A DNA stretch of 64,000 bases, from positions 248,001-312,000 of the forward strand of contig QPMI01000533.1 of the NCBI GenBank assembly GCA_004431415.1, given 5' to 3'. Below are positions 1 through 64,000 of the stretch, piece by piece. Source of the stretch: Cyanophora paradoxa CCMP329 (taxonomy: Eukaryota; Plantae; Glaucophyta). Under the pieces are notes generated by a model. It had not been told where the DNA came from. It did no database searches and was given only the letters and a program-made list of their open reading frames with translations. The translations under genes were made by a program, and so were the position numbers. Every line of letters begins with the position of its first letter. Within the stretch, counting starts at the first letter, position 1.

Positions 1-2
1 AG

Positions 3-941
3 TGGGCATGGAGTTCAGCATGGGATCCATATTATAATTATGGTTCTTACGTTTATAGTAAAAACTCTGATGACCAAACTTCTACCGCTTGGATAGACTT
101 CGATATTCCAGAAGGATATCACAAAGGAACAGCATTTTTAACTTATTTACCTTGGGTTAGCTCACGACTTTTTGAAATTTGGGGAGTGAATCGACAAGGA
201 AATGAAGTTTTTATTACATCAGTGAATAGTTATCAACCATACGCCACATCGCCTGATGGTAACCACAGTGGTTTAAATAATGTTCCTATACATCTTGGTA
301 ATCGATTTTTGACTATTCGTATTAGACCAAAGATTGGAAGAGTTCACATTATGGGTATAAGTTACATGAAAATTTGGGTAGGAAATAGTTATGGTGGTCA
401 CACCGGCTATATTCATTGGAATAATGTTTATAGTAAACCAAATATATTAACAGGAGCATTGGATGTTTGGTTTAACTCTAATGATGGATATAATCGTATT
501 TATTTCGCGAATAATAACACCACGTATATTAAAGGAAGGGGGGATTATCCAATTAGATTTCGAAATGAATTAGATTCTGATATTTGTTGGATCGATCATA
601 ACGGGCGGATGTGGATAAACAATTATTTAACACAAGGAAGTGACAGAAGATACAAAACAGACATTAAAAAGATAACCGGCGCTCTTTCAGCAATAGAGAA
701 ATTAGAAGGAGTGAGTTTTAAACGAATCGGAAGTGAAAAAGACGGAACGAAATTAGGATTAATTGCACAAGATGTTCAACATGTAATACCAGAAGTCGTT
801 AATGTGAAAAAAGATGATGGCTACTTATCTCTCGAATACACGGGTTTAATTCCAGTTCTCATAGAAGCCGTTAAAGAATTGTCTAAGAAATGCAAGAGTC
901 TACAAGATCAAATAGATCAATGGCGCAGCCAGGCTGCTTAA
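3..941 (+). CDS. Viral fibre/spike protein with C-terminal Peptidase S74 intramolecular chaperone domain (5' truncated by window)
   Basis: Frame open from position 3 (WAWSSAWDPY...); C-terminal SDRRYKTDI...GLIAQDVQHVIPEVV...LEYTGLIPVLIEAVKEL plus coiled coil is the S74 signature. Confidence 0.9.
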   Translation, partial: WAWSSAWDPYYNYGSYVYSKNSDDQTSTAWIDFDIPEGYHKGTAFLTYLPWVSSRLFEIWGVNRQGNEVFITSVNSYQPYATSPDGNHSGLNNVPIHLGNRFLTIRIRPKIGRVHIMGISYMKIWVGNSYGGHTGYIHWNNVYSKPNILTGALDVWFNSNDGYNRIYFANNNTTYIKGRGDYPIRFRNELDSDICWIDHNGRMWINNYLTQGSDRRYKTDIKKITGALSAIEKLEGVSFKRIGSEKDGTKLGLIAQDVQHVIPEVVNVKKDDGYLSLEYTGLIPVLIEAVKELSKKCKSLQDQIDQWRSQAA

Positions 942-972
942 CTGCCGTAATAAAAATGTCACAGTATAATAA

Positions 973-1281
973 ATGGCGACCTATCCACTTGGTGGATCTC
1001 CTTCTACTACTTCTGAGCCTGTCGCTCTTGCTTTTGATACTATCAAACTTGTAGCCGCACTACAAACTGTGGAAAAAACAATCCAGCAAACTAACAAACT
1101 GTCCCCAGTTGTTCATGAATATAAAAACCTCTTGGTTAATGTCCTTGCGCAATCTGCGTATGGAGATCCTGTCAGCAAGTATAATGAGCTTGACTCCAGC
1201 CTGAAAAATATGATGTCGATACTTCAAAACCTGTCAGCTTCTTATCAAGCCCTGGGATCGAATATGATTACTCCGGCCTAA
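973..1281 (+). CDS. Viral hypothetical protein, 102 aa, helical
   Basis: Clean ATG ORF in AT-rich, gene-dense block. Confidence 0.75.
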   Translation: MATYPLGGSPSTTSEPVALAFDTIKLVAALQTVEKTIQQTNKLSPVVHEYKNLLVNVLAQSAYGDPVSKYNELDSSLKNMMSILQNLSASYQALGSNMITPA

Positions 1282-1320
1282 TGTTGGCTGCAATCTTTTT
1301 TTTTCTTGCGTTTCTATTAA

Positions 1321-2169
1321 ATGACCGAGTACAATCGGGTCCAGCTACCAATCTACTCGCTGGGCTCCCCAGCCATCCATATGAGACAGCACGAAGTAAG
1401 CGATGCCGTTGCTGGATTTGAGTCCACTGAGCGTCCAAACTCAACTAATGCATTTGATCAGCGATCAGTTATTCGGTGTAAAGAATTGCGTGCAGATAAA
1501 AACTCTGGAGTTGTCAAAACGACTCGATTACTAGTTACAAATGCCAATTTCTCACAGCCCATAACAGGGGGAGTTGATTCATATAGTGTTGACCTTCGAA
1601 GCATAAACTATGATCAAAACACTGCTGCCCTCACTGTGCGCTCCGGAGGAGCAGCTATTACCGGAGCCTGCCGAGTAAGTGGAGGGCTATCATCATCAAT
1701 TTCCATCAATGATGTACCGGACTTTTCAGTAGAAAATGTCGAAAATCGTAAACGAGTTCGAATGTACGTACCTTGCTGTGACCTCCCCTATGCACAAGCA
1801 CTAGTAGAAGTTGAGATAACAATAGCTAATTCAAGTACACCAAATGGTCTTGATGGTGAGAGGTTGCTTTCAAACAGAGAAATCCCCAAGGCACTTCAAT
1901 CGCTCTGTCAAGATCAAAATGATCAAATAGGTCATGTTTACACGTTCTTTGTACAGGGTCTAGGACACGCAGGACGGGGATACGTAGTTCGTAATATCAA
2001 TACAAGGCATCTTTTCGATTTATATGCTACCGCTATAGGCAGGTATTCTATCCTAATCATCGGCTATCGCTCCGATGTAGCTGCATCAGCGGCTACTAGA
2101 GGGCTGAACGTTGATCCAGCACTGAATAATATGTATGAGGAAGGCAATCCGGAAAATCCTATACCTTAA
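1321..2169 (+). CDS. Viral hypothetical fibre-like protein, paralog of 2198-3031
   Basis: 282 aa ORF; ALTVRSGGAAITGACRVSGG resembles the GALxVxGGxGIxxxLxVGG fibre repeat; N-terminal half aligns with next ORF. Confidence 0.75.
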   Translation: MTEYNRVQLPIYSLGSPAIHMRQHEVSDAVAGFESTERPNSTNAFDQRSVIRCKELRADKNSGVVKTTRLLVTNANFSQPITGGVDSYSVDLRSINYDQNTAALTVRSGGAAITGACRVSGGLSSSISINDVPDFSVENVENRKRVRMYVPCCDLPYAQALVEVEITIANSSTPNGLDGERLLSNREIPKALQSLCQDQNDQIGHVYTFFVQGLGHAGRGYVVRNINTRHLFDLYATAIGRYSILIIGYRSDVAASAATRGLNVDPALNNMYEEGNPENPIP

Positions 2170-2197
2170 ATGAAAGTTTTATCTTCTGTTTTCTAAA

Positions 2198-3031
2198 ATG
2201 GAAGCTGTTGAAAGAATAGTAGTTCCATCGTTGACCCTCGCCGCTCCAGCCAACCACGTCCTGCAGCATGCAGTTTCAGATGATGTGCCCGGCCTACAAT
2301 CAACGGAGCAGCAGCCAACTCTAAACACCTTCCGAGACAATCACATTCTACGTTTAGGAGAGGTTCGATGTGACAAAAATAATGGCACTATTAAAACGAC
2401 TAATCTCCTTGTAACTAATGCTAATTTTAATGCGCATTATGGCGATCCTGATAGCTATGACGACGCTAACAAGGTTAATACTTTTACCTACGAATCAAGA
2501 ATAGGAGCTTTGACCTGCAGATTTGGAGGTGCTTATATAGGAGACGGCCTGAGAGTGGGCGGAGCTGCTTGTGCCCCTATATTTGTTAATGATCAACCCA
2601 ACCCTGAAAACGTAAATGAAAGAATTCGAACCTATGTGCCTTCTATGAATTCGCCTTATATCATCAAAGTCTTCACGCTAAACATAAATGAGCAAACATC
2701 GATCGTAGATAACGTTCAGCCACTCGGAAATCATTTCAAGAGTGTTGTTGATATTCCCCCGGATATCTACTTCCTTTGTAGGAGAAACGATGCTCTCCGG
2801 CCAAACATAGCTGTTTTAATTAATCCTATTGACAATTTCGGTGTCGCTTTCCATTCTACTCCAGTGGGGGTTGAAGATTACCAGTTTATTGTGAGGGCTA
2901 CGCTCATGGGGGCCTACAAAATTATTCTATTTGCCGAAAGAACAGATGCAATTGCAAATGGTGTCAAGTACGGGGAAACGTTCAATTCGAATCGTTATTT
3001 CCCAATTGGTGGGGCTGATCCTAATCCTTAG
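2198..3031 (+). CDS. Viral hypothetical fibre-like protein, paralog of 1321-2169
   Basis: 277 aa ORF; shared motifs QHxVSD, DKNxGxxKTTxLLVTNANF, and GALTCRFGGAYIGDGLRVGG. Confidence 0.75.
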   Translation: MEAVERIVVPSLTLAAPANHVLQHAVSDDVPGLQSTEQQPTLNTFRDNHILRLGEVRCDKNNGTIKTTNLLVTNANFNAHYGDPDSYDDANKVNTFTYESRIGALTCRFGGAYIGDGLRVGGAACAPIFVNDQPNPENVNERIRTYVPSMNSPYIIKVFTLNINEQTSIVDNVQPLGNHFKSVVDIPPDIYFLCRRNDALRPNIAVLINPIDNFGVAFHSTPVGVEDYQFIVRATLMGAYKIILFAERTDAIANGVKYGETFNSNRYFPIGGADPNP

Positions 3032-3064
3032 AATCTCTGTTTTTATATATACGACCCTTTGTAG

Positions 3065-3409
3065 ATGGATTTGCTCCGTAAATGCATGGAGATGTTTCAT
3101 CTCAATGTCACCAGCAAATTGAAATGCAGCTGCTGCGAGACAACTATCAACCTCGAAATATCTGACACTGAGGGCTCGCGCACCCCTGATACTCAGCTAT
3201 CGCCTATTAACACACCCGAGACTTCTAGGTCCAATTCTCCTTTTACGCGATCGGATTCACCTGTACCTTGGCTTGATTCTGATAACCGAAGATCGTCTTG
3301 GCCACCCCCAAATATCCCGAAGCCACTGAAAAGAAAGAAGTCCTTGCTATCAAGTTTCAGAAAGGAGAAGACTCCAGTTTCGGAAAAGCAGCCAGATCAA
3401 GTGGAATGA
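3065..3409 (+). CDS. Viral hypothetical Ser/Pro-rich protein with basic NLS-like motif
   Basis: 114 aa ATG ORF; CSCC near N-terminus, KPLKRKK near C-terminus. Confidence 0.6.
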   Translation: MDLLRKCMEMFHLNVTSKLKCSCCETTINLEISDTEGSRTPDTQLSPINTPETSRSNSPFTRSDSPVPWLDSDNRRSSWPPPNIPKPLKRKKSLLSSFRKEKTPVSEKQPDQVE

Positions 3410-3451
3410 GGCCGCACCAGACCGCTAAAAGGGGCCCGTTTCTTACCGAAG

Positions 3452-3632
3452 TCACGCCTATAGATTTTGCTGAACGCGTTTCCTCAGCTAGCTCGATGCA
3501 CACATTTATTTCGTCTAGCTTTACCTTGACGCTCTTTCCTCGTTTAGCTTCTCTGTACTCGCCCTCACGCCTATAGTTAATGCTGAACGCGTTTCCTCAG
3601 TTAGCTCAATGCACACATTAATATCGTCTAGC
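3452..3632 (+). repeat. Two 68-bp imperfect direct repeats (3452-3519, 3565-3632) in the subterminal non-coding region
   Basis: TCACGCCTATAG....TGCTGAACGCGTTTCCTCAG.TAGCTC.ATGCACACATT...TCGTCTAGC present twice. Confidence 0.9.
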
Positions 3633-4545
3633 CTATTCTGCTACGTTGCTCTACAGACCGCGCGCATGGGGGGCAGCGCTCCTCTTCGCCTATTCTAGTT
3701 GTCAGCTCTGTCCTGAATAGTCGTTAGATATTTCTTTGTTAAGACTCCGGCCCGAGTCTGGTAGACCTGGGAATTAGGGGCTCGTAGACGTACAAGGTGA
3801 ATTAACTGAAGATGGGGTGGAGGTATACACTGGAAACGCATGGAATCGGGGGCAATGGAGCGAAGCGGAATTGCCCGGTCGTGAGGTCCATGCGTATACA
3901 ACAGGCCAGCCCGGCCTGCAGGCATGCGCAGTGCGGCCGGGCCAGTGCCTGGCACCGTACGCGTGCGTAGTGCACGTGGCACGACGCCGCGCGTTCATCC
4001 TTATTACTAGGCTAATAATTGTTTCCGAATCGCACGCGCATACATATGCGCAGCGAGCACCGTGCGGCTTGCCAGGTTGGCCCGTGGCGGGTTCATCATG
4101 GCACGCCGCCTAGAGCCTCGGAGCTAATCATCATGTTATAAGCTAAGGCCCGCGGGCGCCTTCCGAAGAAAAAAGTTCATTTTGCAGATTTGTTCTAGAT
4201 CTACGGTACGCATACTATGATATGCATGCGCATACGTTCCAGCTTGCAAATCAGTGCGTGCATGCTCATGATCACTCACTGCTGAGCAATCGTACTCTTG
4301 CAGGCGGTTGAGCAGCGCTATAGCTAGCTATAGCGTTACTCGCGTGCACTGAGCCACCTAGGCCTGCGACCGCCGGCGCGGGCTGCAGCACGTGCTACGC
4401 GTACGGTGCCACGGTGCGCGATCGTGAGCGGGCGCGGGCCGGGCCGGGCGGGGCCGGCGGCGCGCGCGCGCGTGAACATCGTATTGCAGCGCGAAATCGA
4501 ATCGAGGCGCGCGTGGCAGCACCCGGGACCAGCGACGTATACGTA

Positions 4546-7500
4546 GGCTCTCATCGCAATGGAGACGTCCTTGGCCGCTGGCTACAAGTGCGCCGGGGGC
4601 TGGGACTGCATCCGCGGACAGGTGCTCGAGCTCGAGTTCGAATTCCCCCGTCCGACGGTCGTGATTAATTTTTATAAGGTTAAGCTTGCGCATGCGCTGC
4701 GCTGCTAATAAATCAGACGTCGACTTCCACGATGGCAATCATGATCAAATACTAATAATGTTCTCAACACGTGCAGGTCGTCACCTCCGCGCCCCTCAAA
4801 TGCTCCGACGGTCCGCCCTCTCCCTTCCCCTAAAGCTACGCACGCGGGCGCCCACTCGAAGATTTAACATGTGATGACAACGTTAACGGTAGCGACGTTG
4901 ACCGCCATGACTTCCAGGCATGCTCTGCCCTGGAGGTCCCGTCGGGAAGGGGGCTTCCATGATGTGGTGTGTCGAGGGGAGCTACTGCCCCTCGTCCGGC
5001 CCCGCCCTTGGCCGCGCCCTCCCCTGCCCAGAGGGCAGCTTCTGCCCCAGCGCCATGAGCGCGCCCATCGCCTGCCCTGTCGGCTCCTCCTGCCCTGAAG
5101 GCTCCCGTGTCTACACGCAATTCCTTTACCTCGCGATCGGTTCGTCGACGTCCGCCGGATCGGCGCCCTCATCAATATATGCGGCTGACCACGCGCCCGG
5201 TACCGGTCCGGATCCGGATCTGCCAGTCGCGCCAGTGATACTGGGCGTCTTCGGCATGCTAGCCTGGACAACCTGCGCTGGACGAGTTCGGCGGCTCGCC
5301 AACCGCCGATCGCGACGCGCCGGTGCCGACGCTGGCAGCGGCCACAAGACCGACGCGGAGGGAAGCCGCTCCCGGCCCGCCCCGCCAATCGCTCCCTTCA
5401 AGGCTTCCGACCGTGCGGCTCTATAGCTAGACCTGCCGCTCCACGTGCACACCCTCCACCGTCCCTTTTTTGACTCCGATCCGGCGCAGCGGAGGGCGGC
5501 TTGAAATCGGGCATAATTTCCACGGAATTCGAAGAGCCCGAGCTGCACATCCGGTTCGAGCGCCTTTCGGTGGCGGTGCGGGAGAAGGGCAAGGAGAAGA
5601 AGGTCATTCTCAAGTCCGTCTCCGGCGTGTTCCGCCCCGGCCAGGCGCGCCCGTGAATTTGATTTTTTAAAATCAAATAGCCGAATTAATTCATGCTGCA
5701 CTGGATTGACTTGGATTAATTTCTATGGCAGGTCACGGCAGTCATGGGATCCTCTGGGGCTGGAAAATCGACCCTGGTGGTTCGCAGAATTACCTTCTCT
5801 CTCTCGTACATATATTTTGTAGCATTAAGATTCCTTTGTGACTCACGGAATTCTGTGCATGCGGCAGAACGTGATCCTGGGAAAACTCCCGCAGTCTTCA
5901 GGCCGCATCCTCGTGAATGGCGCTGAGCAGGTTAATTGCGACGCCCCCGGCCCAATATAAATATCTCCCCCTTCTTGACGCGAGCGCCTTTAATTGATTT
6001 CTGGGATCCCCGCAGGCGATTGCCCGTTACGGCCGCCTCATGGGCTTCGTGCCTCAGGTGAGCGTGCACCCTCGTCGCTTCGAATTCGACGTAAATTCGA
6101 TTTTTAACGCTGCACCCCGCACAGGACGACGTTCTCCTGCGGGCGCTGACGGTCCGCGAGACGCTCGAACACTCGGCGGCCACGCGCCTCCCCGTGGGCA
6201 CCACCCCCGCCGAGCGCGACGCAATCATTGAAAGGTGAGGACGTACACGTACCCCTCCCTGTCCGGCTTCCTCAATAAGCTTGTACCCCTTTTGAATTGC
6301 CGCCGTACCCTTGAGCTCGCAGGGCAATGGATGCCCTGCAGCTCCGCGGTATCGCGTCCCGGTTGGTCGGCGACGAGCTGCGAAAGGGTGCATGCCAATT
6401 TTCCCCTTCCGAGTCTGCTTTCTGTATATATTCGTACCCCCTAATTATAAAATCTCCCTTCCCCTTCGAACTTGCAGGGCTGTCACGGTCAGAGCGGAAG
6501 CGCGTCTCAATCGCCGTCGAGCTGGTCGCCTGTCCCCGAGTCCTCTTCCTCGACGAGGCACGTACCCCGGCTTCCTTATAATCACGCAAGCACAACGCCG
6601 CACCGCCCAGCCCTGAGCATGAAGGCGCCCCGCCGCTCGCAGCCGACGACAGGCCTGGATGCACGATCCTCCCAGGAGCTCGCAAACGCCCTCCGACGGA
6701 TCGCGAGCACGGGCGTGACGGTCGTCGCTGTGCTGCACCAGCCGCGGTTCGAGATCCTCCAGCTCTGCAACGAGGCAAGCGTATTAAATACGGATTCTTT
6801 CCCGTTGCGAGCGCCTTTCTCGAATCCCAGTACAGGTCCTCCTCCTCGGCAAGGGCGGATTCACGGCCTTTCAGGGTACCCCTGAGCGCGCCCTCCGGTA
6901 CTTCCAGGTAGCCCCCCCCCCGCTTTGAAAATTTCCCGGCCCTTCCTACGAATTCAAATCTTAACTCCGTACCCCCAGGAGCTCGGCTACGAGCTGCGGG
7001 AGGGCACGAACCCGGCGGACCTGTTCCTCGACGTGCTCTCCTGCCGCGCGGAGCGCGAGGCGATCGAGGCGCCGGCGCCGGCGGCCCCCGCGCCGTCCGC
7101 TGCGCCTGCCCCCGCCGTCGTGCTCGCGCCCGGAGCTCGGGGGGCCCTCGCTGCTCCGCCGGCGGGTCCGCGGGGCAGCCGCGGCGCTCGCGTGGCGACG
7201 ACCCTCGAGTTCCTTGAGAAGGCGCGCGTCGATCCGCTTTTCATGGTCATAGATCAGAAATATTTCCTATCTCACGTAATCGAACTAATTTGAAGGGTCT
7301 CGTCCTCGCTTCAGGCGGCCCGCGAGAGAGGTGTCATTTCGGAGGATCCGGACCCGCCGGCTCCGGCCGCCGGCGCAGGCGCCCAGGGCGTGCCGCCCCC
7401 GTCGCCGCCTCCCTGCAGCCGACCCGTCGCGGTCGGCCGGGAGTGGTGGGCCCGCACGGTGGTCGGCGAGACCCTTGGCGCGTACCTCAGCCGGCGCCTC

Positions 7501-9746
7501 CTCCGCCGCGGCGCCGGAGCCTCGCCCTCCGTCCGCGTCACTCCGGGATTCTGGCGGCAGCTCCCTCTCTATTTCGCCCGGTGCGAGCTTCAACGAAAGA
7601 ATTGAGTACCATCCGGGCTGGAATTAATATTGAAGCGGGCTCCCAGGAGCCTCCGGGAGACGCTGCACGACCCGACGTACGCGGCGATCGGAGTCGTCTC
7701 CGTCCTCATCGCCGGCGGCTCGATGGCGGCTGGTTTTGACGGCCGCGTGTCCGTTCTTCCCTCCAATCCCGCCACTAGCTTCGAATTTTCTAGGTCTCCT
7801 TCGAATACCCTTTCTGATCATGAAGGGCGGCCCCCACGGTGAACAGGCGGTACCTGCCGCGCCTGCCGGCGGAGGTGGTGGCGGCGTGCCCCCTCGTCGT
7901 GCGCGGCCGCTGCGCAGCCGAGGCGACCCTCGGACAGGTCCCCTACTACCTGGTAACTTCGAATTCTTTCGCATATAATTATGATAAGATAATTAGTTCC
8001 GTTCACTGTTTGAATTTAACCTTTCGTTCGTTAAGGGCTTCTACTTGACAATGATTCTCGGCGCCATCTTCGCTGTGGCGGCTGTACCCACCTTCGGCGA
8101 CGACCGCCGCGTCTACTCCCGCGAGGTCAATTTATAACCCGCCCTTCTTAAGCTTCCCATCTTTTAGCTAATTAATTCCGGGCAGGTGGCGGCAGGCTGC
8201 TCCCCGGCGGCCATCTTCGCCGCGAAGGCCGCCTTCGACGTGCTGAACATCCTCGTTCGCTCCTTCATCTTCTGCGCCTTCTTCGTGCGCACGCGCTTGC
8301 TTCAATTCGAAGTTGTTTAGCGAGACTTCCGATAACGATAAAGGTAGTTGGTGCACGTTGCGGCTAATTTCTTAGAGCACATCCGCGGAATCCGAATTAA
8401 ATTAACATGCATAGAATTTCAAGCCGATCAGTTTAGCTTTCTGCGCCCCAGCTTCGGGCCGTCAGCCAGCTGCATGCTGGATCTTATGGTCCTTAAGCTT
8501 TTCCTCTGACCGCCGGTGCACAACGTGGCGCAGGCCCTTATGATCGGCGCCCCCAGCGGCTTCTGGCGGTGGTTCGGCATCGTGTTTCCCCTCTGCTGGT
8601 GGGTCGACGATCAGAACACAGCGAACATATCCCCAGTTACATAATCTAAATCTCGGACTGTCGAATAAACTGACATCACCCGAAATTCATAGAGGTTCTC
8701 GCGCGGCGCGCGGGCTAATTAAAAGAACTGGCTTGAATACTTTGGCTCTAAATCTCGGGCCGACCTCGAAATTCTCGAGCTTCGGCTCGCTGCTCATTGC
8801 AATCAATATTGCCTCCCAGGTGCGCGTACGGGGTCGGCTACATGGCGTCCTGCCTCGTGCGCCGGGAGCGGGCCTCGATCGTGGCGGCCGTTGCCGGCGT
8901 CGCCTCCGTCGTCACCTCCGGCCTCTCCCCGTCCCTCGCCCAGGTCCGGATCGGATCAAATCGATCTGATCTGATCCGATCCGATCCGATCCGATTCGAT
9001 GGGGTTCGAATATTTAATCGTGCGCAGGTGAAGGATCGGTACGGCCCGATGCAGATCCTCTGGTGGATCTCCTTCAATCGCTGGTCGGCCGAGGGAATGG
9101 TCCGCTGGCGCCCTTTATCTTAAGCTTCTAGCAAGATACTCGCCCCTTTACCCTAAGCTTCTTTATCTTATCTGGTGCCCCTTTACCTTCGAGCAAGATA
9201 TTTAAATTCACATGCAACGAATATTTTAATCTGATTGCGAATCGATATCGGAGCCTGAGGTCCGGCCGGGCCGCGGCGCAGGTGATCCTGTCCGTGTCGG
9301 ATTACGCAGCGCGGGGATTCGATGTCGCTGGGCCCCTCGCCGCACAGGGCTACGACAACGGGAACTACGTGCGCTCCGGTCGCCCTTCCCCGCCTCGGCC
9401 TGCCCATGGCCATCCTCTGCCTAGCGAACTCGAATCTAAAACCGGCGCCCCTCCCCGGCCAGCCCCGCCTCGGCCCGCCCATATGTATCCCCTGCCTAGC
9501 GAATTCGAATTCGAATCTGAAACCCGAGCGCCCTTGACTTCCTTAAAGAAGTGATCCGATTCTAAATCTATCGAAGCTTGCCCGCGACAACGTCTCAAAT
9601 TTCGTTAACGTTTCGACGCGCATTTACATGTATGTATGCCCCCTCAGTACCTGGCGGTGCTGGCGCCCATGCTCCTCGGCCTCTCCCACCGCTTCGTCGC
9701 CTTCGGCCTCCTCCGCCTGGCTGACTACCGCGCCGCCCGTAAATGA
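4546..9746 (+). CDS. Multi-exon half-size ABCG transporter with N-terminal Cys-rich domain (ADP1/ABCG24-28-like architecture); start uncertain
   Basis: Exons encode CPEGSFCP-type repeats, Walker A MGSSGAGKST (~5744), GFVPQ/DD Q-loop, LSRSERKRVSIAVEL, VLFLDE/PTTGLD, LHQPR, NPADLFLD, hydrophobic C-terminal exons; stop at 9744-9746. Confidence 0.9.
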
Positions 9747-10311
9747 AGCCGAAGTCGAAGCGATTTAATTCGACTGGAGACCCGAGCACCGTGGCAAGCT
9801 TCATGTACAAGCTTAAGCAATTCATAGCTAAACGTAACTTCAACGCGCAATTGTACGTATGCTTATACGTATGTATTATAGGAAAATCAAAGCGTGCGCA
9901 TGCGCCAAAAAAACCCGAAGCAATCATCGGATCGGATTTCGAAGCTTGACTCATCGCATAATTAGTGATCAGGACCGGTACGTATACCTCGCGCGCGCCC
10001 GGCCGGCCCGCGGGTCCCGCCGGTGCAGCTGGTGCACGGATACAGGTGCACGGATACAGGACCGGCTTTTATTTCGGCTCGGGAGTTTGCCGCAGTGCGC
10101 ACAAGTCTGTCTTGAATAATATTACAGCTCGAACTTCGGAACGAGGCATGTGAAAACGATCGCGAGCCTCGGAGATCCTGCGATCATAAACGAGCTCGAG
10201 GTGCAGCAACGTTAACTCGAACGAGCAAGCGCGTCAATTGTAAATCAAAGTCGCATTTAGATTTGCTACATGCAGGCTGCAGGCCTAGGCTGCAGCGTGC
10301 GCTCATGATGC

Positions 10312-10440
10312 TTCAAATTTTGCTTTCTAATGATTCATAAAGAAAAGAGGCGTTCAGTTTGTGACGGGAATTGTTTTCAAATTTTGCTTTCTAATGATTC
10401 ATAAAAAAAGAGGCGTTCAGGTTGTGACGGGAATTGTTTT
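10312..10440. repeat. Tandem ~64-bp AT-rich direct repeat, 2 copies
   Basis: TTCAAATTTTGCTTTCTAATGATTCATAAA..AAAGAGGCGTTCAG.TTGTGACGGGAATTGTT twice. Confidence 0.85.
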
Positions 10441-11008
10441 TTCGCCATCCGCAGGAAAAAACAGTTTGCCGGTACCGCCGGCCGGCGCCGGGAAGCCGGC
10501 CCGGCAGGGCGGTACCGGTAGACTCCGCCGTCACTCCGGTAGTCTCGCCGGTAGACTCGCCGGCAGTACGACGTCGCCGCCGACCGGTACCGCGCGCGGC
10601 CGACGTCGACCGGGCCGGAGTCGCCGCCAGACCGGGACTACTCAGTGACTAGGCGCCCGGCTACTAGCTTACTAGACCTGTACCTGGCTACTACTAGCCT
10701 ACTAGTAGTTAAAGTTCACGGCTGCCAGGAAGGCTTAGGAAGCCCGCTCGCTCTCTGCAGCTGCTTCTTTAGCTAGATCCAGATTTCTCAAGCTCATCGA
10801 GGCTCTCACTGTCAAGGCGTCTAAGACAGGTGCTTTAATTTGCTAGCCGCTAGATCTGATGCCATGATGGCTTCCCACGCGCGAATTTCGAACTCGAGGC
10901 CTCTGTCTCGCCTCGCCTAATCGATATCATCATGGCATGAGCATGACCATGAGACTCTGAGACTCGCTGCGCGCAGCCGCATTTCGTGCTCCGTTCGAAC
11001 GCCTCACC

Positions 11009-12104
11009 ATGCCGTATGTGTTCACCAAGAATCCCAACTGCGGGGATCCTAGCTTCGCGGGAATTTTCAACCAGAAGGTGGCCGTTTTCGAAGACCAGCT
11101 CAGCAATGAGTACGAGACGCGGTCAGCCGTCGCGGTGGGCGAGATGCGAATCGGCAACGAAATCGACGGGCTGGCCGAAAGCGCCATGGTCCGTAAGCGT
11201 GCATGCGCGCGCGACGTTTACATATATACGTATACCGCAGCTGCATGCGCAGTGCACGTATACGTACTTAAGCTTAGGCTTCGCCATGGCCAGCCCCCCG
11301 TGCATATATCAAAATTAACATTAGCGCCGCGTTCACGTATGCGTATGCGTACTTACGCTTAATTATACGCTTCGCCAGCCCCCCGGCCGCGTGCATATGC
11401 ATTAATATCGACGTCGACGCCGCGTGCATTTATCAACATTAACGCCGCGCGCGTGCATACGCGTACGTGCACGAGCAGGGGGAGTGCCTGATGTCCCTGT
11501 CGGACTACGTGGAGTGCGTCTGCCAAGGCGACGACCAGTCAAACACGTTCGTGGAGGCCTCGGACGTGGACGCGTGGCTGGACGCGCAGAAGAAGTGCGA
11601 GGACGAGTTCTACTACTACGACGAGTCGGACCCGGACGCGGAGCCGGCCATGTACGCGAAGTGCGCGGGCGACGACGCCCTGATCAGCGCCGCCGTGGCC
11701 CGGGCCGAGGCGGCCTACAACTCCGGGAGCTCCACGAGGCAGCTCGACGCTGAGGCGCAGGAGGCGGCCGAGAACGCCTTTGAGGACGACCTGGCCGTGC
11801 GCTAGCGCTTGCGCCCCCGGCCCGGCCCGCCCCCGCCCGCCCGCGACCGCGATCGCCCTTAATGCGTCCCTGATTTAATTTACTGCGTCTCTGATTTAAT
11901 TTAATTTCGATTTAATGCGCATGCGCATGCCTAGGACCCCCGCTCGTGCACTAGTACCGCGTCCGACGGTCACTGGTTTCGAAGTTCGTCTCATGATCAC
12001 TCACTTCGAATTTGTTCGGTGCGCAGGAGGAGGACTTTGCCGAGGCGTTCGCCGCCTCCGACGCCGAGCTTGCCGCCGCCGACCTCGCGATCGCCTATAG
12101 CTAG
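11009..12104 (+). CDS. Three-exon acidic hypothetical protein
   Basis: Exons ~11009-11188, ~11479-11796, ~12027-12104 with GT-AG boundaries and coding-like GC3 bias; no recognisable domain. Confidence 0.6.
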
Positions 12105-13534
12105 AGCCGCCGCGCCCCGGCCCTAGGCCTCCGAGCTCGAGCGCGGACCCCGCCTCTGCCCGGCCCGCGGCCGGGACCGCGTCACGTCAAATGGGGCCCG
12201 GGCCTGCAGCTGCAGTTATAATCACCGGTACCCCCACCTGCAGCTTTAATTTGTGCGCTGAACTCGGAATTCAAAAGATGTACAGACAGTGCGGCATGCG
12301 CATCGAGATGCCTGGGGAGGAGCTCGAGTGGGGGCGGGGCGGGGGCGGGGGTACCGGTGCACGTGGGGGTTGGGTGAAGGGGGTGGCTGGGTAGGAGGGC
12401 GTCGGGAGGAGAAAGGGAGAGGCGGGGAGCGGGGGGGGGGGGGGGGGGGGGGGGCGGAAAGGGGGGTTGGAGGGTTCGAGGGGGGGCGGGGGGGTCGACG
12501 GGGGCCGTGAGGCCCAGCGAGCGCTGCAGGCACTGCTCGCGGGGAGTGCACGGGAATTACCGTCTCTATACACCGGCCTACGTGTAGAGTCACGGCGCGA
12601 CTCTGGGCTCTAGATCTGCAGCTGGTGCATTAATATTATTCGCCGAAGCTGGGGGCAATTGCAAGAGCCTCGGAGGCTGGATCCCCGGCCCGCGGCCGGA
12701 GTACTAGTCGACGTCGGTTCAGTAGTAGTGCATTCTCAGCGGCGCTGCTCCTAGGCCTCCTGAGTTCGAGCTCGAAGGCCAGTACTAGTGGCTGAGAGCC
12801 GAGACACTTGACTACGCGTACGCGTCCGACGGTCAACGTTAGTCCGACGCGTACGGTTTTCTCGCAGCGGCTGCGCATACACTGCGCATGCGCAAACAGC
12901 TTCGATTCGATTCCCAGGCAGGTATACGTATACGTACTACGGTAGCTCGGCCGCGGAGCTCCCGGGCCGTCCCGCGCATGCCGCAGTGCAGCTGCAGTCA
13001 TGATCAGCGGCGACTCAGCGCTGCCCATGATATCGATCCAGGATCCGGTCCGGATCCGGGCCGGGGCATCTAGATCTGCGATTGCGAGGCCCGCATGCGC
13101 GCGGCTGCACTGTTCGCCTACGCATGCAGCTCGGCCTCTGCTAGGCTCAATCTCACGCCGGGGCGCCTGCGTCGAGCTGGCATGGCCGCAAACTGGACAG
13201 CGATTCGAGCGCGTACCCCTACCGGTGGCGGCGAAGTTGGCGCGAGCGCAAATCGACCGCGGCCATCGCAACGAGCAGCGCCGCGACGAAGGTTAAGTGC
13301 GCTGGAACGGCCATCGGAGCCCCGCACCGACGCCGCTGTTGAAACTATTCGACGCGACCCGCGCCTCGTTCGGCGGCTTGTGGCGGACCGTCCGACCTCG
13401 GACGACGCTTCGACATTTGCCGGTACGCGCGCCGCACGCGGGGCGGAGAGAGGCGCAACAGAACATGGGCCCGCGCAGTGGCAGGGGGCGCTTGGCCAAC
13501 CGGAGCGGCTTGAGGCGAGGTATCAGCAGCGGAG

Positions 13535-16397
13535 ATGGCGGGGGGCGGCGTACTCGCTCGCCTGCGCGGAGCGGCCTTCGTGCTCCACCTGTGGATCGCC
13601 TCGCTCCTCGGATCAATTCTCGTCCTCTTCCCTGCGTGCATAGTGCTGTGGCCCATCAGCAAGACGCTCTACAGGCGCTGGGCACGCATCTGGGCGCGCG
13701 CCTGGTTCGCGCTCGTGGCGTGGCACCTCGAAGTGGTCAACGGCGTCGCCGTTCGGGTCACTGGCGACGAGATCCCGCACAGGGAGAGCGCGCTCGTCAT
13801 TCTGAACCACCCGTCCGAGTGCGACTGGTTCTTCAGGTGCGCGCTGAGCTTCGCGCCGCCCGCCGCCCGCCGCCCGCGCCCGTCTGACTTGCTCTACTTC
13901 CTCTGCTTCCTCTGCGTCCTCTGCCGGCAGTTGGTCGCTGGCCCTTCGCTTTGGTGACCTCGCGTCCGTCAAGATCATGTTGGTACCCCCCGGCCCCGCT
14001 GCCCCGCCGCCCCGCCACCCCATGCCCCGCTCAACATCTGATCCGGCTCGCAGAAGGTCCGCCCGGCCCGGGCGCATCACGCCTCGCGCCGCGCCGCGCC
14101 CCGCTCGCCCGCCCTTGCCGCTCACTCGCGTCTGATAGAGGACCCTGGTCGCCGTCCCCGGCTTCGGCTGGGGCATGCTGGGTACGGCTTTCCGCCCGCC
14201 CCCTTTGTACCCCTCTCTGCCAGGCTGACTCGTTCGCAGGCTTCGAGTACCTCTTTGTTGAGAGGCGCTGGCACGGCGACAAGGTACCCCCGCCCCCAAA
14301 CGCTCGAATCTCGTACCCCCGCCGACGCCCCCCCCCTCCCCCCCCTTTTCCCAGGAGCGCATCCGGAAGACCCTCGGGGGCCTCTGCAGGCCGCGCGCAC
14401 TACCCCTCTTCCTCGTCGTCTTCCCGGGTACCCCCTTCCTCCCCTACCCCTACCTACCCCTACGCCCCCCCCCCGCACAACCCGATACCCCCCTTCCCCT
14501 CCCCCCCCCCCGGCAGAGGGGACCGACTGGAAGCAGCACAAGCTGGAGAAGTGCCACGCGTACGCAAAGGTGCGCCAGACACTGCTAGGCCCTCTAGGCC
14601 TTGCCTCCTCCTCTACTCCCCCGGCGCCCGCCCGGGGGCCCCCGCTCCTCCGTCCCTCCAGAAGGCTAATTGGCGCTCTAGCTTTTCGCGCTCCTCCCCC
14701 TCCCTCTTTTCCTTCCGCGCGCTCGGCCCCCCGGGCCCCCAACCAACTGCTGACGCCTCCGACGACGGCGCAGGAGCACCCCGAGGAGATGCTGCCCGTC
14801 ACGCGGTGCGCCCCGCCGCTGCCCCGCCCCCGCCCCCACCCCCTCATAGGAGCAGTTCCCGCGCTCTAGGGATCCCCGCATCGAGAGCCCTCTAGAATCT
14901 GGCGCCCTCTGTCTAGGCCATCGCCCTCCATCTTACGATCCCGCCCGCCCCTCCTCCGCCCGCTCCCCCCCGCAGGCACGTGCCTCTGCCGCGGCCGCGC
15001 ATCGAGAGCCCTCTAGAATCTAGCGCCTTTCCTCGCTCACTCGAGCTCGGAGCGATCGATCGCCCTCCTCTTACGGGCCCGCCGCGCAGGCACGTGCTGC
15101 TGCCGCGCCCCCGGGGCTTCGCGGAGACGCTGGCGGTGCTGCGGCGCGCCGGCGCCCTCGCCGCCGTCTACGACTGCACCGTCCGCCCCCCGCCCCCTCC
15201 TTCGCTTTTTCCAAGTTCTTTAGTTGCGATCCTTAAAAATTCTTTAAGGCGCGCCGGCGCCCTCGCCGCCGTCTATGACTGTACGGTTCTTCGAGTTCTT
15301 TAATGTAGCTGCTTAGAGCTTTAAGTTCTTTAGCTGCTTAGAGCCGCCGTCTACGACTGCAACGTCCGCCCTCCGCCCCCTCTTGGGCTCTAGAGCTTTC
15401 TAAAGCCTCCTCCTTCGTGTCTGCGAGCTGTTCAGAGGGCTGGATGATAGGTAGAAGGCGAGGGAGATTCTGGAGGGGCTCACATCCCCCCCCCCCCCCC
15501 CCCCCCGCCCCCCCCCCCCCCCCCTCCCCTCCTCCCCCCCCTCCCCGGCACGCCTCGTCTGCTTCCCACTTCTCCCCCACCCCCCGGCTCCCCGCGTTTG
15601 TGCCCCGGCCTCCTAAAGACCCTCTCCCCTTCCCATCTCCCCTCCCTCTGCCGTTCCCCCTCTGTCCCTCATACCCCCCCCCTCCCTCTGACCCTTCCTC
15701 CGCCTCAGGTGGCGTACGGCCCGCGGGGCGCCCCCGTGCCCTCCCCGCTGGCCTTCGCCGCCGGTCGCTTCCCCTCCGAGATCCACTTGCACGTTCAGGT
15801 GAGCTCTGATCTGATCTGATGTCGGAGTCGGATACAAATCGGATTAGATCCGCTTCGTCCGGACTCATACGAGATCAAGGGCGCCGCGCCGCGCCACGCC
15901 GCCCGATCTGCGCCGCCCTTCTCATGTGAGTCTGACCTCCGCGCGCGCAGCGCTTCCCGATCGACTCCGTACCCGACGGCGAGGCCGCGGTCAAGGTCCG
16001 CCGCTCAGACTCATATGAGGCGCGAAATCCGAGTCGATTTCGATCTCATATGACTCAGGACTGGCTCATGGCCCGCTTCGCGGAGAAGGACCGGCTACTG
16101 GAGGGGTACCACTCCTCGGGACGCTTCCCGGGCCCCGTACCCTCCTCTGCGCGGGCGCCCTCGCGGGCCCTCCTGACCCTCAATGCGGCCGTGTGGACGG
16201 CGGTGCTGGCGGCCGCGGCGCGGGCGCTGTTCGCCGGGGGACCGTTCGCCCTGTTCTGCGGGGCCGGCGCGCTCTACTTCTCGCTCCTCACGTGGCGGAC
16301 GGGGTGGCGGGCCGCGGGGCCCCACAACGGCAACAGCAACCACGCCTCGGCGTCGCCGGCCCCCTCGGGATCGGAGTCGGATGCGAAGCGCGAGTGA
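13535..16397 (+). CDS. Multi-exon lysophospholipid acyltransferase (LCLAT1/LPAT4-5-like, PlsC fold)
   Basis: N-terminal TM segments, NHPSECD catalytic motif, YLFVERRW, VVFP/EGT, HVLLPR..GF, AVYDCT, WLMARFAEKDRLL C-terminal domain. Confidence 0.88.
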
Positions 16398-17562
16398 CCG
16401 GGCGCGGCCCGGCCGCGCCGGCACTGGCGCCGCGCCCCGGCCCAGCGCTCTGCGAACTATCCTACTACTAGGGGGCGCGGCCAGCTGCAGTAATTTCGAT
16501 GTGCGTGCACGCGCCTCAGGACGCAAATCTATAATTAGGCGCCGCTCGAGCTTTTGCGCCCATCTCTAGATCTTTCTATACTCTCTGTACTTTCTCTACT
16601 CTCTCCACTTAATAGCGGTAGGCCGACTGTCTAATCGATTACTCTCCTAGCCTAGTTCTTATCTTCGTGCCGTGCCTCTGGATCCGGGGGCCGGACGCGC
16701 GCGGGCGGCCCCGCCGTCAGGGGCGCGGGGCGGCGCCGGCGCCGGCCCCTAGAATATTAATGGCGCCCCGGTACCGGTGCTGCGGCTTGAGCCGAGCGAA
16801 GCCCAAAACCTCCTCGGCTATATATAGCTAGCGCTTGCTGCGGGTCGGCCCAGCTGCTTCTGCGGCCGGCGAGGGCCGGCGCCGCCGGCGCCGGGCGCGG
16901 CGACAAGGCCTAGGAGGGTGCAGTCGGCGGCGCCGGCGTCCGCGTCGCGATCGCATCCCTTGCCGCCCGCCAGCGCCGTCCGATCGCGACAGTCATCGAT
17001 ATCGGCGCCAGCTGCAGGCCGATCCGATGATCGGCCCGCAGCCCCCGGCCCGGCCGCTGGGGTCCGCCCCCCTCGCGAGCAGCAACTGCGGGCGGGCGGG
17101 CGCCGGGCGGCAGTGGGCCGCGGGGCGGCGCGGGAGGGCGGGGCGAGGGCGGCGGCGGCGGGCCCGGGGCATGTGGGGGCCGCGCGCGGGCCGAATAAAC
17201 GCAAGCATAAGCCGTGGCGGCTGATCATGATCATGAGCTCGAGCAGCAGCGCGATATATATACCCGTAGTCAGCGCTAGCTTTGGGGACCGCCGGCCCGG
17301 CCCGGCGTACGTACACCGGTACTCGCGCGGCTGTCTCGCCGGCGGAGTCGGGCCGCGCTGAAGTCCCGCCCGACGGGTACAGGCACCTCCAAATCCGGAA
17401 CCTTTTTTCCAGCGTGGCAGCGGGAGCCTGACGGCAACAGCCCCCGCCATGTGCGTGCTTCGCCTGCATACTAGTTCTCAGCTCCAGCTAGCTTGCGAGA
17501 GCGCTGCGGGCTTCAGCTACCGATAGCGCCACGCGGCCGGCCGGGCTGAGACAGAAGCGAGA

Positions 17563-20111
17563 ATGGCTATGCGGGTCCTTACGCGTCTGCAGGGGCATAC
17601 TTGACGGCATCTTCGGCTCCGGAGCGGCCTTCACGGCATCCGGGCGCATCGGCATCGTGACGGACAAGCCGATCTACTTTGGCGGCGAGGTCATCAACGG
17701 CTTCTTGCACTGCGAGATTCGAGAGGTACGCGCGCCCGCACCCGCCCGCGCGGCCCGCCCGCCCGCGCCGCCTCGAGTCGGGTTCCGAGTCGGAGCCGCC
17801 GGCCGAGCAGCGCCGTCCCGTCGTCCCCGCCCCTCCCGCGCCTTGGCCTGACCGCGCCCGCGCCTCTTGCAGCCCACGAAAGCCAACAGCATCGCGCTGA
17901 AGGTCAAGGGCTTCGAAAAGGTGAGCCGCCTCCGCGAGCCGGCGCCGCGGCGCGCGCGCGCACCTCGCGCCGAGCGCCGCGCAGGCAGAGTGGACGGAGC
18001 AGCGGACTGTGTCTGACGGAAAGAGCTCTCACACAGTCACGGACCACTACGAGGGCAAGCACGAGTTCTTCAGGGTACCCCGCCCCCTCCCCCTCGCCAC
18101 CGCCGCGCGCGCTGTACCCCCGCCCCCGCCCACGCACGCGCCCGGGTACAGGTCAAGATCCCTATGGCGACGTACCAGGTCGAGATCGCGCCCGGCCAGT
18201 ACCAGTTCCCCTTCTCCTTCCCCCTCCCCCCGGACCTCCCCTCCAGGCACGCCGCGACACCCGTACCCCCCCCTCCCCCGCCTTACCCCCCGCAGCTTCC
18301 ACGAAGAGCGCGGGAGCTACAAGGCCCGCATCTGCTACAAGCTGAAGGCGCGCCCGGGCGCAGCCGTACCCCCCGCCCCGGTGCCGCCTAACCCGCTTCC
18401 CTGTACCCCGCAGGGCATTGTGGAGGTACCCGGTCTGCTCAAGCCGAACATCAAGAACACGGCGCAGGTGATCGTCCGCCAGGTGCGCGTACCCCCTTCC
18501 CTTCCAGCGGCCATTCGCGCGTACCCCCGCCCGGTCTGCCTAACCGGCCTGGCAGCGATTCGCGCAGCCGATCACGCAACAGAAGAAGCAGCTCGAGACC
18601 GAGCTCCGCGTCTGCTGCTGCATCGGCCGCGGCCGCGTCAAGGTCCGCGTACCCCCGCCCTGGTTCATTCTGTACCCCCTCAGCCAACCCGGTACCCCCG
18701 CAGGTGGAGACCTGGGTGGACAAGACGGCGTACACCCCCGGCGAGATTGCACAGATTTTCTCAAAGGTACCCCGCCCCATCCTCTACCCCCCCCTCCCCC
18801 CTCCCTCCCCCCCCCCCCCCGCTCCGGACCCAGCCCGCCCGCCAGATCGACAACATGAGCAAGGAGGACATGCGCGTGATCAACACGAAGCTAAAGCGTA
18901 CGCTAAAGCTGCGCAGCAACCACGGCCGCACGAAGTAGTGCGCGTAACCCCCCGGTTCCTCCACTTTGGAGCTGCTTCGTTTACCCCTCTCACCCCCGCC
19001 CCCCTTGCGCAGCGTGAACGACACTGTGGCGCAGCAGACGTTTGACGCCAAAGAGATACACGGCGGCCTCGTGCGCTGTACCCCCTCCCCCTTTCGTCCA
19101 CCCCCCCCGACCCCCCCCCCCCCTCCCCGCAGCTGGGTAAGGAGAAGACGCTCTCGCTGCAGCTCCCGGGGGCCCTTCAGGTGCCCCTACCCCCCTCTTC
19201 TTTCCCCCCGCACCCTTCCCCACTCACGCCCCGCCCCCCTCCCCCCGGCAGCCGTCGGTGAACGGGCGGCTGGTGGACTGTGACTACTTCATCGACGTCG
19301 AGCTCGACCCGGGTCCCCTCGCGAGCAACGTCCACTGTGCGCGTATACGTACCCCGCGAATGCGGCGCACCCCGGCCGCTAGGCGCCCTTCTGGCACCCC
19401 TCCTTTCTGATCGATTACGCCGCAGGCACGCTGCCGGTGGAGATTTACGCGCCGCAGCCGGTCACGTGGGGCACCTTCTGGGGGCCCGCCCCCGCCCCGC
19501 CCCCGATGCAGGCGCCGATGGCCGGGCAGCAGCAGCCGCAGGGGCCTCCGCTGGGCGCCCCGCCCCCCGTCGTCATGGCGGGCCAGTCCGCCGCCTACGG
19601 CCCGCCCCCGCCCCAGGCCGCCCCGGGCTACGCGCAGCCGCCGTACCCCCAGCAGCAGCCGTACCCACAGCAGCAGCAGCAACAACAACCTTACCCCCAG
19701 CAGCAACCGTACCCCCAGCAGCAGCTTCCCCAGCAGGCGTACGCACAGCAGCAGCCGTATCCCCAGCAGCAGTACGCTCAGCAACCGTACCCGCAGCAGC
19801 CACCACCTCAGCAGCCGTACCCCCAGCAGCAGCCGTACCCCCAGCAGCAGCCGTACCCCCAGCAGCCGTATCCTCAGCAGCCGGGGTACGCTCAGCCTCC
19901 GTACCCTCAGCAGCCTCCCCCCCAGCAGCCCGGGTACGTCCAGCAGCCTCCCCCCCAGCAGCCGGGGTACACCCAGCAGCCGTACCCTCAGCAGCCTGGG
20001 TACGCCTACCCGCAGGCGTCGGCCCCGCCGGCGCCCACGGCCGGCCAGCCCCCTTCCGCTACCGACGGGGCGCCACCGGCCCAGGCGCCCCTCCCCGGCA
20101 CTGTACAGTAG
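17563..20111 (+). CDS. Multi-exon alpha-arrestin (Arrestin_N/Arrestin_C) with long Pro/Gln/Tyr low-complexity tail; start uncertain
   Basis: [68 protein letters not shown]; tail of QQPYPQ repeats. Confidence 0.88.
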
Positions 20112-20614
20112 TCCCTTTTCCCTCGGGCTCGGCACAGCGGGCCGGCCCGTGTGTTTCCTAGGGCCTCAGCTGCTAGTACTCGATATAATGTAGTTCAACA
20201 GTTGAAATAAATAGTAACGATCAATATTGATATTGTGCTGGAGTCGCTCGTAAGGAGTAGTTTCCGAAGTTCCGAGTAACTTAGTAGTAAGAAGGAGGAG
20301 TATTCGTGTACGTATACCTGGCCCTGTAGTCTAGTGGCGCCAGACTCTGAGATGATCATGACTGCTTGTATCTAATTGATCAAGACCTGTTGATAACTAT
20401 TTCAATAAGCTCTCTAACGAGTGCCAACTTGGCAACTAGTGCCAATAAGCATCGACCTAGATATCGGAGCCGGCGCCGCGATAAGCAGCGCTCGACGCGT
20501 CAAAGCCATCGCGCCCGGGTGTTGCAGACGCGATGCCTAGGCCTGCAGCTAGCGCAGCGAATCCCCTGCGCAGCGAGGTCGAGCGGCTGGGCGAGGCGGA
20601 CAGGGCCGCCAGCG

Positions 20615-23600
20615 TCAGCGGGCCGCCGCCTGGAGAGTGCGGCCGCGGCCCCGGCCCGCGGACGCGGAGCGACACGTTGCGCGAGGCGGGAAGGCTGGCC
20701 GGCCCGAGGCCGCCGTCCGGGTGTGGGGACGCGTCAAGCGACGGGGCGCGCTCGAGCTCGAGGGCGCCGGCGGCAGAGCGCGACGCGGGGCGCCGGTCGC
20801 TATCCGGGCGCGACGGGACACGGGGCAGGCGTGGCGCGGCCGCGGCCAGCCGGACCGACTTCCGCCCGACAGCCAGGAGGCCGCCCCTGCAAGCAAGCGG
20901 CGTGAGGCCTGGCGCGGCGCGCGTGCCGCTGCCTCGCTCACGGACCCAGCGGCCGCCTCGCTTGCGAGGGACGGCATGAGGAACTGCTCCCGCCGGCGCC
21001 CGTCGGCGTCGTCGCCCATGGCCAGCGGCCCCCCCGTCTCGAGCTCGTCGGCTTCGGCGCCCGGCAGCAGCCTGAGGCCGGCAGATATAAATATAAGAAG
21101 CTCAATTGCAAGCTTAAAGATCGCCAGATCTATATTAGCGATCTCGATATTATCGAATGTAAGAGCGCTGGCAATCTTAAAGCTTCCCGCGATATTTACC
21201 TAGGCCTAGGGGCCCGGAGGGCCTACGGACCTATAGCTAGGGGCCCTACGGGGACGATAGAAATATAAATACCTGTCCAGGTGCCTCGAATCCGCCGCGC
21301 GCCGCTGGAGCTCGATGAAAGAGGCGCCGCCGCCGGCCCTTGAGCTTCCCGCCGGCGGGCCCGGGCCCCCCTCGTTGTCCGCGTGCCACGCCCGGAAGGA
21401 CGCGTACGGTCCCACCGACAGCCGCGGGCGCGGCGCCGGATCCGGGGCCAGAGCCGGCCCATCTTCTGGGGCTTCTGGGGGCTGCAGAGAAGCCCCGGAT
21501 CCGCCGCCCCTCGACATATGCATGGCGGCCGCGGCCGCCCCCCGGCCGACCGCGACGTGGCCGGGGCTCGCCTCCGCCGCGAGCCTGCGCCGCGCCCAAA
21601 GTTGACGTAGAGCAGATGTAGAGCGGAGCGGAGCGGAGCGGAGCGGAGCAGCTGACCTTAAGGCTTCGTCTACGGGGTACCCCCACACTGCCGGTCGATT
21701 ACAGTCAGCGCGAAACGGCATCGCGTAGGATATGAGACACTAATATTTCAGCGGCGGCGCCGGCCTCGCGATCGCGAACCGTTGAACAGGTACCGCTTTA
21801 AAGAAGGCCTCCGGACGACGCCGCCGAGCATCCACCCCGACGCGACCCCGGCCTGCGCGAGCGCGCGCGCACGCACGCCTCAGAAAGAAAGAGGGAAGCG
21901 GCCCGAACAGATCTAGATCTAGGTCGCGGGCCTTGGCTGTCACTGGGACGGAGAGGAAGTATACGACACTTAAGCTTAAGCTTCGTGTATATATTGTATC
22001 GAAGCATAAGATCTTAAAGAGATCTAGATCTAGACTCCCTAGCTGTAGGAGGAGCGGCGGCCTTGAACCTTTAAACCCTCATGATCTAGACTGGGGCGGG
22101 CCTTGGCCGTCACTGGGACGGAGAGGAAGGGGGCGACACTTACGCTTAAGCTTCGTGTATATTATATCGAAGCAAAAGATCTTAGAGAGCGGCGGCCTCA
22201 TGATCGGCCTCTAACCCTTAAACCCTCATGATCTAGACTGGGGCGGGCCTTGGCGGTCAGCGGGACGGAGAGGAACGAGGCGACGCGCTCCACGAGCTCG
22301 ACGGCGTCCTGCGCGAGCTCCACCGCCCTCTGCGGGCGCGCGCGCGCGGGGCTGTGAGCTCGAGCCAAGTGAAGCTCTATATATACAGCTCGATCGCGAT
22401 CCTTAAGGCGCGATCTGCTCTGATGAGCGAAGCTTAAGCACATTTTAAGCTCTACAAAATTTAAAGCGAAGCTCTATACAGCTCGACCCAAACATCCCTC
22501 TGCAGGCGCGGGGCTGTGAGCGAAGCTCAAGCGAATTTAAAGCTCTAGAAAGCTAGACCCAAAGATCTAGAGTGGCCGGCCGGGCCGCGGGCGCGCGAGG
22601 GACTGTGGGCGAGCGAAGCGAAGTGGGGCTCTGTACAGCTCTATACAGCTCGAGCTGCACCGCCCTCTGCCGGCGCGCGCGGGTATGTGAGTGAGCAGAG
22701 CGAAACTAAGCTCTATACCGTAGTACAGCTCGATCGATATCGCGATCCAAAAAGCTATAGCGGCCCCCGCGATACCGATCGCGACCGGGCGCACCTGGGC
22801 GGGGCCAAAGATCTACATCCAGATCTATCAAAGATCTATATCATAGTATAGCCCGATCCAAAGAGCTAGATCTATATTGCGACCGGGCGCACCTGGGCGG
22901 GGCCAAAGATCTACATCCAGATCTATCAAAGATCTATATCATAGTATAGCCCGATCCAAAGAGCTAGATCTATATTGCGACCGGGCGCACCTGGGCGTGG
23001 TCCTCGCCCCAGTCGGGCAGGCCGGTCACCGCTCTGCGCGAAATTGATCGCGCACATGTACAGCGCGCACTTAGACGGGCGGACGTCGACGTCGACGTCG
23101 ACGCGGCGAAATCGATAATCGATCGATCGCGGGGAGGGTTCAGCGATAGTTATGGCGCTCCGCGCGCGGGCACGGTCCGGCCGAGCCGCTGGAAACAGCA
23201 ACGCGTGGCCATGGGGAGGGACCTATCCGCACAGGGCGAGGGCGTCGGCCCGCTCTTATAATCGCGATGAAGTTTTATTATAAGCGCTAGCGCTATAGCT
23301 TTGGTATAGGTTGTGCCAAGAGCGATCGCGATCCCGAGAAAGGGGCTCCACAGGCGGGGGCGGGCGCACAGGAGGGTGTCGCCGCCGGCGAGGGAGAAGC
23401 CCTCGAGGCCGCGCTCCGCGCAGAGGCGGTCCAGCGAGAGCAGGATCGTGTTCCTGCGCCCCCACGGCTTAGGAGCAAAGCTCAGGAGCCAGTACAAGCC
23501 GGGGCGCTGGTCGTCATGATCGTGATCACAGATACAAGCGCGTGCACCAGACGTGCACATACATATAAGCTTAAGCTAAGAGTCGCGCCCCCAAAGCTTA

Positions 23601-26600
23601 AGAGTATATAAGCTTAAGCTTAAGAGGGCTTATAAGCACCAGACGTGGACGAACGAGGACTCCTCCATCTGCCCCGGGAGTGCTTCGCGGTGCCGGTCGG
23701 CCGCCCGAAGCCGCTCGGGGGCGGGCTCTCGGGCCAGGACCAGCCCCGCGGCGCCGTCGTTCGGGCCGCTGTAGCCAGCGCTGCGAGCGAGCGGCAAATT
23801 TATGTTTACATCGAAATGCAAACGTTAAGGAACGTTAAGGGGCGGTCTCGGTCACCTCTGCTGGCTGCAAATGATGCGGAGGCAGATCGCCGTGCCGACC
23901 TCGCGCGAGCCCGCGACCAGCGCCTGCGAGGCGGCCGCCACGGGTCAGCTCGCACATTTAAATCTGAACAGAGACCTCATAATAGAGCTCATAATAGAGC
24001 TCATAAAGCTTAAACTTCGATTATAAGCGCGAGCCCGCGACCAGCGCCTGCGAGGCAGCCGCCCGGTGCCGGTGCCCAGCCGGCCACGAGTCAGCCTACA
24101 CATTTAAATCCGATCAGAGATCCAGATCTAGAGCTCATACTAGAGCCGAGTCAGCGTTTATATAGATCAGAATCAAAGATTAAGCGACGATTATTAGATC
24201 TAAAGTGGGCCAAGCTAAGCTCACCTCGCCGGCGAGGAGGCGGTCGGCGAGGGGCCGCGGGCACGTGCTGTAGAGGAGCGCGCGCACGTCTTCGCCCGCC
24301 CGCGCGATCGCCTCCCGCGACCGCTGCGGCCGAAAATCGGAGCGGAGCGGTTCAGAGCGAGGGCGAGGGCGAGGGCGTGGGCGAGGGCACATGTACGTGC
24401 AAATCTGTGAATCTAGATAGATGCTCAAGCGTGATTTAAAGATTATAATTCTTAGAAGCTATAGAAATATAGCTATAGAAAGCACATACTAGAGTTGAGG
24501 CGGCTTAAGCTTGTGTTATGATTCAGAGCGCGGAGCCGCCATGCATATCGTCAGGCTCATAGAAAGCTCATACTATAGCCAGAGCCGAGGCGGCTTGTAT
24601 TATAATTCAGAATAACGATATCGGTTAGCTTATATTTCGAGCGCGGCGGTGGAGCCGCCACGGCCAGGCTCATAGAGAGCTCATATTAGAGCTGATTAAG
24701 ACTCATGATCAGCTTATAATTGCGCTTTACCGGCGAGGGCGCGGGGACATGATAAGAGCGGGGCGAGGCGCGCCTGGATGACGGAGAGGGTCAGGTTGAG
24801 CGCCTCCGCCAGGACCCCGATCTGCGCGCGCGCCCTAGATCGGTGGGAATGCGAGGGGAGCGCCGGCGCCGGCGCCGGCGCCATAGGATCGGCGCCCCGC
24901 CCCGCCGCGATCGGCCGCGATCGATTGGGATTCGAAGCTGGGAAGGGAGCGCCGGGGCCGGCGCCGGCGCTCTTCGCGATCCGCGCACCTCGTCGAAGGT
25001 GTGGAAGCGCGGCTTGCCCGATAGCGCAGAGTCTTAACTATAGCTAGCTATCTCTCCTTAGGCCCCTTAGCCACCTTAGGCACCTTAGGTTCCTAGGCCT
25101 TAGCCACCTTATAATTGACTATCTCTCCTTAGGCACCTTAGCCACCCAAGCCATGGCCACCTTAAAAGTAGGCTACACATTTCACAGCGGACCTCGTCGA
25201 AGGAGTGGAAGCGTGGCTTCGCGATGCGGGCCGACGTGTCGTCCGTCGCCGCGATGCCTGCCCGGCCCCGGCCCCGGCCCCGCCCGTCCGAGGGGGATCG
25301 ATATCAGCGCCCGTCCGAGCTGCATGCGCAGCCGGCGCGCGATATCGATCGCGGCCACGGGGCGCACGGCGGACATGGCCCGTGAGGGAAGAGAGGGCCC
25401 TGAGGACCATCACCTGCGCGGGGACCGCTCACTGGGGCGCGGGGACCGCTCACTGGCGCGCGCGCTGTGAATCAAAGAGGCTCGCCTCGAGGAAGAGAAG
25501 CATGGCCGCGAAGAACGTGGCCCCGCTGACGAGGATCCTGCGCCCGGCGGGTCAAGCTCTAGACAGCGCCGCGGCCGCTAGCTAATGAAAGGGCGAGTTA
25601 TCGGAGGGCGGCGGGGGGGGGGGGGGGGGGGGGCGAGGCGAGGGCGGCGGGGGGGAGAAAGGGGGGCGGAGGGAAGGGCGGGGCGGGGGAAGGGGAGCGG
25701 GGGGGAAGGGGGGCGGGGGGGGGGGGGGGGCGGGGGGAAGGGGCGGTGGGGGCGGGGGAAGGGGGGCGGGGGAGGGGGGGGGGGGGGGCGCACGCGAGGA
25801 ACATGAGGCGCGTGGCAGTTGCGCCCGTCGCGACGAGGCTGCGGGGGCCGAGGGTCAAGGGGGCGTCCGGCCGGGCGCCTGCATATATATGCGCGCGCGC
25901 GCGCACTCGCGCTGCCGGTCGACGCGGATGAGGATGTGCCCGTCATCGGGGAAGATCGACAAAATGGAGAAGTAGCCGGCCTGATGATTATATATATTTC
26001 GAACCGATCAGAGCTCGACCGGGGCGCGCGGCGCGGAGCGGCGCACGATGCGGTCGAGGGCGTCGCGCCCCGAGCGGCCGGCGCCGTCCTCGCCGTAGCA
26101 GCGGCGGATCTCGTCAAATCCCGCCGCCCCGGCGTCGAAGTAGCCCTGCGGTAGCGAGCGCAGCCGCGGCCGCGAGCCGCCCTTCCACGGCCACCTCTCG
26201 CTGCTCGCGCGTACGATCGACGAGACCCGAATGAGGAGAGGAGAGGAGAGGAAATGATCGGAGAGGAGAGGAGAGGAGAAGAGAGGAGAAGAGAGGAGAG
26301 GAGAAGAGAGGAGAGGAGAGGAGAGGAGAGGAGAGAGAGCAGAGAGAGGAGAGGAGAACGAGGAGATTTAAATTATGCCAACGATGATCATGATCATATG
26401 AAGACAGGAGCCTAATCATGATCATGAGGAGATGGGCCTAATTATGCTCGAGGGGAGCCTGGCCTAGCTCGGCCGCGGAGGGGCGCATACGCATGCGCAC
26501 TTGGCTACGTAGGGCTCCCCGTGGTTCAGGGCGGCCTCCTCGATGTCGGGCGGCTCGGGGTCCGCGAACGGCAGCGCGTACACAGTCGCGCACAGCTGCG

Positions 26601-28786
26601 CGCACAGTCACTGAGTCGCCGGGAAAGTGTAGAAGCGGGGGAGGAATCAAGAGCGAGGATGCATATGAGAGCGGCGTGGATCGAAAGGATGGGAAAATAA
26701 ATTAGAGCTGAGAAGTTAAAGAGGTGGGCGCGCACCTGGGTGCGGGTGGCGAGCGATAACACTTCCCCCGCGCTCATACGCCGCGCGAAGACAATGGTGC
26801 CGACTGAGGCCCGCGCCTCCGAGTCGCACGCGTTCGCCGCCGTCTTGATTGGGATCGAGGCGGGCGCCGTGCGCCGTCATGATCAACACCCGCGCTATGT
26901 TTGAAATAGGATGTAAATACGATGTGGGCGGACCACAATCATGACGCGGTCGACGTCTTCGTGCTGCTCGGACCCCTCTCCGCTCTGCGCGCGCGCGAGT
27001 GCACGTGCGCGCACGTGCGTGAGCAGTCTTGATCATGATCATGATCAGGAGGCGAGTCATGACAGTGCACACCTCCACCTCGTCATCGGTCGCGGTCGAG
27101 AAATACCCAGACGAGCCCCAGTAGCAGCCTTTGCCGCCCCTGCGGATATATACAGCGCGCGCGGTCAAGTGAAGAAATTAGAGGGCCGCGCCGCGCCAGC
27201 CGAATTCAAAGGATAGATGGAGGGGCGCAGCGCACCCCCAGAGGGGACCCCCCGGGCTGAGCGACTTGAGGTGCTGGGGTACGTTGAGGCTCTCCCTCTG
27301 CGTCTTGGCCACCAGCCGCCCCTCCAGGTCGTAGACTGCGCTTGCTCAGGTGAGCTTCGAAGCCGGGCGACTCAGATGATTTTTATGATAAAACAAATTA
27401 AAGGCCCCGAAGCTGCACTGGCGCGCACAGAGAGCGAACTCGATCCCGAGGGCCTCGAAGATGTTAAGAGGGAAGGCGGTCGCCCTGCCTCAGATCAGAT
27501 CAGATCGGACCCGAGCTCGGATCAGATCAGATTAGATCAGATCAGATCAGATCAGATTTGATCGCACATGTAGGCGTCGATGCGGGGGTCGCTTGCGTTC
27601 GTGGTTGCTCGCAGTACCATGTCCCGCGTGTCGTCCCACTGAGGCGCCGGTAAGGCGGCAGAGGGGAGGAGGGGGGGGGGGGGGGCGGGGCGGGCGGTGT
27701 TAGAATAGAGAACCTGGGCATACGTGACCAGCTGCGAGATGCGTCAGTGAGGGGGGGGTACGGGTGCGGGAGGCGGGCCGGGGGACAGGAAGGGGGGTAC
27801 CTTCTGACTAAAGCTGAGGAGGTCGGTCTGCATGGCGATCGCAAAGCGCCGCACGTTCTCTGTGGGGCGGGGCCAGGGTACGCGTCACGCCCGGAGGGAG
27901 GGGGCGGCCGCGGGGAGGGCGACACGGGGGACCGGGGGAGGCGCGCGGCGGCTCGCGGGCGGGGGGGAGGGGGCCGGGGTGAGGAGGCGGGGATGAGGGG
28001 GGGGGGGGGAGGCGGGGGAAGAGGCGGGGGTGCGGGGGGGGGGAGGCAAGGGGGAATCGGGGATGGCGGCTATGGAAGCGGGGTTTATAGGGTGGGTAGG
28101 CCCTCGGAAAGGGGGGTACGCTCGCCTTCCATGTGATCCGCCTCGATCTGCTGGAACGACGCGGGGAAGACCGTGATGGCGATCGCTGTGGGCGGAAATA
28201 TGTAATTGCGATCGCAAGCCGCGCGTTAGGCGAATTCAAACTTGTTTGGAAGGGAGGGAAAGCTTAAGCTTTTTAATTTATCAAAGCCGCGCGATATAGT
28301 ATCGATATCGATGGCTTCGATTCGTGTCGGGGTATAGCGATGCGGCCGTGCGCGCGCGCGAGCGCCGCGGCGCGCCTGCGGTGGTGCCGACGAGGACGAC
28401 GACAAGGAAGCCCATCCAGAGTAGGCAGCGGGTTCGGAGGGATAGACTCATCCTGGGGCGAGAGCGAGCGATCATGAGTGGGCCGGGGTGGGGGGGAGGG
28501 GAAGGGGCGGCGGGGCGGGGGCGGGGGGTTGGGTTGGGTTGGGGGGGGGAGGGGGGGGGAGGGGCGGGCGTGCTCGCGGACCACTCGTCGGCGGCCGACG
28601 CGGCGTCAGAGACCTTGCCGGCGAGGCCGCGCCACCCCGACCGCCGCTCCTGCTCATGCGCGCGCGGCTGCGCGCCGGCGCCGGCCGCGGGGCGCCCGCG
28701 GCCGCCGCTTCCGCTTTCTCCAGGCCCGGAGAGCGTGTCGACCCTAGGCCTTCTCCCATCGATCTCGCGATCGTCGAGTGCGGCAT
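20615..28786 (-). CDS. Multi-exon membrane protein with degenerate class III adenylate/guanylate cyclase domain; exon structure and ends uncertain
   Basis: Exons in the expected order: TM segments, ALLYSTCPRPLADRLLAGE (signalling helix), LSLDRLCAERGLEGFSLAGGDTLL, AGVASGWMLGGVV, VWGYPVDEALR, LAAEASPGHVAV. Confidence 0.55.
22780..22997. repeat. Intronic tandem repeat, ~98-bp period, ~2.2 copies
   Basis: GCGACCGGGCGCACCTGGGC at ~22780, ~22879 and ~22977 with identical intervening sequence. Confidence 0.85.
26233..26365. repeat. (GAGAG/GAGGA)n purine microsatellite
   Basis: Directly visible. Confidence 0.9.
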
Positions 28787-30317
28787 CCGTGGCCACCTGC
28801 AGCTGCGGGGTCCCAGCCGCGGCGCCGGCCTGCTTACGACCAGGATCAGTCTAGATCTCTCGGCCGGCGGTTGCAGCTGCAGGTGCAGGCTGCAGCCCGT
28901 CCGACGGTCGCGCATGTCAGCCGTTTTGCTCGCGAACCTTGCCGGCCTGCAATGGCGGCGGCAGCGCAAGACCAGCTGTAGGGCTCCCCTCAGCATCGTC
29001 GGGATCCAGGGCGCCCACTTCCCGAGCGCGCGCGAACTCCGCGGCCGGCATTCTGGCGGGGCATGCGCAGTGAGAGATTGAGAGCGAGCCCCTCATTATC
29101 AGGGCCTGATGCTACAGCGAGACCGAAGCTTCAGACCGCCGCGGCGCGTGCGCGCATGCGCACCCACAGTCGAATGGCTCGGATCAACCGGTAGGCCTAG
29201 GGCTCAGGTCGGTGCCGCGGCGCCGGCGTGCGGCCAGCATGCATGCGACTGGAACCGGCACCAGTACCGCGCCTCCGCGCGCGGCACCCGGCTGCCGGAT
29301 CCGGAGCGTTACGCGCAGCCGCGGCCGCCGCGGCGCTCTGCTGCAGGTCGACTCGCCGAGGCTGCCAACTAGTACTGCAGCTGCCGCAGTGCAGGCTGGC
29401 AACTTAAAAGCGCTCAGCGCTCAGCGCTCAGCGGCTAGTCGCCGGCTACTACAGTAGGCTAGCTGGGCAACCTGCCATGGGCTTTACGGGATGTTGGCAT
29501 GCCATGATGTCGCAGGCTCGCACCAACAGCTGCAGCCTGCAGGCTGAGGCAGCTGCAGCCTGCAGCTCCCTGGCCGCGGGCATGCAAAGCTCAAGACGAG
29601 CCTCGGAGGGGGTACGGTGTGCGCGCCCTGAGCACGTGAGTCACGAAGAGTCCGAGACGGACCAGTCACCGAGTCACCGACTCACCGCGTACCGGTAAGT
29701 TGCCAAGTTGGGCGGTAAGTTGCCGCCGCAACTTGCCGGTAACCGGATCGGTCCGGATGATGGTCCGGATCCGGATTCCGGAGTCCGGACTCCGGAGTCC
29801 GGACTCCGGACGCGCGCTGCAGGCCCAGCAGCTGAGGCTGCCCCTCGAGGGAGTCGAGGCTCGCGCTGGCTTCAAGCTTTAAGATCTTGAAATTCAATAA
29901 GCACTCGGCTTAGAGTCGGGTAGCTGTAGCCTGTAGGAGACAGTAGGACTAGATTTTTGACTCCGTGATTTCTTAAAAAAGCTTGCTGCCGCAGAGCACG
30001 TTTCTCTTGCTCGTCGTGCATGTGTAATATCATACGTATACGTATACAGCATCAGGCGCGGCGGTCTCGTAAAGCGGACCGGGAGGCCTAGGGCGTCATG
30101 ATCATGATCAAAGAATGGCGGCCCGCGCCGCCTCTGGATTCCCCGCTGCCCCGCGCGCGCCCCGGCCGCCGGGCCGCGGGCGCCCGGGCAGGCCGCGGCC
30201 GGGGCCCAGCAGCCTGGCAGTGCAACTTGAATGAAAGAGCTTAACTTGAATGAAAGACGGGGCGGGCCCCGCAGGGGAGGCCCGGGGGCGGGGGCGGGGG
30301 CGGGGGCGGGCCGGGGG

Positions 30318-30945
30318 CTAGCAGTACTGGACGCGGACGCAGAGGCAGTCCTCGCTCTTGTCCTCCGCGTCGTTCACGAAGACGGGCACCCCCTCCACCC
30401 GCGCCACCCACTGCCCCCGCGTCGGCTTCGGGGGGGGGGGGGGGGGGGGGGGGAAAGGGGTATCGAACCTGCGGGAGGAGGCGCAGGCCGATGTACGCCG
30501 CGCCGAACGGCTCCAGGTCGAGCCTGGCCCCGGCCCCGGCCCGGATCAGGGGGGTACAGGGTACGGGCGAGCGCGTGGGCGGGGGTACCGTGTGTCCCGG
30601 AACTGGACGAGGTGGGGGTGGCTGGTCCGCGCGCAGCACGAAGGCCTTGCGCTCGCCGTAGGGGTTCTTGAACGATATTTTCTGCGCCCACCGCTCGCCA
30701 CCGCGGGGGTACGCGCGGCGGACGAAGGGGGGAGGGGGGGGGGACCTTGTTGCAGGCGATGCCGGAGGGTACAGCGACCTCGAAGGTCTTGCCTGCGCCG
30801 GCCGTTCGCGTCGGGGCCGCCGGGCGTGGGGCGTGCGCCGGGGGGGGGCCGGCCTGCGCCAGCCACCAACGTAGGGGGGGCGGGCGTTCGTCTAGATCTC
30901 GACGAGCCACGCGCCGACGAGCTCCCGCGCCGCGACGGTCTGCAC
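30318..30945 (-). pseudogene. NPHP4: 3' exons of nephrocystin-4, truncated next to the viral element and carrying lesions
   Basis: Exons ELVGAWLVEI, KTFEVAVPSG..NK/KISFKNPY, RTSHPHLVQFRD, AYIGLRLLP, VFVNDAEDKSEDCLCVRVQYC* match the NPHP4 C-terminal pattern; in-frame TAG ~30892 and frameshift ~30630. Confidence 0.75.
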
Positions 30946-31832
30946 CTAGCCTACCTTCGCAGAAATTTTGGAACGCGGTAATTTGTGGCCACAGCCTCTA
31001 GACACCAGCACTGCGGGGGCTGCCCAGGGGGCATATACAACAAAGAGAACGACTGAAATAAGAAAACTAAGGCAAGAGCACTAAAAGCAACAAGACAAAG
31101 AGCCAAAATCGACAGCAGAGGAAGAGAATCCGAGAAGAGACGACGGACGAGAAAATCCGAGACGGAGATCGAGCTACAGAGTTAGAAGGCAAAGAAGAGG
31201 AAATAGAGAGACACGAGAAAGAGCTAGAACCAGCACCGAGATCGACAGTAGACGAAACCGACCAAGGAGGACAGAAGTGAGAAAGATATATCACAGGGAG
31301 CAGACAAGTAAGGGGAACAACAAGGCGATCACGAAGAGGATCCGGAGGCGGAGGAGAAGGAGCTCGAGGTAGTAAAGGGGAACGGCGCGAAAGCGGACCA
31401 GGGGGATCAAGAACATGCAAAAGGGCAGTCAAAGGCGCGTTAATTAAGTCTTGCAATATATATATATATACACGTGCACGGTAGAGCAACTTTCCACACC
31501 ATGCGTACTACTCAAGCTTGTGGTCTAGATCTACTACGGTATGCATATGCGTGACAACTTGTCACAGTGTATTCCCACATGCATATGCGGTTTCATATAT
31601 ATATATATATATATATATGTGGGCTCTTGCCAAGGGTCGAGCTCTCGAGCTTGCCCCTTCGCTGTCAATGCATTGTTAACCCTCGGAGGTTGATGAGTCA
31701 CGCGTTGCGGAGGTTGCATTGTTATATTGCATTCGGGGAGGCAGGGGGACTAACACGTCCAATGTACCCCCCGGGGGCCTCCCGGCCTCTAACTAGGCTC
31801 GGACTCTAACTGAATGCTGTACCCCCCTGCGG

Positions 31833-32573
31833 TTACTGCCCGAGCCTAGCGAACTTGCGTAACTCGGCCTCGCCCTGTACCCAGTGGCTGGTGTCGGTCA
31901 TCCAATCACGTACCTCCCTCTGACGCTTGAGTGACTCACGCTGCTCAGGTGAGGGGGAGGGGGGGCCGTAGAGGAGGGGCCGCGGCGGGGGTACCATGCC
32001 AAAGTTTGCCCACTCGGGGGGTATACCGAATTCGCCTTGAACGATCCTCTGCGGTGTGAAGTATTGGCCGTCGCTCAGCGCCAGGTGGTAGAAGGCGTTT
32101 CGCAGTCGTCTGAGGAAGCGGGGCTGCGCTGTCTGCGGGTCAAGGCTCTCAAAGCGCCACGGTGCAACAAAATCGATGATTCGCTGCTGTACCTGCGCGG
32201 GCAGGGCAAGGATCTGGCTCTTGCGGTTCGCAAAGGCCGTCCATAGGGCTTTCAGGTCCGCCCAATCGCCGTTCAGATCCCTGCGTTCGCGCCTCAGATG
32301 AGATCTCGGCCTGATTGTCATACCCATCAAGCTCGCAGCCCTGATCATGTCCTCGTCCGGCCAATCTCGCTCGTCGTTAAACTCGTCTCTGATCCAACGC
32401 ACTAAATAGAGCACGCGCTCCATGAAGTTCTCCGCCGGCGAGCCGCCCACTGAGGACGTGCGCCTCCCCTCCAGCACTGCGTTCGCATCCTCCAAGTCCA
32501 CGTTCCGCTGCAGGATCTCCCCATCGTTGTAGGTGTTGTTGTACAGCACGTCGGACTCGCGGGTTCGCGCCAT
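31833..32573 (-). CDS. Viral hypothetical protein with F-box-like motif, paralog of 33398-33976
   Basis: 246 aa intronless ORF; LKALWTAFANRKSQILALPAQVQQRIIDF. Confidence 0.75.
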   Translation of the reverse strand: MARTRESDVLYNNTYNDGEILQRNVDLEDANAVLEGRRTSSVGGSPAENFMERVLYLVRWIRDEFNDERDWPDEDMIRAASLMGMTIRPRSHLRRERRDLNGDWADLKALWTAFANRKSQILALPAQVQQRIIDFVAPWRFESLDPQTAQPRFLRRLRNAFYHLALSDGQYFTPQRIVQGEFGIPPEWANFGMVPPPRPLLYGPPSPSPEQRESLKRQREVRDWMTDTSHWVQGEAELRKFARLGQ

Positions 32574-32609
32574 GCTCGCGGCTCGCTGAGAATTTCTACC
32601 TGTACCCCC
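32574..32609 (-). promoter_or_regulatory. Repeated viral upstream element, copy 1
   Basis: GGGGGTACAGGTAGAAATTCTCAGCGAGCCGCGAGC directly before ATG; near-identical at 33342-33379. Confidence 0.7.
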
Positions 32610-33341
32610 TCACTGGCCGAAGTGCGACGGTCCCCAGTCGAGGTCGGGGTGGGGCCATGGGGGCCTTGGGCGGGGTACGATGCTCCCGCTTGCCAGCTCC
32701 ATGTACTCCCCCACGGGGTTGTCTTCGTTTGCGAGGTCCTTGTAGTTGCCCTTTACGAGATCCGCCGCCGCTTTGCGCCAGCGAACGGCCACGTTGTACG
32801 TGTTGTCGATGATGTTCTGCACCGTACCCTCCATGGGTGTTAGGGACGGTGTGTAGGTGAGATAGTCGTCTTCCCTCTTGCGCAGACTCAATTCCCTTTC
32901 GTAGTACTCCACTGCGCTTGGGAGGGCTTTGAGCTCCACCGCGTGCTGGCCCGGGTCCGACGAGCTAATGAGCCCGGAGCGCTGCAGTGCGTTCACAGCC
33001 GCCCGCAGCATGATTTTGCCCACCCCCCGCATCGAATCCCTCTGCTCGGGCGTCCCGTACCCCCCCTGCGGCCCGTAATCGTTGTAATAGCTCTCTATTT
33101 CAACGGTGGCTGGGCTAGTGCCGACGCGAGGCTTGACAAAGCCGTACAGCCATGCCATAGCGTCGTTGTCCGCGGAGCGGCCACTGTCGGGAGAGGATGA
33201 GAACACTTCGATTTTGAATTCCCTGGTCCGCGGGTTGACTCGCGTCATTAGGTTGAGGGGGAAGCGCGCATTCCCGAATTTATCGGGAAAGAGGCGGTGT
33301 AGCTTGAACCACGCTTCCTGATCGCCGTAGGTGTACGACAT
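32610..33341 (-). CDS. Viral GNAT-fold acetyltransferase-like protein
   Basis: 243 aa ORF; MRGVGKIMLRAAV (motif A) and LKALPSAVEYYER (motif B). Confidence 0.6.
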   Translation of the reverse strand: MSYTYGDQEAWFKLHRLFPDKFGNARFPLNLMTRVNPRTREFKIEVFSSSPDSGRSADNDAMAWLYGFVKPRVGTSPATVEIESYYNDYGPQGGYGTPEQRDSMRGVGKIMLRAAVNALQRSGLISSSDPGQHAVELKALPSAVEYYERELSLRKREDDYLTYTPSLTPMEGTVQNIIDNTYNVAVRWRKAAADLVKGNYKDLANEDNPVGEYMELASGSIVPRPRPPWPHPDLDWGPSHFGQ

Positions 33342-33379
33342 TTGCTCGCGGCTCGCTGAGAATATCTACCTGTACCCCC
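33342..33379 (-). promoter_or_regulatory. Repeated viral upstream element, copy 2
   Basis: GGGGGTACAGGTAGATATTCTCAGCGAGCCGCGAGCAA before ATG. Confidence 0.7.
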
Positions 33380-33397
33380 ACTCCCGGTCGGGGTACC

Positions 33398-33976
33398 TCA
33401 TTCGAGCCTCCTACGCTTCGCCTCCTTCTCTTCCGCTTCGCGTATGTACTGCTCCTGCCAGCGGGGGGGTAGCATCTCCAGGGGCATTGTGTAGTTCTCC
33501 TCGAGTGATTCCTGCCAGGGTAGCAGGGGCCGCGGCATCTGACGATTGTAACTGTCGCGGATGTGGAAGTAATCGACTACCCAGTTACGGAACACCTCCA
33601 ACGGTTGGTAGGGCTCGTTTGCCGTCGTCAGAGGCCGCTCGGCCGTCCACCACTTCTCGAAGATGAGCCGCTGAATCTCTTCTGGGAGGTGCGGTATCAT
33701 GCTCTTCCGGCTCACGAATGCCATCCAGAGCTGTTTCAGTACGTTTATGATACCGTACTCCCCAAAGCCCCAGCGGTAGGGTCCGGCGGGCCGCATGTCC
33801 ATGCTATCCCCGAACGCGTTCATGGCCAAATAGAGATTCGGCTTCAGCTTGTTGTACGGAGGTACGTATCCATTGCGCTTGGCCCCCGTGTTCGCTCTTA
33901 TCCAGGGGATCAAATCTCTAACGTTCTCCACCATTCCCTTCACCTCGTCCCTCGTTGTTAGCTCGGGGTATGACAT
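33398..33976 (-). CDS. Viral hypothetical protein with F-box-like motif, paralog of 31833-32573
   Basis: True start MSYPEL at 33976 (avoids overlap with YqaJ); LKQLWMAFVSRKSMIPHLPEEIQRLIFE. Confidence 0.75.
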   Translation of the reverse strand: MSYPELTTRDEVKGMVENVRDLIPWIRANTGAKRNGYVPPYNKLKPNLYLAMNAFGDSMDMRPAGPYRWGFGEYGIINVLKQLWMAFVSRKSMIPHLPEEIQRLIFEKWWTAERPLTTANEPYQPLEVFRNWVVDYFHIRDSYNRQMPRPLLPWQESLEENYTMPLEMLPPRWQEQYIREAEEKEAKRRRLE

Positions 33977-34019
33977 TTGCAATTGCACACAACGAGAAAT
34001 TCTAAACGCTACTGCAACG

Positions 34020-34655
34020 ATGGACCTACAACAGGGGAGCGCGGCGTGGCACGCTGCGCGCCGCGAAAAGCTAACCGCCTCGAACTTTGCCGCCGCGTGC
34101 GGCATCAACCCGTGGAAATCCAGGGCCCGCCTCTGGGCGGAGCTGAGCGGGATCGCGGAGGAAAACAACTTTGACAACCCTGCCCTAACCTACGGGCACG
34201 ACTACGAGCCCCTCGCGGTCTCTATCTACAAGGCACTGAACGATAACGTGGACATTCAACACACTGGACTGCACGAACACAAAGAAATGCCGTTCCTCGC
34301 CGGGAGCCCCGACGGACTGATAGGAAATGATAGGATTTTAGAGGTGAAATGCCCTTACAAGGGCGAACTTTACGATAGCGTTCCTACCTATTACATGCCA
34401 CAACTTCAGGGCCTGTTGGACATAACGGGCCGCGACTGGGCCGAACTTTTCTGTTTCACGCCTCTGCGCGTGCAGACGTGGTACGTCAGACGGGACGAGA
34501 GGTACATCAAGCTCATGAGGAGGTGCTTACAGCTGTTTTGGATGCACGTCAAGGAGGGTACGCCGCCCGAGCCCTACAGCGATCGAATGAAGTCAGAGAA
34601 CCTCAGCGAGGAGCAGGCGGCGCTGCGCGAGTTTAAGTCGTACGCCCTCCTCTAG
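34020..34655 (+). CDS. YqaJ/lambda-exonuclease family PD-(D/E)xK nuclease
   Basis: QGSAAWHAARREKLTAS, GHDYEP, LAGSPDGLI, LEVKCP, YMPQLQ motifs. Confidence 0.93.
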   Translation: MDLQQGSAAWHAARREKLTASNFAAACGINPWKSRARLWAELSGIAEENNFDNPALTYGHDYEPLAVSIYKALNDNVDIQHTGLHEHKEMPFLAGSPDGLIGNDRILEVKCPYKGELYDSVPTYYMPQLQGLLDITGRDWAELFCFTPLRVQTWYVRRDERYIKLMRRCLQLFWMHVKEGTPPEPYSDRMKSENLSEEQAALREFKSYALL

Positions 34656-34811
34656 TGTCCCGACCCTCTCAGATATTAATTTAAAGATCTGGGAGGGTCG
34701 GGACACGTCTCTTGGTCAGACTACTTATGTACGCCCTCCTCTAGTGTCCGGACCTTTCCAATAATCTATAAAGAAAGTAGGGAGGGTCCGGACACGTCTC
34801 TTGGTCGGACT
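34640..34811. terminator. Two tandem 89-bp units, each a GC stem with AT-rich loop, between convergent genes
   Basis: Hairpins 34655-34706 (GTGTCCCGACCCTCTCAGAT/ATCTGGGAGGGTCGGGACAC) and 34744-34795 (GTGTCCGGACCTTTCC/GGGAGGGTCCGGACAC). Confidence 0.6.
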
Positions 34812-35057
34812 CACCGTAGCTTGGTGTAGCTCAGGCCCAGGCCGGGAAGGCGCGTCTGTAATGAATCAGACCGCGCAGGATTTGGTTGAGCTGCTCGGTG
34901 CAGGGGGGCGGGAAGGCGAGGCCGCGGAGGGCCATAGAGACGTAGCGGAAGGGGTGGGGGAGGCGGCCCCTGTTATCCCACATGGCGTCCACTATGGCGT
35001 TGTGGACCACTTGCTCTGGGAGGGCGGGACGGGCCTGCGCGCACCGTTTCAGGGCCC

Positions 35058-37687
35058 TCAGCAGCCCTCGAAGATGTTGGAGTTGGCGTGCACCAGGGGG
35101 AGGGAGGGCTGGGACGGCGGCGGCGAGCCCGGGGCCGAGCCCTGGGTGGCGAGGGCCTGCGAGGGCGCCGGCTCCAGCTCCATCTCGAAGATACCGCCCT
35201 CGACGTCGACGGTCACGGGCGGCGAGGCCGGGATCGCGCCGGCCTGCTGCGTGGCGGGGACCTGAGCCGAGAAGTTCTCGAGCCGCCACTCGCGGCAGCC
35301 CTGGCACTCACCTGGACGAAGGCGGCGCGGTTGGCGACGGGCGGAGCCGAGAGGGCCTGCGCGGGGGCGTCACTCACAGAAGCCGAAGGCGCCGGCCTTG
35401 TGGGGCGGGGCGTCGGGGTCGCGGGGCGTGCTATAGGCCTCCGAGCCCTCCGATTCAGAGTCACTCACCGAGCTGAGAGGGTGCGGTGAGAAGAGGCCGA
35501 GGCGGGCCTTCTTGGCGGGCAGGAGGTGGGAGCCGTTGCGGGCGCAATCGCCGCCATGGGCGCACCTCTCTCCGTGGGTGGGGCAGAGGGCCGGGGGCGA
35601 GGGCGCCGGCACCGGCGCCTCGACGTCCCAGTCCGCCAGCTCGGGGAGGCCGTGCTCGTCGAACGCCAGCGCGGGCCGCCCGCTGAAGCCGAACGGGGCG
35701 GGGGGCGAGAGCGCGTTGTCCCCGACGCCCCAGACGGCGCTGAACGCCGCATCGTCCCAGCGCGCCTCCGCCTCCGCCTGGCCCTCGTCCCTTGCCTCGT
35801 CCACCTCCTTGGCGGAGAGCGACCCGATCTTGATGATGGAGGCCTGGATCAGCACAAACTCGCGCTGGAAGAATTGGACGAGCGGGATGGTAACTGCGGG
35901 AGAGGGGTGAGCGGGGAGAGCGCGGGGCGCAGGCCAAGGGCGGGGGCGCAGGCCAAGGGCGGGGCGGACGCACATTCGATGCCGTAGGCCACCTCCTTGA
36001 TGTAGCGGCCCCGGCGGCCGATCTCCTTGGCCAGCATGCTGCACTCCTTGCGCGCCGGGTGGCCGTGGCCCCACTCCATGGCGATCATCGCCTTCGCCAG
36101 ACGGACGCCCTCGATGTGCCACTCGTCCATCTCCGCCTCCAGCTTGGCGCAGATGCGCATCCAGAAGAAGACGCGCTTGAGCTTGTCGCGGTCGAATTCG
36201 GCGTCGCCGCTCTTGCTGCCCCAGTCGCACAGGTCCGTCTCCTCCGCCTTCTTCACCTTCTCGTACCAGCACTTGATCTTCTCCGCCTGGCGCTGGAACT
36301 CGTCCGCCCGCGCCGTGAGAACGTCCGACTCCTCCTGCGCTCCGAGGGCCCGGGGTCAGGGAGGAGAGGCGGGCTAAGCGGGGCGGCGGCGGACCGTGTG
36401 CGAGAGCTCGCCGACGATCACGGAGATGGCCGCCGAGAGGATCTCACGGGCGCGGGCCGGCCCGTTTGGGTGGCCCTCGCGCAGAACCTCCTCCAGCTTC
36501 AGCACGGCCGCCCGCGCGAGATCGCGGTGGCGCTGGCGGGTCTCGTCGCTCCGGCCCTGATCCACGAGAAGCTGGAGCTGGGCCGCATGCCGGAGTCGCA
36601 GACGCTGGCGTACTTCCGAAGGGCCGCGCAGGAGAGCACCTTCTGCACGCTGACCAGCCAGTACGCGTAGCCCAGCGGGCTCTCCGCGCTCGGGTTCTCT
36701 CCGACCTGCGGACGCGACCTTAGCGCGCGCAGGGGCAGGGGAAAGGGGAAAGGGCGGGCTCTCGCGCACGTAAATGTCATCGGCGCAGGAGAGGAACATG
36801 TGATCAACGACGTCGAAGAAGCCGCCGGACGGGAGCGTGCCGACGCCGTGGTACGCGCCTTGGATGGTCTCGCCGGCGCAGATGCCGGCCTGGACGGTGA
36901 CGGTGTACTGCGAGGCCGGCGGCCCCTCCTTGACGTAGACGAAGTTGAGGTCGTACTTCTTGGCGTACGTCGGGTTGATGCGCTTGGTGACGATGACGTA
37001 ATCGCACCGAACGCCGAGGCCGGACGGGCTGGCCTTCTCCTTCTCCGTCACCGACGCCAGGCACTGATCCCGCGCGATCAAGAGCTGCGGCGGCCCGCGC
37101 GTGAGCAAGCGCGGGCACGCGAGCGCAGGGAAGGGCCCTCACCCCTAAGGCGCCGCCGCTGCCGGATTTGAGGTCCGCGAGGAACTCCTTCTGCTCCGGA
37201 GTGCCGGAGAAGATCGCGCGCGGATGGAAATCGCGATGGAGCGCGATGCTGTTGAAGCAGCCCGCCGCCGCATTGTCGGACATCAGCAACAGCGCCACAT
37301 CGCCGTGCGTGAAGCCGTACTTCGCCTTCACATACTCCGGCAGCTCGTGAATGCTGTAAGGCACGATCTGCGCGCGGGGCACGCGAGCCGGGGCATGTGA
37401 GCCGGGGCCGAAGCGGTGCGGGCGAAACCGCGAACCTCGTTGAACTTATTAACCGGCGTGAACTGGCCCTTGGTCTTCAAGCGCTTCGGGTGGCCGTCCG
37501 TGTTCTGGATCTTCTTCAGCCCGCCGAACGGCTCGAAGCGCGGCACGCCGGCCGAGTTGAACACGCTATCGCAGGTCATCGCGTTGAGCGCCTCCTCCGC
37601 TGACAGGCTGCCGAGATCGCGGGCTATGCTGTCCTGCTCGCCGGGCTGCTGCTGCTTCGCGCAGGAGCGGAAGGTCGCCGCCTGCAT
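35058..37687 (-). CDS. Multi-exon viral hypothetical protein (possibly two genes), divergent from the helicase gene
   Basis: Coding-biased segments in changing frames (37687-37437, ~37368-37145, ~37086-36770, ~36337-35975, ~35895-35468, ~35261-35058) separated by short GT-AG introns. Confidence 0.55.
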
Positions 37688-37992
37688 CGCGAGTGTTACT
37701 GCCCGCGATGTCTCAACGGATTCCGTTCAACGTCGTACCCCCGCTGGCTTGTTCCCTCCCCAACTCGCGAAGACTCAGACTTGAAGCCCGCTTCCCCCCC
37801 CCCCTCAAAATGCGTACCCCCCTTGGGCTCGAACCCCGGTCGGTTTCTCGCTTTTTTGACTGCCCAGTCCGGCGATGCAATGCAGGCCGCTCGTTCAAAT
37901 CGGCTGGGACCTTGGCGCCAGAACCTTCGCAGCGCGCGCAGCACTCCCAGCAGAGCGCGCGCAGCACCGGCGGCAGCATCGGCGGCAGCAGC

Positions 37993-40900
37993 ATGTCTCG
38001 GCTCGCGCTCCCTCCGGAGATCCCGGCTAAGCTGGCGAAGAACACGCTGTACGACGTTCTCTGCGTCGGCGACAGCTTCGGCGTCGATTGGACGGTGTTC
38101 GAGGCCGGTATCAGCGACCAGGCGAAGGAGGCGCAGGCGCGTGCGCTGGAGGATGGCATGCAGTTCAGCCCGAACAGCAAGGATGTGCTGCGCAAGACCG
38201 AGCTGGCCGAGCGCAAGCGCAAGCTGGCCGCGGCGCGGACCTTGAACCTCGAGGGCGCCCCCGGCCCGTCGGTGCAGTTCTCCATCGACTCCGTCCTGTC
38301 GCGGCTGCGGCTCGCGGAGGTGCTCGCTGCCTCTTTCTCCCTCGCGCGCCCGGCTCGCAGCGGCTGAGGCGCCGCCGCGCTCGCAGGACGCGGACGTGCG
38401 GGCGATGCACGCGGCGCTGAACATGACGGAGGAGAACTTCGACACACCGAGCAAGCCGAAGCCCGGGCGGGATGCCGACGCCCGCCGGCTGTTCGCGGCG
38501 CAGCGCCTGCGGCTGCTCATGGGCGCCGTGCCCCGGCACATCGCCAAGGGCGAGTGGCGCACGATTGGCCTGCTGGCGGGCCCGGAGGAGTTCTACTTCA
38601 ACCGCATGGCGGAGGCGGCCCCGCACCTGCTCTGGCTGCTGGTGCTCAGCTCGGACCCGGCCTACACGCCCGAGGTGCGCCCCCGGCCGCCCGTGCCCCC
38701 TCCCCGCCGACCCCCGCCGGCCCGCAGAGGCTGGCGAAGGGCATCATGGGCGTCGAGGCGCGCTGCATCATGCGGAACAGCCGCGCGTTCATCACGCGCC
38801 ACGAGAGCTCGGCGGTCTGGGGCGAGCGGCCGGACACCGGCGTCCTCACCGACGCCTACGCCATCCGCATCGTGCTGGAGGCGGCCTGCCGGACGTGCCG
38901 GGACCGCCACGGGCGCCAGGGCATCTGCGCCTTCGACCTGGTTCCTGAGTTCGAGGTGCCCGGCGTCACCATCGGCGACCGCGTGCAGGTGCGCCGTTTC
39001 CAGCCGTTTCTATTCGGATGCCATTTAGATGCTATTTAGACTATTTAGATGCCATTTAAACCCCCTCGCAGGTCATCCGCCGGTGCTCGATGCCGGACTC
39101 GCACGGGCGCCCCATGATCCACGGCGCCGTGAAGTACGTGGTGCCGCGGCGCACCCTCGCCCTCACCTTCTTCGTCCCCGTCTTCGACAAGGCGGCCGCC
39201 GCCGCCGCCGCCGCCGCCTCCCGCCCCCGCCCCATGCTCGCGGCCGCGGAGTCCTCGGATTCCGACTCGGATTCCGAGGCGGAGCGCGAGGCCGAGGCCG
39301 CCGCCGCGGCCCGGGCGCTGGACTTCACGGAGGAGGAGCTGGAGCGGGCGCGGAGCCTGCCGCGCGCCGGCCAGGCGATGGCCGCGGCCTTCCAGGCGGC
39401 GATCGGCGAGGCGACGGCCTCCGCCTCGGGCGCCCGGGCCGGCGGCAGCACGATCACGGCGGAGGGCCTCGCGCGCGCCATGCGCGTGGCCCAGGCCCAG
39501 GCCCAGGCGAAGGGCAAGGGCAAGGGCAAGGCCGCCTACATCGACCTGCGGTTCGAGGAGGAGGAGGCGGGTGCCCCGGCGGCGCGGCGCGATCTCGGCG
39601 AGGAGATGGAGGCGGCGGCCCCCCAGCCGACCGGTGCGCCCTCCCCGCCCCTAATTTCTGAGCCTAGGGCGTTCCAGAGGCGCCAAGGAATGACCCTGCC
39701 CTCAGAGGAGGAGCTGGAGGCCGAGCGCGAGATGGAGGAGGAGGCCGCGCTGGCGGCGGCGGCGGACGCGAAGGCCTCGCGCGAGCTGGAGGTGGCAGAG
39801 GAGTACGCGATGGAGCTGGAGCGCGAGCGCGAGCGCGAGGGCGAGCCCGATGCGGAGCTGGCGGCGACGGTGGAGGCGGGGGCGGGGGACACCTTCGAGC
39901 CCGAGCCCCCCGTCGACGAGTTCTACCCCCTCCCGCCCTCCCCCTCCCTCGAGGGCGCCCCGCCGCCGCCCGTGGAGGAGTTCTCGGACGACGAGCCCGG
40001 CGACGCGGGCCCCGCGCCGCCCCTCGCCTCGCCCCGCCGCCCGCCCGCCCCCGTGCCCCCGCCAGCCCCGCCGCCTCCGACGTCTCCTGGCGCCCGAGCG
40101 GCAACCCCTCGGCCTTCAGTCCCTTCCGCCCCTCGCAGCCCTCGCAGCGCCCGCCGCCCTCCGTCCAGGGTACCCCCTCGCCCGCCCCATCCCCTCGCCG
40201 CCGCGGGGCACGCCCGTCGCCACGCCCGCCTCCTCCCTCGGCCACATGCCCCCTCCGCCCCCTCCGGCCCCCCGCGCCGGCCGCCTCTCCCGCCGGGCCC
40301 AGCAGCGGCGCGAGCGCGAGCGGCAGCTGCTGCGCGATCAGCGGGCGGAGGCGGAGGCGGACCACGACGACGGCCAGGCGTCGGAGAGCGACGGCGAGCC
40401 GCCGCGCGCCACCAGGCTGGAGCTGGCGCGTGCGGAGCTGGCGGCGCAGCCGCGCGAGGCGCCCGAGATCGACATGTCCAAGTACGACGACGTGACAACG
40501 TACAGCAAGGACAACAAGTCCAAGAAGGAGGCGGCCATTCAGGATGCGCTCCGCCTCTTCGTCAAGAACAACGTGCGCCCCGCCCCCCTTAGCTGCGCGC
40601 CCCGCCCCCTTAGAGGCCGGAGGCGGCCGTGGCCCAGCTGCTTAAGGCGCTGGGCCCGGGCCGCCTTCGGCCGGTGCGCCCCCCCTCCCCGCGTTCGAAC
40701 CCCGCTAACCCCCTTTTGCCGGCGCAGCGGATCGTGCGCCAGAGACCCTACGGCCCGAACTCCCCGCCCACCTTCTACGTCGAGCTCCCGAACCTCTTCG
40801 TGTACGACAAGGTCAGCGCGAACAGGCACGCAGGGCGCGGGACGATGAAGGAGGTCATCCAGCTGCTGGCGATGACCTTCCACAAGACCTACGAGTCCAA

Positions 40901-43187
40901 CCCCGGCTCCTTCGAGTTCACCTTCTCGAAGGAGGTGCTCTCGGGGCGGACGCGCACGTTCGTGGAGGAGTCCCTCCAGCTCGAGGACGTCTGCCCCGAG
41001 ATGCCCGTCATCCCGGCTTCGCCTTCGCCTGCGACACGCGTGCGCCGCCCGTACCCCTGCGCCCCGCCCCGTACCCCCGCCGACGCCCCTTGCGCAGATT
41101 TCGTGGTGCGGGCGCCGCAGGACAGCACGGGCAGCGCCTGCGTCCTCGTCATGACGCACGAGGAGGCACGGGAGCGGTACGCGGGCTACATGAACACCTG
41201 CTACATCCAGGGGCGCCTGCCCGCGGGCATCGAGGAGGCGACCGAGACCTGCGACTGGCCCACCGTGTACGGCATGCTGCACCCCTTCATGCCCAACGTC
41301 GTCAAGCACCTGGCGGACAACGGCTACGTGACGGCCGACGAGTTCGGCTACGCGGCGGCCGTCCTCTACGCCTTCAACCTCGTCGGGCCGTGGAACTTCT
41401 GCGACAAGCCCGTCTTCGACCGGGAGCCGCGCGCGGAGATGGAGCCGCCGTCCGAGGGCGCCATGCTGCAGTACTGCGGCATCATCAAGGGCCAGTCGGG
41501 CACAGGCAAGTCGATGGTGACGCAGATCATGACGGAGTGCCTGCCGCCAAGCCGCGTCTGCGTCTACCGCCCCTCCAAGGGCTCGGCCTTCTCGGAGCAC
41601 GGCGGCGAGGAGGCGATCTGCATGGTGATGGCGGAGGGCCTCGACCCGCGGGCCTGCTCGGAGGAGGAGCTCAAGATGCGCTCCGGCGACGCCTACTCCC
41701 GCAACTTCAAGAACGTCCGCGGCGACGATGTGCGCACCAAGGCGACGCGCAAGGTGCTTGTCATCGTCTGCAACAGCTTCCCGCAGGTGCGCCCGTTCCC
41801 CTTCCCCTCCTTCTCCCCGGCGCCCTTTCTCACCTGCCCCGGCGCAGCTCGAGAACCGCATGCTCGAGTTCTTCGCCCGCGTCGTCCTCATCCCCCTCGA
41901 CCACAAGCCGGCCAAGAAGCGCACCTACCTCCACTCCGACATCCGCGAGAACGAGCTGCCGGCGCTCATGGTCGCGGCCTTCACCTTCGCGTGGAAGATC
42001 ATCCACGCGCTCTCCGACGGCAAGGCCTCCTGCATCCAGGCCTTCGAGCCGGCGTGGCTGCGGGCGCAGCGCCTCGGCTTCTGGCAGGAGACGACCAAGT
42101 GCCCCCTCACCCGCTTCATCGTCACCCACTGCGCCGTCGACCCCACCACGTACGTCGCCGCCCCGAACACGGAGGGCTGGATGACGAGCGTCGCGGGCAT
42201 CGTCGAGTACATCGCGCGCACGGAGGGCCCCGACACCGCCGCCGCCGTCGGCGCCGACATCGAGAACGGCCGGCAGGACGAGACCCTCGCCGGCTTCGGC
42301 TCCTCGTGCCGCCTCTACTCCTACAAGCTCGGCGGCGTCTGGCAGACCTACATCCGCGGCATCGTCCCCAAGGCCCCGCTCTCCCTCGGCGAGAGCCAGC
42401 CGGCGCTGGAGGCGATCGCGATCCCCGTCGCGCAGTTCAAGGACCCGGTGGCCGACGTCGGGCCCTTCCTCGTCCAGCCCCACACCAAGGGCAAGGGCAA
42501 GCGCACCCGCAACTCGGCGCCGGCCTTCCTCCCGCCCCAGCCCCCCGCCACGGCCCCCCAGCAGCGCCCCGGCCAGCAGCGCATCGACGAGATGCTGCCG
42601 CGCCAGGTCCGGCCCCGCGTACCCCCCGCCTTCCCTGTACCCCTCCTCCCCTCGCCCCCCTCCTGATCCAAGGGCAGGGTACCCCGACGAACGGCGGCGC
42701 GGGCCCGAGCGGCTACGGGAGCTCGGCCTCCTCCGCGAGCGCCGACGGCCCCAGCCCCGTCCCCGGCCCCGGCGCCGTCCCCGGCCCCGGCGCCGTCCTC
42801 ACCGCGATCCAGGGCTTCGGGGCCCAGCAGGAGGCCGAGCGGCGGGCGCTGGCGGCGCGCCAGGCGCGCGAGGCGGAGGAGCGGCGCCAGGGCCTCTGGG
42901 CCCAGCGCCTGCAGGCCACCATCGCCTTCCGCGCCGAGCTGGACTCCGGCTTCCGCGCCGGCCAGATCGCCGGGGCGGAGGCCTCGGAGCGCTGGCGGGC
43001 GTTCGAGGCGGAGTCGGCGGGGCTGGCGAAGGGCCTCGGCTACAGCTACCGGCGCGTGCCCGTGCTCAAGGACTACGCGTCGGCCGCGGCGCTGGAGGCC
43101 TCGCGGGCGGAGATCGACGCGGCGGAGGAGCAGGCGGCGCGCGAGGAGGCCGAGGACCAGGCGCGCTTCCGGCACCTGCACCACTGA
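37993..43187 (+). CDS. Large multi-exon replication protein with D5-like superfamily 3 helicase domain
   Basis: Walker A GQSGTGKS, Walker B MVMAE, motif C VIVCN, Arg finger FFARVVLIP; introns 38320-38386, 38675-38727, 38989-39071, ~40573-40727, ~41787-41848 join reading frames. Confidence 0.85.
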
Positions 43188-43246
43188 GGCCCCCGAGGCC
43201 CCCGAGGCGGTATTTTTTCTCAACCCTCCCTCAATTCGGTCCCGCG

Positions 43247-43435
43247 ATGGCCTTCGAAGCTTATCCTGCCCATTACTCGCTAGGAGCGCTGGCCGCGACC
43301 CTCACCTGGCTCCTCGGCGGCACCCCCACGGCCTCGGCGGTCATAGGCGTGGGCTTCGGCTACGCCGCCAAGTCCCTCTACGCCCCCGGCGGCGCCTCGC
43401 AGGCGGCGGCCGGCATGCGCCCCGCCGGGCGCTAA
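43247..43435 (+). CDS. Small viral membrane protein
   Basis: 62 aa with two hydrophobic segments; TTTTCTCA upstream. Confidence 0.6.
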   Translation: MAFEAYPAHYSLGALAATLTWLLGGTPTASAVIGVGFGYAAKSLYAPGGASQAAAGMRPAGR

Positions 43436-43530
43436 CTTTTCAAAGTTCATTCTCCCCTCCCCCTTTTCCGAGTTCCGAGTCCGTTGGCGTTCCCTTTTAA
43501 ATTTTCTTCATTCTCGTTACACGTTCGAAG

Positions 43531-44009
43531 ATGTCGAGCGCGGTAGAGAAGCTGCTGTGCACCGTGTTCAAATCGGATTCGCGATGCAGCAAGATCGGCG
43601 AGGCGGCGAGGGCTAAGGGTGGGCGGCGGCGGAGGGGCCCAGGGTGAAGGCGGCGGATCCCGCGCCGCCGTCGCTGAAAACGATCAAGGGGGCGGGCAAG
43701 GGCAGGAGCGTGGGGGCGCTGCCCCTCGTGGCGATCGCGCCGGGGCAGAGGGAGGCGGCGCACGCGGCGACGGCGGCGCTGGCCGCGCGGCGCCAGGCGG
43801 AGGCCTACCCGTGCCTGGGCCAGGGGCTGCACCCGCCGGCCGGCCGCCCCTACGCCGTGAGCGCCTACTTCGACGAGGCCAACCGGCTGAGCTGCCAGGA
43901 GCTGTGCGACAACCGCATGCGGCGCGCCGTGGACGGGCACCTGCCGCTGCTGGTGGCGCTGGGCGGCTCGCTCCTGATGGTCTGGTACCTGCGCGGCCTG
44001 GTCATTTAG
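43531..44009 (+). CDS. Viral membrane protein with C-terminal TM, frameshifted near 43620
   Basis: ATG 43531 after AT-rich motif; frame breaks in G-runs and resumes in ORF 43644-44009 ending LLVALGGSLLMVWYL. Confidence 0.55.
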
Positions 44010-44046
44010 ATAGTTTTTCGAAACCCCGGTTGGAAGCTAGCCAAGG

Positions 44047-44382
44047 ATGAGCTGGCTCGATGCGCTGCTCACGAAGACCTTCGGCCCCAAGGGCCAGCCG
44101 CGCCTGCAGTTCGGCGAGATCAACGCGGCGATTGGCGCCACGGTGGAGACGAAGAACCGAGAGAACGTCCTGCGCGGCGACGGAGGCGCGTGGGCCGACA
44201 TTGCGGCGGGCGCCCTGGGCTCCGCGCTCACCGCACCGGGCAAGGCGGGCCGCGCGCTGACGGACGGGGCCGAGCGCTTCTGGCACTGGCTCAAGGTGGC
44301 CGTTGTCATCGCCGCAGCGGTTGTGGCGGGTCTGCTGGTGCTCGAGGCTCGCGCGCTATTTTCTAAACGCCAGGTAAACTGA
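44047..44382 (+). CDS. Viral membrane protein with C-terminal TM
   Basis: 111 aa; VAVVIAAAVVAGLLVL. Confidence 0.7.
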   Translation: MSWLDALLTKTFGPKGQPRLQFGEINAAIGATVETKNRENVLRGDGGAWADIAAGALGSALTAPGKAGRALTDGAERFWHWLKVAVVIAAAVVAGLLVLEARALFSKRQVN

Positions 44383-44389
44383 GCGAACC

Positions 44390-44767
44390 ATGCCCCGCGG
44401 CGGCTCTTCCCCCCGTGTTTCCTTCGCTGAGAACCCAGTGGCGAACGCAGCGGACGGTACCCCCCTGGAGCCCGGAGTGAAGCTGGAGCGCGCGAACGCA
44501 GTCTCCACCAAGAAGGCCAAGCGCGCGCTGGCGCTGGAGGTCCCGGTCGCGGAGGATACGGAGAAGGTTGCATTCAACAAGCGCAAGACGTACAAGGCGA
44601 TACGCGAGGGACAGCTGCTGCCCACGGACTCGGTTCCCGGGCTGCCGGGCACCACGGCCGGCGAGCTCCTAGTGCGCAACCTGCGCCTGCAGTACGTCTC
44701 CCGCCTCCGCCGCTCCAAGGCCAAGAAGGCGCGCCTGGACTCGGGCGATAGCAGCTCTAGCTCGTAG
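44390..44767 (+). CDS. Viral basic hypothetical protein
   Basis: 125 aa ATG ORF with coding bias; TTTTCTAA upstream. Confidence 0.7.
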   Translation: MPRGGSSPRVSFAENPVANAADGTPLEPGVKLERANAVSTKKAKRALALEVPVAEDTEKVAFNKRKTYKAIREGQLLPTDSVPGLPGTTAGELLVRNLRLQYVSRLRRSKAKKARLDSGDSSSSS

Positions 44768-44794
44768 GGCTCTGTACTGTTGTATTCAATGCCT

Positions 44795-45079
44795 TTACCA
44801 GTTCCTGTTCCTATCCCAGAGCACGACTCGGGTGAAGGGCACGGTCATAGCGAACATGAACTCGGCGAACTTGGCAAAGTTCATCAGGGTTCCCAGGCGG
44901 GGATCCTCCCAGTAGATCGCCTCGCGCAGCGCCTCGTAGACGCGCATGAGGGAGCGCTCGTTCTCCGTCGCGAAGGCGTCGCCGGGCTCGTCGGGGTCGG
45001 GATCCGTGAGCTCGGAGTACTCGTCCGAGCTGCCCGCGCTCTCGGCACCTGCGGCGGGGTCGGGCGAGGGGTCGGGCAT
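44795..45079 (-). CDS. Viral hypothetical protein, acidic N-terminus
   Basis: 94 aa ORF tiling with neighbours. Confidence 0.65.
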   Translation of the reverse strand: MPDPSPDPAAGAESAGSSDEYSELTDPDPDEPGDAFATENERSLMRVYEALREAIYWEDPRLGTLMNFAKFAEFMFAMTVPFTRVVLWDRNRNW

Positions 45080-45105
45080 TCTCTACTAGTAGAGGGGCCA
45101 GAAAA

Positions 45106-45447
45106 TCACGGGCGCCGGAACTCCATCGAGTCGCCGCGCCAGTACTTGTTGCCGGAGGCGAGCAGCTTCATCGGCTCGCCCGTCGAATCGTGCTTCCAGG
45201 CCTCGCCGTCCCAGAGGGCCGTGCCGCCGTCCTCTAGCTTGAGGCGGTGGCCCGGCTCGAGACGGTTGCCGTCGAGCATGCGGCCGGCCATGAGCGCCAG
45301 GTCCCACTCGGTGAGGTTGCGCTGCTCTGCGGGGGTGAGGCCGCGCTCGACGCGCTCGGGCTGGCGCGCCTCGCGCTCCATGCGGCTGAGGCCTACCAGG
45401 AAGAAGATGGGCAACGCAAAGGCCATGAGATCTAGCAGGGCCTCCAT
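45106..45447 (-). CDS. Viral hypothetical protein with N-terminal TM
   Basis: 113 aa; TTTTCTAA upstream; hydrophobic N-terminus. Confidence 0.65.
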   Translation of the reverse strand: MEALLDLMAFALPIFFLVGLSRMEREARQPERVERGLTPAEQRNLTEWDLALMAGRMLDGNRLEPGHRLKLEDGGTALWDGEAWKHDSTGEPMKLLASGNKYWRGDSMEFRRP

Positions 45448-45458
45448 TGAGGAGGGAC

Positions 45459-45746
45459 TTAGAAAAGGTTCCGGACCAGGCCCGAGAGCTGCGGGCCCAG
45501 GCGCCGGGCGGCGTAGTAGAGCGCGGCCGCCGCCGCCGCAAGGATCAGCAGGCGCGGCGGGCCGCGCGCCGGCTCCTCCAGCGTCAGGTCCACGGTCTCC
45601 GGCCCGCGCGCCGGAGCCGCCAGGATCTCGGGCTCGGAGCAGAGGGACTTGGGCCCGTGGCGGCGGCGCTGCTTGGGCGCCGAGGCGGCGGCGGTGAGAA
45701 GGTCCTCAGGCTCCTGCTTGATACCTGCGCAGTCAGCAAAGTCCAT
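45459..45746 (-). CDS. Viral hypothetical protein with C-terminal TM
   Basis: Start MDFADC at 45746; LLILAAAAAALYYAA. Confidence 0.6.
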   Translation of the reverse strand: MDFADCAGIKQEPEDLLTAAASAPKQRRRHGPKSLCSEPEILAAPARGPETVDLTLEEPARGPPRLLILAAAAAALYYAARRLGPQLSGLVRNLF

Positions 45747-45814
45747 GCTTGCTGGGTACCTTGGAAAATTGTGGGAGGCGTCCGGAGTGTGCGAACGTAG
45801 CTCCAATGGGATTT

Positions 45815-46517
45815 GCGTCATTTACGTCCGCGTCATTTACGTCACGGAGTTTGCCGGCGACTCGGGACTCGGGCCCAACTTCTCCCGGTAAGTTCGAGAC
45901 TTGAACTCGGCGGGGGTACCCCCGGTGTCCTAGTGTCCTAGTGTCCTAGTGTCCTAGTGTCCTAGTGTCCTAGTGTCCTAGTGTCCTAGTGCTACTAGCT
46001 AGGTGGTATCGATATCTAGCTAGCTAGCGCTAGCGCTTGCTTAATTAATTAACCTGAAGGGTCGCGTCATTTACGTCCGCGTCATTTACGTCACGGAGTT
46101 TGCCGGCGACTCGGGACTCGGGCCCAACTTCTCCCGGTAAGTTCGTCACGACCAGTAGCTACTAGTACCGCTAGTACTACGTAGTACTACTTAGTACTAC
46201 TTGGTACTACTTGGTACTACTAGCTTAGTACTAGTAGCCACCGATACTGGTACAGCTTTTATAGATTTAAGCATTCATTCAATGTGAATAACGATAATAG
46301 TAATAATAATAACGATAAGTAATAGGGATACCCTATTTTTCCAAGTCTCGAACTTACCGGGAGAAGTTGGGCCCGAGTCCCGAGTCGCCGGCAAACTCCG
46401 TGACGTAAATGACGCGGACGTAAATGACGCGACCCTTCGGTAACCTCCGCAACCCTTCAGGTAAATGTCAGGTAACTTCAGTTGAGTTAATTAAGCAAGC
46501 GCTAGCTAGCTAGATAT
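45815..46517. repeat. Complex non-coding repeat region; candidate replication origin or terminal junction
   Basis: ~82-bp unit at 45815 and 46064 (direct) and 46342-46430 (inverted); outer inverted repeat 46010/46517; (GTGTCCTA)x8 at 45925-45988; AT-rich core ~46255-46340. Confidence 0.85.
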
Positions 46518-46945
46518 CACAGCTCTACCTTGCCCAAGTTGATGGTATCTAGCAGGGCCTGCTCCTCCAAGTCTGCACCGCCGCCGCCGCCCAGCGCTAG
46601 CGCTAGCTCGATACCGCCTCCGGCCTTGATCTCCCTTGGCTCCAGCCACCTGAGGGGCTCAGGCCACCTCCTCCTGGTGAAGCCGGTATCGTTGCTCTTG
46701 TCCAGCTTGAGGTAGCGGTAGGGCGCCGGCGCCGGCCAGTCCGGCCTGTGGCCGCTTGCCTCCTTGGCTATGTCCTTGGGCCTACGCGGTCGCAGGTCCG
46801 CCTTGGCCTTCGCCCTCTGCAGGGGGCCCAGCGCCTTGAACTTCGGTGCCTTGGTCGCCGGCAGGGCCTTGGGCTGGGGCTTCTGGGGCTTCTGCGTCTT
46901 CACCGCCTTGGGCTTCGGCATCCTTGGCTGCTTCGATTTCGGCAT
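46517..46945 (-). CDS. Viral Lys/Pro-rich basic protein (putative DNA-binding/core)
   Basis: 142 aa, highly basic N-terminal half; TTTTCTCA upstream. Confidence 0.6.
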   Translation of the reverse strand: MPKSKQPRMPKPKAVKTQKPQKPQPKALPATKAPKFKALGPLQRAKAKADLRPRRPKDIAKEASGHRPDWPAPAPYRYLKLDKSNDTGFTRRRWPEPLRWLEPREIKAGGGIELALALGGGGGADLEEQALLDTINLGKVEL

Positions 46946-47183
46946 ACTTCTTGCTCATAAATGAGAAAAGCGCCTCAAAGTCTGCCTTTATCTGCTCCTT
47001 GGTCCAGGATGTCATCTGATCCGGGTCACCTGAGAACGGCGCATCGAACGCCACGTGGAGCGATTTGCAGGCCTGGGCAATCATTGGCTCGGGCCATGCC
47101 AGCTCGATCAGCTGAAGGTAGATGTTGAGGGCCTTGTCGAGCTTGGCGCCCTGGGAGACCAGCTGGGAGATGGCGGGCTCCAT
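46782..47183 (-). CDS. Viral hypothetical protein overlapping the basic-protein gene
   Basis: Start MEPAIS at 47183 with TTTTCTGA upstream; helical N-terminus. Confidence 0.55.
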   Translation of the reverse strand: MEPAISQLVSQGAKLDKALNIYLQLIELAWPEPMIAQACKSLHVAFDAPFSGDPDQMTSWTKEQIKADFEALFSFMSKKYAEIEAAKDAEAQGGEDAEAPEAPAQGPAGDQGTEVQGAGPPAEGEGQGGPATA

Positions 47184-47444
47184 GGTGGGTAGACTAGCAT
47201 CAGAAAATGGCGCCAAGTTTGAATCTATTTTTTTACTACTTGGCGAGGGGCTGGGCCCGGGACTCGGGCCCAAACTCCGTGACGTAAATGACGCTGACGT
47301 AAATGACGCCGAATTTTCAAGTTGCCCTCACATGAACCTCAGCTGAGCGCTCACCTGACCCTCACCTGAACGGCCTCTATAAGCACGCGGCACGCGGCGT
47401 TCCCCTCACACTCTCAATCTCTCTCAACGCAACCAGCAAGCACC

Positions 47445-47918
47445 ATGGCCCTTGTTGCCCAGTTCTTCGTCGAGGAATACACCGTGCGCGTGATCGGCGA
47501 GCCCATTGACCGCGAGGTGGAAGTTCTCAAGGACGGCAAAGTAGACGACTGCAAAGACTGCCCCGGTAAGATCCTCCTCATGAAGCTCTCCGACGATGGC
47601 TTCTCCTTCACCCTGGTCTCCTGCGCCAAGACCCAAACCGGGCAGACGGCCTACATCGTGACCTTCTCCGCGGGGCGCCTGAACTGCACGCATGTTCAAG
47701 TACCCGAGTGGGCCTCGTTCTGCGCGGCGATCTCTCCCTCAGGCCGCTCCCTCGCCTACACATTCTTTGAGGGGTATCAGTGCAACATCTGGGTCTTGCG
47801 GAGGCAGATGGGCTCCCTCCAGATGAAGGTCGATCAGCTGCACCAGCAGTGCGGCTACCCCTTTAGCCTTGACGATAGGATGATTTCCTTTGATCTTGAT
47901 GGCTCTGTATCCCTCTGA
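47445..47918 (+). CDS. Viral hypothetical beta-rich protein
   Basis: 157 aa ORF, CACCATGG start context, TATA-like CTATAA at ~47377. Confidence 0.7.
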   Translation: MALVAQFFVEEYTVRVIGEPIDREVEVLKDGKVDDCKDCPGKILLMKLSDDGFSFTLVSCAKTQTGQTAYIVTFSAGRLNCTHVQVPEWASFCAAISPSGRSLAYTFFEGYQCNIWVLRRQMGSLQMKVDQLHQQCGYPFSLDDRMISFDLDGSVSL

Positions 47919-48026
47919 AATTGAACGCGTGTTTTCTGACTTCGTCTGAAGCTCACCTGAAGTGGGGCCTTAAGAGGGGGCGCGGGCCTCGCTTCCCTTG
48001 CACTTTGTAGCCGAGAGAAACCAAGG

Positions 48027-48317
48027 ATGTGCGCCCCCCAGTACTTCACCTGCTGCCTGACCTTCGGCATCTTCGAGTACGAGGCCATGGAAGAGAATCT
48101 GGACGAGAACGGCGAGATCTGCTTCAACTACTGCAGGCTGCTTCGCAACATCTCGCTGGAGTGCCGCAAGGGCGACTGCTTCCAGCACATCATGCTCAAT
48201 CCCGCCAAGAACGAGATCACCCTGTACGCCGTCGCCAGCCCCAGCGCCAGATTTAGACTCTCGAATATTCGCGTAGCCGTGATCGAGGCCCTTCCCCTCC
48301 CCAGTGAGACGAATTGA
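48027..48317 (+). CDS. Viral Cys-rich hypothetical protein
   Basis: 96 aa ORF with strong GC3 bias. Confidence 0.65.
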   Translation: MCAPQYFTCCLTFGIFEYEAMEENLDENGEICFNYCRLLRNISLECRKGDCFQHIMLNPAKNEITLYAVASPSARFRLSNIRVAVIEALPLPSETN

Positions 48318-48421
48318 ACACGTGTTTCACCTGAATCACCCGAGCGCTCAGCTGAGGTCAGGTGGGGCGCCCTTTAAATATTTTCTAGCGCTAGGCTGAT
48401 CGCACGCTAAGCTCAGACAAC

Positions 48422-49204
48422 ATGGCCACCGTCCGCAACGCCAACGAGATCGACCCCGCCAAGCTCGCCTTCGAGATCGACGCCACCGGCCGCATCAAGG
48501 CCAAGTACGACGGCCTGCAGGGCCTCATGATGTACGCGCCGCCCATGGTCACCATCAACCCCTGCATCAACACCGAGCAAGGCAAGGCTTGGAGCGACGA
48601 GAAGAAGGCCTTCGTCATGGAAGAAAACGGCGGATTCTACACGCTGGACCTCACCGATCTCAGCGCCGTCGACGGCCAGACGAACCCCGCCGCGGACGAG
48701 TTCCTCAAGCTGCTGGAGGCCCTGGACGCGAAATTCTGCGAGTTCGTGCAGCAGAACCAGGCCAAGCTCAAGGTCTCGCCCGGCCGCGCCCTCTCCAAGG
48801 ATCAGATCTCGGTGCTGCAGACCCCCAGCGTGCGCATCAAGGTCGACAAGGAGTCGGGCCAGGCCTTCTACAAGTACCTCAACATGCGCATCCGCACCCA
48901 GACGATGGCGGGCAAGCGCAAGACCATCCCCGTCGTCGACATGTCCAACTACCTCATCACCGAGCGCGCCACCATCGGCACCGGCGACCTGGTGGCCGCC
49001 CTCGTCAAAATCGACACCGCCTACGCCATCCCCGAGGGCAAGTTCGGCCTCAAGTGGTCCTTCCTCGCCGTGCAGCAGTGCAAGGTCGGCGCCTTTCGCT
49101 TCGCAGGCCGCACGCCCGAGCTGGCCTTCAGGCCCTACGACAACGAGGCCAGCTTCGAGCCCTACCTAAACCCCGAGTCTATGTACACCACCCCCATGCA
49201 GTAG
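48422..49204 (+). CDS. NCLDV-type (T7 gp2.5-like OB fold, DUF2738-like) ssDNA-binding protein
   Basis: 260 aa; N-terminal EIDPAKLAF, FLKLLEALDAKF helix, GDLVAALVKID...GKFGLKWS strands typical of the family. Confidence 0.65.
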   Translation: MATVRNANEIDPAKLAFEIDATGRIKAKYDGLQGLMMYAPPMVTINPCINTEQGKAWSDEKKAFVMEENGGFYTLDLTDLSAVDGQTNPAADEFLKLLEALDAKFCEFVQQNQAKLKVSPGRALSKDQISVLQTPSVRIKVDKESGQAFYKYLNMRIRTQTMAGKRKTIPVVDMSNYLITERATIGTGDLVAALVKIDTAYAIPEGKFGLKWSFLAVQQCKVGAFRFAGRTPELAFRPYDNEASFEPYLNPESMYTTPMQ

Positions 49205-49257
49205 TTTAGACGAATAAATTGTGAATTTTTGGTGCAATTGATTACACGCGTTTACAC

Positions 49258-50061
49258 TCAAAGGCCGTTGAACTTGCCGCCCACCGCCTTGGGCTCCGCC
49301 GCCGTCGAGGCCGCCGCCTCCGTCACCTCCTTCATCATCTCCGGGTTCGCGTTCGCCGCGTGCACCGCCAGCACCGTCTGCACCAGGGCCATCCCCAGGC
49401 GCGCCTCGGGCCCCAGGGTCACGTAGCGCGAGTACTTAATCACCAGCTCCTCTAAGATCGGCTGCACCTGGTCCATCGAAGAGAGCGTCGCCTGCCCGAG
49501 CCCGTCGAGCTTCAGGCCGATCGGATCGTACGCCTTGTTCAGGTGCTCCAGCGAGTGCATGCCCGCGATCAGAAAGAGGCGCGCCGCCTCCAGCGAACCC
49601 CGCGTGCTCAGCTCGCGCTGGATCTCCTCGTACTCTTCCTTCAGCTCGTCCAGCGGCGTGGCCAGGCTCAGCTTCTTCGTGGACGTAAGCTCGCCCCCGA
49701 ACGAGCGCCGGTACTGCGCGATCTGCCGCAGGACCTGCTTCTTCTCGTCCACGTCCACCTGCGCCTCGTCCCGCGGCCGCTCCTGCAGGTCGATTCCCAG
49801 CGCCTTTTTCACGCTCTGCTCCTTTTTCTTCGTCATTTCGATGTGCTCCTGCACGCTGAAGCTCGCGCCCTTGCTCGGCGCCGTCGGCGGCACCGCGGGC
49901 CCGTCGCCCGGCAGCGCCATCCTGTCGGCCTTCGGCGCCTTATCCCCCTTTTCCTTGCCCTCCTTCGCGGGGCGGCCCTTCTTGCGGGGCTGCGGGATTC
50001 CCACGGGGTTCGGCCCGTCCACGGCCAGCGCCTCGAAGCCAAGCATCGCCGAGGGGTCCAT
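49258..50061 (-). CDS. Conserved NCLDV protein, DUF5767-like
   Basis: LDELKEEYEEI...LEHLNKAYDPIGLKLDGL...ILEELVIKY...PEARLGMALV...H..N matches the family pattern. Confidence 0.75.
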   Translation of the reverse strand: MDPSAMLGFEALAVDGPNPVGIPQPRKKGRPAKEGKEKGDKAPKADRMALPGDGPAVPPTAPSKGASFSVQEHIEMTKKKEQSVKKALGIDLQERPRDEAQVDVDEKKQVLRQIAQYRRSFGGELTSTKKLSLATPLDELKEEYEEIQRELSTRGSLEAARLFLIAGMHSLEHLNKAYDPIGLKLDGLGQATLSSMDQVQPILEELVIKYSRYVTLGPEARLGMALVQTVLAVHAANANPEMMKEVTEAAASTAAEPKAVGGKFNGL

Positions 50062-50090
50062 CCTTTACGCCTGCCCCTTAGAAATATTTT

Positions 50091-50420
50091 TCACTCCGAG
50101 GTCAGCTCGACGAAGAGCTCGATGTAAAGCCAGAGCTTTTCGCGCAGCTCGGGCCCGCTGCCGTAGAATAGCGAGCGCACGGCCGAGGCGTACTCCTGCG
50201 GCAGCCTCTCGAAAACCGAGTCGTCCTTCGCCTTGATCAATTCCGCCTCCGCGTTGATGTGCCTCCTGAACAGAACGATGACCGCCGTGGCCCCGATGCC
50301 GCGCAGCGACTGGATCTGCGCCCGCACCCCGGGCTCCTTGGCCTCCGGCTCCAGCAGGTCGAGGAAGCGGCCCCAGCGCGCCTCGATCTGCTCGCCCAGC
50401 GTCGCCTCCGTCGCTGCCAT
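50091..50420 (-). CDS. Small helical NCLDV-like hypothetical protein
   Basis: 109 aa ending REKLWLYIELFVEL. Confidence 0.7.
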   Translation of the reverse strand: MAATEATLGEQIEARWGRFLDLLEPEAKEPGVRAQIQSLRGIGATAVIVLFRRHINAEAELIKAKDDSVFERLPQEYASAVRSLFYGSGPELREKLWLYIELFVELTSE

Positions 50421-50442
50421 GTGCTCGCGTGGGCCTCAGAAA

Positions 50443-51453
50443 TTACTGACCGGGTCGGAGGGCCCGGGCTGCTAGGTCGTACATCTCCGCCTTCCGGGCG
50501 TTCGTTGCCGCGAGCATGGTAATCTGCCTGTTCTCCGTGTTCCGGACGAGGGCCTGGAAGGCTGTCTGAATTGCAGTCTGCGATGCTTCGGACATACCGG
50601 CCACCGTCCCCTTTGCACGGAGCTCTTCCATGCGCCCTTTCTCGAACGGCGTGGCAAGCTGGTTGCTCTGCAGCGCAGGGAGCGGGTTGACGACGCGGGG
50701 CAGCAGGTTCTGGTCCGCGTAAGGCGTGGCCGTGGGCAGGGCCGGGCCGCGCGTCCCCGGCTGATCGAGGAGCATGGCCCCGAACGGATTGCCCCGGCTG
50801 AAGTCCACGTCGTTGCGCCCGTAGGGCTTGTTGACGGCGCTGCTGATGTTGGCCGTCTGCGCGTTGAACATGGGCGAGAGGTCGGGGGTGTAGCCCGCGC
50901 GCAGCCCCTGGGGGTTCGCCGCCGTCTGCCCGTAGCGGCCGGCCGGCCCGAGCAGGTTCTCCTTCTCGATCTCTTCCATCGTCTTGATCCAGCCGCGCTC
51001 GCGCGCCCACTTCATGACGAGATCATCGTAGTTCATCGGGAAGAAAACCTTCTGGTACTTGTCGAAGCGCTGAATTTCGATATCCTGCTCGATCATGTTC
51101 GTAATTCGCTCCAGCAGCTCGGGGTAATATTCCTCGAGCATTTTGGCGACGCCCGGCTGCTTCAGGTCGAAGGCCGTCATCGCCCACTGGTCGAAATCGC
51201 GAATCATGATTTCCTTCCGCAGGCTGAACGCGTTCTCCACATCCTCCTCGTTGATCGTGCGGCCGGGGTTCGCGTTCTGCAGCTGCTGTCGGATGCCCAT
51301 GCGCATCAGCTTCTCCATCGAGGGCGTGTACTTCATCGCGGGCAGGGTCTTCGTTTCCCCCCCGCTGAGCCCCAGGCCCCGCGCCTTATCCTCGGGCGTG
51401 TAGATGTCCGCCTTCGTCCCATCTACGACGGGCACCTCGGGCATAATCGTGCC
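50443..51453 (-). pseudogene. 3' part of viral gene disrupted by the composite retroelement
   Basis: Joins in frame to 63687-63804 when element and one TSD are removed: ...VNKFLPGTIMPEVP... Confidence 0.85.
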
Positions 51454-51816
51454 TGTGCCGCCCACTTTCCGACTCCCAGCTAGCCCTGGTCGTCGGCTCG
51501 AAGCCGGCAGCTTGCCTTGCTTTGTACCCTTTGTAGCCTGCTATTCCTGGTGCCACGTTGTTGCCAACTGGCCCGCTTATTTTAGCCCTGGGCCCTCGCT
51601 TGCCCTGCGCGGCGCTCGCTTGCTGTCTTGTCCCTGTTCTCTGTACTTACTGTCTTACGCTGTACCTGTTACTTGCTGTCTTACGCCGGCTCTGCGCCTG
51701 CTGTCTACGTAATGGCACCCGCTTGCCGTCGCCCTACGGTGCTGTACGGGCCTGTCCCTCTCTGCTTGGGGCGCCTCTGGGCCTAGCCAACTGCTTAGCG
51801 CATCCCGCCCAGCGCA
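51454..51816 (+). repeat. 5' LTR of non-autonomous element (363 bp)
   Basis: Begins TGTGCC, ends GCGCA immediately before PBS. Confidence 0.8.
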
Positions 51817-53963
51817 TGGGGGCTGCTGCGTTGGGCTTCGACTTTTTAGCTCGTATGCCTGGGGACGAACGCTGCGCTCTTGCCCGAACCCCCGGACAAG
51901 CACGCCATCGTTTGCCTCGGCTTGCGCGTACGGCCTCCACTCTCTTGTAGTGGGAAGCGCCTATGCGGCAGAGCTTAGCAATACGAACCGCATGGTTCAT
52001 GCCTTTCTACCCGCCACTGCGCGCGCCTTTTCTTGCTTACGGCCCCGGCGCACCACTCTTTCGGTAGTGGGAAGCGTCCGCCAACCCGTCTATTGAGCCG
52101 CATGCGCTCACAGTCATCTAAACGTGCCGTGGCTGCGCTCAAGAACAGATGCTGATGCAGCCCGCGCGCATGTCGAATGAAACTGTATTGTATTGTATCG
52201 AGAGACGACACCACAGCGTACTACTAAATGTATTGCAATGGTGGCGAGTGTATCTGAAGAACGCATGGAGTCAAACCGCTGCGACGTGAAAGCCCCTGGG
52301 ATAACATGGCCCCAGTACGCGCCCGAGGTCTTACCTACGACGGCTGCTGTGGCGCCTGCGGACCTCCCGAGGCACGCTCAGCGGCGGCGAGTGGCATCCC
52401 TCGTGAGGATCACTCCACTTGACTCCACCCTGCATCCAGAGGACCCGGCGCAGCTCCACTTGACAGCGATCTCTATGCGAGGAAGCGCATCTATCTGTTG
52501 TCAAGTCTACTGTGCGCGCTGTCGCACCTAGACGGTAGACAAGATGCCAAGACCTTGCCCTGGCTCCGACGACGTAGCTGCCCTTCTCCGGGACGTCCAG
52601 CTCGTCAAGCCAGATGTCAGTCGCTTCACGCACATCTCAAGCGTGTGCGAACTGTCGTTTTCTTCCTGTCGTGGGCGTTTGATCAGCGACCGAGGCCTGT
52701 TCAGCGGGCGGAGGTCTGACCGAGGCCTGTCCGGCGGGCGGAGGTCAACAGAAGCGTAAAGGATGCGCTCTGGAACGTCCTACGACGACGTGAGCAGCCA
52801 TAGCTAAAGTTGGACGGCGGACAGCGGACCTGTCTGTTGAGGAGCGTCAGCAAGCAGCACTGGGTGATGCCCCGCGACCAGTCTTCACGTTCGCGCGTCG
52901 ACTGCGTCGGCCCGTCGGGTGATTCCCGTGCATCGGTTGAACCTGGCAGCTGGGTGATGCCAGCTGGACGCCAGCGCTGTTTCGGTCTGCTTAGCTGTGG
53001 GTGATTCCACGCTGACCAAGCCAGCACGCACCGGCGCTCTAGTCCGGGTGCTTCCGACCAAGCCTCCGCTTGCGACTCTCCGCTGCTGAGAGGTCCATAC
53101 GTCTTGCCTACGACTATCACGCGAGCACCGATGATCATTCCGGGCCGCGCTGATGCTGTCTCCTGTCCCGCGATGGTGGCCTGCCTAAGCCCCGGCTACG
53201 CGCTGCATCTGCGTACGCTGGCGGACTCGATGGCTGTATCCCATCCCGTCCGATCGTGGAGGATCCTTGGCGATGGGTCTGTATGATGCGACCAGTGGCC
53301 TGCTGCTGCTGCGGAGCCTGACCCCGTACGACTGGCTCGCCGCCTCTACTCTTCATGGCTTGCCTGCTCTACGCGTACGCGGCTGCACACTCTACTGTGC
53401 TGACCGATCGCCCCGCCTTGTGACTCCGCCGGCCGAGTCACTTGGCAACGCAATGCGGCAAGCTGCGCCGAGCTTGGCCCGCAACGCGTACTCTACCGCT
53501 GCGGCTCTGCTGATCGAGCCTGCGGTCCTACACTACTACACTCTACGTCAAGTACCTTCTACACTGTGGAACTTTCGACCCGGCGCCGCCGCGGCCCGGC
53601 GGCTCGTGTGGCGCGGCGCCGGCTTCGAATTCGAGCTTAGTGCTAGCGCTAGCACTCGTTTTCCCTTCCGGCGGGATTTAGAGGGTTTGCCCCCGGTTGG
53701 CTGGCGGCGCTCCGCGCGCTCTGGCGTCAGGTCGTGGGTCCCTCACCCAACTTCCCTTGTTGGGCCCAGTTCCTCATACTGGTGCCGACGGCCTGATGGA
53801 TTTTAATTTGCCCCTCTGGCCCGCCCGCTGTGGCGCCGAGGACGGCTTTCTGTGCAGGGACGGTAGCCGGCTTTTGGCTCGTAGTCCGTTCAGCCTCGCC
53901 TACGCAGCTTTAGTTCAGCCTTTAGCTCGTAGCGCCGAGGACGGCTTTTTGTAGCGGGAAGCG

Positions 53964-54152
53964 TGTGCCGCCCACTTTCCGACTCCCAGCTAGCCCTGGT
54001 CGTCGGCTCGAAGCCGGCAGCTTGCCTTGCTTTGTACCCTTTGTAGCCTGCTATTCCTGGTGCCACGTTGTTGCCAACTGGCCCGCTTATTTTAGCCCTG
54101 GGCCCTCGCTTGCCCTGCGCGGCGCTCGCTTGCTGTCTTGTCCCTGTTCTCT
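53964..54152 (+). repeat. Truncated 3' LTR of non-autonomous element (189 bp)
   Basis: Identical by eye to 51454-51642. Confidence 0.9.
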
Positions 54153-54153
54153 T

Positions 54154-54482
54154 TGCGCGGCTAAGGGAAGCACGCCCAGTGCAGACCTGAGCAGGCAGGT
54201 TGATGGCAAGAGGCTGAGCAGCACCAGTGCGACGGAGCAGCAGAGTCTCGGTAGGATTGAGTACAAAGGGAACAGATATAGCGCTAGACATAGCTACAGC
54301 GAGGCTAGTCATAGTGCTAGGGCTATTCTGAGCGTGCTAAGATGGTCGCTGGACCAGATGGCAACGCGTACAAGGGTACAGGCCCAGAGGACAGGGCTAA
54401 ATAAGGGAGCAGAGGCCAAGGGCCTAGCTAAGAGCTAGAGGACTAGCCGACGAGCCGAGCGAGTCGGGAAGTGGATGGCACA
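54154..54482 (-). repeat. 3' LTR (329 bp)
   Basis: TG...CA on minus strand; identical by eye to 63358-63686. Confidence 0.95.
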
Positions 54483-54989
54483 TTCGTCCTAGCACAGCGC
54501 GCCGTCCTCGGCGCAAACAAGGCCGGGCGCAAAGAAGGAGGCGCAGAGGCCTACAAAGAAAAATTTCGGGCAAAGCCCGGGCTACCGTCCCTGTTCAGAA
54601 AGCCGTCCTCGGCGCTACTGAGAGCGAGCCGGGCTAAGAAGCTAGCCGGGCTAAAGAGTGAGCGAGCCGGGCTAAGAAGCGAGCCGGGCTAAAGCGTGAG
54701 CCGTAGTACAAAAATTTGGGCTGCAAAGCCCGGGCTACCGTCCCCGTTCGGAAAGCCGTCCTCGGCGCTACAGAGAGGGAGCCGGGAAGCAAGAGAACGA
54801 GTGACATAGCCGAAAAGAAAGCCATCAGGTCGCGGAGTACCAGTATGAGGAACTGGACCCAACAGGAAGCTGGGCGAGGGCCCCGCGACCTAACTCCAGC
54901 AAGGCGCGCGAAGCACCGCCAGACAACCGGGGGCAAACCCTCCAAATCCACCCGGAAGGGCAAGAGACTCTGCTAATGAAAAGATCGAG

Positions 54990-57900
54990 CTACGGCCGGC
55001 GCAAGGCCTCCGTAGGGAACAGTCGCAGCCGCGCGACATGCACCTCGAAGGGACCGCCGCCAGCGCGGTGAACGACCCGCGGATCCGACGTATCCGGCTT
55101 GACCATCACGCGCGTGCGTGAGAGCACCTCCGTGATCCAGTACGGGCCGGAGAAGCCAGACGAGTTGGGTACAGGAGCCTTCGTGCGCAACGGCTCAACC
55201 AAGATCTGCACCGGATCTCCAACTTCGAAGTAGCGGCGAGCAGCGCCACCGCGAGCCACGAAGGCCCGTTCAATGCGGAGAGCTTGCTTGAGCGTAGCCT
55301 CGAACGCCCGCTGCCAGTCAGCTCGTTGCGCCTCCGAAATCGCCGAAGCCCAAATGCCGTACATCGAGGGCGACGCCGACCGCAAACGATCAGCATTCGA
55401 CGCAAGAGGAAGGTCTGTGCCTTCAGGGGCGTTCCCCGCCGGCGGCGAAGCCGGTGATGATGCCGATGCAGAAGCTGACTCCGCATCGCGTTGCAGGATG
55501 AACTTCGGAAGCCGGCGGCTGGCAGGAGTGTTCCAGGCCGGTCCTAGGTTCGATCGAAGTTGACTCCGCATGGTGGCGACGAGCGAAGCACGATGCTCGA
55601 TGATGCGATCCTCAGCGATGACGATCCGAGGTGCCCGCGAAGCCACCGCCTCGTTCTCGCGCTCCCGAAGGCATTCAAAGCACTGACAAGCACCGTTGTG
55701 CACGACAGGCGCTGGCAGGGCGACCTCCGCAGGACTTGGCGCTCCCGCGCGCGCAGCCTTGACCTTGGTGCGTTCCCGCAAATCCGCGCACACCGCGCAT
55801 CGACAATCTCCTCCAGCTGACTGCCCATGACGCCAGAGACACGAGGGGGCGCGCGGAGATCCAGCGGTGCGCTCCCACCGACCGCCGTCCTCCTTGTAGG
55901 TCCACAACTGATCCGGCGCCGCGCAGCACACAATCCGCTCTCCGAATAGCTGAACCTGCTGAATTGGAGGCATCGGAGCTGTGCCCGGCGCCGTCGTGAC
56001 TGGCGCCGAGTACTTGAGATCAAGCTCCGTGACCGCGTCGTAACCATGGTGCAGCCGGAACGGCGAGAAGCCTGTCGCCGCTGACACTGATGTGTTGTAC
56101 GCAGTGAGCGCCTCCTGGACGTGGTTCTGCCAGCGCCCGCCGCGCTGAGCCGTCAACGAGCGAATGATCGCCTCCAAGGTGTGATGCGCACGCTCCAGCT
56201 TTCCTTTTGTCTGATGGACATACGCCGGCAGAATGACGAGCCGAACGCCCTTCTTCTTGAGAAAAGAAGCCGTGTCCGCCGAGACAAAAGGTGTGCCTTG
56301 GTCCACCTCGACCTCCAGCATGAGGCCGTGAATGTTGAACAACTTCTGCAGAGACTTCTTGACGGCCTCCGAGTTGACGCGCGCGTACACGTCCGCGTAC
56401 AGCAGCCGCGAGAAGCTGTCCTCCATCGTGAGCAGCTGTGGGGCGTCCTTGCCAGCGAACTCCACCACGTCCAGCTGCCAACGCTGCATCGGCCGACTCG
56501 CAAACCGTGCCTCCGGCGGCACGTGCGTCGTTTGCAGGTGCTTCGTTGTCCTGCACACCTCGCACCCCTTGATGAAGTGCTGAACGTACTTCCGCATGTA
56601 CGGCCAGAAGAACCGCTCCTTGATTCTTGTCGTGGTGCGCTGTGATCCGAAATGTCCGCCTCCGTATCCAGCGTGCGCCTCCTTGATGATCTCCTCGCGC
56701 AGCTCCTTCGGGACGTAGACTTGCGGAATGTTGCGTGGCCGGCCCTTCCTGTCCAGCGTCTTCACCAGCATTCCACCAGCGCCAAGAGCGCAGTACTGCA
56801 GCGCCGTCTCGACCTTCTCGCGGTCCGCGCGCTTGAGTTTGTCGAGCGATGCCGGCTCGCGGATCGCGTCGATGATCCTCCGCAGGTCGGCGTCCGCGTA
56901 CTGAGCATCGCGCATCTTCGAGTCGGCCGCCTGCATCGCCGGTGCGGGTGCCACCGCCGCCACGCGGGGCGCGCGTTGCTGCTGCCGCTGATCGCGCGCC
57001 GCCGCGCAGATCCGGCAGTTGCCAATCACATCGCGGACGATGCGACGGAACCAGGTGCGGTTGACGACGTCGTCACCGAACAAGTCCTTCTTCAAGTGCG
57101 CCGCCACTCGCTTGCATGTGGCCTCGAATCCAAGGCAGCTGACCTTCGATTTCGGATGCAGACGGGCCACTGCGGCCCGAATCTCCTCCACCATCTTCGC
57201 GTGCTCCAGAGCCGGCAGCTTCCGGACACCGCGGTCGTACAGGTACGACATCCGCATTGCTGCCACGGCCGGACGTGCCGTTTTCGCTGACGGGTCCCCC
57301 GCCCGCAGCTGCTCCTTCGAGAGAATGCGCTCGATCGCACGCTTGTCGCCACCAGCCGCGAGCTTGGCGATGTGCGCCTCCTTTGCCAGCTGCTGGAGCG
57401 TCGGCGGCGAGCCCGCCTTCGTGCCAGTCTTCGCGGCCCGCTTCTCCTGCAAGGCAGCGATGATCTTGCAGGCGAGGGCCCGCTCCTCGGCCGCCGTCTG
57501 CTTGAATTCCCGCACGGCGCTGATCTGAATTTGCGCAGTTGAACCCTCCGTCTGCGTGCCAACGTCGCGTTGACCGTAGTAGAGGATCCATAGTCGTGAG
57601 AGTGCATCGGCATCGAGGTTTGTCTTGCCCTTGATGTACTCCACGTCGAACTGAAACTTGCTCAGTTTCATGACCCAGCGAGTGATCCGACCGCCCTTCG
57701 CTCCGTTCAGCTCGTAAGTCGGCTTGAGGAACGTCTTGAGCGGCTCGTGATCCGTTCGCAGAGTGAACGGCCGCAACTCGAGGTACGGGCGGTACACGTC
57801 CGTCACGGCCCAGACAACTGCCAGCGCCTCGAGTTCCGGTACGCTGTAATTTTTCTCGTCGCGGCCCGTCGATCGGCTCGCGCAAGCGACGATGTACTCG

Positions 57901-60900
57901 TTCCCCTGATCGTCCTTCTGCTTCAGGACTGCGCCAAGTCCGTACTTGCAAGCGTCGGTCTGCAAGATGAATTTCTTCTCGAAATCCGGATAGCGGAGAA
58001 CAGGTGCCTCCGTCAACTTCCGTCGAAGCTCTTCGAAAGCTGACTGTTGCTCCTTTCCCCAGGTCCAGTCGATGCCGGACCGCAGAAGGCCAGTCGAAGG
58101 TTCACATATTTTTGCGAAGTTTTTAATAAATCTCCTGTAATATGACGCGAAGCCGTAGAACGCTCGCAGCTGCTTCGGGTTCGTCGGCACCGGCCACTTC
58201 ACGATCTGCTCGATCTTCTTGGGGTCCATCCGAATGCCGTTCTTGTCAACGATGTGGCCCAGAAGTTCGACCTCCGCCTTCGCAAATCGGCACTTTGTTG
58301 ACTTGAGTCTGACGTTGGCCTCGTCCAGTCGCTGCAGGACTCGCCGCAGGTCGGCCGCATGATCCTCGACGCGTCGAGACATGATGCAGATGTCATCGAG
58401 GTAAACCGTGCAATGGATCCATTTGAGGCCTGTTAAGATGCAGTCCATCGCGCGTTCGAATGACTTGGGGCTGTTCGACAGGCCAAACGGGGTCACATTG
58501 TACTCGTAGAGGCCGTTACTGGTGAGAAACGCTGTCTTCTCTTTGCTCGCCTCGTCGAGGGGCAATTGCCAGTATCCGCTGATCATGTCCAGGGTCGAAA
58601 AGATGACCGAGCCTTGGAGCGAGTCCAAGATGTCGTCAACACGAGGAAGAGGGTACGCGTCTGGCTTCGTCTTCGCGTTCAATTCACGATAATCGACGCA
58701 AAATCGCCACGTCCCGTCCTTCTTCTTAGCCAGAACGACAGGAAACGCCCACGGTGACTTGGACGGCCGGACAACGTTGTCCTTGAGCATCTGCTCGACG
58801 TGCTCCGAGATCACCTTGTTTTTGAGAGCATTGTTCCGCCGTAACGGAATCTGAATCGGACGTGCTCCTTGAACGTCGATGTGGTGCGCGTATTTTTGGG
58901 GCAGCAGCTTGCCCGTCTCGACCTTGTACTCGGACGCAAACATGTGTCTGAAATCGTACAGCACCGCGCAGACGCCTCTGACGACGGTGGCGTCCAGACC
59001 CTCATGTCCGACGTCCAGTCTTGCACGAAGAGCTTGCCACGCCGGGTCCGCCTCCCGAGTGCGGCACTCCTCGCATTGTCCGCAGGCGCATGACTCCTTG
59101 CGCTGCGTCGCAGGTCGAGTTGCTGTCGGCGTCTCGCCGACCGACGCCACCGTTGGCCCGTTCGCCGCCGTCGGTGTTGTCGCCTCCTCCTTGGTCTCCG
59201 TCTCCTCCTTCCTGGTGTGGTCGTTCTTCACGCCGACTTCATGAACAGAGCTGATCGTCTGCAGATCGGGACCCTCCGGCGTCCAGTAACCGAGCATGGC
59301 GCCCTTCTTGATCCGACGATTCGCATATTGCGAGTTCAGCACTCGAACCATGCAGACGCCGTCGTGGAACGTTGTCAGGTTCCCGGCCATCATGAGGTTC
59401 GTCTTCTGGTACAGTCGTGGATGCTCTTCCACCATGCCGCGAGTGCCGTCCTTCGGCTGATCGCCCTTTTGATCCAGCTTGACCAGAACGTCGTGTTCGT
59501 GCCGAGCCTTGATCTTCACGTCCTCCGACGCGATCACCGCAACGCCACTCCGTACGCGTGGCTCCGTGTTGACTGTCTCTCCCGACTTGTTTTTCATGAT
59601 GCCCTCGGACAGATCGATGGCCCACGCGTTGTCCATGATGTAGTCGGCGCCAAGAATAATGTGCGTTGGCAAATTCTCCCACACGAAGAATTCTTGCACT
59701 GATTTTGCGAGCGTCCCCAGCGTCACCTCGATGTCGACGGAGCCCAACACGTTGACTGGTGAGCCGTCTGCCGTCGCAAATTCGCCTCTCCTGCTCTTGT
59801 CGATTTTCTCCTGCAGGCCGAGCTTCTCCACCAGGCGCCTCGAGATAATCGAGAACGCGGCGCCGGTGTCGACGAGCGCCTTCAAGGGCCCCTTGCCGTT
59901 GAGTCTCGCCTGAATCTCCGCATGAACTCCGGTTCGTTTGCTCAATCGTTCTGCCGTCCGCCGAAGCGAGGCAATGATTGTTTCTTGCTCCTCGGCCAGA
60001 GTCATGCCGTCGAGGTCGTCCAGACCCTCGACATTGTCGTTGTCGCTGTCGTCGTCGACTGCAACCTCCGGGACGCGTCCCGTACGTCGATCGTTCGATG
60101 TCTCGGCGGTACGCGCGCGTCGCGCTCGTCGCTCGTAGACCATCTGAACGTTTGGCCCCCAGCGGGCCAGCGGGTAGGAGCGGTTGAAGTCGGACTGAGG
60201 CGAGCTCGTGGTGGAACACTTGCTCTCCTCGTCTGTGAGTTCGTCCGATTTCCGCTTGAGGTAATTCCGCCTCCATTCGGCTTGACGCTTGAAGACGATC
60301 GAACCCGTGGGGTTCGTCCACAGGTTGCTGGCCGGTGCAGGCACCGCCAGCTGTGATCTCCACGTCTTCGCGTAGCCAGGAGCACAACTGAAGCTGGTAC
60401 TGTCCGCCCTCGCGGCGTCTCGCGTCGGGTGCGACCCGACGTCTTGCGCCGCGCGGGAGGATGACTGACTCTTGCGTCCAGTTGTCCCCTCTCCTGATTC
60501 CTGCATCGCCGCGGAGCTCTGTCGGTGCGCTTGTAGCTTGCTCCCGTACAGTCCGCTGTGCTGATGCGGCGCCGGCGCTGTTGCAGCTGCCGTCTTGCGC
60601 CCGCCAACCTGCTGGATCCTCGTGGAGGTCCGTTGCTGCAGGTGTGATTCAACAGTGGTCGCTGGCCGAGTCCTCGAGGAGGAGTCTCGCCCCGTCGCTT
60701 CTGCGCCATGGCTTGTGCGTTCGCTCTTGGAGCTCAGCGTGCCTCGTTCCGCGACGGTGCTCCACTGGTCACGTTGTGGCCTTCGCTCGCCTCCAATCGA
60801 CACGTCATCCGCCCCGCCTTCCTTGGGCAGGGCGGCCGCGTGCGCCGATAGAGGTACAGCGGTTTGCTTTGCACGTAGTGATTGAACCTTCCGATCACTC

Positions 60901-61416
60901 ACGGGCCTTCGTTCGTCCTCGCACAGAACACGCGACGCCCCGCCCGTGAGGGGTTGGGCGCCCTTGCGTCCTGTGCGGGATCGAACGGTCTGATGTTCGT
61001 CCTCGCACTGAGACTGTTGCGGTTCGTCCTCGCACACATCTCCTTTCCGCCCCCGTCTGACTTGTTCGTCCTTGCACAGAGTCTTGTGCTGGTGGGCGTT
61101 GTGCGGACGGGCGACTTCGTCGTCGATCTCCATGTCATGCTCGTCGTCGCCGTCAACATCTCCATCTTCGTCCTCATCTCCATCCTTGTCTCCGTCAACG
61201 TCTCCATTTTCCTCGCCGTCGTCGTCCTCCCAATCGTCGTTTTCACGCCAGGCCTCATCGTCCTCCATTTCCACGTCACCGTCTATTGCGAGCACGGCGT
61301 AGCGTCCGCCATACTGTGCAGTAGAGGTGGGCCTCTTGATTTGCCCTCCGCGCGGGTCCGGCTCCTGACTCCGCGCCGGGCGGGCCAGTTTACCGCCGGA
61401 CGCCCGCGGCGCCCCG
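54990..61416 (-). CDS. pol: Pol polyprotein (aspartic protease, RT, RNase H, integrase), +1 frame relative to gag
   Basis: LVDTGA, WRFCVDYR, YLDD, LQTDAC/ELEAL/TDH, HHCC zinc finger, D-D-E (WQLD, VDQG, KLER), GPY motif; uninterrupted ORF 54990-61823. Confidence 0.95.
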
Positions 61417-63114
61417 AAAGGGCTGGCGCTGGCGCTGGCGCTGCGGCTGCTGCTCCTCCTCGTCCTCGTCATCCTCGAGGTCAACAATCTCGTCCTCGTC
61501 CACCGGCTGCGCCTGGTACACGACGCGCTGGCGCCGGACGGGTACATCGTTGGCGCTGGTCGGCCGGCCGCCGCGGCCGCGTGCGAGGCGCGCGCCGCCA
61601 CGCTGGCGCGGGATCCGCTGGCCCATCGCCTGCTCGTCGCCCCGCTCGCCGTTCGTGATGGCGAGGTACCCCTGGCCAGGGTACGCCATCTTGCGGTCGC
61701 ACGGGTGGCCGTGCAGCTTCCAGCAGTTGTCCACCGTGTGACCGTACTTCCGGCAGTGATTGCAGAACGGCCGCTCCGCGTCGACACCGGGGGCGGAGGC
61801 GTAGGGGGGTACGTCATTTCCACGGTACGCTCCGCCGCCCATCGCGTTGAAGTGCTGACGACTGACTTCAGGTGCCGCCGGCAGCATCCGACCGTATGTC
61901 ACCAAGTTGATGTCCGCCTGGGGGGTACTGGTGAGCTTCGTCGCCGCGAATTTCTTGCACTCGTTCATGAAGTGACCCTTGAATCCGCAGAAGAGGCAAT
62001 GCGCGCCCGACGCGTCGACACGCTTGTTCTTGCGGTCGTCTTTGCGATCACGGTCGTCCCGATCGTCGCGATCGTCCCGGCGGCGGTCGCGATCGTCCTT
62101 GCGATACTTGCGGCGGCGATCGTCGCGATCGTCCTCCGAGTCGCTGCGCCGGTCCGTCCGCCGATCACGGTCGCGCTCGCTACGCTTCTCATGGACTGCA
62201 GCGATGGCGGCGGCCCGCGCCTCGACCATCTGATGGAAGATGACGGGATCGACTGTTGCGGGGGTAGACGACACTTGGACGCCGGCGTTGGCCTGGACGG
62301 GTGCGCTGTTGCCGCTGTTGACGTCGTCCGTGCCCCCGTTTATGCCGATCGGCAGGCTGTTTGCTCCCGTACCGAACTGAATGTTGTGGATGCGGCCGTG
62401 GAGGGGTACACCATTCTTGGGCACGTTGAGGGAGTTGACGGCCTGGACACGCCGCGAGAACTTGCTGGTGCTCACGCGTTTGGCGATGTACTCTGCCCAC
62501 TGATCGGGGTCCTCCTTGTGCTCACGAGCTGCCTTTTCCGCCAGATCGAAGAGGTCGATGTTCGAGATGAGGGCCTCTGTCATCTCGTAGACGAGCACGG
62601 CGTCCGGCATCACGTGCTCAAGCTGCAGCAACGCGCGTGTCTCAACGGTACGTTGCTTGTAGTCCTTGATGTCGGCGGGGATGAGCATTGACTTCGTTGC
62701 CAGCTTCATGCCCTCGTTGAAGATGCGCTGCTTCATCAAGGTCTGGGGATTGTAGACGTTGGCGTACTCGCGGATGAGGACCGTTCGCATATCCTCGTAG
62801 GACATGTCAGGACGTAGCTCGCGGCGCAGCGCCTGTAGAGGCGTGCCCTCAGCTTGTAGCATTGCCTTGTACAACGACTGAGCTTTAACAGTCTCTTTAT
62901 CGGCGATGGTAGAGCTGTCGATGTTGTGCGTCCAGTCGTGGAACAGACTCAGATAGCCCAACACATCACTGTCCTTCTGGGGCACAGGCGGCGGGTATTG
63001 ATTGATTACATTCGTATAGGCGGAATTCGCAGCGATCGACTGCATGGCGGCGGCGTGGTCGCGATTGACAGCGAGCGACTTGTTCACGATGCGCCTCATG
63101 AAGGAATGACTCAT
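61390..63114 (-). CDS. gag: Gag with two CCHC zinc knuckles
   Basis: Start MSHSF at 63114 downstream of PBS; CLFCGFKGHFMNEC and CNHCRKYGHTVDNC. Confidence 0.9.
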   Translation of the reverse strand: MSHSFMRRIVNKSLAVNRDHAAAMQSIAANSAYTNVINQYPPPVPQKDSDVLGYLSLFHDWTHNIDSSTIADKETVKAQSLYKAMLQAEGTPLQALRRELRPDMSYEDMRTVLIREYANVYNPQTLMKQRIFNEGMKLATKSMLIPADIKDYKQRTVETRALLQLEHVMPDAVLVYEMTEALISNIDLFDLAEKAAREHKEDPDQWAEYIAKRVSTSKFSRRVQAVNSLNVPKNGVPLHGRIHNIQFGTGANSLPIGINGGTDDVNSGNSAPVQANAGVQVSSTPATVDPVIFHQMVEARAAAIAAVHEKRSERDRDRRTDRRSDSEDDRDDRRRKYRKDDRDRRRDDRDDRDDRDRKDDRKNKRVDASGAHCLFCGFKGHFMNECKKFAATKLTSTPQADINLVTYGRMLPAAPEVSRQHFNAMGGGAYRGNDVPPYASAPGVDAERPFCNHCRKYGHTVDNCWKLHGHPCDRKMAYPGQGYLAITNGERGDEQAMGQRIPRQRGGARLARGRGGRPTSANDVPVRRQRVVYQAQPVDEDEIVDLEDDEDEEEQQPQRQRQRQPFRGAAGVRR

Positions 63115-63339
63115 GATGATGAAGCTTGAGGCACGTCGGGAGAATCGAAGATCGGCGAGCCGAAGACGGACGGGGTCGGGGCAGTGGCCGACGGGGTCGG
63201 GAGCGAGCACAGGATGAACTCGCCGTTGACAGGCGAGGTCGGGAACTGGTCGCCGCCGACTACGATTGCGCGACGCGTAGCGGTAGGCGGAGTGAGCTCC
63301 GAGTGGTAGAGAGGCTTGGTCGGTTCGTTGCTCCGAATG

Positions 63340-63357
63340 AAGCCGGTGCAGCCCCCA
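63340..63357 (-). promoter_or_regulatory. Primer binding site, tRNA-Pro-like
   Basis: TGGGGGCTGCACCGG directly after 5' LTR; resembles tRNA-Pro PBS TGGGGGCTCGTCCGG. Confidence 0.75.
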
Positions 63358-63686
63358 TGCGCGGCTAAGGGAAGCACGCCCAGTGCAGACCTGAGCAGGC
63401 AGGTTGATGGCAAGAGGCTGAGCAGCACCAGTGCGACGGAGCAGCAGAGTCTCGGTAGGATTGAGTACAAAGGGAACAGATATAGCGCTAGACATAGCTA
63501 CAGCGAGGCTAGTCATAGTGCTAGGGCTATTCTGAGCGTGCTAAGATGGTCGCTGGACCAGATGGCAACGCGTACAAGGGTACAGGCCCAGAGGACAGGG
63601 CTAAATAAGGGAGCAGAGGCCAAGGGCCTAGCTAAGAGCTAGAGGACTAGCCGACGAGCCGAGCGAGTCGGGAAGTGGATGGCACA
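63358..63686 (-). repeat. 5' LTR (329 bp)
   Basis: Direct repeat of 54154-54482. Confidence 0.95.
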
Positions 63687-63804
63687 TGCCCGGAAGGAAC
63701 TTGTTCACGATGCCGTCCATGTCGGCCTTCAGGTCGTTCTTCAGCGACTGGCGCTGCTTCTTAGAGCCCTCCCCAATGTCCATCATAGAGTGGCCCTTCG
63801 TCAT
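63687..63804 (-). pseudogene. 5' part of the disrupted viral gene
   Basis: MTKGHSMMDIGEGSKKQRQSLKNDLKADMDGIVNKFLPG, preceded by AT-rich AATAAATTTTCC. Confidence 0.8.
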
Positions 63805-63883
63805 CGCGCCTCGGTTAGGATCCCAGTGGGAAAATTTATTGGTTCACATCGGCCTACCAAGCACACCCTGGCTAACAAGCAAT

Positions 63884-64000
63884 CTAATGGAAGCGGCGGT
63901 AGGCGCCGCCGTTGGTGAAGGTGATCTCGTTGTAGTAGCGGCAGTAGATGTCGGCCACGGGCTTGTCCGCGCCGTAGGTCTTGAGCGTGGTGAGCGTGAG
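63884..64000 (-). CDS. C-terminus of probable NCLDV-type double jelly-roll major capsid protein (truncated by window)
   Basis: LTLTTLKTYGADKPVADIYCRYYNEITFTNGGAYRRFH* fits the terminal IYAxNYNVLRIxxGxxxxxF/Y pattern; not in the ORF track. Confidence 0.6.
   Translation of the reverse strand, partial: LTLTTLKTYGADKPVADIYCRYYNEITFTNGGAYRRFH

Follow-up and report, generated by a model that had tools for sequence, protein, structure and literature searches.

The window, i.e. the whole stretch of 64,000 nucleotides analysed, contains from about position 31,400 to its end a series of viral genes interrupted by a retroelement of 12.2 kb. Minus the latter the viral span amounts to 20.4 kb, close to the 21 kb of the initial annotation; this is the part within the window, as the element runs past position 64,000. 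About 80% of the span is coding according to an exon list made here, a slight underestimate. The GC content differs from module to module, with 57.6% at 31.4-34.7 kb, 70.7% at 34.8-45.8 kb and 62.1% at 46.5-51.4 kb, compared to 64.6% in the host flank. It is roughly host-like as previously claimed. The features are:

31833..33976, minus strand: three tandem intronless lower-GC ORFs (246, 243 and ~192 aa); siblings on 5 and 7 named contigs
34020..34655, plus strand: intronless YqaJ-like nuclease (PD-(D/E)XK, lambda-exonuclease-type); Pfam E 1.6e-28, PHROG RecE-like E 1.3e-39
34856..35044, minus strand: spliced GT-AG intron of 189 nt downstream of gene A, carried by some gene or UTR
35370..37687, minus strand: gene A, unknown protein, six exons without significant family match; introns 37368-37435, 37085-37142, 36706-36769, 36335-36394, 35894-35973
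37993..43187, plus strand: ~1,500-aa protein with an N-terminal domain without known family, an acidic linker and an SF3-like helicase domain; introns 1-4: 38320-38386, 38675-38727, 38989-39071, 39634-39705 (the last predicted); introns 5-8: 40573-40727, 41040-41097, 41787-41847, 42607-42677
43247..45821, both strands: seven small intronless ORFs, several of which have a single hydrophobic stretch
45815..46520: long palindrome, 90-nt perfect arms 46056-46145 and 46349-46438, extending to ~46010-46520
46517..48317: four small intronless ORFs
48422..49204, plus strand: 260-aa protein, 22-member cluster
49258..50061, minus strand: DUF5767 protein, 267 aa; Pfam E 2.6e-13, 22-member cluster
50091..50420, minus strand: conserved 109-aa ORF
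50443..51453, minus strand: 3' part of a 374-aa gene; 5' part at ~63687-63800, retroelement between
51454..63686, minus strand: composite LTR insertion, 12.2 kb, with the 4-nt target duplication TGCC
63884..64000, minus strand: end of the major capsid protein (MCP) gene, 38 codons (63887-64000) plus the stop; the rest lies beyond the window

The Pfam matches bear out the YqaJ and DUF5767-like genes of the initial annotation. The 260-aa protein had been called SSB-like; it had no match in Pfam or PHROG and no significant one in NCBIfam or PDB, and the label was not confirmed. In the YqaJ gene 14 of 16 listed variants were synonymous versus 22% expected; judged from these substitutions it is under purifying selection. 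Cassette ORFs 1 and 2 have a near-identical 35-nt upstream sequence and ORFs 1 and 3 a short stretch in common; the three tandem ORFs likely are a variable accessory cassette. The small transmembrane proteins noted earlier were recovered as three ORFs (43617-44006, 44047-44382, 45106-45447) with 19-residue Kyte-Doolittle means of 1.8-2.6; the small hydrophobic ORFs of this region likely encode virion membrane proteins. A 113-aa ORF in the same region belongs to a 15-member cluster. The arms of the palindrome enclose a 203-nt loop with 65% A+T. The arm sequence recurs a third time at 45815-45903, and the region also has an 8-nt tandem repeat and TGACGT motifs; the palindrome scored a z of -27 (0 of 100 shuffles). 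Likely it serves as an origin, an enhancer or a junction of ends. Between divergent genes, at 47280-47308, lies a partial copy of the TGACGTAAATGACG repeat. The motif WTTCT, which was chosen after looking, occurs in the upstream regions of 14 genes out of 21, where shuffles gave 1.5, and most intronless genes of the structural module carry it.

The 374-aa gene adjoins the MCP gene and is continuous in the siblings P0025, P0106 and P0109. Here it is split by an insertion which holds an intact Ty3/gypsy-type element (gag 61390-63516, PR-RT-RH-IN 54990-61817; LTRs identical over 330/330 nt) and, on the other strand, a 2.7-kb LTR-bounded unit. Compared with all aligned runs the window has single-base gaps at 36579 (gene A) and 43620, probably long-read assembly errors, and it also differs from sibling proteins near 41019. 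Thus, 'mostly intact', as the copy had been described, needs to be qualified for the split gene and these single-base differences.

Spliced introns in gene A and the helicase gene

The most informative feature of the element, missed in the initial annotation, are spliced introns. Gene A and the helicase gene together have at least 13 short GT-AG introns, and the earlier description as compact genes does not apply to 35.4-43.2 kb. Structural-side genes within the window are intronless. We compared contigs of three RNA-type runs from three studies (X15, X17, X19), which are not recorded as RNA and were judged to be so from the spliced joints themselves, with those of a DNA run. Among the 15 of 135 joints listed, five GT-AG joints were seen in the RNA-type contigs and none in the DNA run. 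Four gene A introns appeared as CT..AC joints in all three RNA-type runs and the fifth as a joint with five other letters, whereas DNA-run contigs read through four gene A introns. The joint 34855-35045 was likewise present in 3/3 RNA-type runs and absent from the DNA run. In the helicase gene, X15 record 2 has 313 letters compared to 525 in the genome; removal of two introns (525-155-58=312) fits within one base. A candidate intron at 40171-40301 was dropped, as the same record runs through it. RNA-type runs barely covered 31.4-33.4 kb and 46-48 kb, which was not taken as silence. Because several sites distinguish the transcribed contigs from the window, these contigs belong to the family and not provably to this copy. 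At the family level, the intron-bearing viral genes are transcribed and spliced in the host.

The helicase assignment stands on the order of its motifs (Walker A at 41490, a Walker-B-like strand at 41616, a motif-C-like 'VIVCN' at 41760). Pfam AAA_22 stayed under the cut-off and PDB sequence and profile searches gave no significant match; therefore, the label SF3 of the initial annotation is kept as 'SF3-like'. In a 73%-identical helicase type the gene models (P0013, P0012) run on into intron-like sequence at two of the intron positions of the helicase gene; going by these shared positions, the introns are older than the subtype divergence. A pairwise comparison of 13 introns gave a best local score of 40; no shared intron family was evident and an introner origin found no support.

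Introns might have been acquired by a non-infectious repeat. In this reading an old viral integrant gained them while residing as a host locus, underwent partial domestication and multiplied through duplication or transposition, with no virions involved. For endogenous giant viruses, introns were indeed long taken as decay, as stated in PMC13692296 and PMC12768974. Here they are host-like (median 67 nt, GT...CAG; the host mean is given as 86 nt in PMC6704402), GC3 in the exons of the intron-bearing genes is 85-100%, both of these genes are expressed, and the copy in the window carries a disrupting LTR insertion. The restriction of introns to two genes, though other genes sit at the same locus, argues against such an origin, as do the intron positions in common with the divergent helicase type and the purifying selection on YqaJ. 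In favour of the repeat, free relatives were not found by pattern scans that detect close relatives only, neither in viral contigs (IMG/VR; 260-aa protein, helicase, MCP, DUF5767) nor in metagenome contigs (JGI; MCP); the YqaJ scan yielded one 27% match. On the other side are many full-length MCPs of 456-485 aa in three divergent types with near-identical neighbours. On balance we regard the repeat as unlikely, though it deserves serious consideration.

Capsid protein and affiliation

The 38-residue MCP tail alone had no match in Pfam or PDB. It is identical to the end of P0026, a 456-aa sibling MCP. Its full-length sequence was taken from a fused gene model of the sibling, and the capsid tests were run on P0026. 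With 32.2 bits it exceeded the Pfam Capsid_N cut-off of 24, in agreement with the MCP-like C-terminus recognized earlier. All 30 of the 30 best outside matches were Capsid_N proteins, the best at E 7.5e-12; identity to outside matches was only 15-21%. Sequence and profile searches of the MCP against PDB gave nothing significant. The P0026 model (pLDDT 80) aligned with the PBCV-1 capsid chain 8h2i over 355 residues (Z 37.8, rmsd 2.5), as expected for the double jelly-roll capsid which the initial annotation had placed downstream. The best NCLDV capsids reached Z 34-38 compared to 21.8 for Sputnik and 20.8 for mavirus in a list without a PLV capsid; the model leans towards NCLDV capsids because it was built on an alignment of these. 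An earlier model, based on 18 near-identical sequences, reached a pLDDT of just 35 and its Foldseek list was not relied on. In a quick tree of 83 rows without labelled references the family is on a stem of 2.33 changes per site beside two long branches, P0175 and P0195; the join was treated as long-branch attraction. The MCP is a Nucleocytoviricota-type double jelly-roll protein on a long branch and without a close relative. A capsid of the type of Polinton-like viruses (PLVs; Polintoviricetes) or virophages, which would have spoken against the initial annotation, was not found: the outside matches are Capsid_N proteins throughout and virophage capsids score far lower.

Because MCPs of large NCLDVs gave the best structural and profile matches, a piece of a large nucleocytovirus (GEVE) which was duplicated many times must be considered; GEVEs are reported in C. 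paradoxa, with no lineage given in the text of PMC12344493. However, the 20.4 kb of the element within the window hold a helicase and an MCP but no PolB, RNA polymerase or other large-virus core gene, and the same spacing of 10-14 genes recurs in six copies. Further, the MCP is only 15-21% identical to outside matches. The best outside MCP (P0147) was used to retrieve twelve loci; these matched P0147 at 24-30% with no other gene in common, and the contigs around this best match have no gene of the element except the weak MCP match. We consider a GEVE fragment highly improbable. The element is a real, endogenous small relative of Nucleocytoviricota, as the initial annotation had it, and one of dozens of copies in the genome of a protist, Cyanophora paradoxa, from which the sibling proteins come. 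It comprises at least the 20.4 kb plus 1.25 kb of MCP, and gene spacing is constant across copies; the whole element likely measures 30-45 kb, where Mriyaviricetes have genomes of 35-45 kb.

Membership of Mriyaviricetes is likely, be it with a Yaravirus-like or a gamadvirus-like affinity. With this class (Yaraviridae; 'Gamadviridae', Pleurochrysis endemic viruses; Yutin et al., 2024, PMC11253617, as far as its text goes) the element has in common an NCLDV-type MCP, a PD-(D/E)XK nuclease (YqaJ-like), an SF3-type helicase as C-terminal part of a large multidomain protein (here on motifs), small membrane proteins, an apparently small genome and no PolB or RNA polymerase seen. It differs by at least 13 spliceosomal introns in two genes, dozens of integrated copies and three exchangeable MCP types. 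HUH, A32-like ATPase, VLTF2/VLTF3 and RuvC were not found in the windowed part (Pfam; RuvC also PHROG); six H-U-H-U motif matches in the six unspliced frames of 31.4-51.45 kb were all outside coding frames. The sole rve match belongs to the inserted LTR element, and no integrase was seen in the window part of the element.

The missing HUH motif, in an unspliced scan of an incomplete element, and an MCP without close relative on a 2.33 stem would also suit an identical mode of life in another small Nucleocytoviricota-like group (Zora, Zephyr, VC40-type 'PLVs') or a new one; several such groups with NCLDV-like capsids are described in the text of bioRxiv 2026.06.19.733378. Nuclease, helicase with a large N-terminal region, DUF5767 (for which mapping to a Mriya cluster gave no assignment) and the lack of an integrase in the part seen fit the mriyavirus gene set of PMC11253617 instead, and the preprint 10.1101/2025.04.19.649669 puts glaucophyte regions in a Mriyaviricetes MCP tree, sameness of the family being assumed. 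We give another group a small chance. This preprint reports Mriyaviricetes-related regions in a Glaucocystophyceae assembly in one sentence and a figure; introns were not considered in its methods. These regions are embedded in DNA of the same host class and probably represent the same family. 'Undescribed lineage' as proposed initially is correct as to divergence (best outside MCP match E 7.5e-12, stem 2.33) but probably not as to novelty: mriyavirus-like regions in a glaucophyte were already known, spliced introns are added here, and copy structure and capsid exchange go beyond the preprint's text. A literature search joining Cyanophora with mriyaviruses by name found no paper. No report of introns in mriyaviruses was found in the papers checked, and figures and bioRxiv supplements may already show the family; 'intron', 'integrat' and 'endogen' do not occur in PMC11253617.

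Copies, capsid exchange and mode of life

The copy count proposed in the initial annotation gave dozens: the helicase had 24 matches on 21 contigs, the MCP was on 27 contigs and any marker on at least 56, some of which may be assembly duplicates. Of 17 contigs carrying at least three kinds of marker, 15 keep the gene order of the window, and helicase and MCP are 10-14 gene models apart on six of the seven contigs having both. Siblings are 97-100% identical, consistent with the recent activity assumed before. The MCP types are 93%, 62% and 55% identical to P0026 next to DUF5767, 260-aa and 109-aa neighbours of 97-99.6% identity. Going by this pattern, capsid genes would be exchanged between copies.

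We favour, with some confidence, a multi-copy endogenous C. paradoxa virus family with a Nucleocytoviricota-type capsid and spliced introns which is likely temperate, nucleus-dependent and mriyavirus-like. The family is likely dormant; this copy is broken by the retrotransposon. Because of this interruption 'possibly inducible provirus', the initial wording, can apply to the family only; this copy would depend on a sibling for the interrupted gene. During integration, host RNA polymerase II and the spliceosome would express the intron-bearing replication module. The intronless structural module, mostly with upstream WTTCT, may represent a late programme. As a counter-argument, most viral genes of C. 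paradoxa are methylated and silent according to the text of PMC12344493. RNA-type contigs, from which expression cannot be ranked, extend over the intronless genes of 48.4-51.4 kb too, and the MCP gene lay outside the comparison; silence of the late module is therefore conjectural. Replication of the genome would start from the long palindrome and employ the helicase together with a host polymerase. Because no integrase was seen, integration and the exchange of capsid, helicase and cassette genes might proceed via YqaJ-assisted or host recombination. Virion, circle, empty site or element end were not seen in the data examined. That the family is a still-active temperate virus of mriyavirus size which has spliceosomal introns in its module for latency and replication, persists as dozens of recombining proviruses with no integrase and swaps three capsid types, is a tentative proposal, attractive but rather doubtful.

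According to the text of PMC13692296, the punuivirus GEVE of Chlamydomonas reinhardtii is also an integrated nucleocytovirus with host-like, intron-bearing expressed genes apart from intronless ones; latency genes carry introns and virulence genes a viral promoter. It has 617 kb and 506 genes and makes virions, whereas the Cyanophora element is multi-copy, likely has 30-45 kb, and its reactivation is hypothetical. By analogy, the element resembles this architecture of latency in two parts, being about fifteen times smaller. Intron-rich mirusviruses (Okeanovirales, Styxvirales), as described in PMC12768974, also have short GT-AG introns and no polymerases, pointing to nuclear reproduction; they belong to another realm with an HK97 capsid, and their introns are enriched in virion genes, not in replication-side genes as here.

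Mriyaviruses have been proposed as closest living relatives of the giant-virus ancestor, and their dependence on the host nucleus was predicted from missing genes (text of PMC11253617). Positive evidence that transcription is nuclear comes from spliced introns. Intron invasion is reportedly lacking in nucleus-dependent nucleocytoviricots of two orders, and persistent infection was suggested to allow it (10.64898/2026.08.29.747986, in the text available); the Cyanophora family fits this idea and makes it testable. C. paradoxa is a model alga kept in culture, and its genome, methylome and RNA data are public, so that latency, integrase-free integration and capsid exchange are directly testable. 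Should the family indeed be a still-active temperate virus, glaucophytes would have their first inducible virus, and giant-virus latency a miniature model placed at the base of Nucleocytoviricota. Similar elements elsewhere may be hidden because intron-blind viral gene callers would fragment intron-bearing genes.

The same host has other multi-copy endogenous DNA viruses, the PLVs of Bellas et al. (2023; PMC10120064), for which absence of introns was assumed in the text. Six C. paradoxa PLV MCPs of its Table S2 are, judged by eye only, unlike P0026; the supplement gives 366 MCP hits in the C. paradoxa genome.

Layout of the element and type of its capsid

Intron-rich host genes occupied about 5-31 kb of the window, and from ~31.8 kb on short genes were tightly packed. 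A purine-rich stretch (31030-31440) lies at the approximate left edge of the element. The viral part amounted to 20.4 kb once an LTR insertion was subtracted.

Features of the element in the window
37687 to 35370, minus strand: gene A, an intron-bearing gene for an unknown protein
37993 to 43187, plus strand: helicase gene, an SF3-like domain in a protein of ~1,500 aa
46010-46520: palindrome of 500 nt; arms of 90 nt match perfectly, loop rich in A+T
51454-63686: LTR insertion with a 4-nt target duplication; LTRs identical in 330/330 nt

The YqaJ and DUF5767 proteins of the initial annotation were recovered by Pfam (E 1.6e-28 and 2.6e-13). The helicase was called by its SF3-like motifs. The name 'SSB-like' for a 260-aa protein was not confirmed, as no significant match was found in Pfam, PHROG, NCBIfam or PDB.

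The last 38 codons in the window, previously read as the C-terminus of a major capsid protein (MCP), had no match when searched alone. Querying with the neighbouring gene yielded a fused sibling model with most of an MCP. When the MCP part of that model was searched, 15 of 3,252 candidates proved to be family proteins. The C-terminus of P0026, a sibling MCP of 456 aa, is identical to the window's 38 residues, and P0026 scored above threshold for Pfam Capsid_N. A profile of 18 family MCPs produced 103 matches among 1.84 billion representatives. Seven belonged to the family, and the next best fell to E 7.5e-12; the best outside matches were Capsid_N proteins throughout (30/30), and aligned outside sequences were 15-21% identical. 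A structure model (74-sequence alignment, pLDDT 80) matched the PBCV-1 capsid chain with Z 37.8 and rmsd 2.5 over 355 residues, the MCPs of EhV, faustovirus and iridovirus with Z 35-36 and those of virophages with Z ~21; because the alignment is of NCLDV capsids, the model leans towards NCLDVs. The Capsid_N match and the model identify the downstream ORF as a double-jelly-roll capsid protein of the NCLDV type. A quick tree (83 rows, sequences of 340-620 aa, no labelled references) placed the family MCPs in a single group with a stem of 2.33 and no near relative.

The gene set agrees with the definition of Mriyaviricetes in the available text of PMC11253617. As the packaging ATPase, VLTF2/3, RuvC and HUH were not found within the window, past the end of which the element runs, the family is graded a likely member of Mriyaviricetes by gene content. 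The element is real and its link to the host is already in a preprint: bioRxiv 10.1101/2025.04.19.649669 describes regions related to Mriyaviricetes in the assembly of a glaucophyte; introns are not considered in its available part. The accessible text of PMC12344493 reports methylated GEVEs in C. paradoxa with the lineage unnamed. In PMC10120064, as far as available, 366 PLV-type MCP hits were counted in the C. paradoxa genome; the six C. paradoxa PLV MCPs printed with it are, by eye, unlike the family MCP. In the genome paper (PMC6704402) the words 'virus' and 'viral' are absent.

Copies of the family

With one helicase exon as query, 435 candidates gave 24 matching proteins (identity 66-100%); every one was a EukProt model, and together they came from 21 contigs. 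Cluster look-ups labelled the sibling proteins Cyanophora paradoxa, a glaucophyte. Family genes were located on at least 56 contigs and MCP genes on at least 27; these counts take named records alone, and each of the two 22-member clusters contributed 15 listed members. Part of the count may be assembly duplicates. The copies diverge, therefore the multiplicity is real even so. The gene order of the window was retained in 15 of the 17 contigs carrying at least three kinds of marker, and helicase and MCP were 10-14 models apart on 6/7 contigs with both.

The MCP types were 93%, 62% and 55% identical to P0026. The DUF5767, 260-aa and 109-aa genes numbered beside them on the same contigs were 97-99.6% identical to those of the window. 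Divergent MCPs beside near-identical neighbours point to capsid genes having been swapped between copies, as judged by these identities.

The window copy is broken. The LTR insertion, which contains a Ty3/gypsy-type polyprotein (Pfam), splits a gene that is unbroken in sibling copies. At 51454-54482 two LTR units are joined tail to tail. A 2.7-kb unit (repeat 191/192 identical) adjoins the 3' LTR of an intact gypsy-type element, the 3' regions of both units are inverted homologues (80-88%), and a single 4-nt duplication bounds the entire 12.2 kb composite.

On contig tig00000342 (EukProt models g24258-g24269) two MCP genes are five models apart. Their neighbours are in mirror order, which suggests either an inverted duplication or a head-to-head pair of copies. 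The DNA run and two of the RNA-type runs contained an opposite-strand joint, 35632/38078, as deeply covered as the main contigs; thus the window copy may differ by a rearrangement from the form common in the family. Directly 3' of YqaJ, at 34640-34812, are two near-identical hairpin-forming repeats, each beginning with the last codons of the YqaJ gene. Loose contig ends were numerous there, and a recombination site or terminator is possible.

Splicing, selection and the mode of life

Short introns of the form GT...CAG interrupt gene A and the helicase gene; the 13 measured have a median length of 67 nt. The stretch was present in 20 of the 24 sequencing runs listed. Contigs of X15, X17 and X19, runs from three studies whose RNA nature is presumed and not on record, omit 34856-35044, 35894-35973, 36335-36394, 36706-36769 and 37368-37435, with ends CT..AC; a sixth joint, 37085-37149, carries five other letters. 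None of the six was seen in the DNA run X3, a comparison resting on 15 of 135 joints listed, and X3 contigs were continuous through 35632-36616 and 36774-37663. One helicase record of X15 has 313 letters vs 525 in the genome, which fits the loss of introns of 155 and 58 nt within one base. As several sites in the transcribed contigs do not agree with the window, expression is assigned to the family and not to the window copy. RNA-type contigs extend over 48.4-51.4 kb, too; they give no ranking of expression.

In a helicase type 73% identical in the core, two of the intron positions recur: there the gene models run on into intron-like sequence. Therefore, these introns predate that helicase split. 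Each of the remaining ORFs (31.8-34.7 and 43.2-51.4 kb) is one unbroken frame, and those looked up matched database proteins exactly. In YqaJ, 14 of the 16 variants displayed were synonymous, where 22% would be expected, a sign of purifying selection (P 4e-8 in a binomial test that ignores mutation bias; the 16 come from the 40 best-supported of 558 variant rows).

The main rival explanation is a non-infectious relic that acquired its introns as part of the host genome and then multiplied by duplication; we consider this unlikely. We favour, as the probable reading, a temperate, nucleus-dependent small nucleocytoviricot. Neither a virion nor a circular form nor an end of the element was seen. 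Its intron-bearing genes would form a replication or latency module run by host polymerase II and the spliceosome, and the intronless structural module would be the late programme. Recombination, perhaps aided by YqaJ, would integrate and shuffle copies, and the palindrome may serve as origin, end junction or enhancer. A functional precedent, from a 617-kb virus, is in the available text of PMC13692296. According to the accessible part of PMC12768974, nucleocytoviruses are generally without such introns. No literature report of a spliced, intron-bearing module in a multi-copy provirus of mriyavirus size was found; figures and supplements outside the search may bear on this.

Of 21 genes, 14 have the motif WTTCT, picked post hoc after inspection of the sequence, in the 50 nt that precede them; shuffled sequences gave 1.5 on average and 6 at most, and the opposite strand gave 4. 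The motif is missing upstream of both gene A and the helicase.

Other features of the window

Host genes at 5500-30900, named by eye, are presumably ABC-transporter-like, acyltransferase-like and arrestin-like with a PYPQQQ repeat. Several of their introns seem, by eye, to begin with GC, not GT. A second, unrelated virus-like block (1-3410) is AT-rich (41% GC) and is probably the terminal part of a Polinton-like virus of the host. It encodes a fibre protein bearing a Peptidase_S74 chaperone (Pfam E 3.9e-16) with matches to many tail-fibre PHROGs, and also has two similar ORFs of ~280 aa and two short ORFs.

What the first reader, a model, noticed from the sequence alone, without database searches (positions are those of the whole stretch)
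51450..63690. Bipartite LTR insertion: autonomous Gypsy and its non-autonomous partner fused tail-to-tail under one TSD
Seen: TGCC at 51450-51453 and 63687-63690 flanks a unit made of element A (+ strand; full 5' LTR, PBS, 3' LTR cut at 189 bp), one extra T, and element B (- strand; two full LTRs). Both outer ends are 5' LTR (U3) ends of different elements, neither element has its own TSD, and removing the unit restores the target ORF in frame. Established: an LTR integrase normally joins the two ends of one cDNA. Inference: two different co-packaged cDNAs were integrated together, with inner ends joined by autointegration or end joining; alternatively this is a stable composite family. The extra T fits end joining better than clean strand transfer.
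Basis: partly seen in the sequence, partly recalled or inferred. Interest (0 to 1): 0.85.

Follow-up and report, generated by a model that had tools for sequence, protein, structure and literature searches.

The report
Two retrotransposons inserted together, tail-to-tail
In an alga's genome, a complete jumping gene and a related gene-less one sit joined tail-to-tail inside a single insertion scar in a virus-like gene, most likely because their two DNA copies were fused and pasted in as one piece, which would record which complete element carries the gene-less one.

Summary
A 12,233-bp unit splits a gene of a multi-copy virus-like element, with an exact 4-bp duplication (TGCC). The site is intact in 15 of 20 homologues, and the named ones are labelled Cyanophora paradoxa. 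The unit is non-coding element A (363-bp 5' LTR; 3' LTR cut at 189, identical over that length), one T, then an intact Ty3/Gypsy element B on the other strand (two identical 329-bp LTRs). Both outer ends are U3 ends. A and B share their U3 tip, primer site and 3' UTR, and public contigs show both LTR types beside other flanks. Best reading (0.65): an A cDNA and a B cDNA were joined at their U5 sides and integrated once through their two U3 ends. Whether end joining or integrase made the inner joint is open, because the T lies in a T run and may be an assembly error. No read-level confirmation was obtained. Same-family inverted pairs under one TSD are published for maize TRIMs; I did not find the autonomous plus non-autonomous form in print. 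New variant of a known kind, one locus.

The parts
50443..51453 (-). C-terminal part (residues 39-374) of the interrupted gene of a multi-copy virus-like element
   Evidence: tblastn of homologues, up to 98% identity to P0019
51450..51453 (+). left copy of 4-bp target-site duplication TGCC
   Evidence: sequence; frame test
51454..51816 (+). element A 5' LTR, 363 bp, TG...CA; its U3 tip is the left outer end
51817..51826 (+). A primer-binding site TGGGGGCTGC, same 10 bases as B (tRNA-Pro-like, recalled, not tested)
51817..53963 (+). A internal region, no gag/pol; 53660-53874 is 74% identical to B's 3' UTR over 241 columns
   Evidence: Pfam blank for two A ORFs; blastn and tblastx against B
53964..54152 (+). 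A 3' LTR, first 189 of 363 bp, identical to 5' LTR; last 174 bp missing
54153..54153 (.). single extra T at the inner joint (an A after B's terminal CA on B's plus strand); lies in a TTT run
54154..54482 (-). element B 3' LTR, 329 bp, intact U5 end CA at the inner joint
54990..61817 (-). B pol frame, 2275 aa: protease, RT, RNase H, integrase in Gypsy order, catalytic motifs present
   Evidence: Pfam; Ty3 Gag-Pol E=9e-96; DTGA, YLDD, TDAC, D..D(35)E
61390..63114 (-). B gag-like ORF, 574 aa from the first ATG after the PBS, zinc-knuckle-like motifs; overlaps pol frame
63348..63357 (-). B primer-binding site TGGGGGCTGC, directly after the LTR's CA
63358..63686 (-). element B 5' LTR, 329 bp; its U3 tip is the right outer end
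63687..63690 (+). right copy of 4-bp target-site duplication TGCC
63687..63804 (-). N-terminal part (residues 1-39) of the interrupted gene

Best explanation
A gene-less LTR element (A) and a complete Ty3/Gypsy element (B) lie tail-to-tail inside one 4-bp target-site duplication, most likely because an A cDNA and a B cDNA were joined at their U5 sides before insertion and were then integrated in one reaction through their two U3 ends. Shown in the sequence: the anatomy, the exact TSD, the interrupted gene, and the cis-elements that A and B share. Inferred: A RNA is packaged and copied by B's proteins, so both cDNAs meet in one particle or nucleus. B's intact U5 end was joined to an A cDNA lacking its last 174 bp, slightly more likely by end joining or an RT jump with one untemplated base (about 0.40) than by an integrase attack on A's LTR with the T as an error (about 0.25). 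The only free ends left were the two U3 tips, 19 of 22 bases alike, and B's integrase inserted them as a pair. It is a one-off accident, not a new replicating unit.
For: Both outer ends stop at canonical TG/CA with an exact 4-bp duplication and no target loss against uninterrupted homologues (15 of 20 intact). LTR pairs show 0 differences in 189 and 329 bp, so both halves are young, which fits one event. No internal TSD, no microhomology at the joint. A and B share the U3 tip (19 of 22), the U5 end GCGCA, a 10-base PBS and a 241-column 3' UTR block at 74%; whole-LTR alignment score 67 against a maximum of 11 in 200 shuffles. B has complete PR-RT-RH-IN with catalytic motifs. Public contigs show full-length A LTRs and A- and B-type LTR ends beside other flanks, so each element type also exists apart from this unit. 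Precedent: a PCR-validated pair of inverted maize TRIMs under one TSD, and 6 of 93 arrays of type R-L4I2 (PMC4717578, passages and supplementary Table S3).
Against: One locus, known only from an assembly; no read-level confirmation was obtained. The T is not predicted by any clean model. The other three TSD-side flanks seen could not be paired, so 4 bp is not shown to be this family's usual TSD. Donor copies were not found: the window's A differs from the commonest A contigs at many sites, and the laid contigs read A where both B LTRs have G (54283). LTR identity could be inflated if the assembly was corrected by majority rule, as a published assembly of this species was (PMC6704402, passages). 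Co-packaging is inferred from shared sequence only.
Confidence: 0.65

Rival explanations
1. Nested insertion plus deletion: A inserted first, B later landed in A's 3' LTR at base 189, and a 178-bp deletion then removed the rest of A exactly up to the TSD.
For: Nested LTR insertions are common (PMC1950507, PMC11899658, passages). B's U5 end is intact, as after integration. The two deletion ends would share CA, and 4 of 5 bases (GCACA/GCGCA).
Against: Needs a deletion with both ends exact on a 2-base match, within a time too short for any LTR difference. The T still needs an error.
Confidence: 0.1
2. Double insertion at one target site (TGCC-A-TGCC-B-TGCC) followed by a 178-bp deletion at the inverted joint.
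For: Double insertion at one site makes tandem dimers in Drosophila, and junction deletions are frequent for hobo (10.1101/158386, passages).
Against: No internal TSD remnant. The site is empty in 15 of 20 homologues, so it is not an evident hot spot. The deletion must end exactly at B's first base. The passages read concern DNA transposons and LINEs.
Confidence: 0.08
3. Assembly artefact: the unit, or its inner joint, is a chimera of repeats from different loci.
For: A, the B LTR and the virus-like flank are all multi-copy. Frameshifted homologue models (P0003, P0009) suggest indel errors in such repeats.
Against: A chimera would need two independent insertions at the same 4 bases in opposite orientation, and a join exactly at B's terminal CA with no shared sequence. 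An error confined to the inner joint leaves the two U3 outer ends unexplained. Long B pieces match public contigs with 0 differences (61345-63210, 56353-57238).
Confidence: 0.08
4. Stable composite family: A+B moves as one unit with quasi-inverted U3 ends.
For: The unit has 22-bp imperfect inverted ends. Two window-identical protein models exist for pol (P0031, P0151) and for the target gene's C-terminal part (P0001, P0015), which could mean a second locus or alternative models.
Against: A-type contigs are about 24-43 times deeper than a single-flank contig while B gag is about 1.1 times (rough depth ratios, not copy numbers). No single transcript with two matching R regions can copy an inverted pair by normal reverse transcription (established mechanism).
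Confidence: 0.05

Closest known systems
Inverted tandem TRIMs of maize, type R-L4I2 (Gao et al. 2016, PMC4717578; seen: passages, Fig. 2 legend, supplementary Table S3 rows; figure itself not seen)
   Same: Two LTR elements in opposite orientation inside one TSD; PCR-validated; 6 of 93 tandem arrays.
   Different: There both halves are the same TRIM family with four LTRs; here an autonomous 9.5-kb Gypsy is fused to a different 2.7-kb non-coding element, one LTR is cut and one base is added. The passages read give no mechanism and do not say whether the maize pair is tail-to-tail.
Template-switch complex insertions (Sabot and Schulman 2007, PMC1950507; seen: part 1 of 2 of the text) and tandem LTR-RTs (PMC11899658; passages)
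   Same: Two element bodies under one TSD, read as one integration.
   Different: Same orientation, a shared central LTR and homologous outer LTRs giving normal U3 and U5 ends; none of this holds here.
Retroviral and Ty1 autointegration (Yan et al. 2009, PMC2644782; passages)
   Same: An integrase-activated CA end joined to an internal site of element DNA could give the inner joint.
   Different: Described as intramolecular and non-productive (deletion or inversion circles); here the target is another element's cDNA and the product reached the chromosome, with one extra base.
Double-insertion TE dimers (McGurk and Barbash, 10.1101/158386; passages)
   Same: Two elements adjacent at one site.
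   Different: Their mark is a TSD inside the junction, absent here.
Ty3/Gypsy (Metaviridae) LTR retrotransposons, for element B alone
   Same: PR-RT-RH-IN order, DDE integrase, best solved-structure match Ty3 Gag-Pol.
   Different: Best listed hits outside this species are about 36-53% identical over parts of pol; no chromodomain hit; gag has no relative in the search.

Membership tests
Ty3/Gypsy LTR retrotransposon (element B) | direct LTRs with TG...CA ends and a PBS after the 5' LTR | tested here: met
   329-bp identical LTRs, PBS directly after CA
Ty3/Gypsy LTR retrotransposon (element B) | pol order protease-RT-RNase H-integrase with catalytic residues | tested here: met
   Pfam positions 635-727, 1031-1190, 1253-1388, 1702-1862; motifs and D(35)E; Ty3 E=9e-96
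Ty3/Gypsy LTR retrotransposon (element B) | own TSD on both sides of the element | tested here: not met
   TGCC on the U3 side only; the U5 side abuts T plus A's LTR
Chromovirus branch (element B) | chromodomain at the integrase C-terminus | tested here: inconclusive
   no Pfam hit; no tree built
Non-autonomous LTR element of B (element A) | no gag/pol coding | tested here: met
   longest ORFs 177 and 145 aa, no Pfam hit; tblastx to B hits only the non-coding 3' UTR
Non-autonomous LTR element of B (element A) | shared cis-elements (LTR tips, PBS, 3' UTR) | tested here: met
Non-autonomous LTR element of B (element A) | mobilised in trans by B's proteins | not testable with these tools
   inferred from shared sequence
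TRIM (element A) | shorter than 1,000 bp (PMC4717578) | tested here: not met
   2,699 bp here, about 2,870 bp with a full 3' LTR
Inverted TA-TRIM (R-L4I2) | two elements in opposite orientation under one TSD | tested here: met
Inverted TA-TRIM (R-L4I2) | both halves one TRIM family, four LTRs | tested here: not met
   different LTRs and sizes; A's 3' LTR is cut
Template-switch complex insertion | same orientation, shared middle LTR, homologous outer LTRs | tested here: not met
Double-insertion dimer | TSD copy inside the junction | tested here: not met
   junction reads CTCT-T-TGCG
Autointegration product | terminal CA joined directly to an internal site | tested here: inconclusive
   CA is intact but one extra base follows; it lies in a T run and could be an error
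DIRS-type or TIR element | tyrosine recombinase or transposase with true inverted repeats | tested here: not met
   DDE retroviral-type integrase; the 22-bp inverted likeness is LTR homology
Mriyavirus-like endogenous virus (target) | capsid and packaging genes of that class | not tested
   only DUF5767, YqaJ and weak AAA hits, 22-member clusters for two neighbouring genes; a preprint reports Mriyaviricetes-related regions in a glaucophyte assembly (10.1101/2025.04.19.649669, passages)

The most novel reading that the evidence does not exclude
Two cDNAs of different families swapped ends between two intasomes: A-U5 with B-U5 attacked A's own 3' LTR, releasing a 178-bp circle and welding B to A, while A-U3 with B-U3 integrated the dimer. 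Autointegration, normally suicidal, would then be productive, and such joints would be direct records of which autonomous element co-packages which non-autonomous one.
Probability: 0.2. Interest if true: 0.75.

Novelty: new variant of a known kind. Interest (0 to 1): 0.5.

Why it matters
If real, it shows that an LTR integrase can use the like ends of two different cDNAs in a living cell. It also physically links a gene-less element to the complete element that likely moves it, a pairing that Gao et al. say still needs experimental proof for TRIMs. Standard LTR finders would not report such a unit as one insertion (inference), so the class may be under-counted. For this alga it marks B as a rare intact Gypsy that probably drives a much more numerous gene-less family, and shows such elements breaking genes of an endogenous virus-like element.

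Tried and rejected
No whole genome was available, so the joint and standalone copies could not be counted. Sequencing runs: 24 listed, 20 hold part of the stretch, no RNA holder on record; 7 distinct runs of the 24 were laid, all as contigs. No listed contig bridges 54152/54154 and no listed loose end is the window's own outer flank (three consensus strings checked). The tables were cut (441 and 124 pieces, 60 and 11 loose ends hidden) and contigs drop rare paths, so this is no evidence either way. Decomposing bin depths at the joint was underdetermined. The shared U3 pattern gave 1 hit in metagenome contigs (L001, no blastn match to the window at E 1e-3, judged chance) and 0 in viral contigs. 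Virus-like proteins found no loci in viral contigs. Six junction-spanning or A-derived ORFs are not in the protein collection as exact sequences. An 8-base match between B's U5 end and A LTR 153-160 is 29 bases from the joint, P about 0.025 before correction; not used. No hairpin at A 189. The idea that base 189 is A's poly(A) site could not be tested, and a poly(A) template would give A, not T. Spliced antisense forms gave no convincing ORF. The Atlas and representative searches returned no result. Literature searches for a cross-family inverted pair under one TSD (listings only unless cited) found none; PMC10886601 has no hit for six orientation terms; the Ty1 autointegration paper PMC1676259 is not held. 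Subscription papers and preprint supplements were not searchable and may hold a precedent.
Full report
Observation. TGCC lies at 51450-51453 and 63687-63690. Element A starts at 51454 with a 363-bp LTR (TG...CA), then a primer site TGGGGGCTGC, 2.1 kb without gag or pol, and a 3' LTR identical to the first 189 bases of the 5' LTR. One T follows. Element B occupies 54154-63686 on the minus strand with two identical 329-bp LTRs. The unit is 12,233 bp. Both outer ends are U3 ends. There is no internal duplication and no shared sequence at the inner joint.

Target. The left flank encodes residues 39 onward, and the right flank residues 1-39, of a gene with many relatives. The halves overlap by exactly the four duplicated bases and the frame sum is 0 mod 3. 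Of 20 homologues of 150 aa or more among P0001-P0029, 15 run intact across the site; two of the five others are the window's own models, two lack the N-terminus and one is frameshifted there. The named homologues are labelled Cyanophora paradoxa. Two neighbouring genes each form 22-member clusters, and the region has DUF5767 and YqaJ hits. I read the target as a multi-copy endogenous virus-like element; its class was not tested. A preprint reports mriyavirus-related regions in a glaucophyte assembly (10.1101/2025.04.19.649669, passages), and retrotransposons nested in endogenous viruses of protists are described (PMC12220804, passages).

Element B is an intact Ty3/Gypsy element. Pol has protease, RT, RNase H and integrase in Gypsy order, with the catalytic motifs and a 35-residue D-E spacing; Ty3 Gag-Pol is the best solved match, E=9e-96. 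In the protein collection the pol cluster holds two window-identical models and one 93%-identical 362-aa fragment from another contig; gag finds only itself among the 7,991 candidates scored.

Element A is a relative of B without genes. They share 19 of the first 22 LTR bases, the U5 end GCGCA, the first 10 bases of the primer site and a 241-column block of 3' UTR at 74%. The global LTR alignment scores 67 against a maximum of 11 in 200 shuffles. That B's proteins move A is inference.

Public runs. Twenty of 24 listed runs hold part of the stretch; seven were laid, all as contigs. Long B pieces match with no difference (61345-63210 in X1 and X6; 56353-57238 in X1). Full-length A LTR variants exist, and A and B LTR ends occur beside other flanks: behind 51816, before 53964, before 54154, behind 54482 and 54483. 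Relative to a single-flank contig in X1 (depth 65), A internal sequence is 24-43 times deeper, the B LTR about 11 times and B gag about 1.1 times; the tool warns that such depths are not copy numbers, so these are rough. They argue against a fixed A+B family. The window's A allele differs from the commonest A contigs, and the laid contigs read A at 54283 where both window B LTRs have G, so neither donor was identified. The contigs neither show nor exclude the three junctions (see Tried and rejected).

Mechanism. An LTR integrase normally joins the U3 and U5 ends of one cDNA and leaves a short duplication (established; PMC1950507 and PMC2939329 passages). Here a clean duplication flanks two U3 ends. 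The simplest account is a linear A-B dimer joined at its U5 sides, whose two free U3 tips are alike enough for B's integrase. Two routes to the inner joint remain. In the first, B's blunt end, which ends at CA because the primer site follows the LTR directly, gained one untemplated A and was joined to a shortened A cDNA by end joining or an RT jump (untemplated addition by RT is recalled, not cited). In the second, B's CA end attacked A's 3' LTR by strand transfer, as in autointegration (PMC2644782, passages), perhaps paired with A's own U5 end, which would cut out a 178-bp circle; the T would then be an error. The T lies in a TTT run, homologue models show frameshifts, and a published long-read assembly of this species was corrected by majority rule (PMC6704402, passages; used only as a guide to error modes). 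Base 189 also lies at a motif where A variants differ by short duplications, which may mark a place where copying slips.

Rivals. Nested insertion plus a precise 178-bp deletion has only a 2-base match to explain both breakpoints. Double insertion predicts an internal duplication (10.1101/158386, passages), which is absent, and the site is empty in most homologues. Misassembly would need two opposite insertions at the same four bases. A stable composite conflicts with the depth pattern, though the paired window-identical protein models leave a second locus or a duplicated contig open.

Comparison and novelty. Same-orientation complexes under one duplication are known (PMC1950507; PMC11899658) and differ in having normal ends. 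The closest published case is the inverted TRIM pair of maize, PCR-validated, with 6 of 93 arrays of that type (PMC4717578); both halves there are one family. Seven searches found no cross-family, autonomous plus non-autonomous case. Earlier notes of this scan describe similar fusions in other genomes; they are unchecked leads, not support, but they pointed me to the maize paper and lowered my novelty rating.

Verdict. Real in the assembly; probably one integration of a tail-to-tail cDNA heterodimer (0.65); new variant of a known kind; interest 0.5, limited by one locus and no read-level proof.

Noticed in passing
window 52445-53031 (minus strand) and 55413-55927 (plus strand): Contigs of two runs guessed to be RNA (X15, X20) skip short stretches, several with GT..AG ends, antisense to A and antisense to the 3' end of B's pol; the two DNA runs laid beside them do not. 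Both families may make spliced antisense RNA; no convincing ORF was found.
   Followed up: partly
window 60715-63174 and 56382-59126: Contig joints show internally deleted B derivatives lacking gag and much of pol, a second kind of non-autonomous partner.
   Followed up: no
window 61414-61422 (minus strand): gag and pol frames overlap by about 500 bases, pol in +1; CCC TTT CGG lies just before the gag stop and resembles the UUU-C +1 frameshift motif (motif recalled).
   Followed up: no
window 3410-3680: Another LTR-like end (GCGCGCA followed by TGGGGGGCAGC) with internal tandem repeats and the TTCTCTGTACT motif also found at A's cut site; no second LTR in the window.
   Followed up: partly
window 1-3409: AT-rich (about 40% GC) run of intron-free ORFs, the first a tail-fibre-like protein with Peptidase_S74; probably the end of a second endogenous virus-like element.
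   Followed up: no
window 45815-47309: Four copies of an 82-90-bp (one 39-bp) repeat with doubled GCGTCATTTACGTC motifs, in both orientations, in a gene-poor part of the virus-like region; possible origin or promoter array.
   Followed up: no
joint 61384 to 54154: A B-type LTR followed by a longer primer site whose first 13 bases equal A's, suggesting a further family that uses B-type LTRs.
   Followed up: no
P0001/P0015 and P0031/P0151: Two window-identical protein models each for the target gene's C-terminal part and for pol: alternative models, a duplicated contig or a second copy of the locus.
   Followed up: partly
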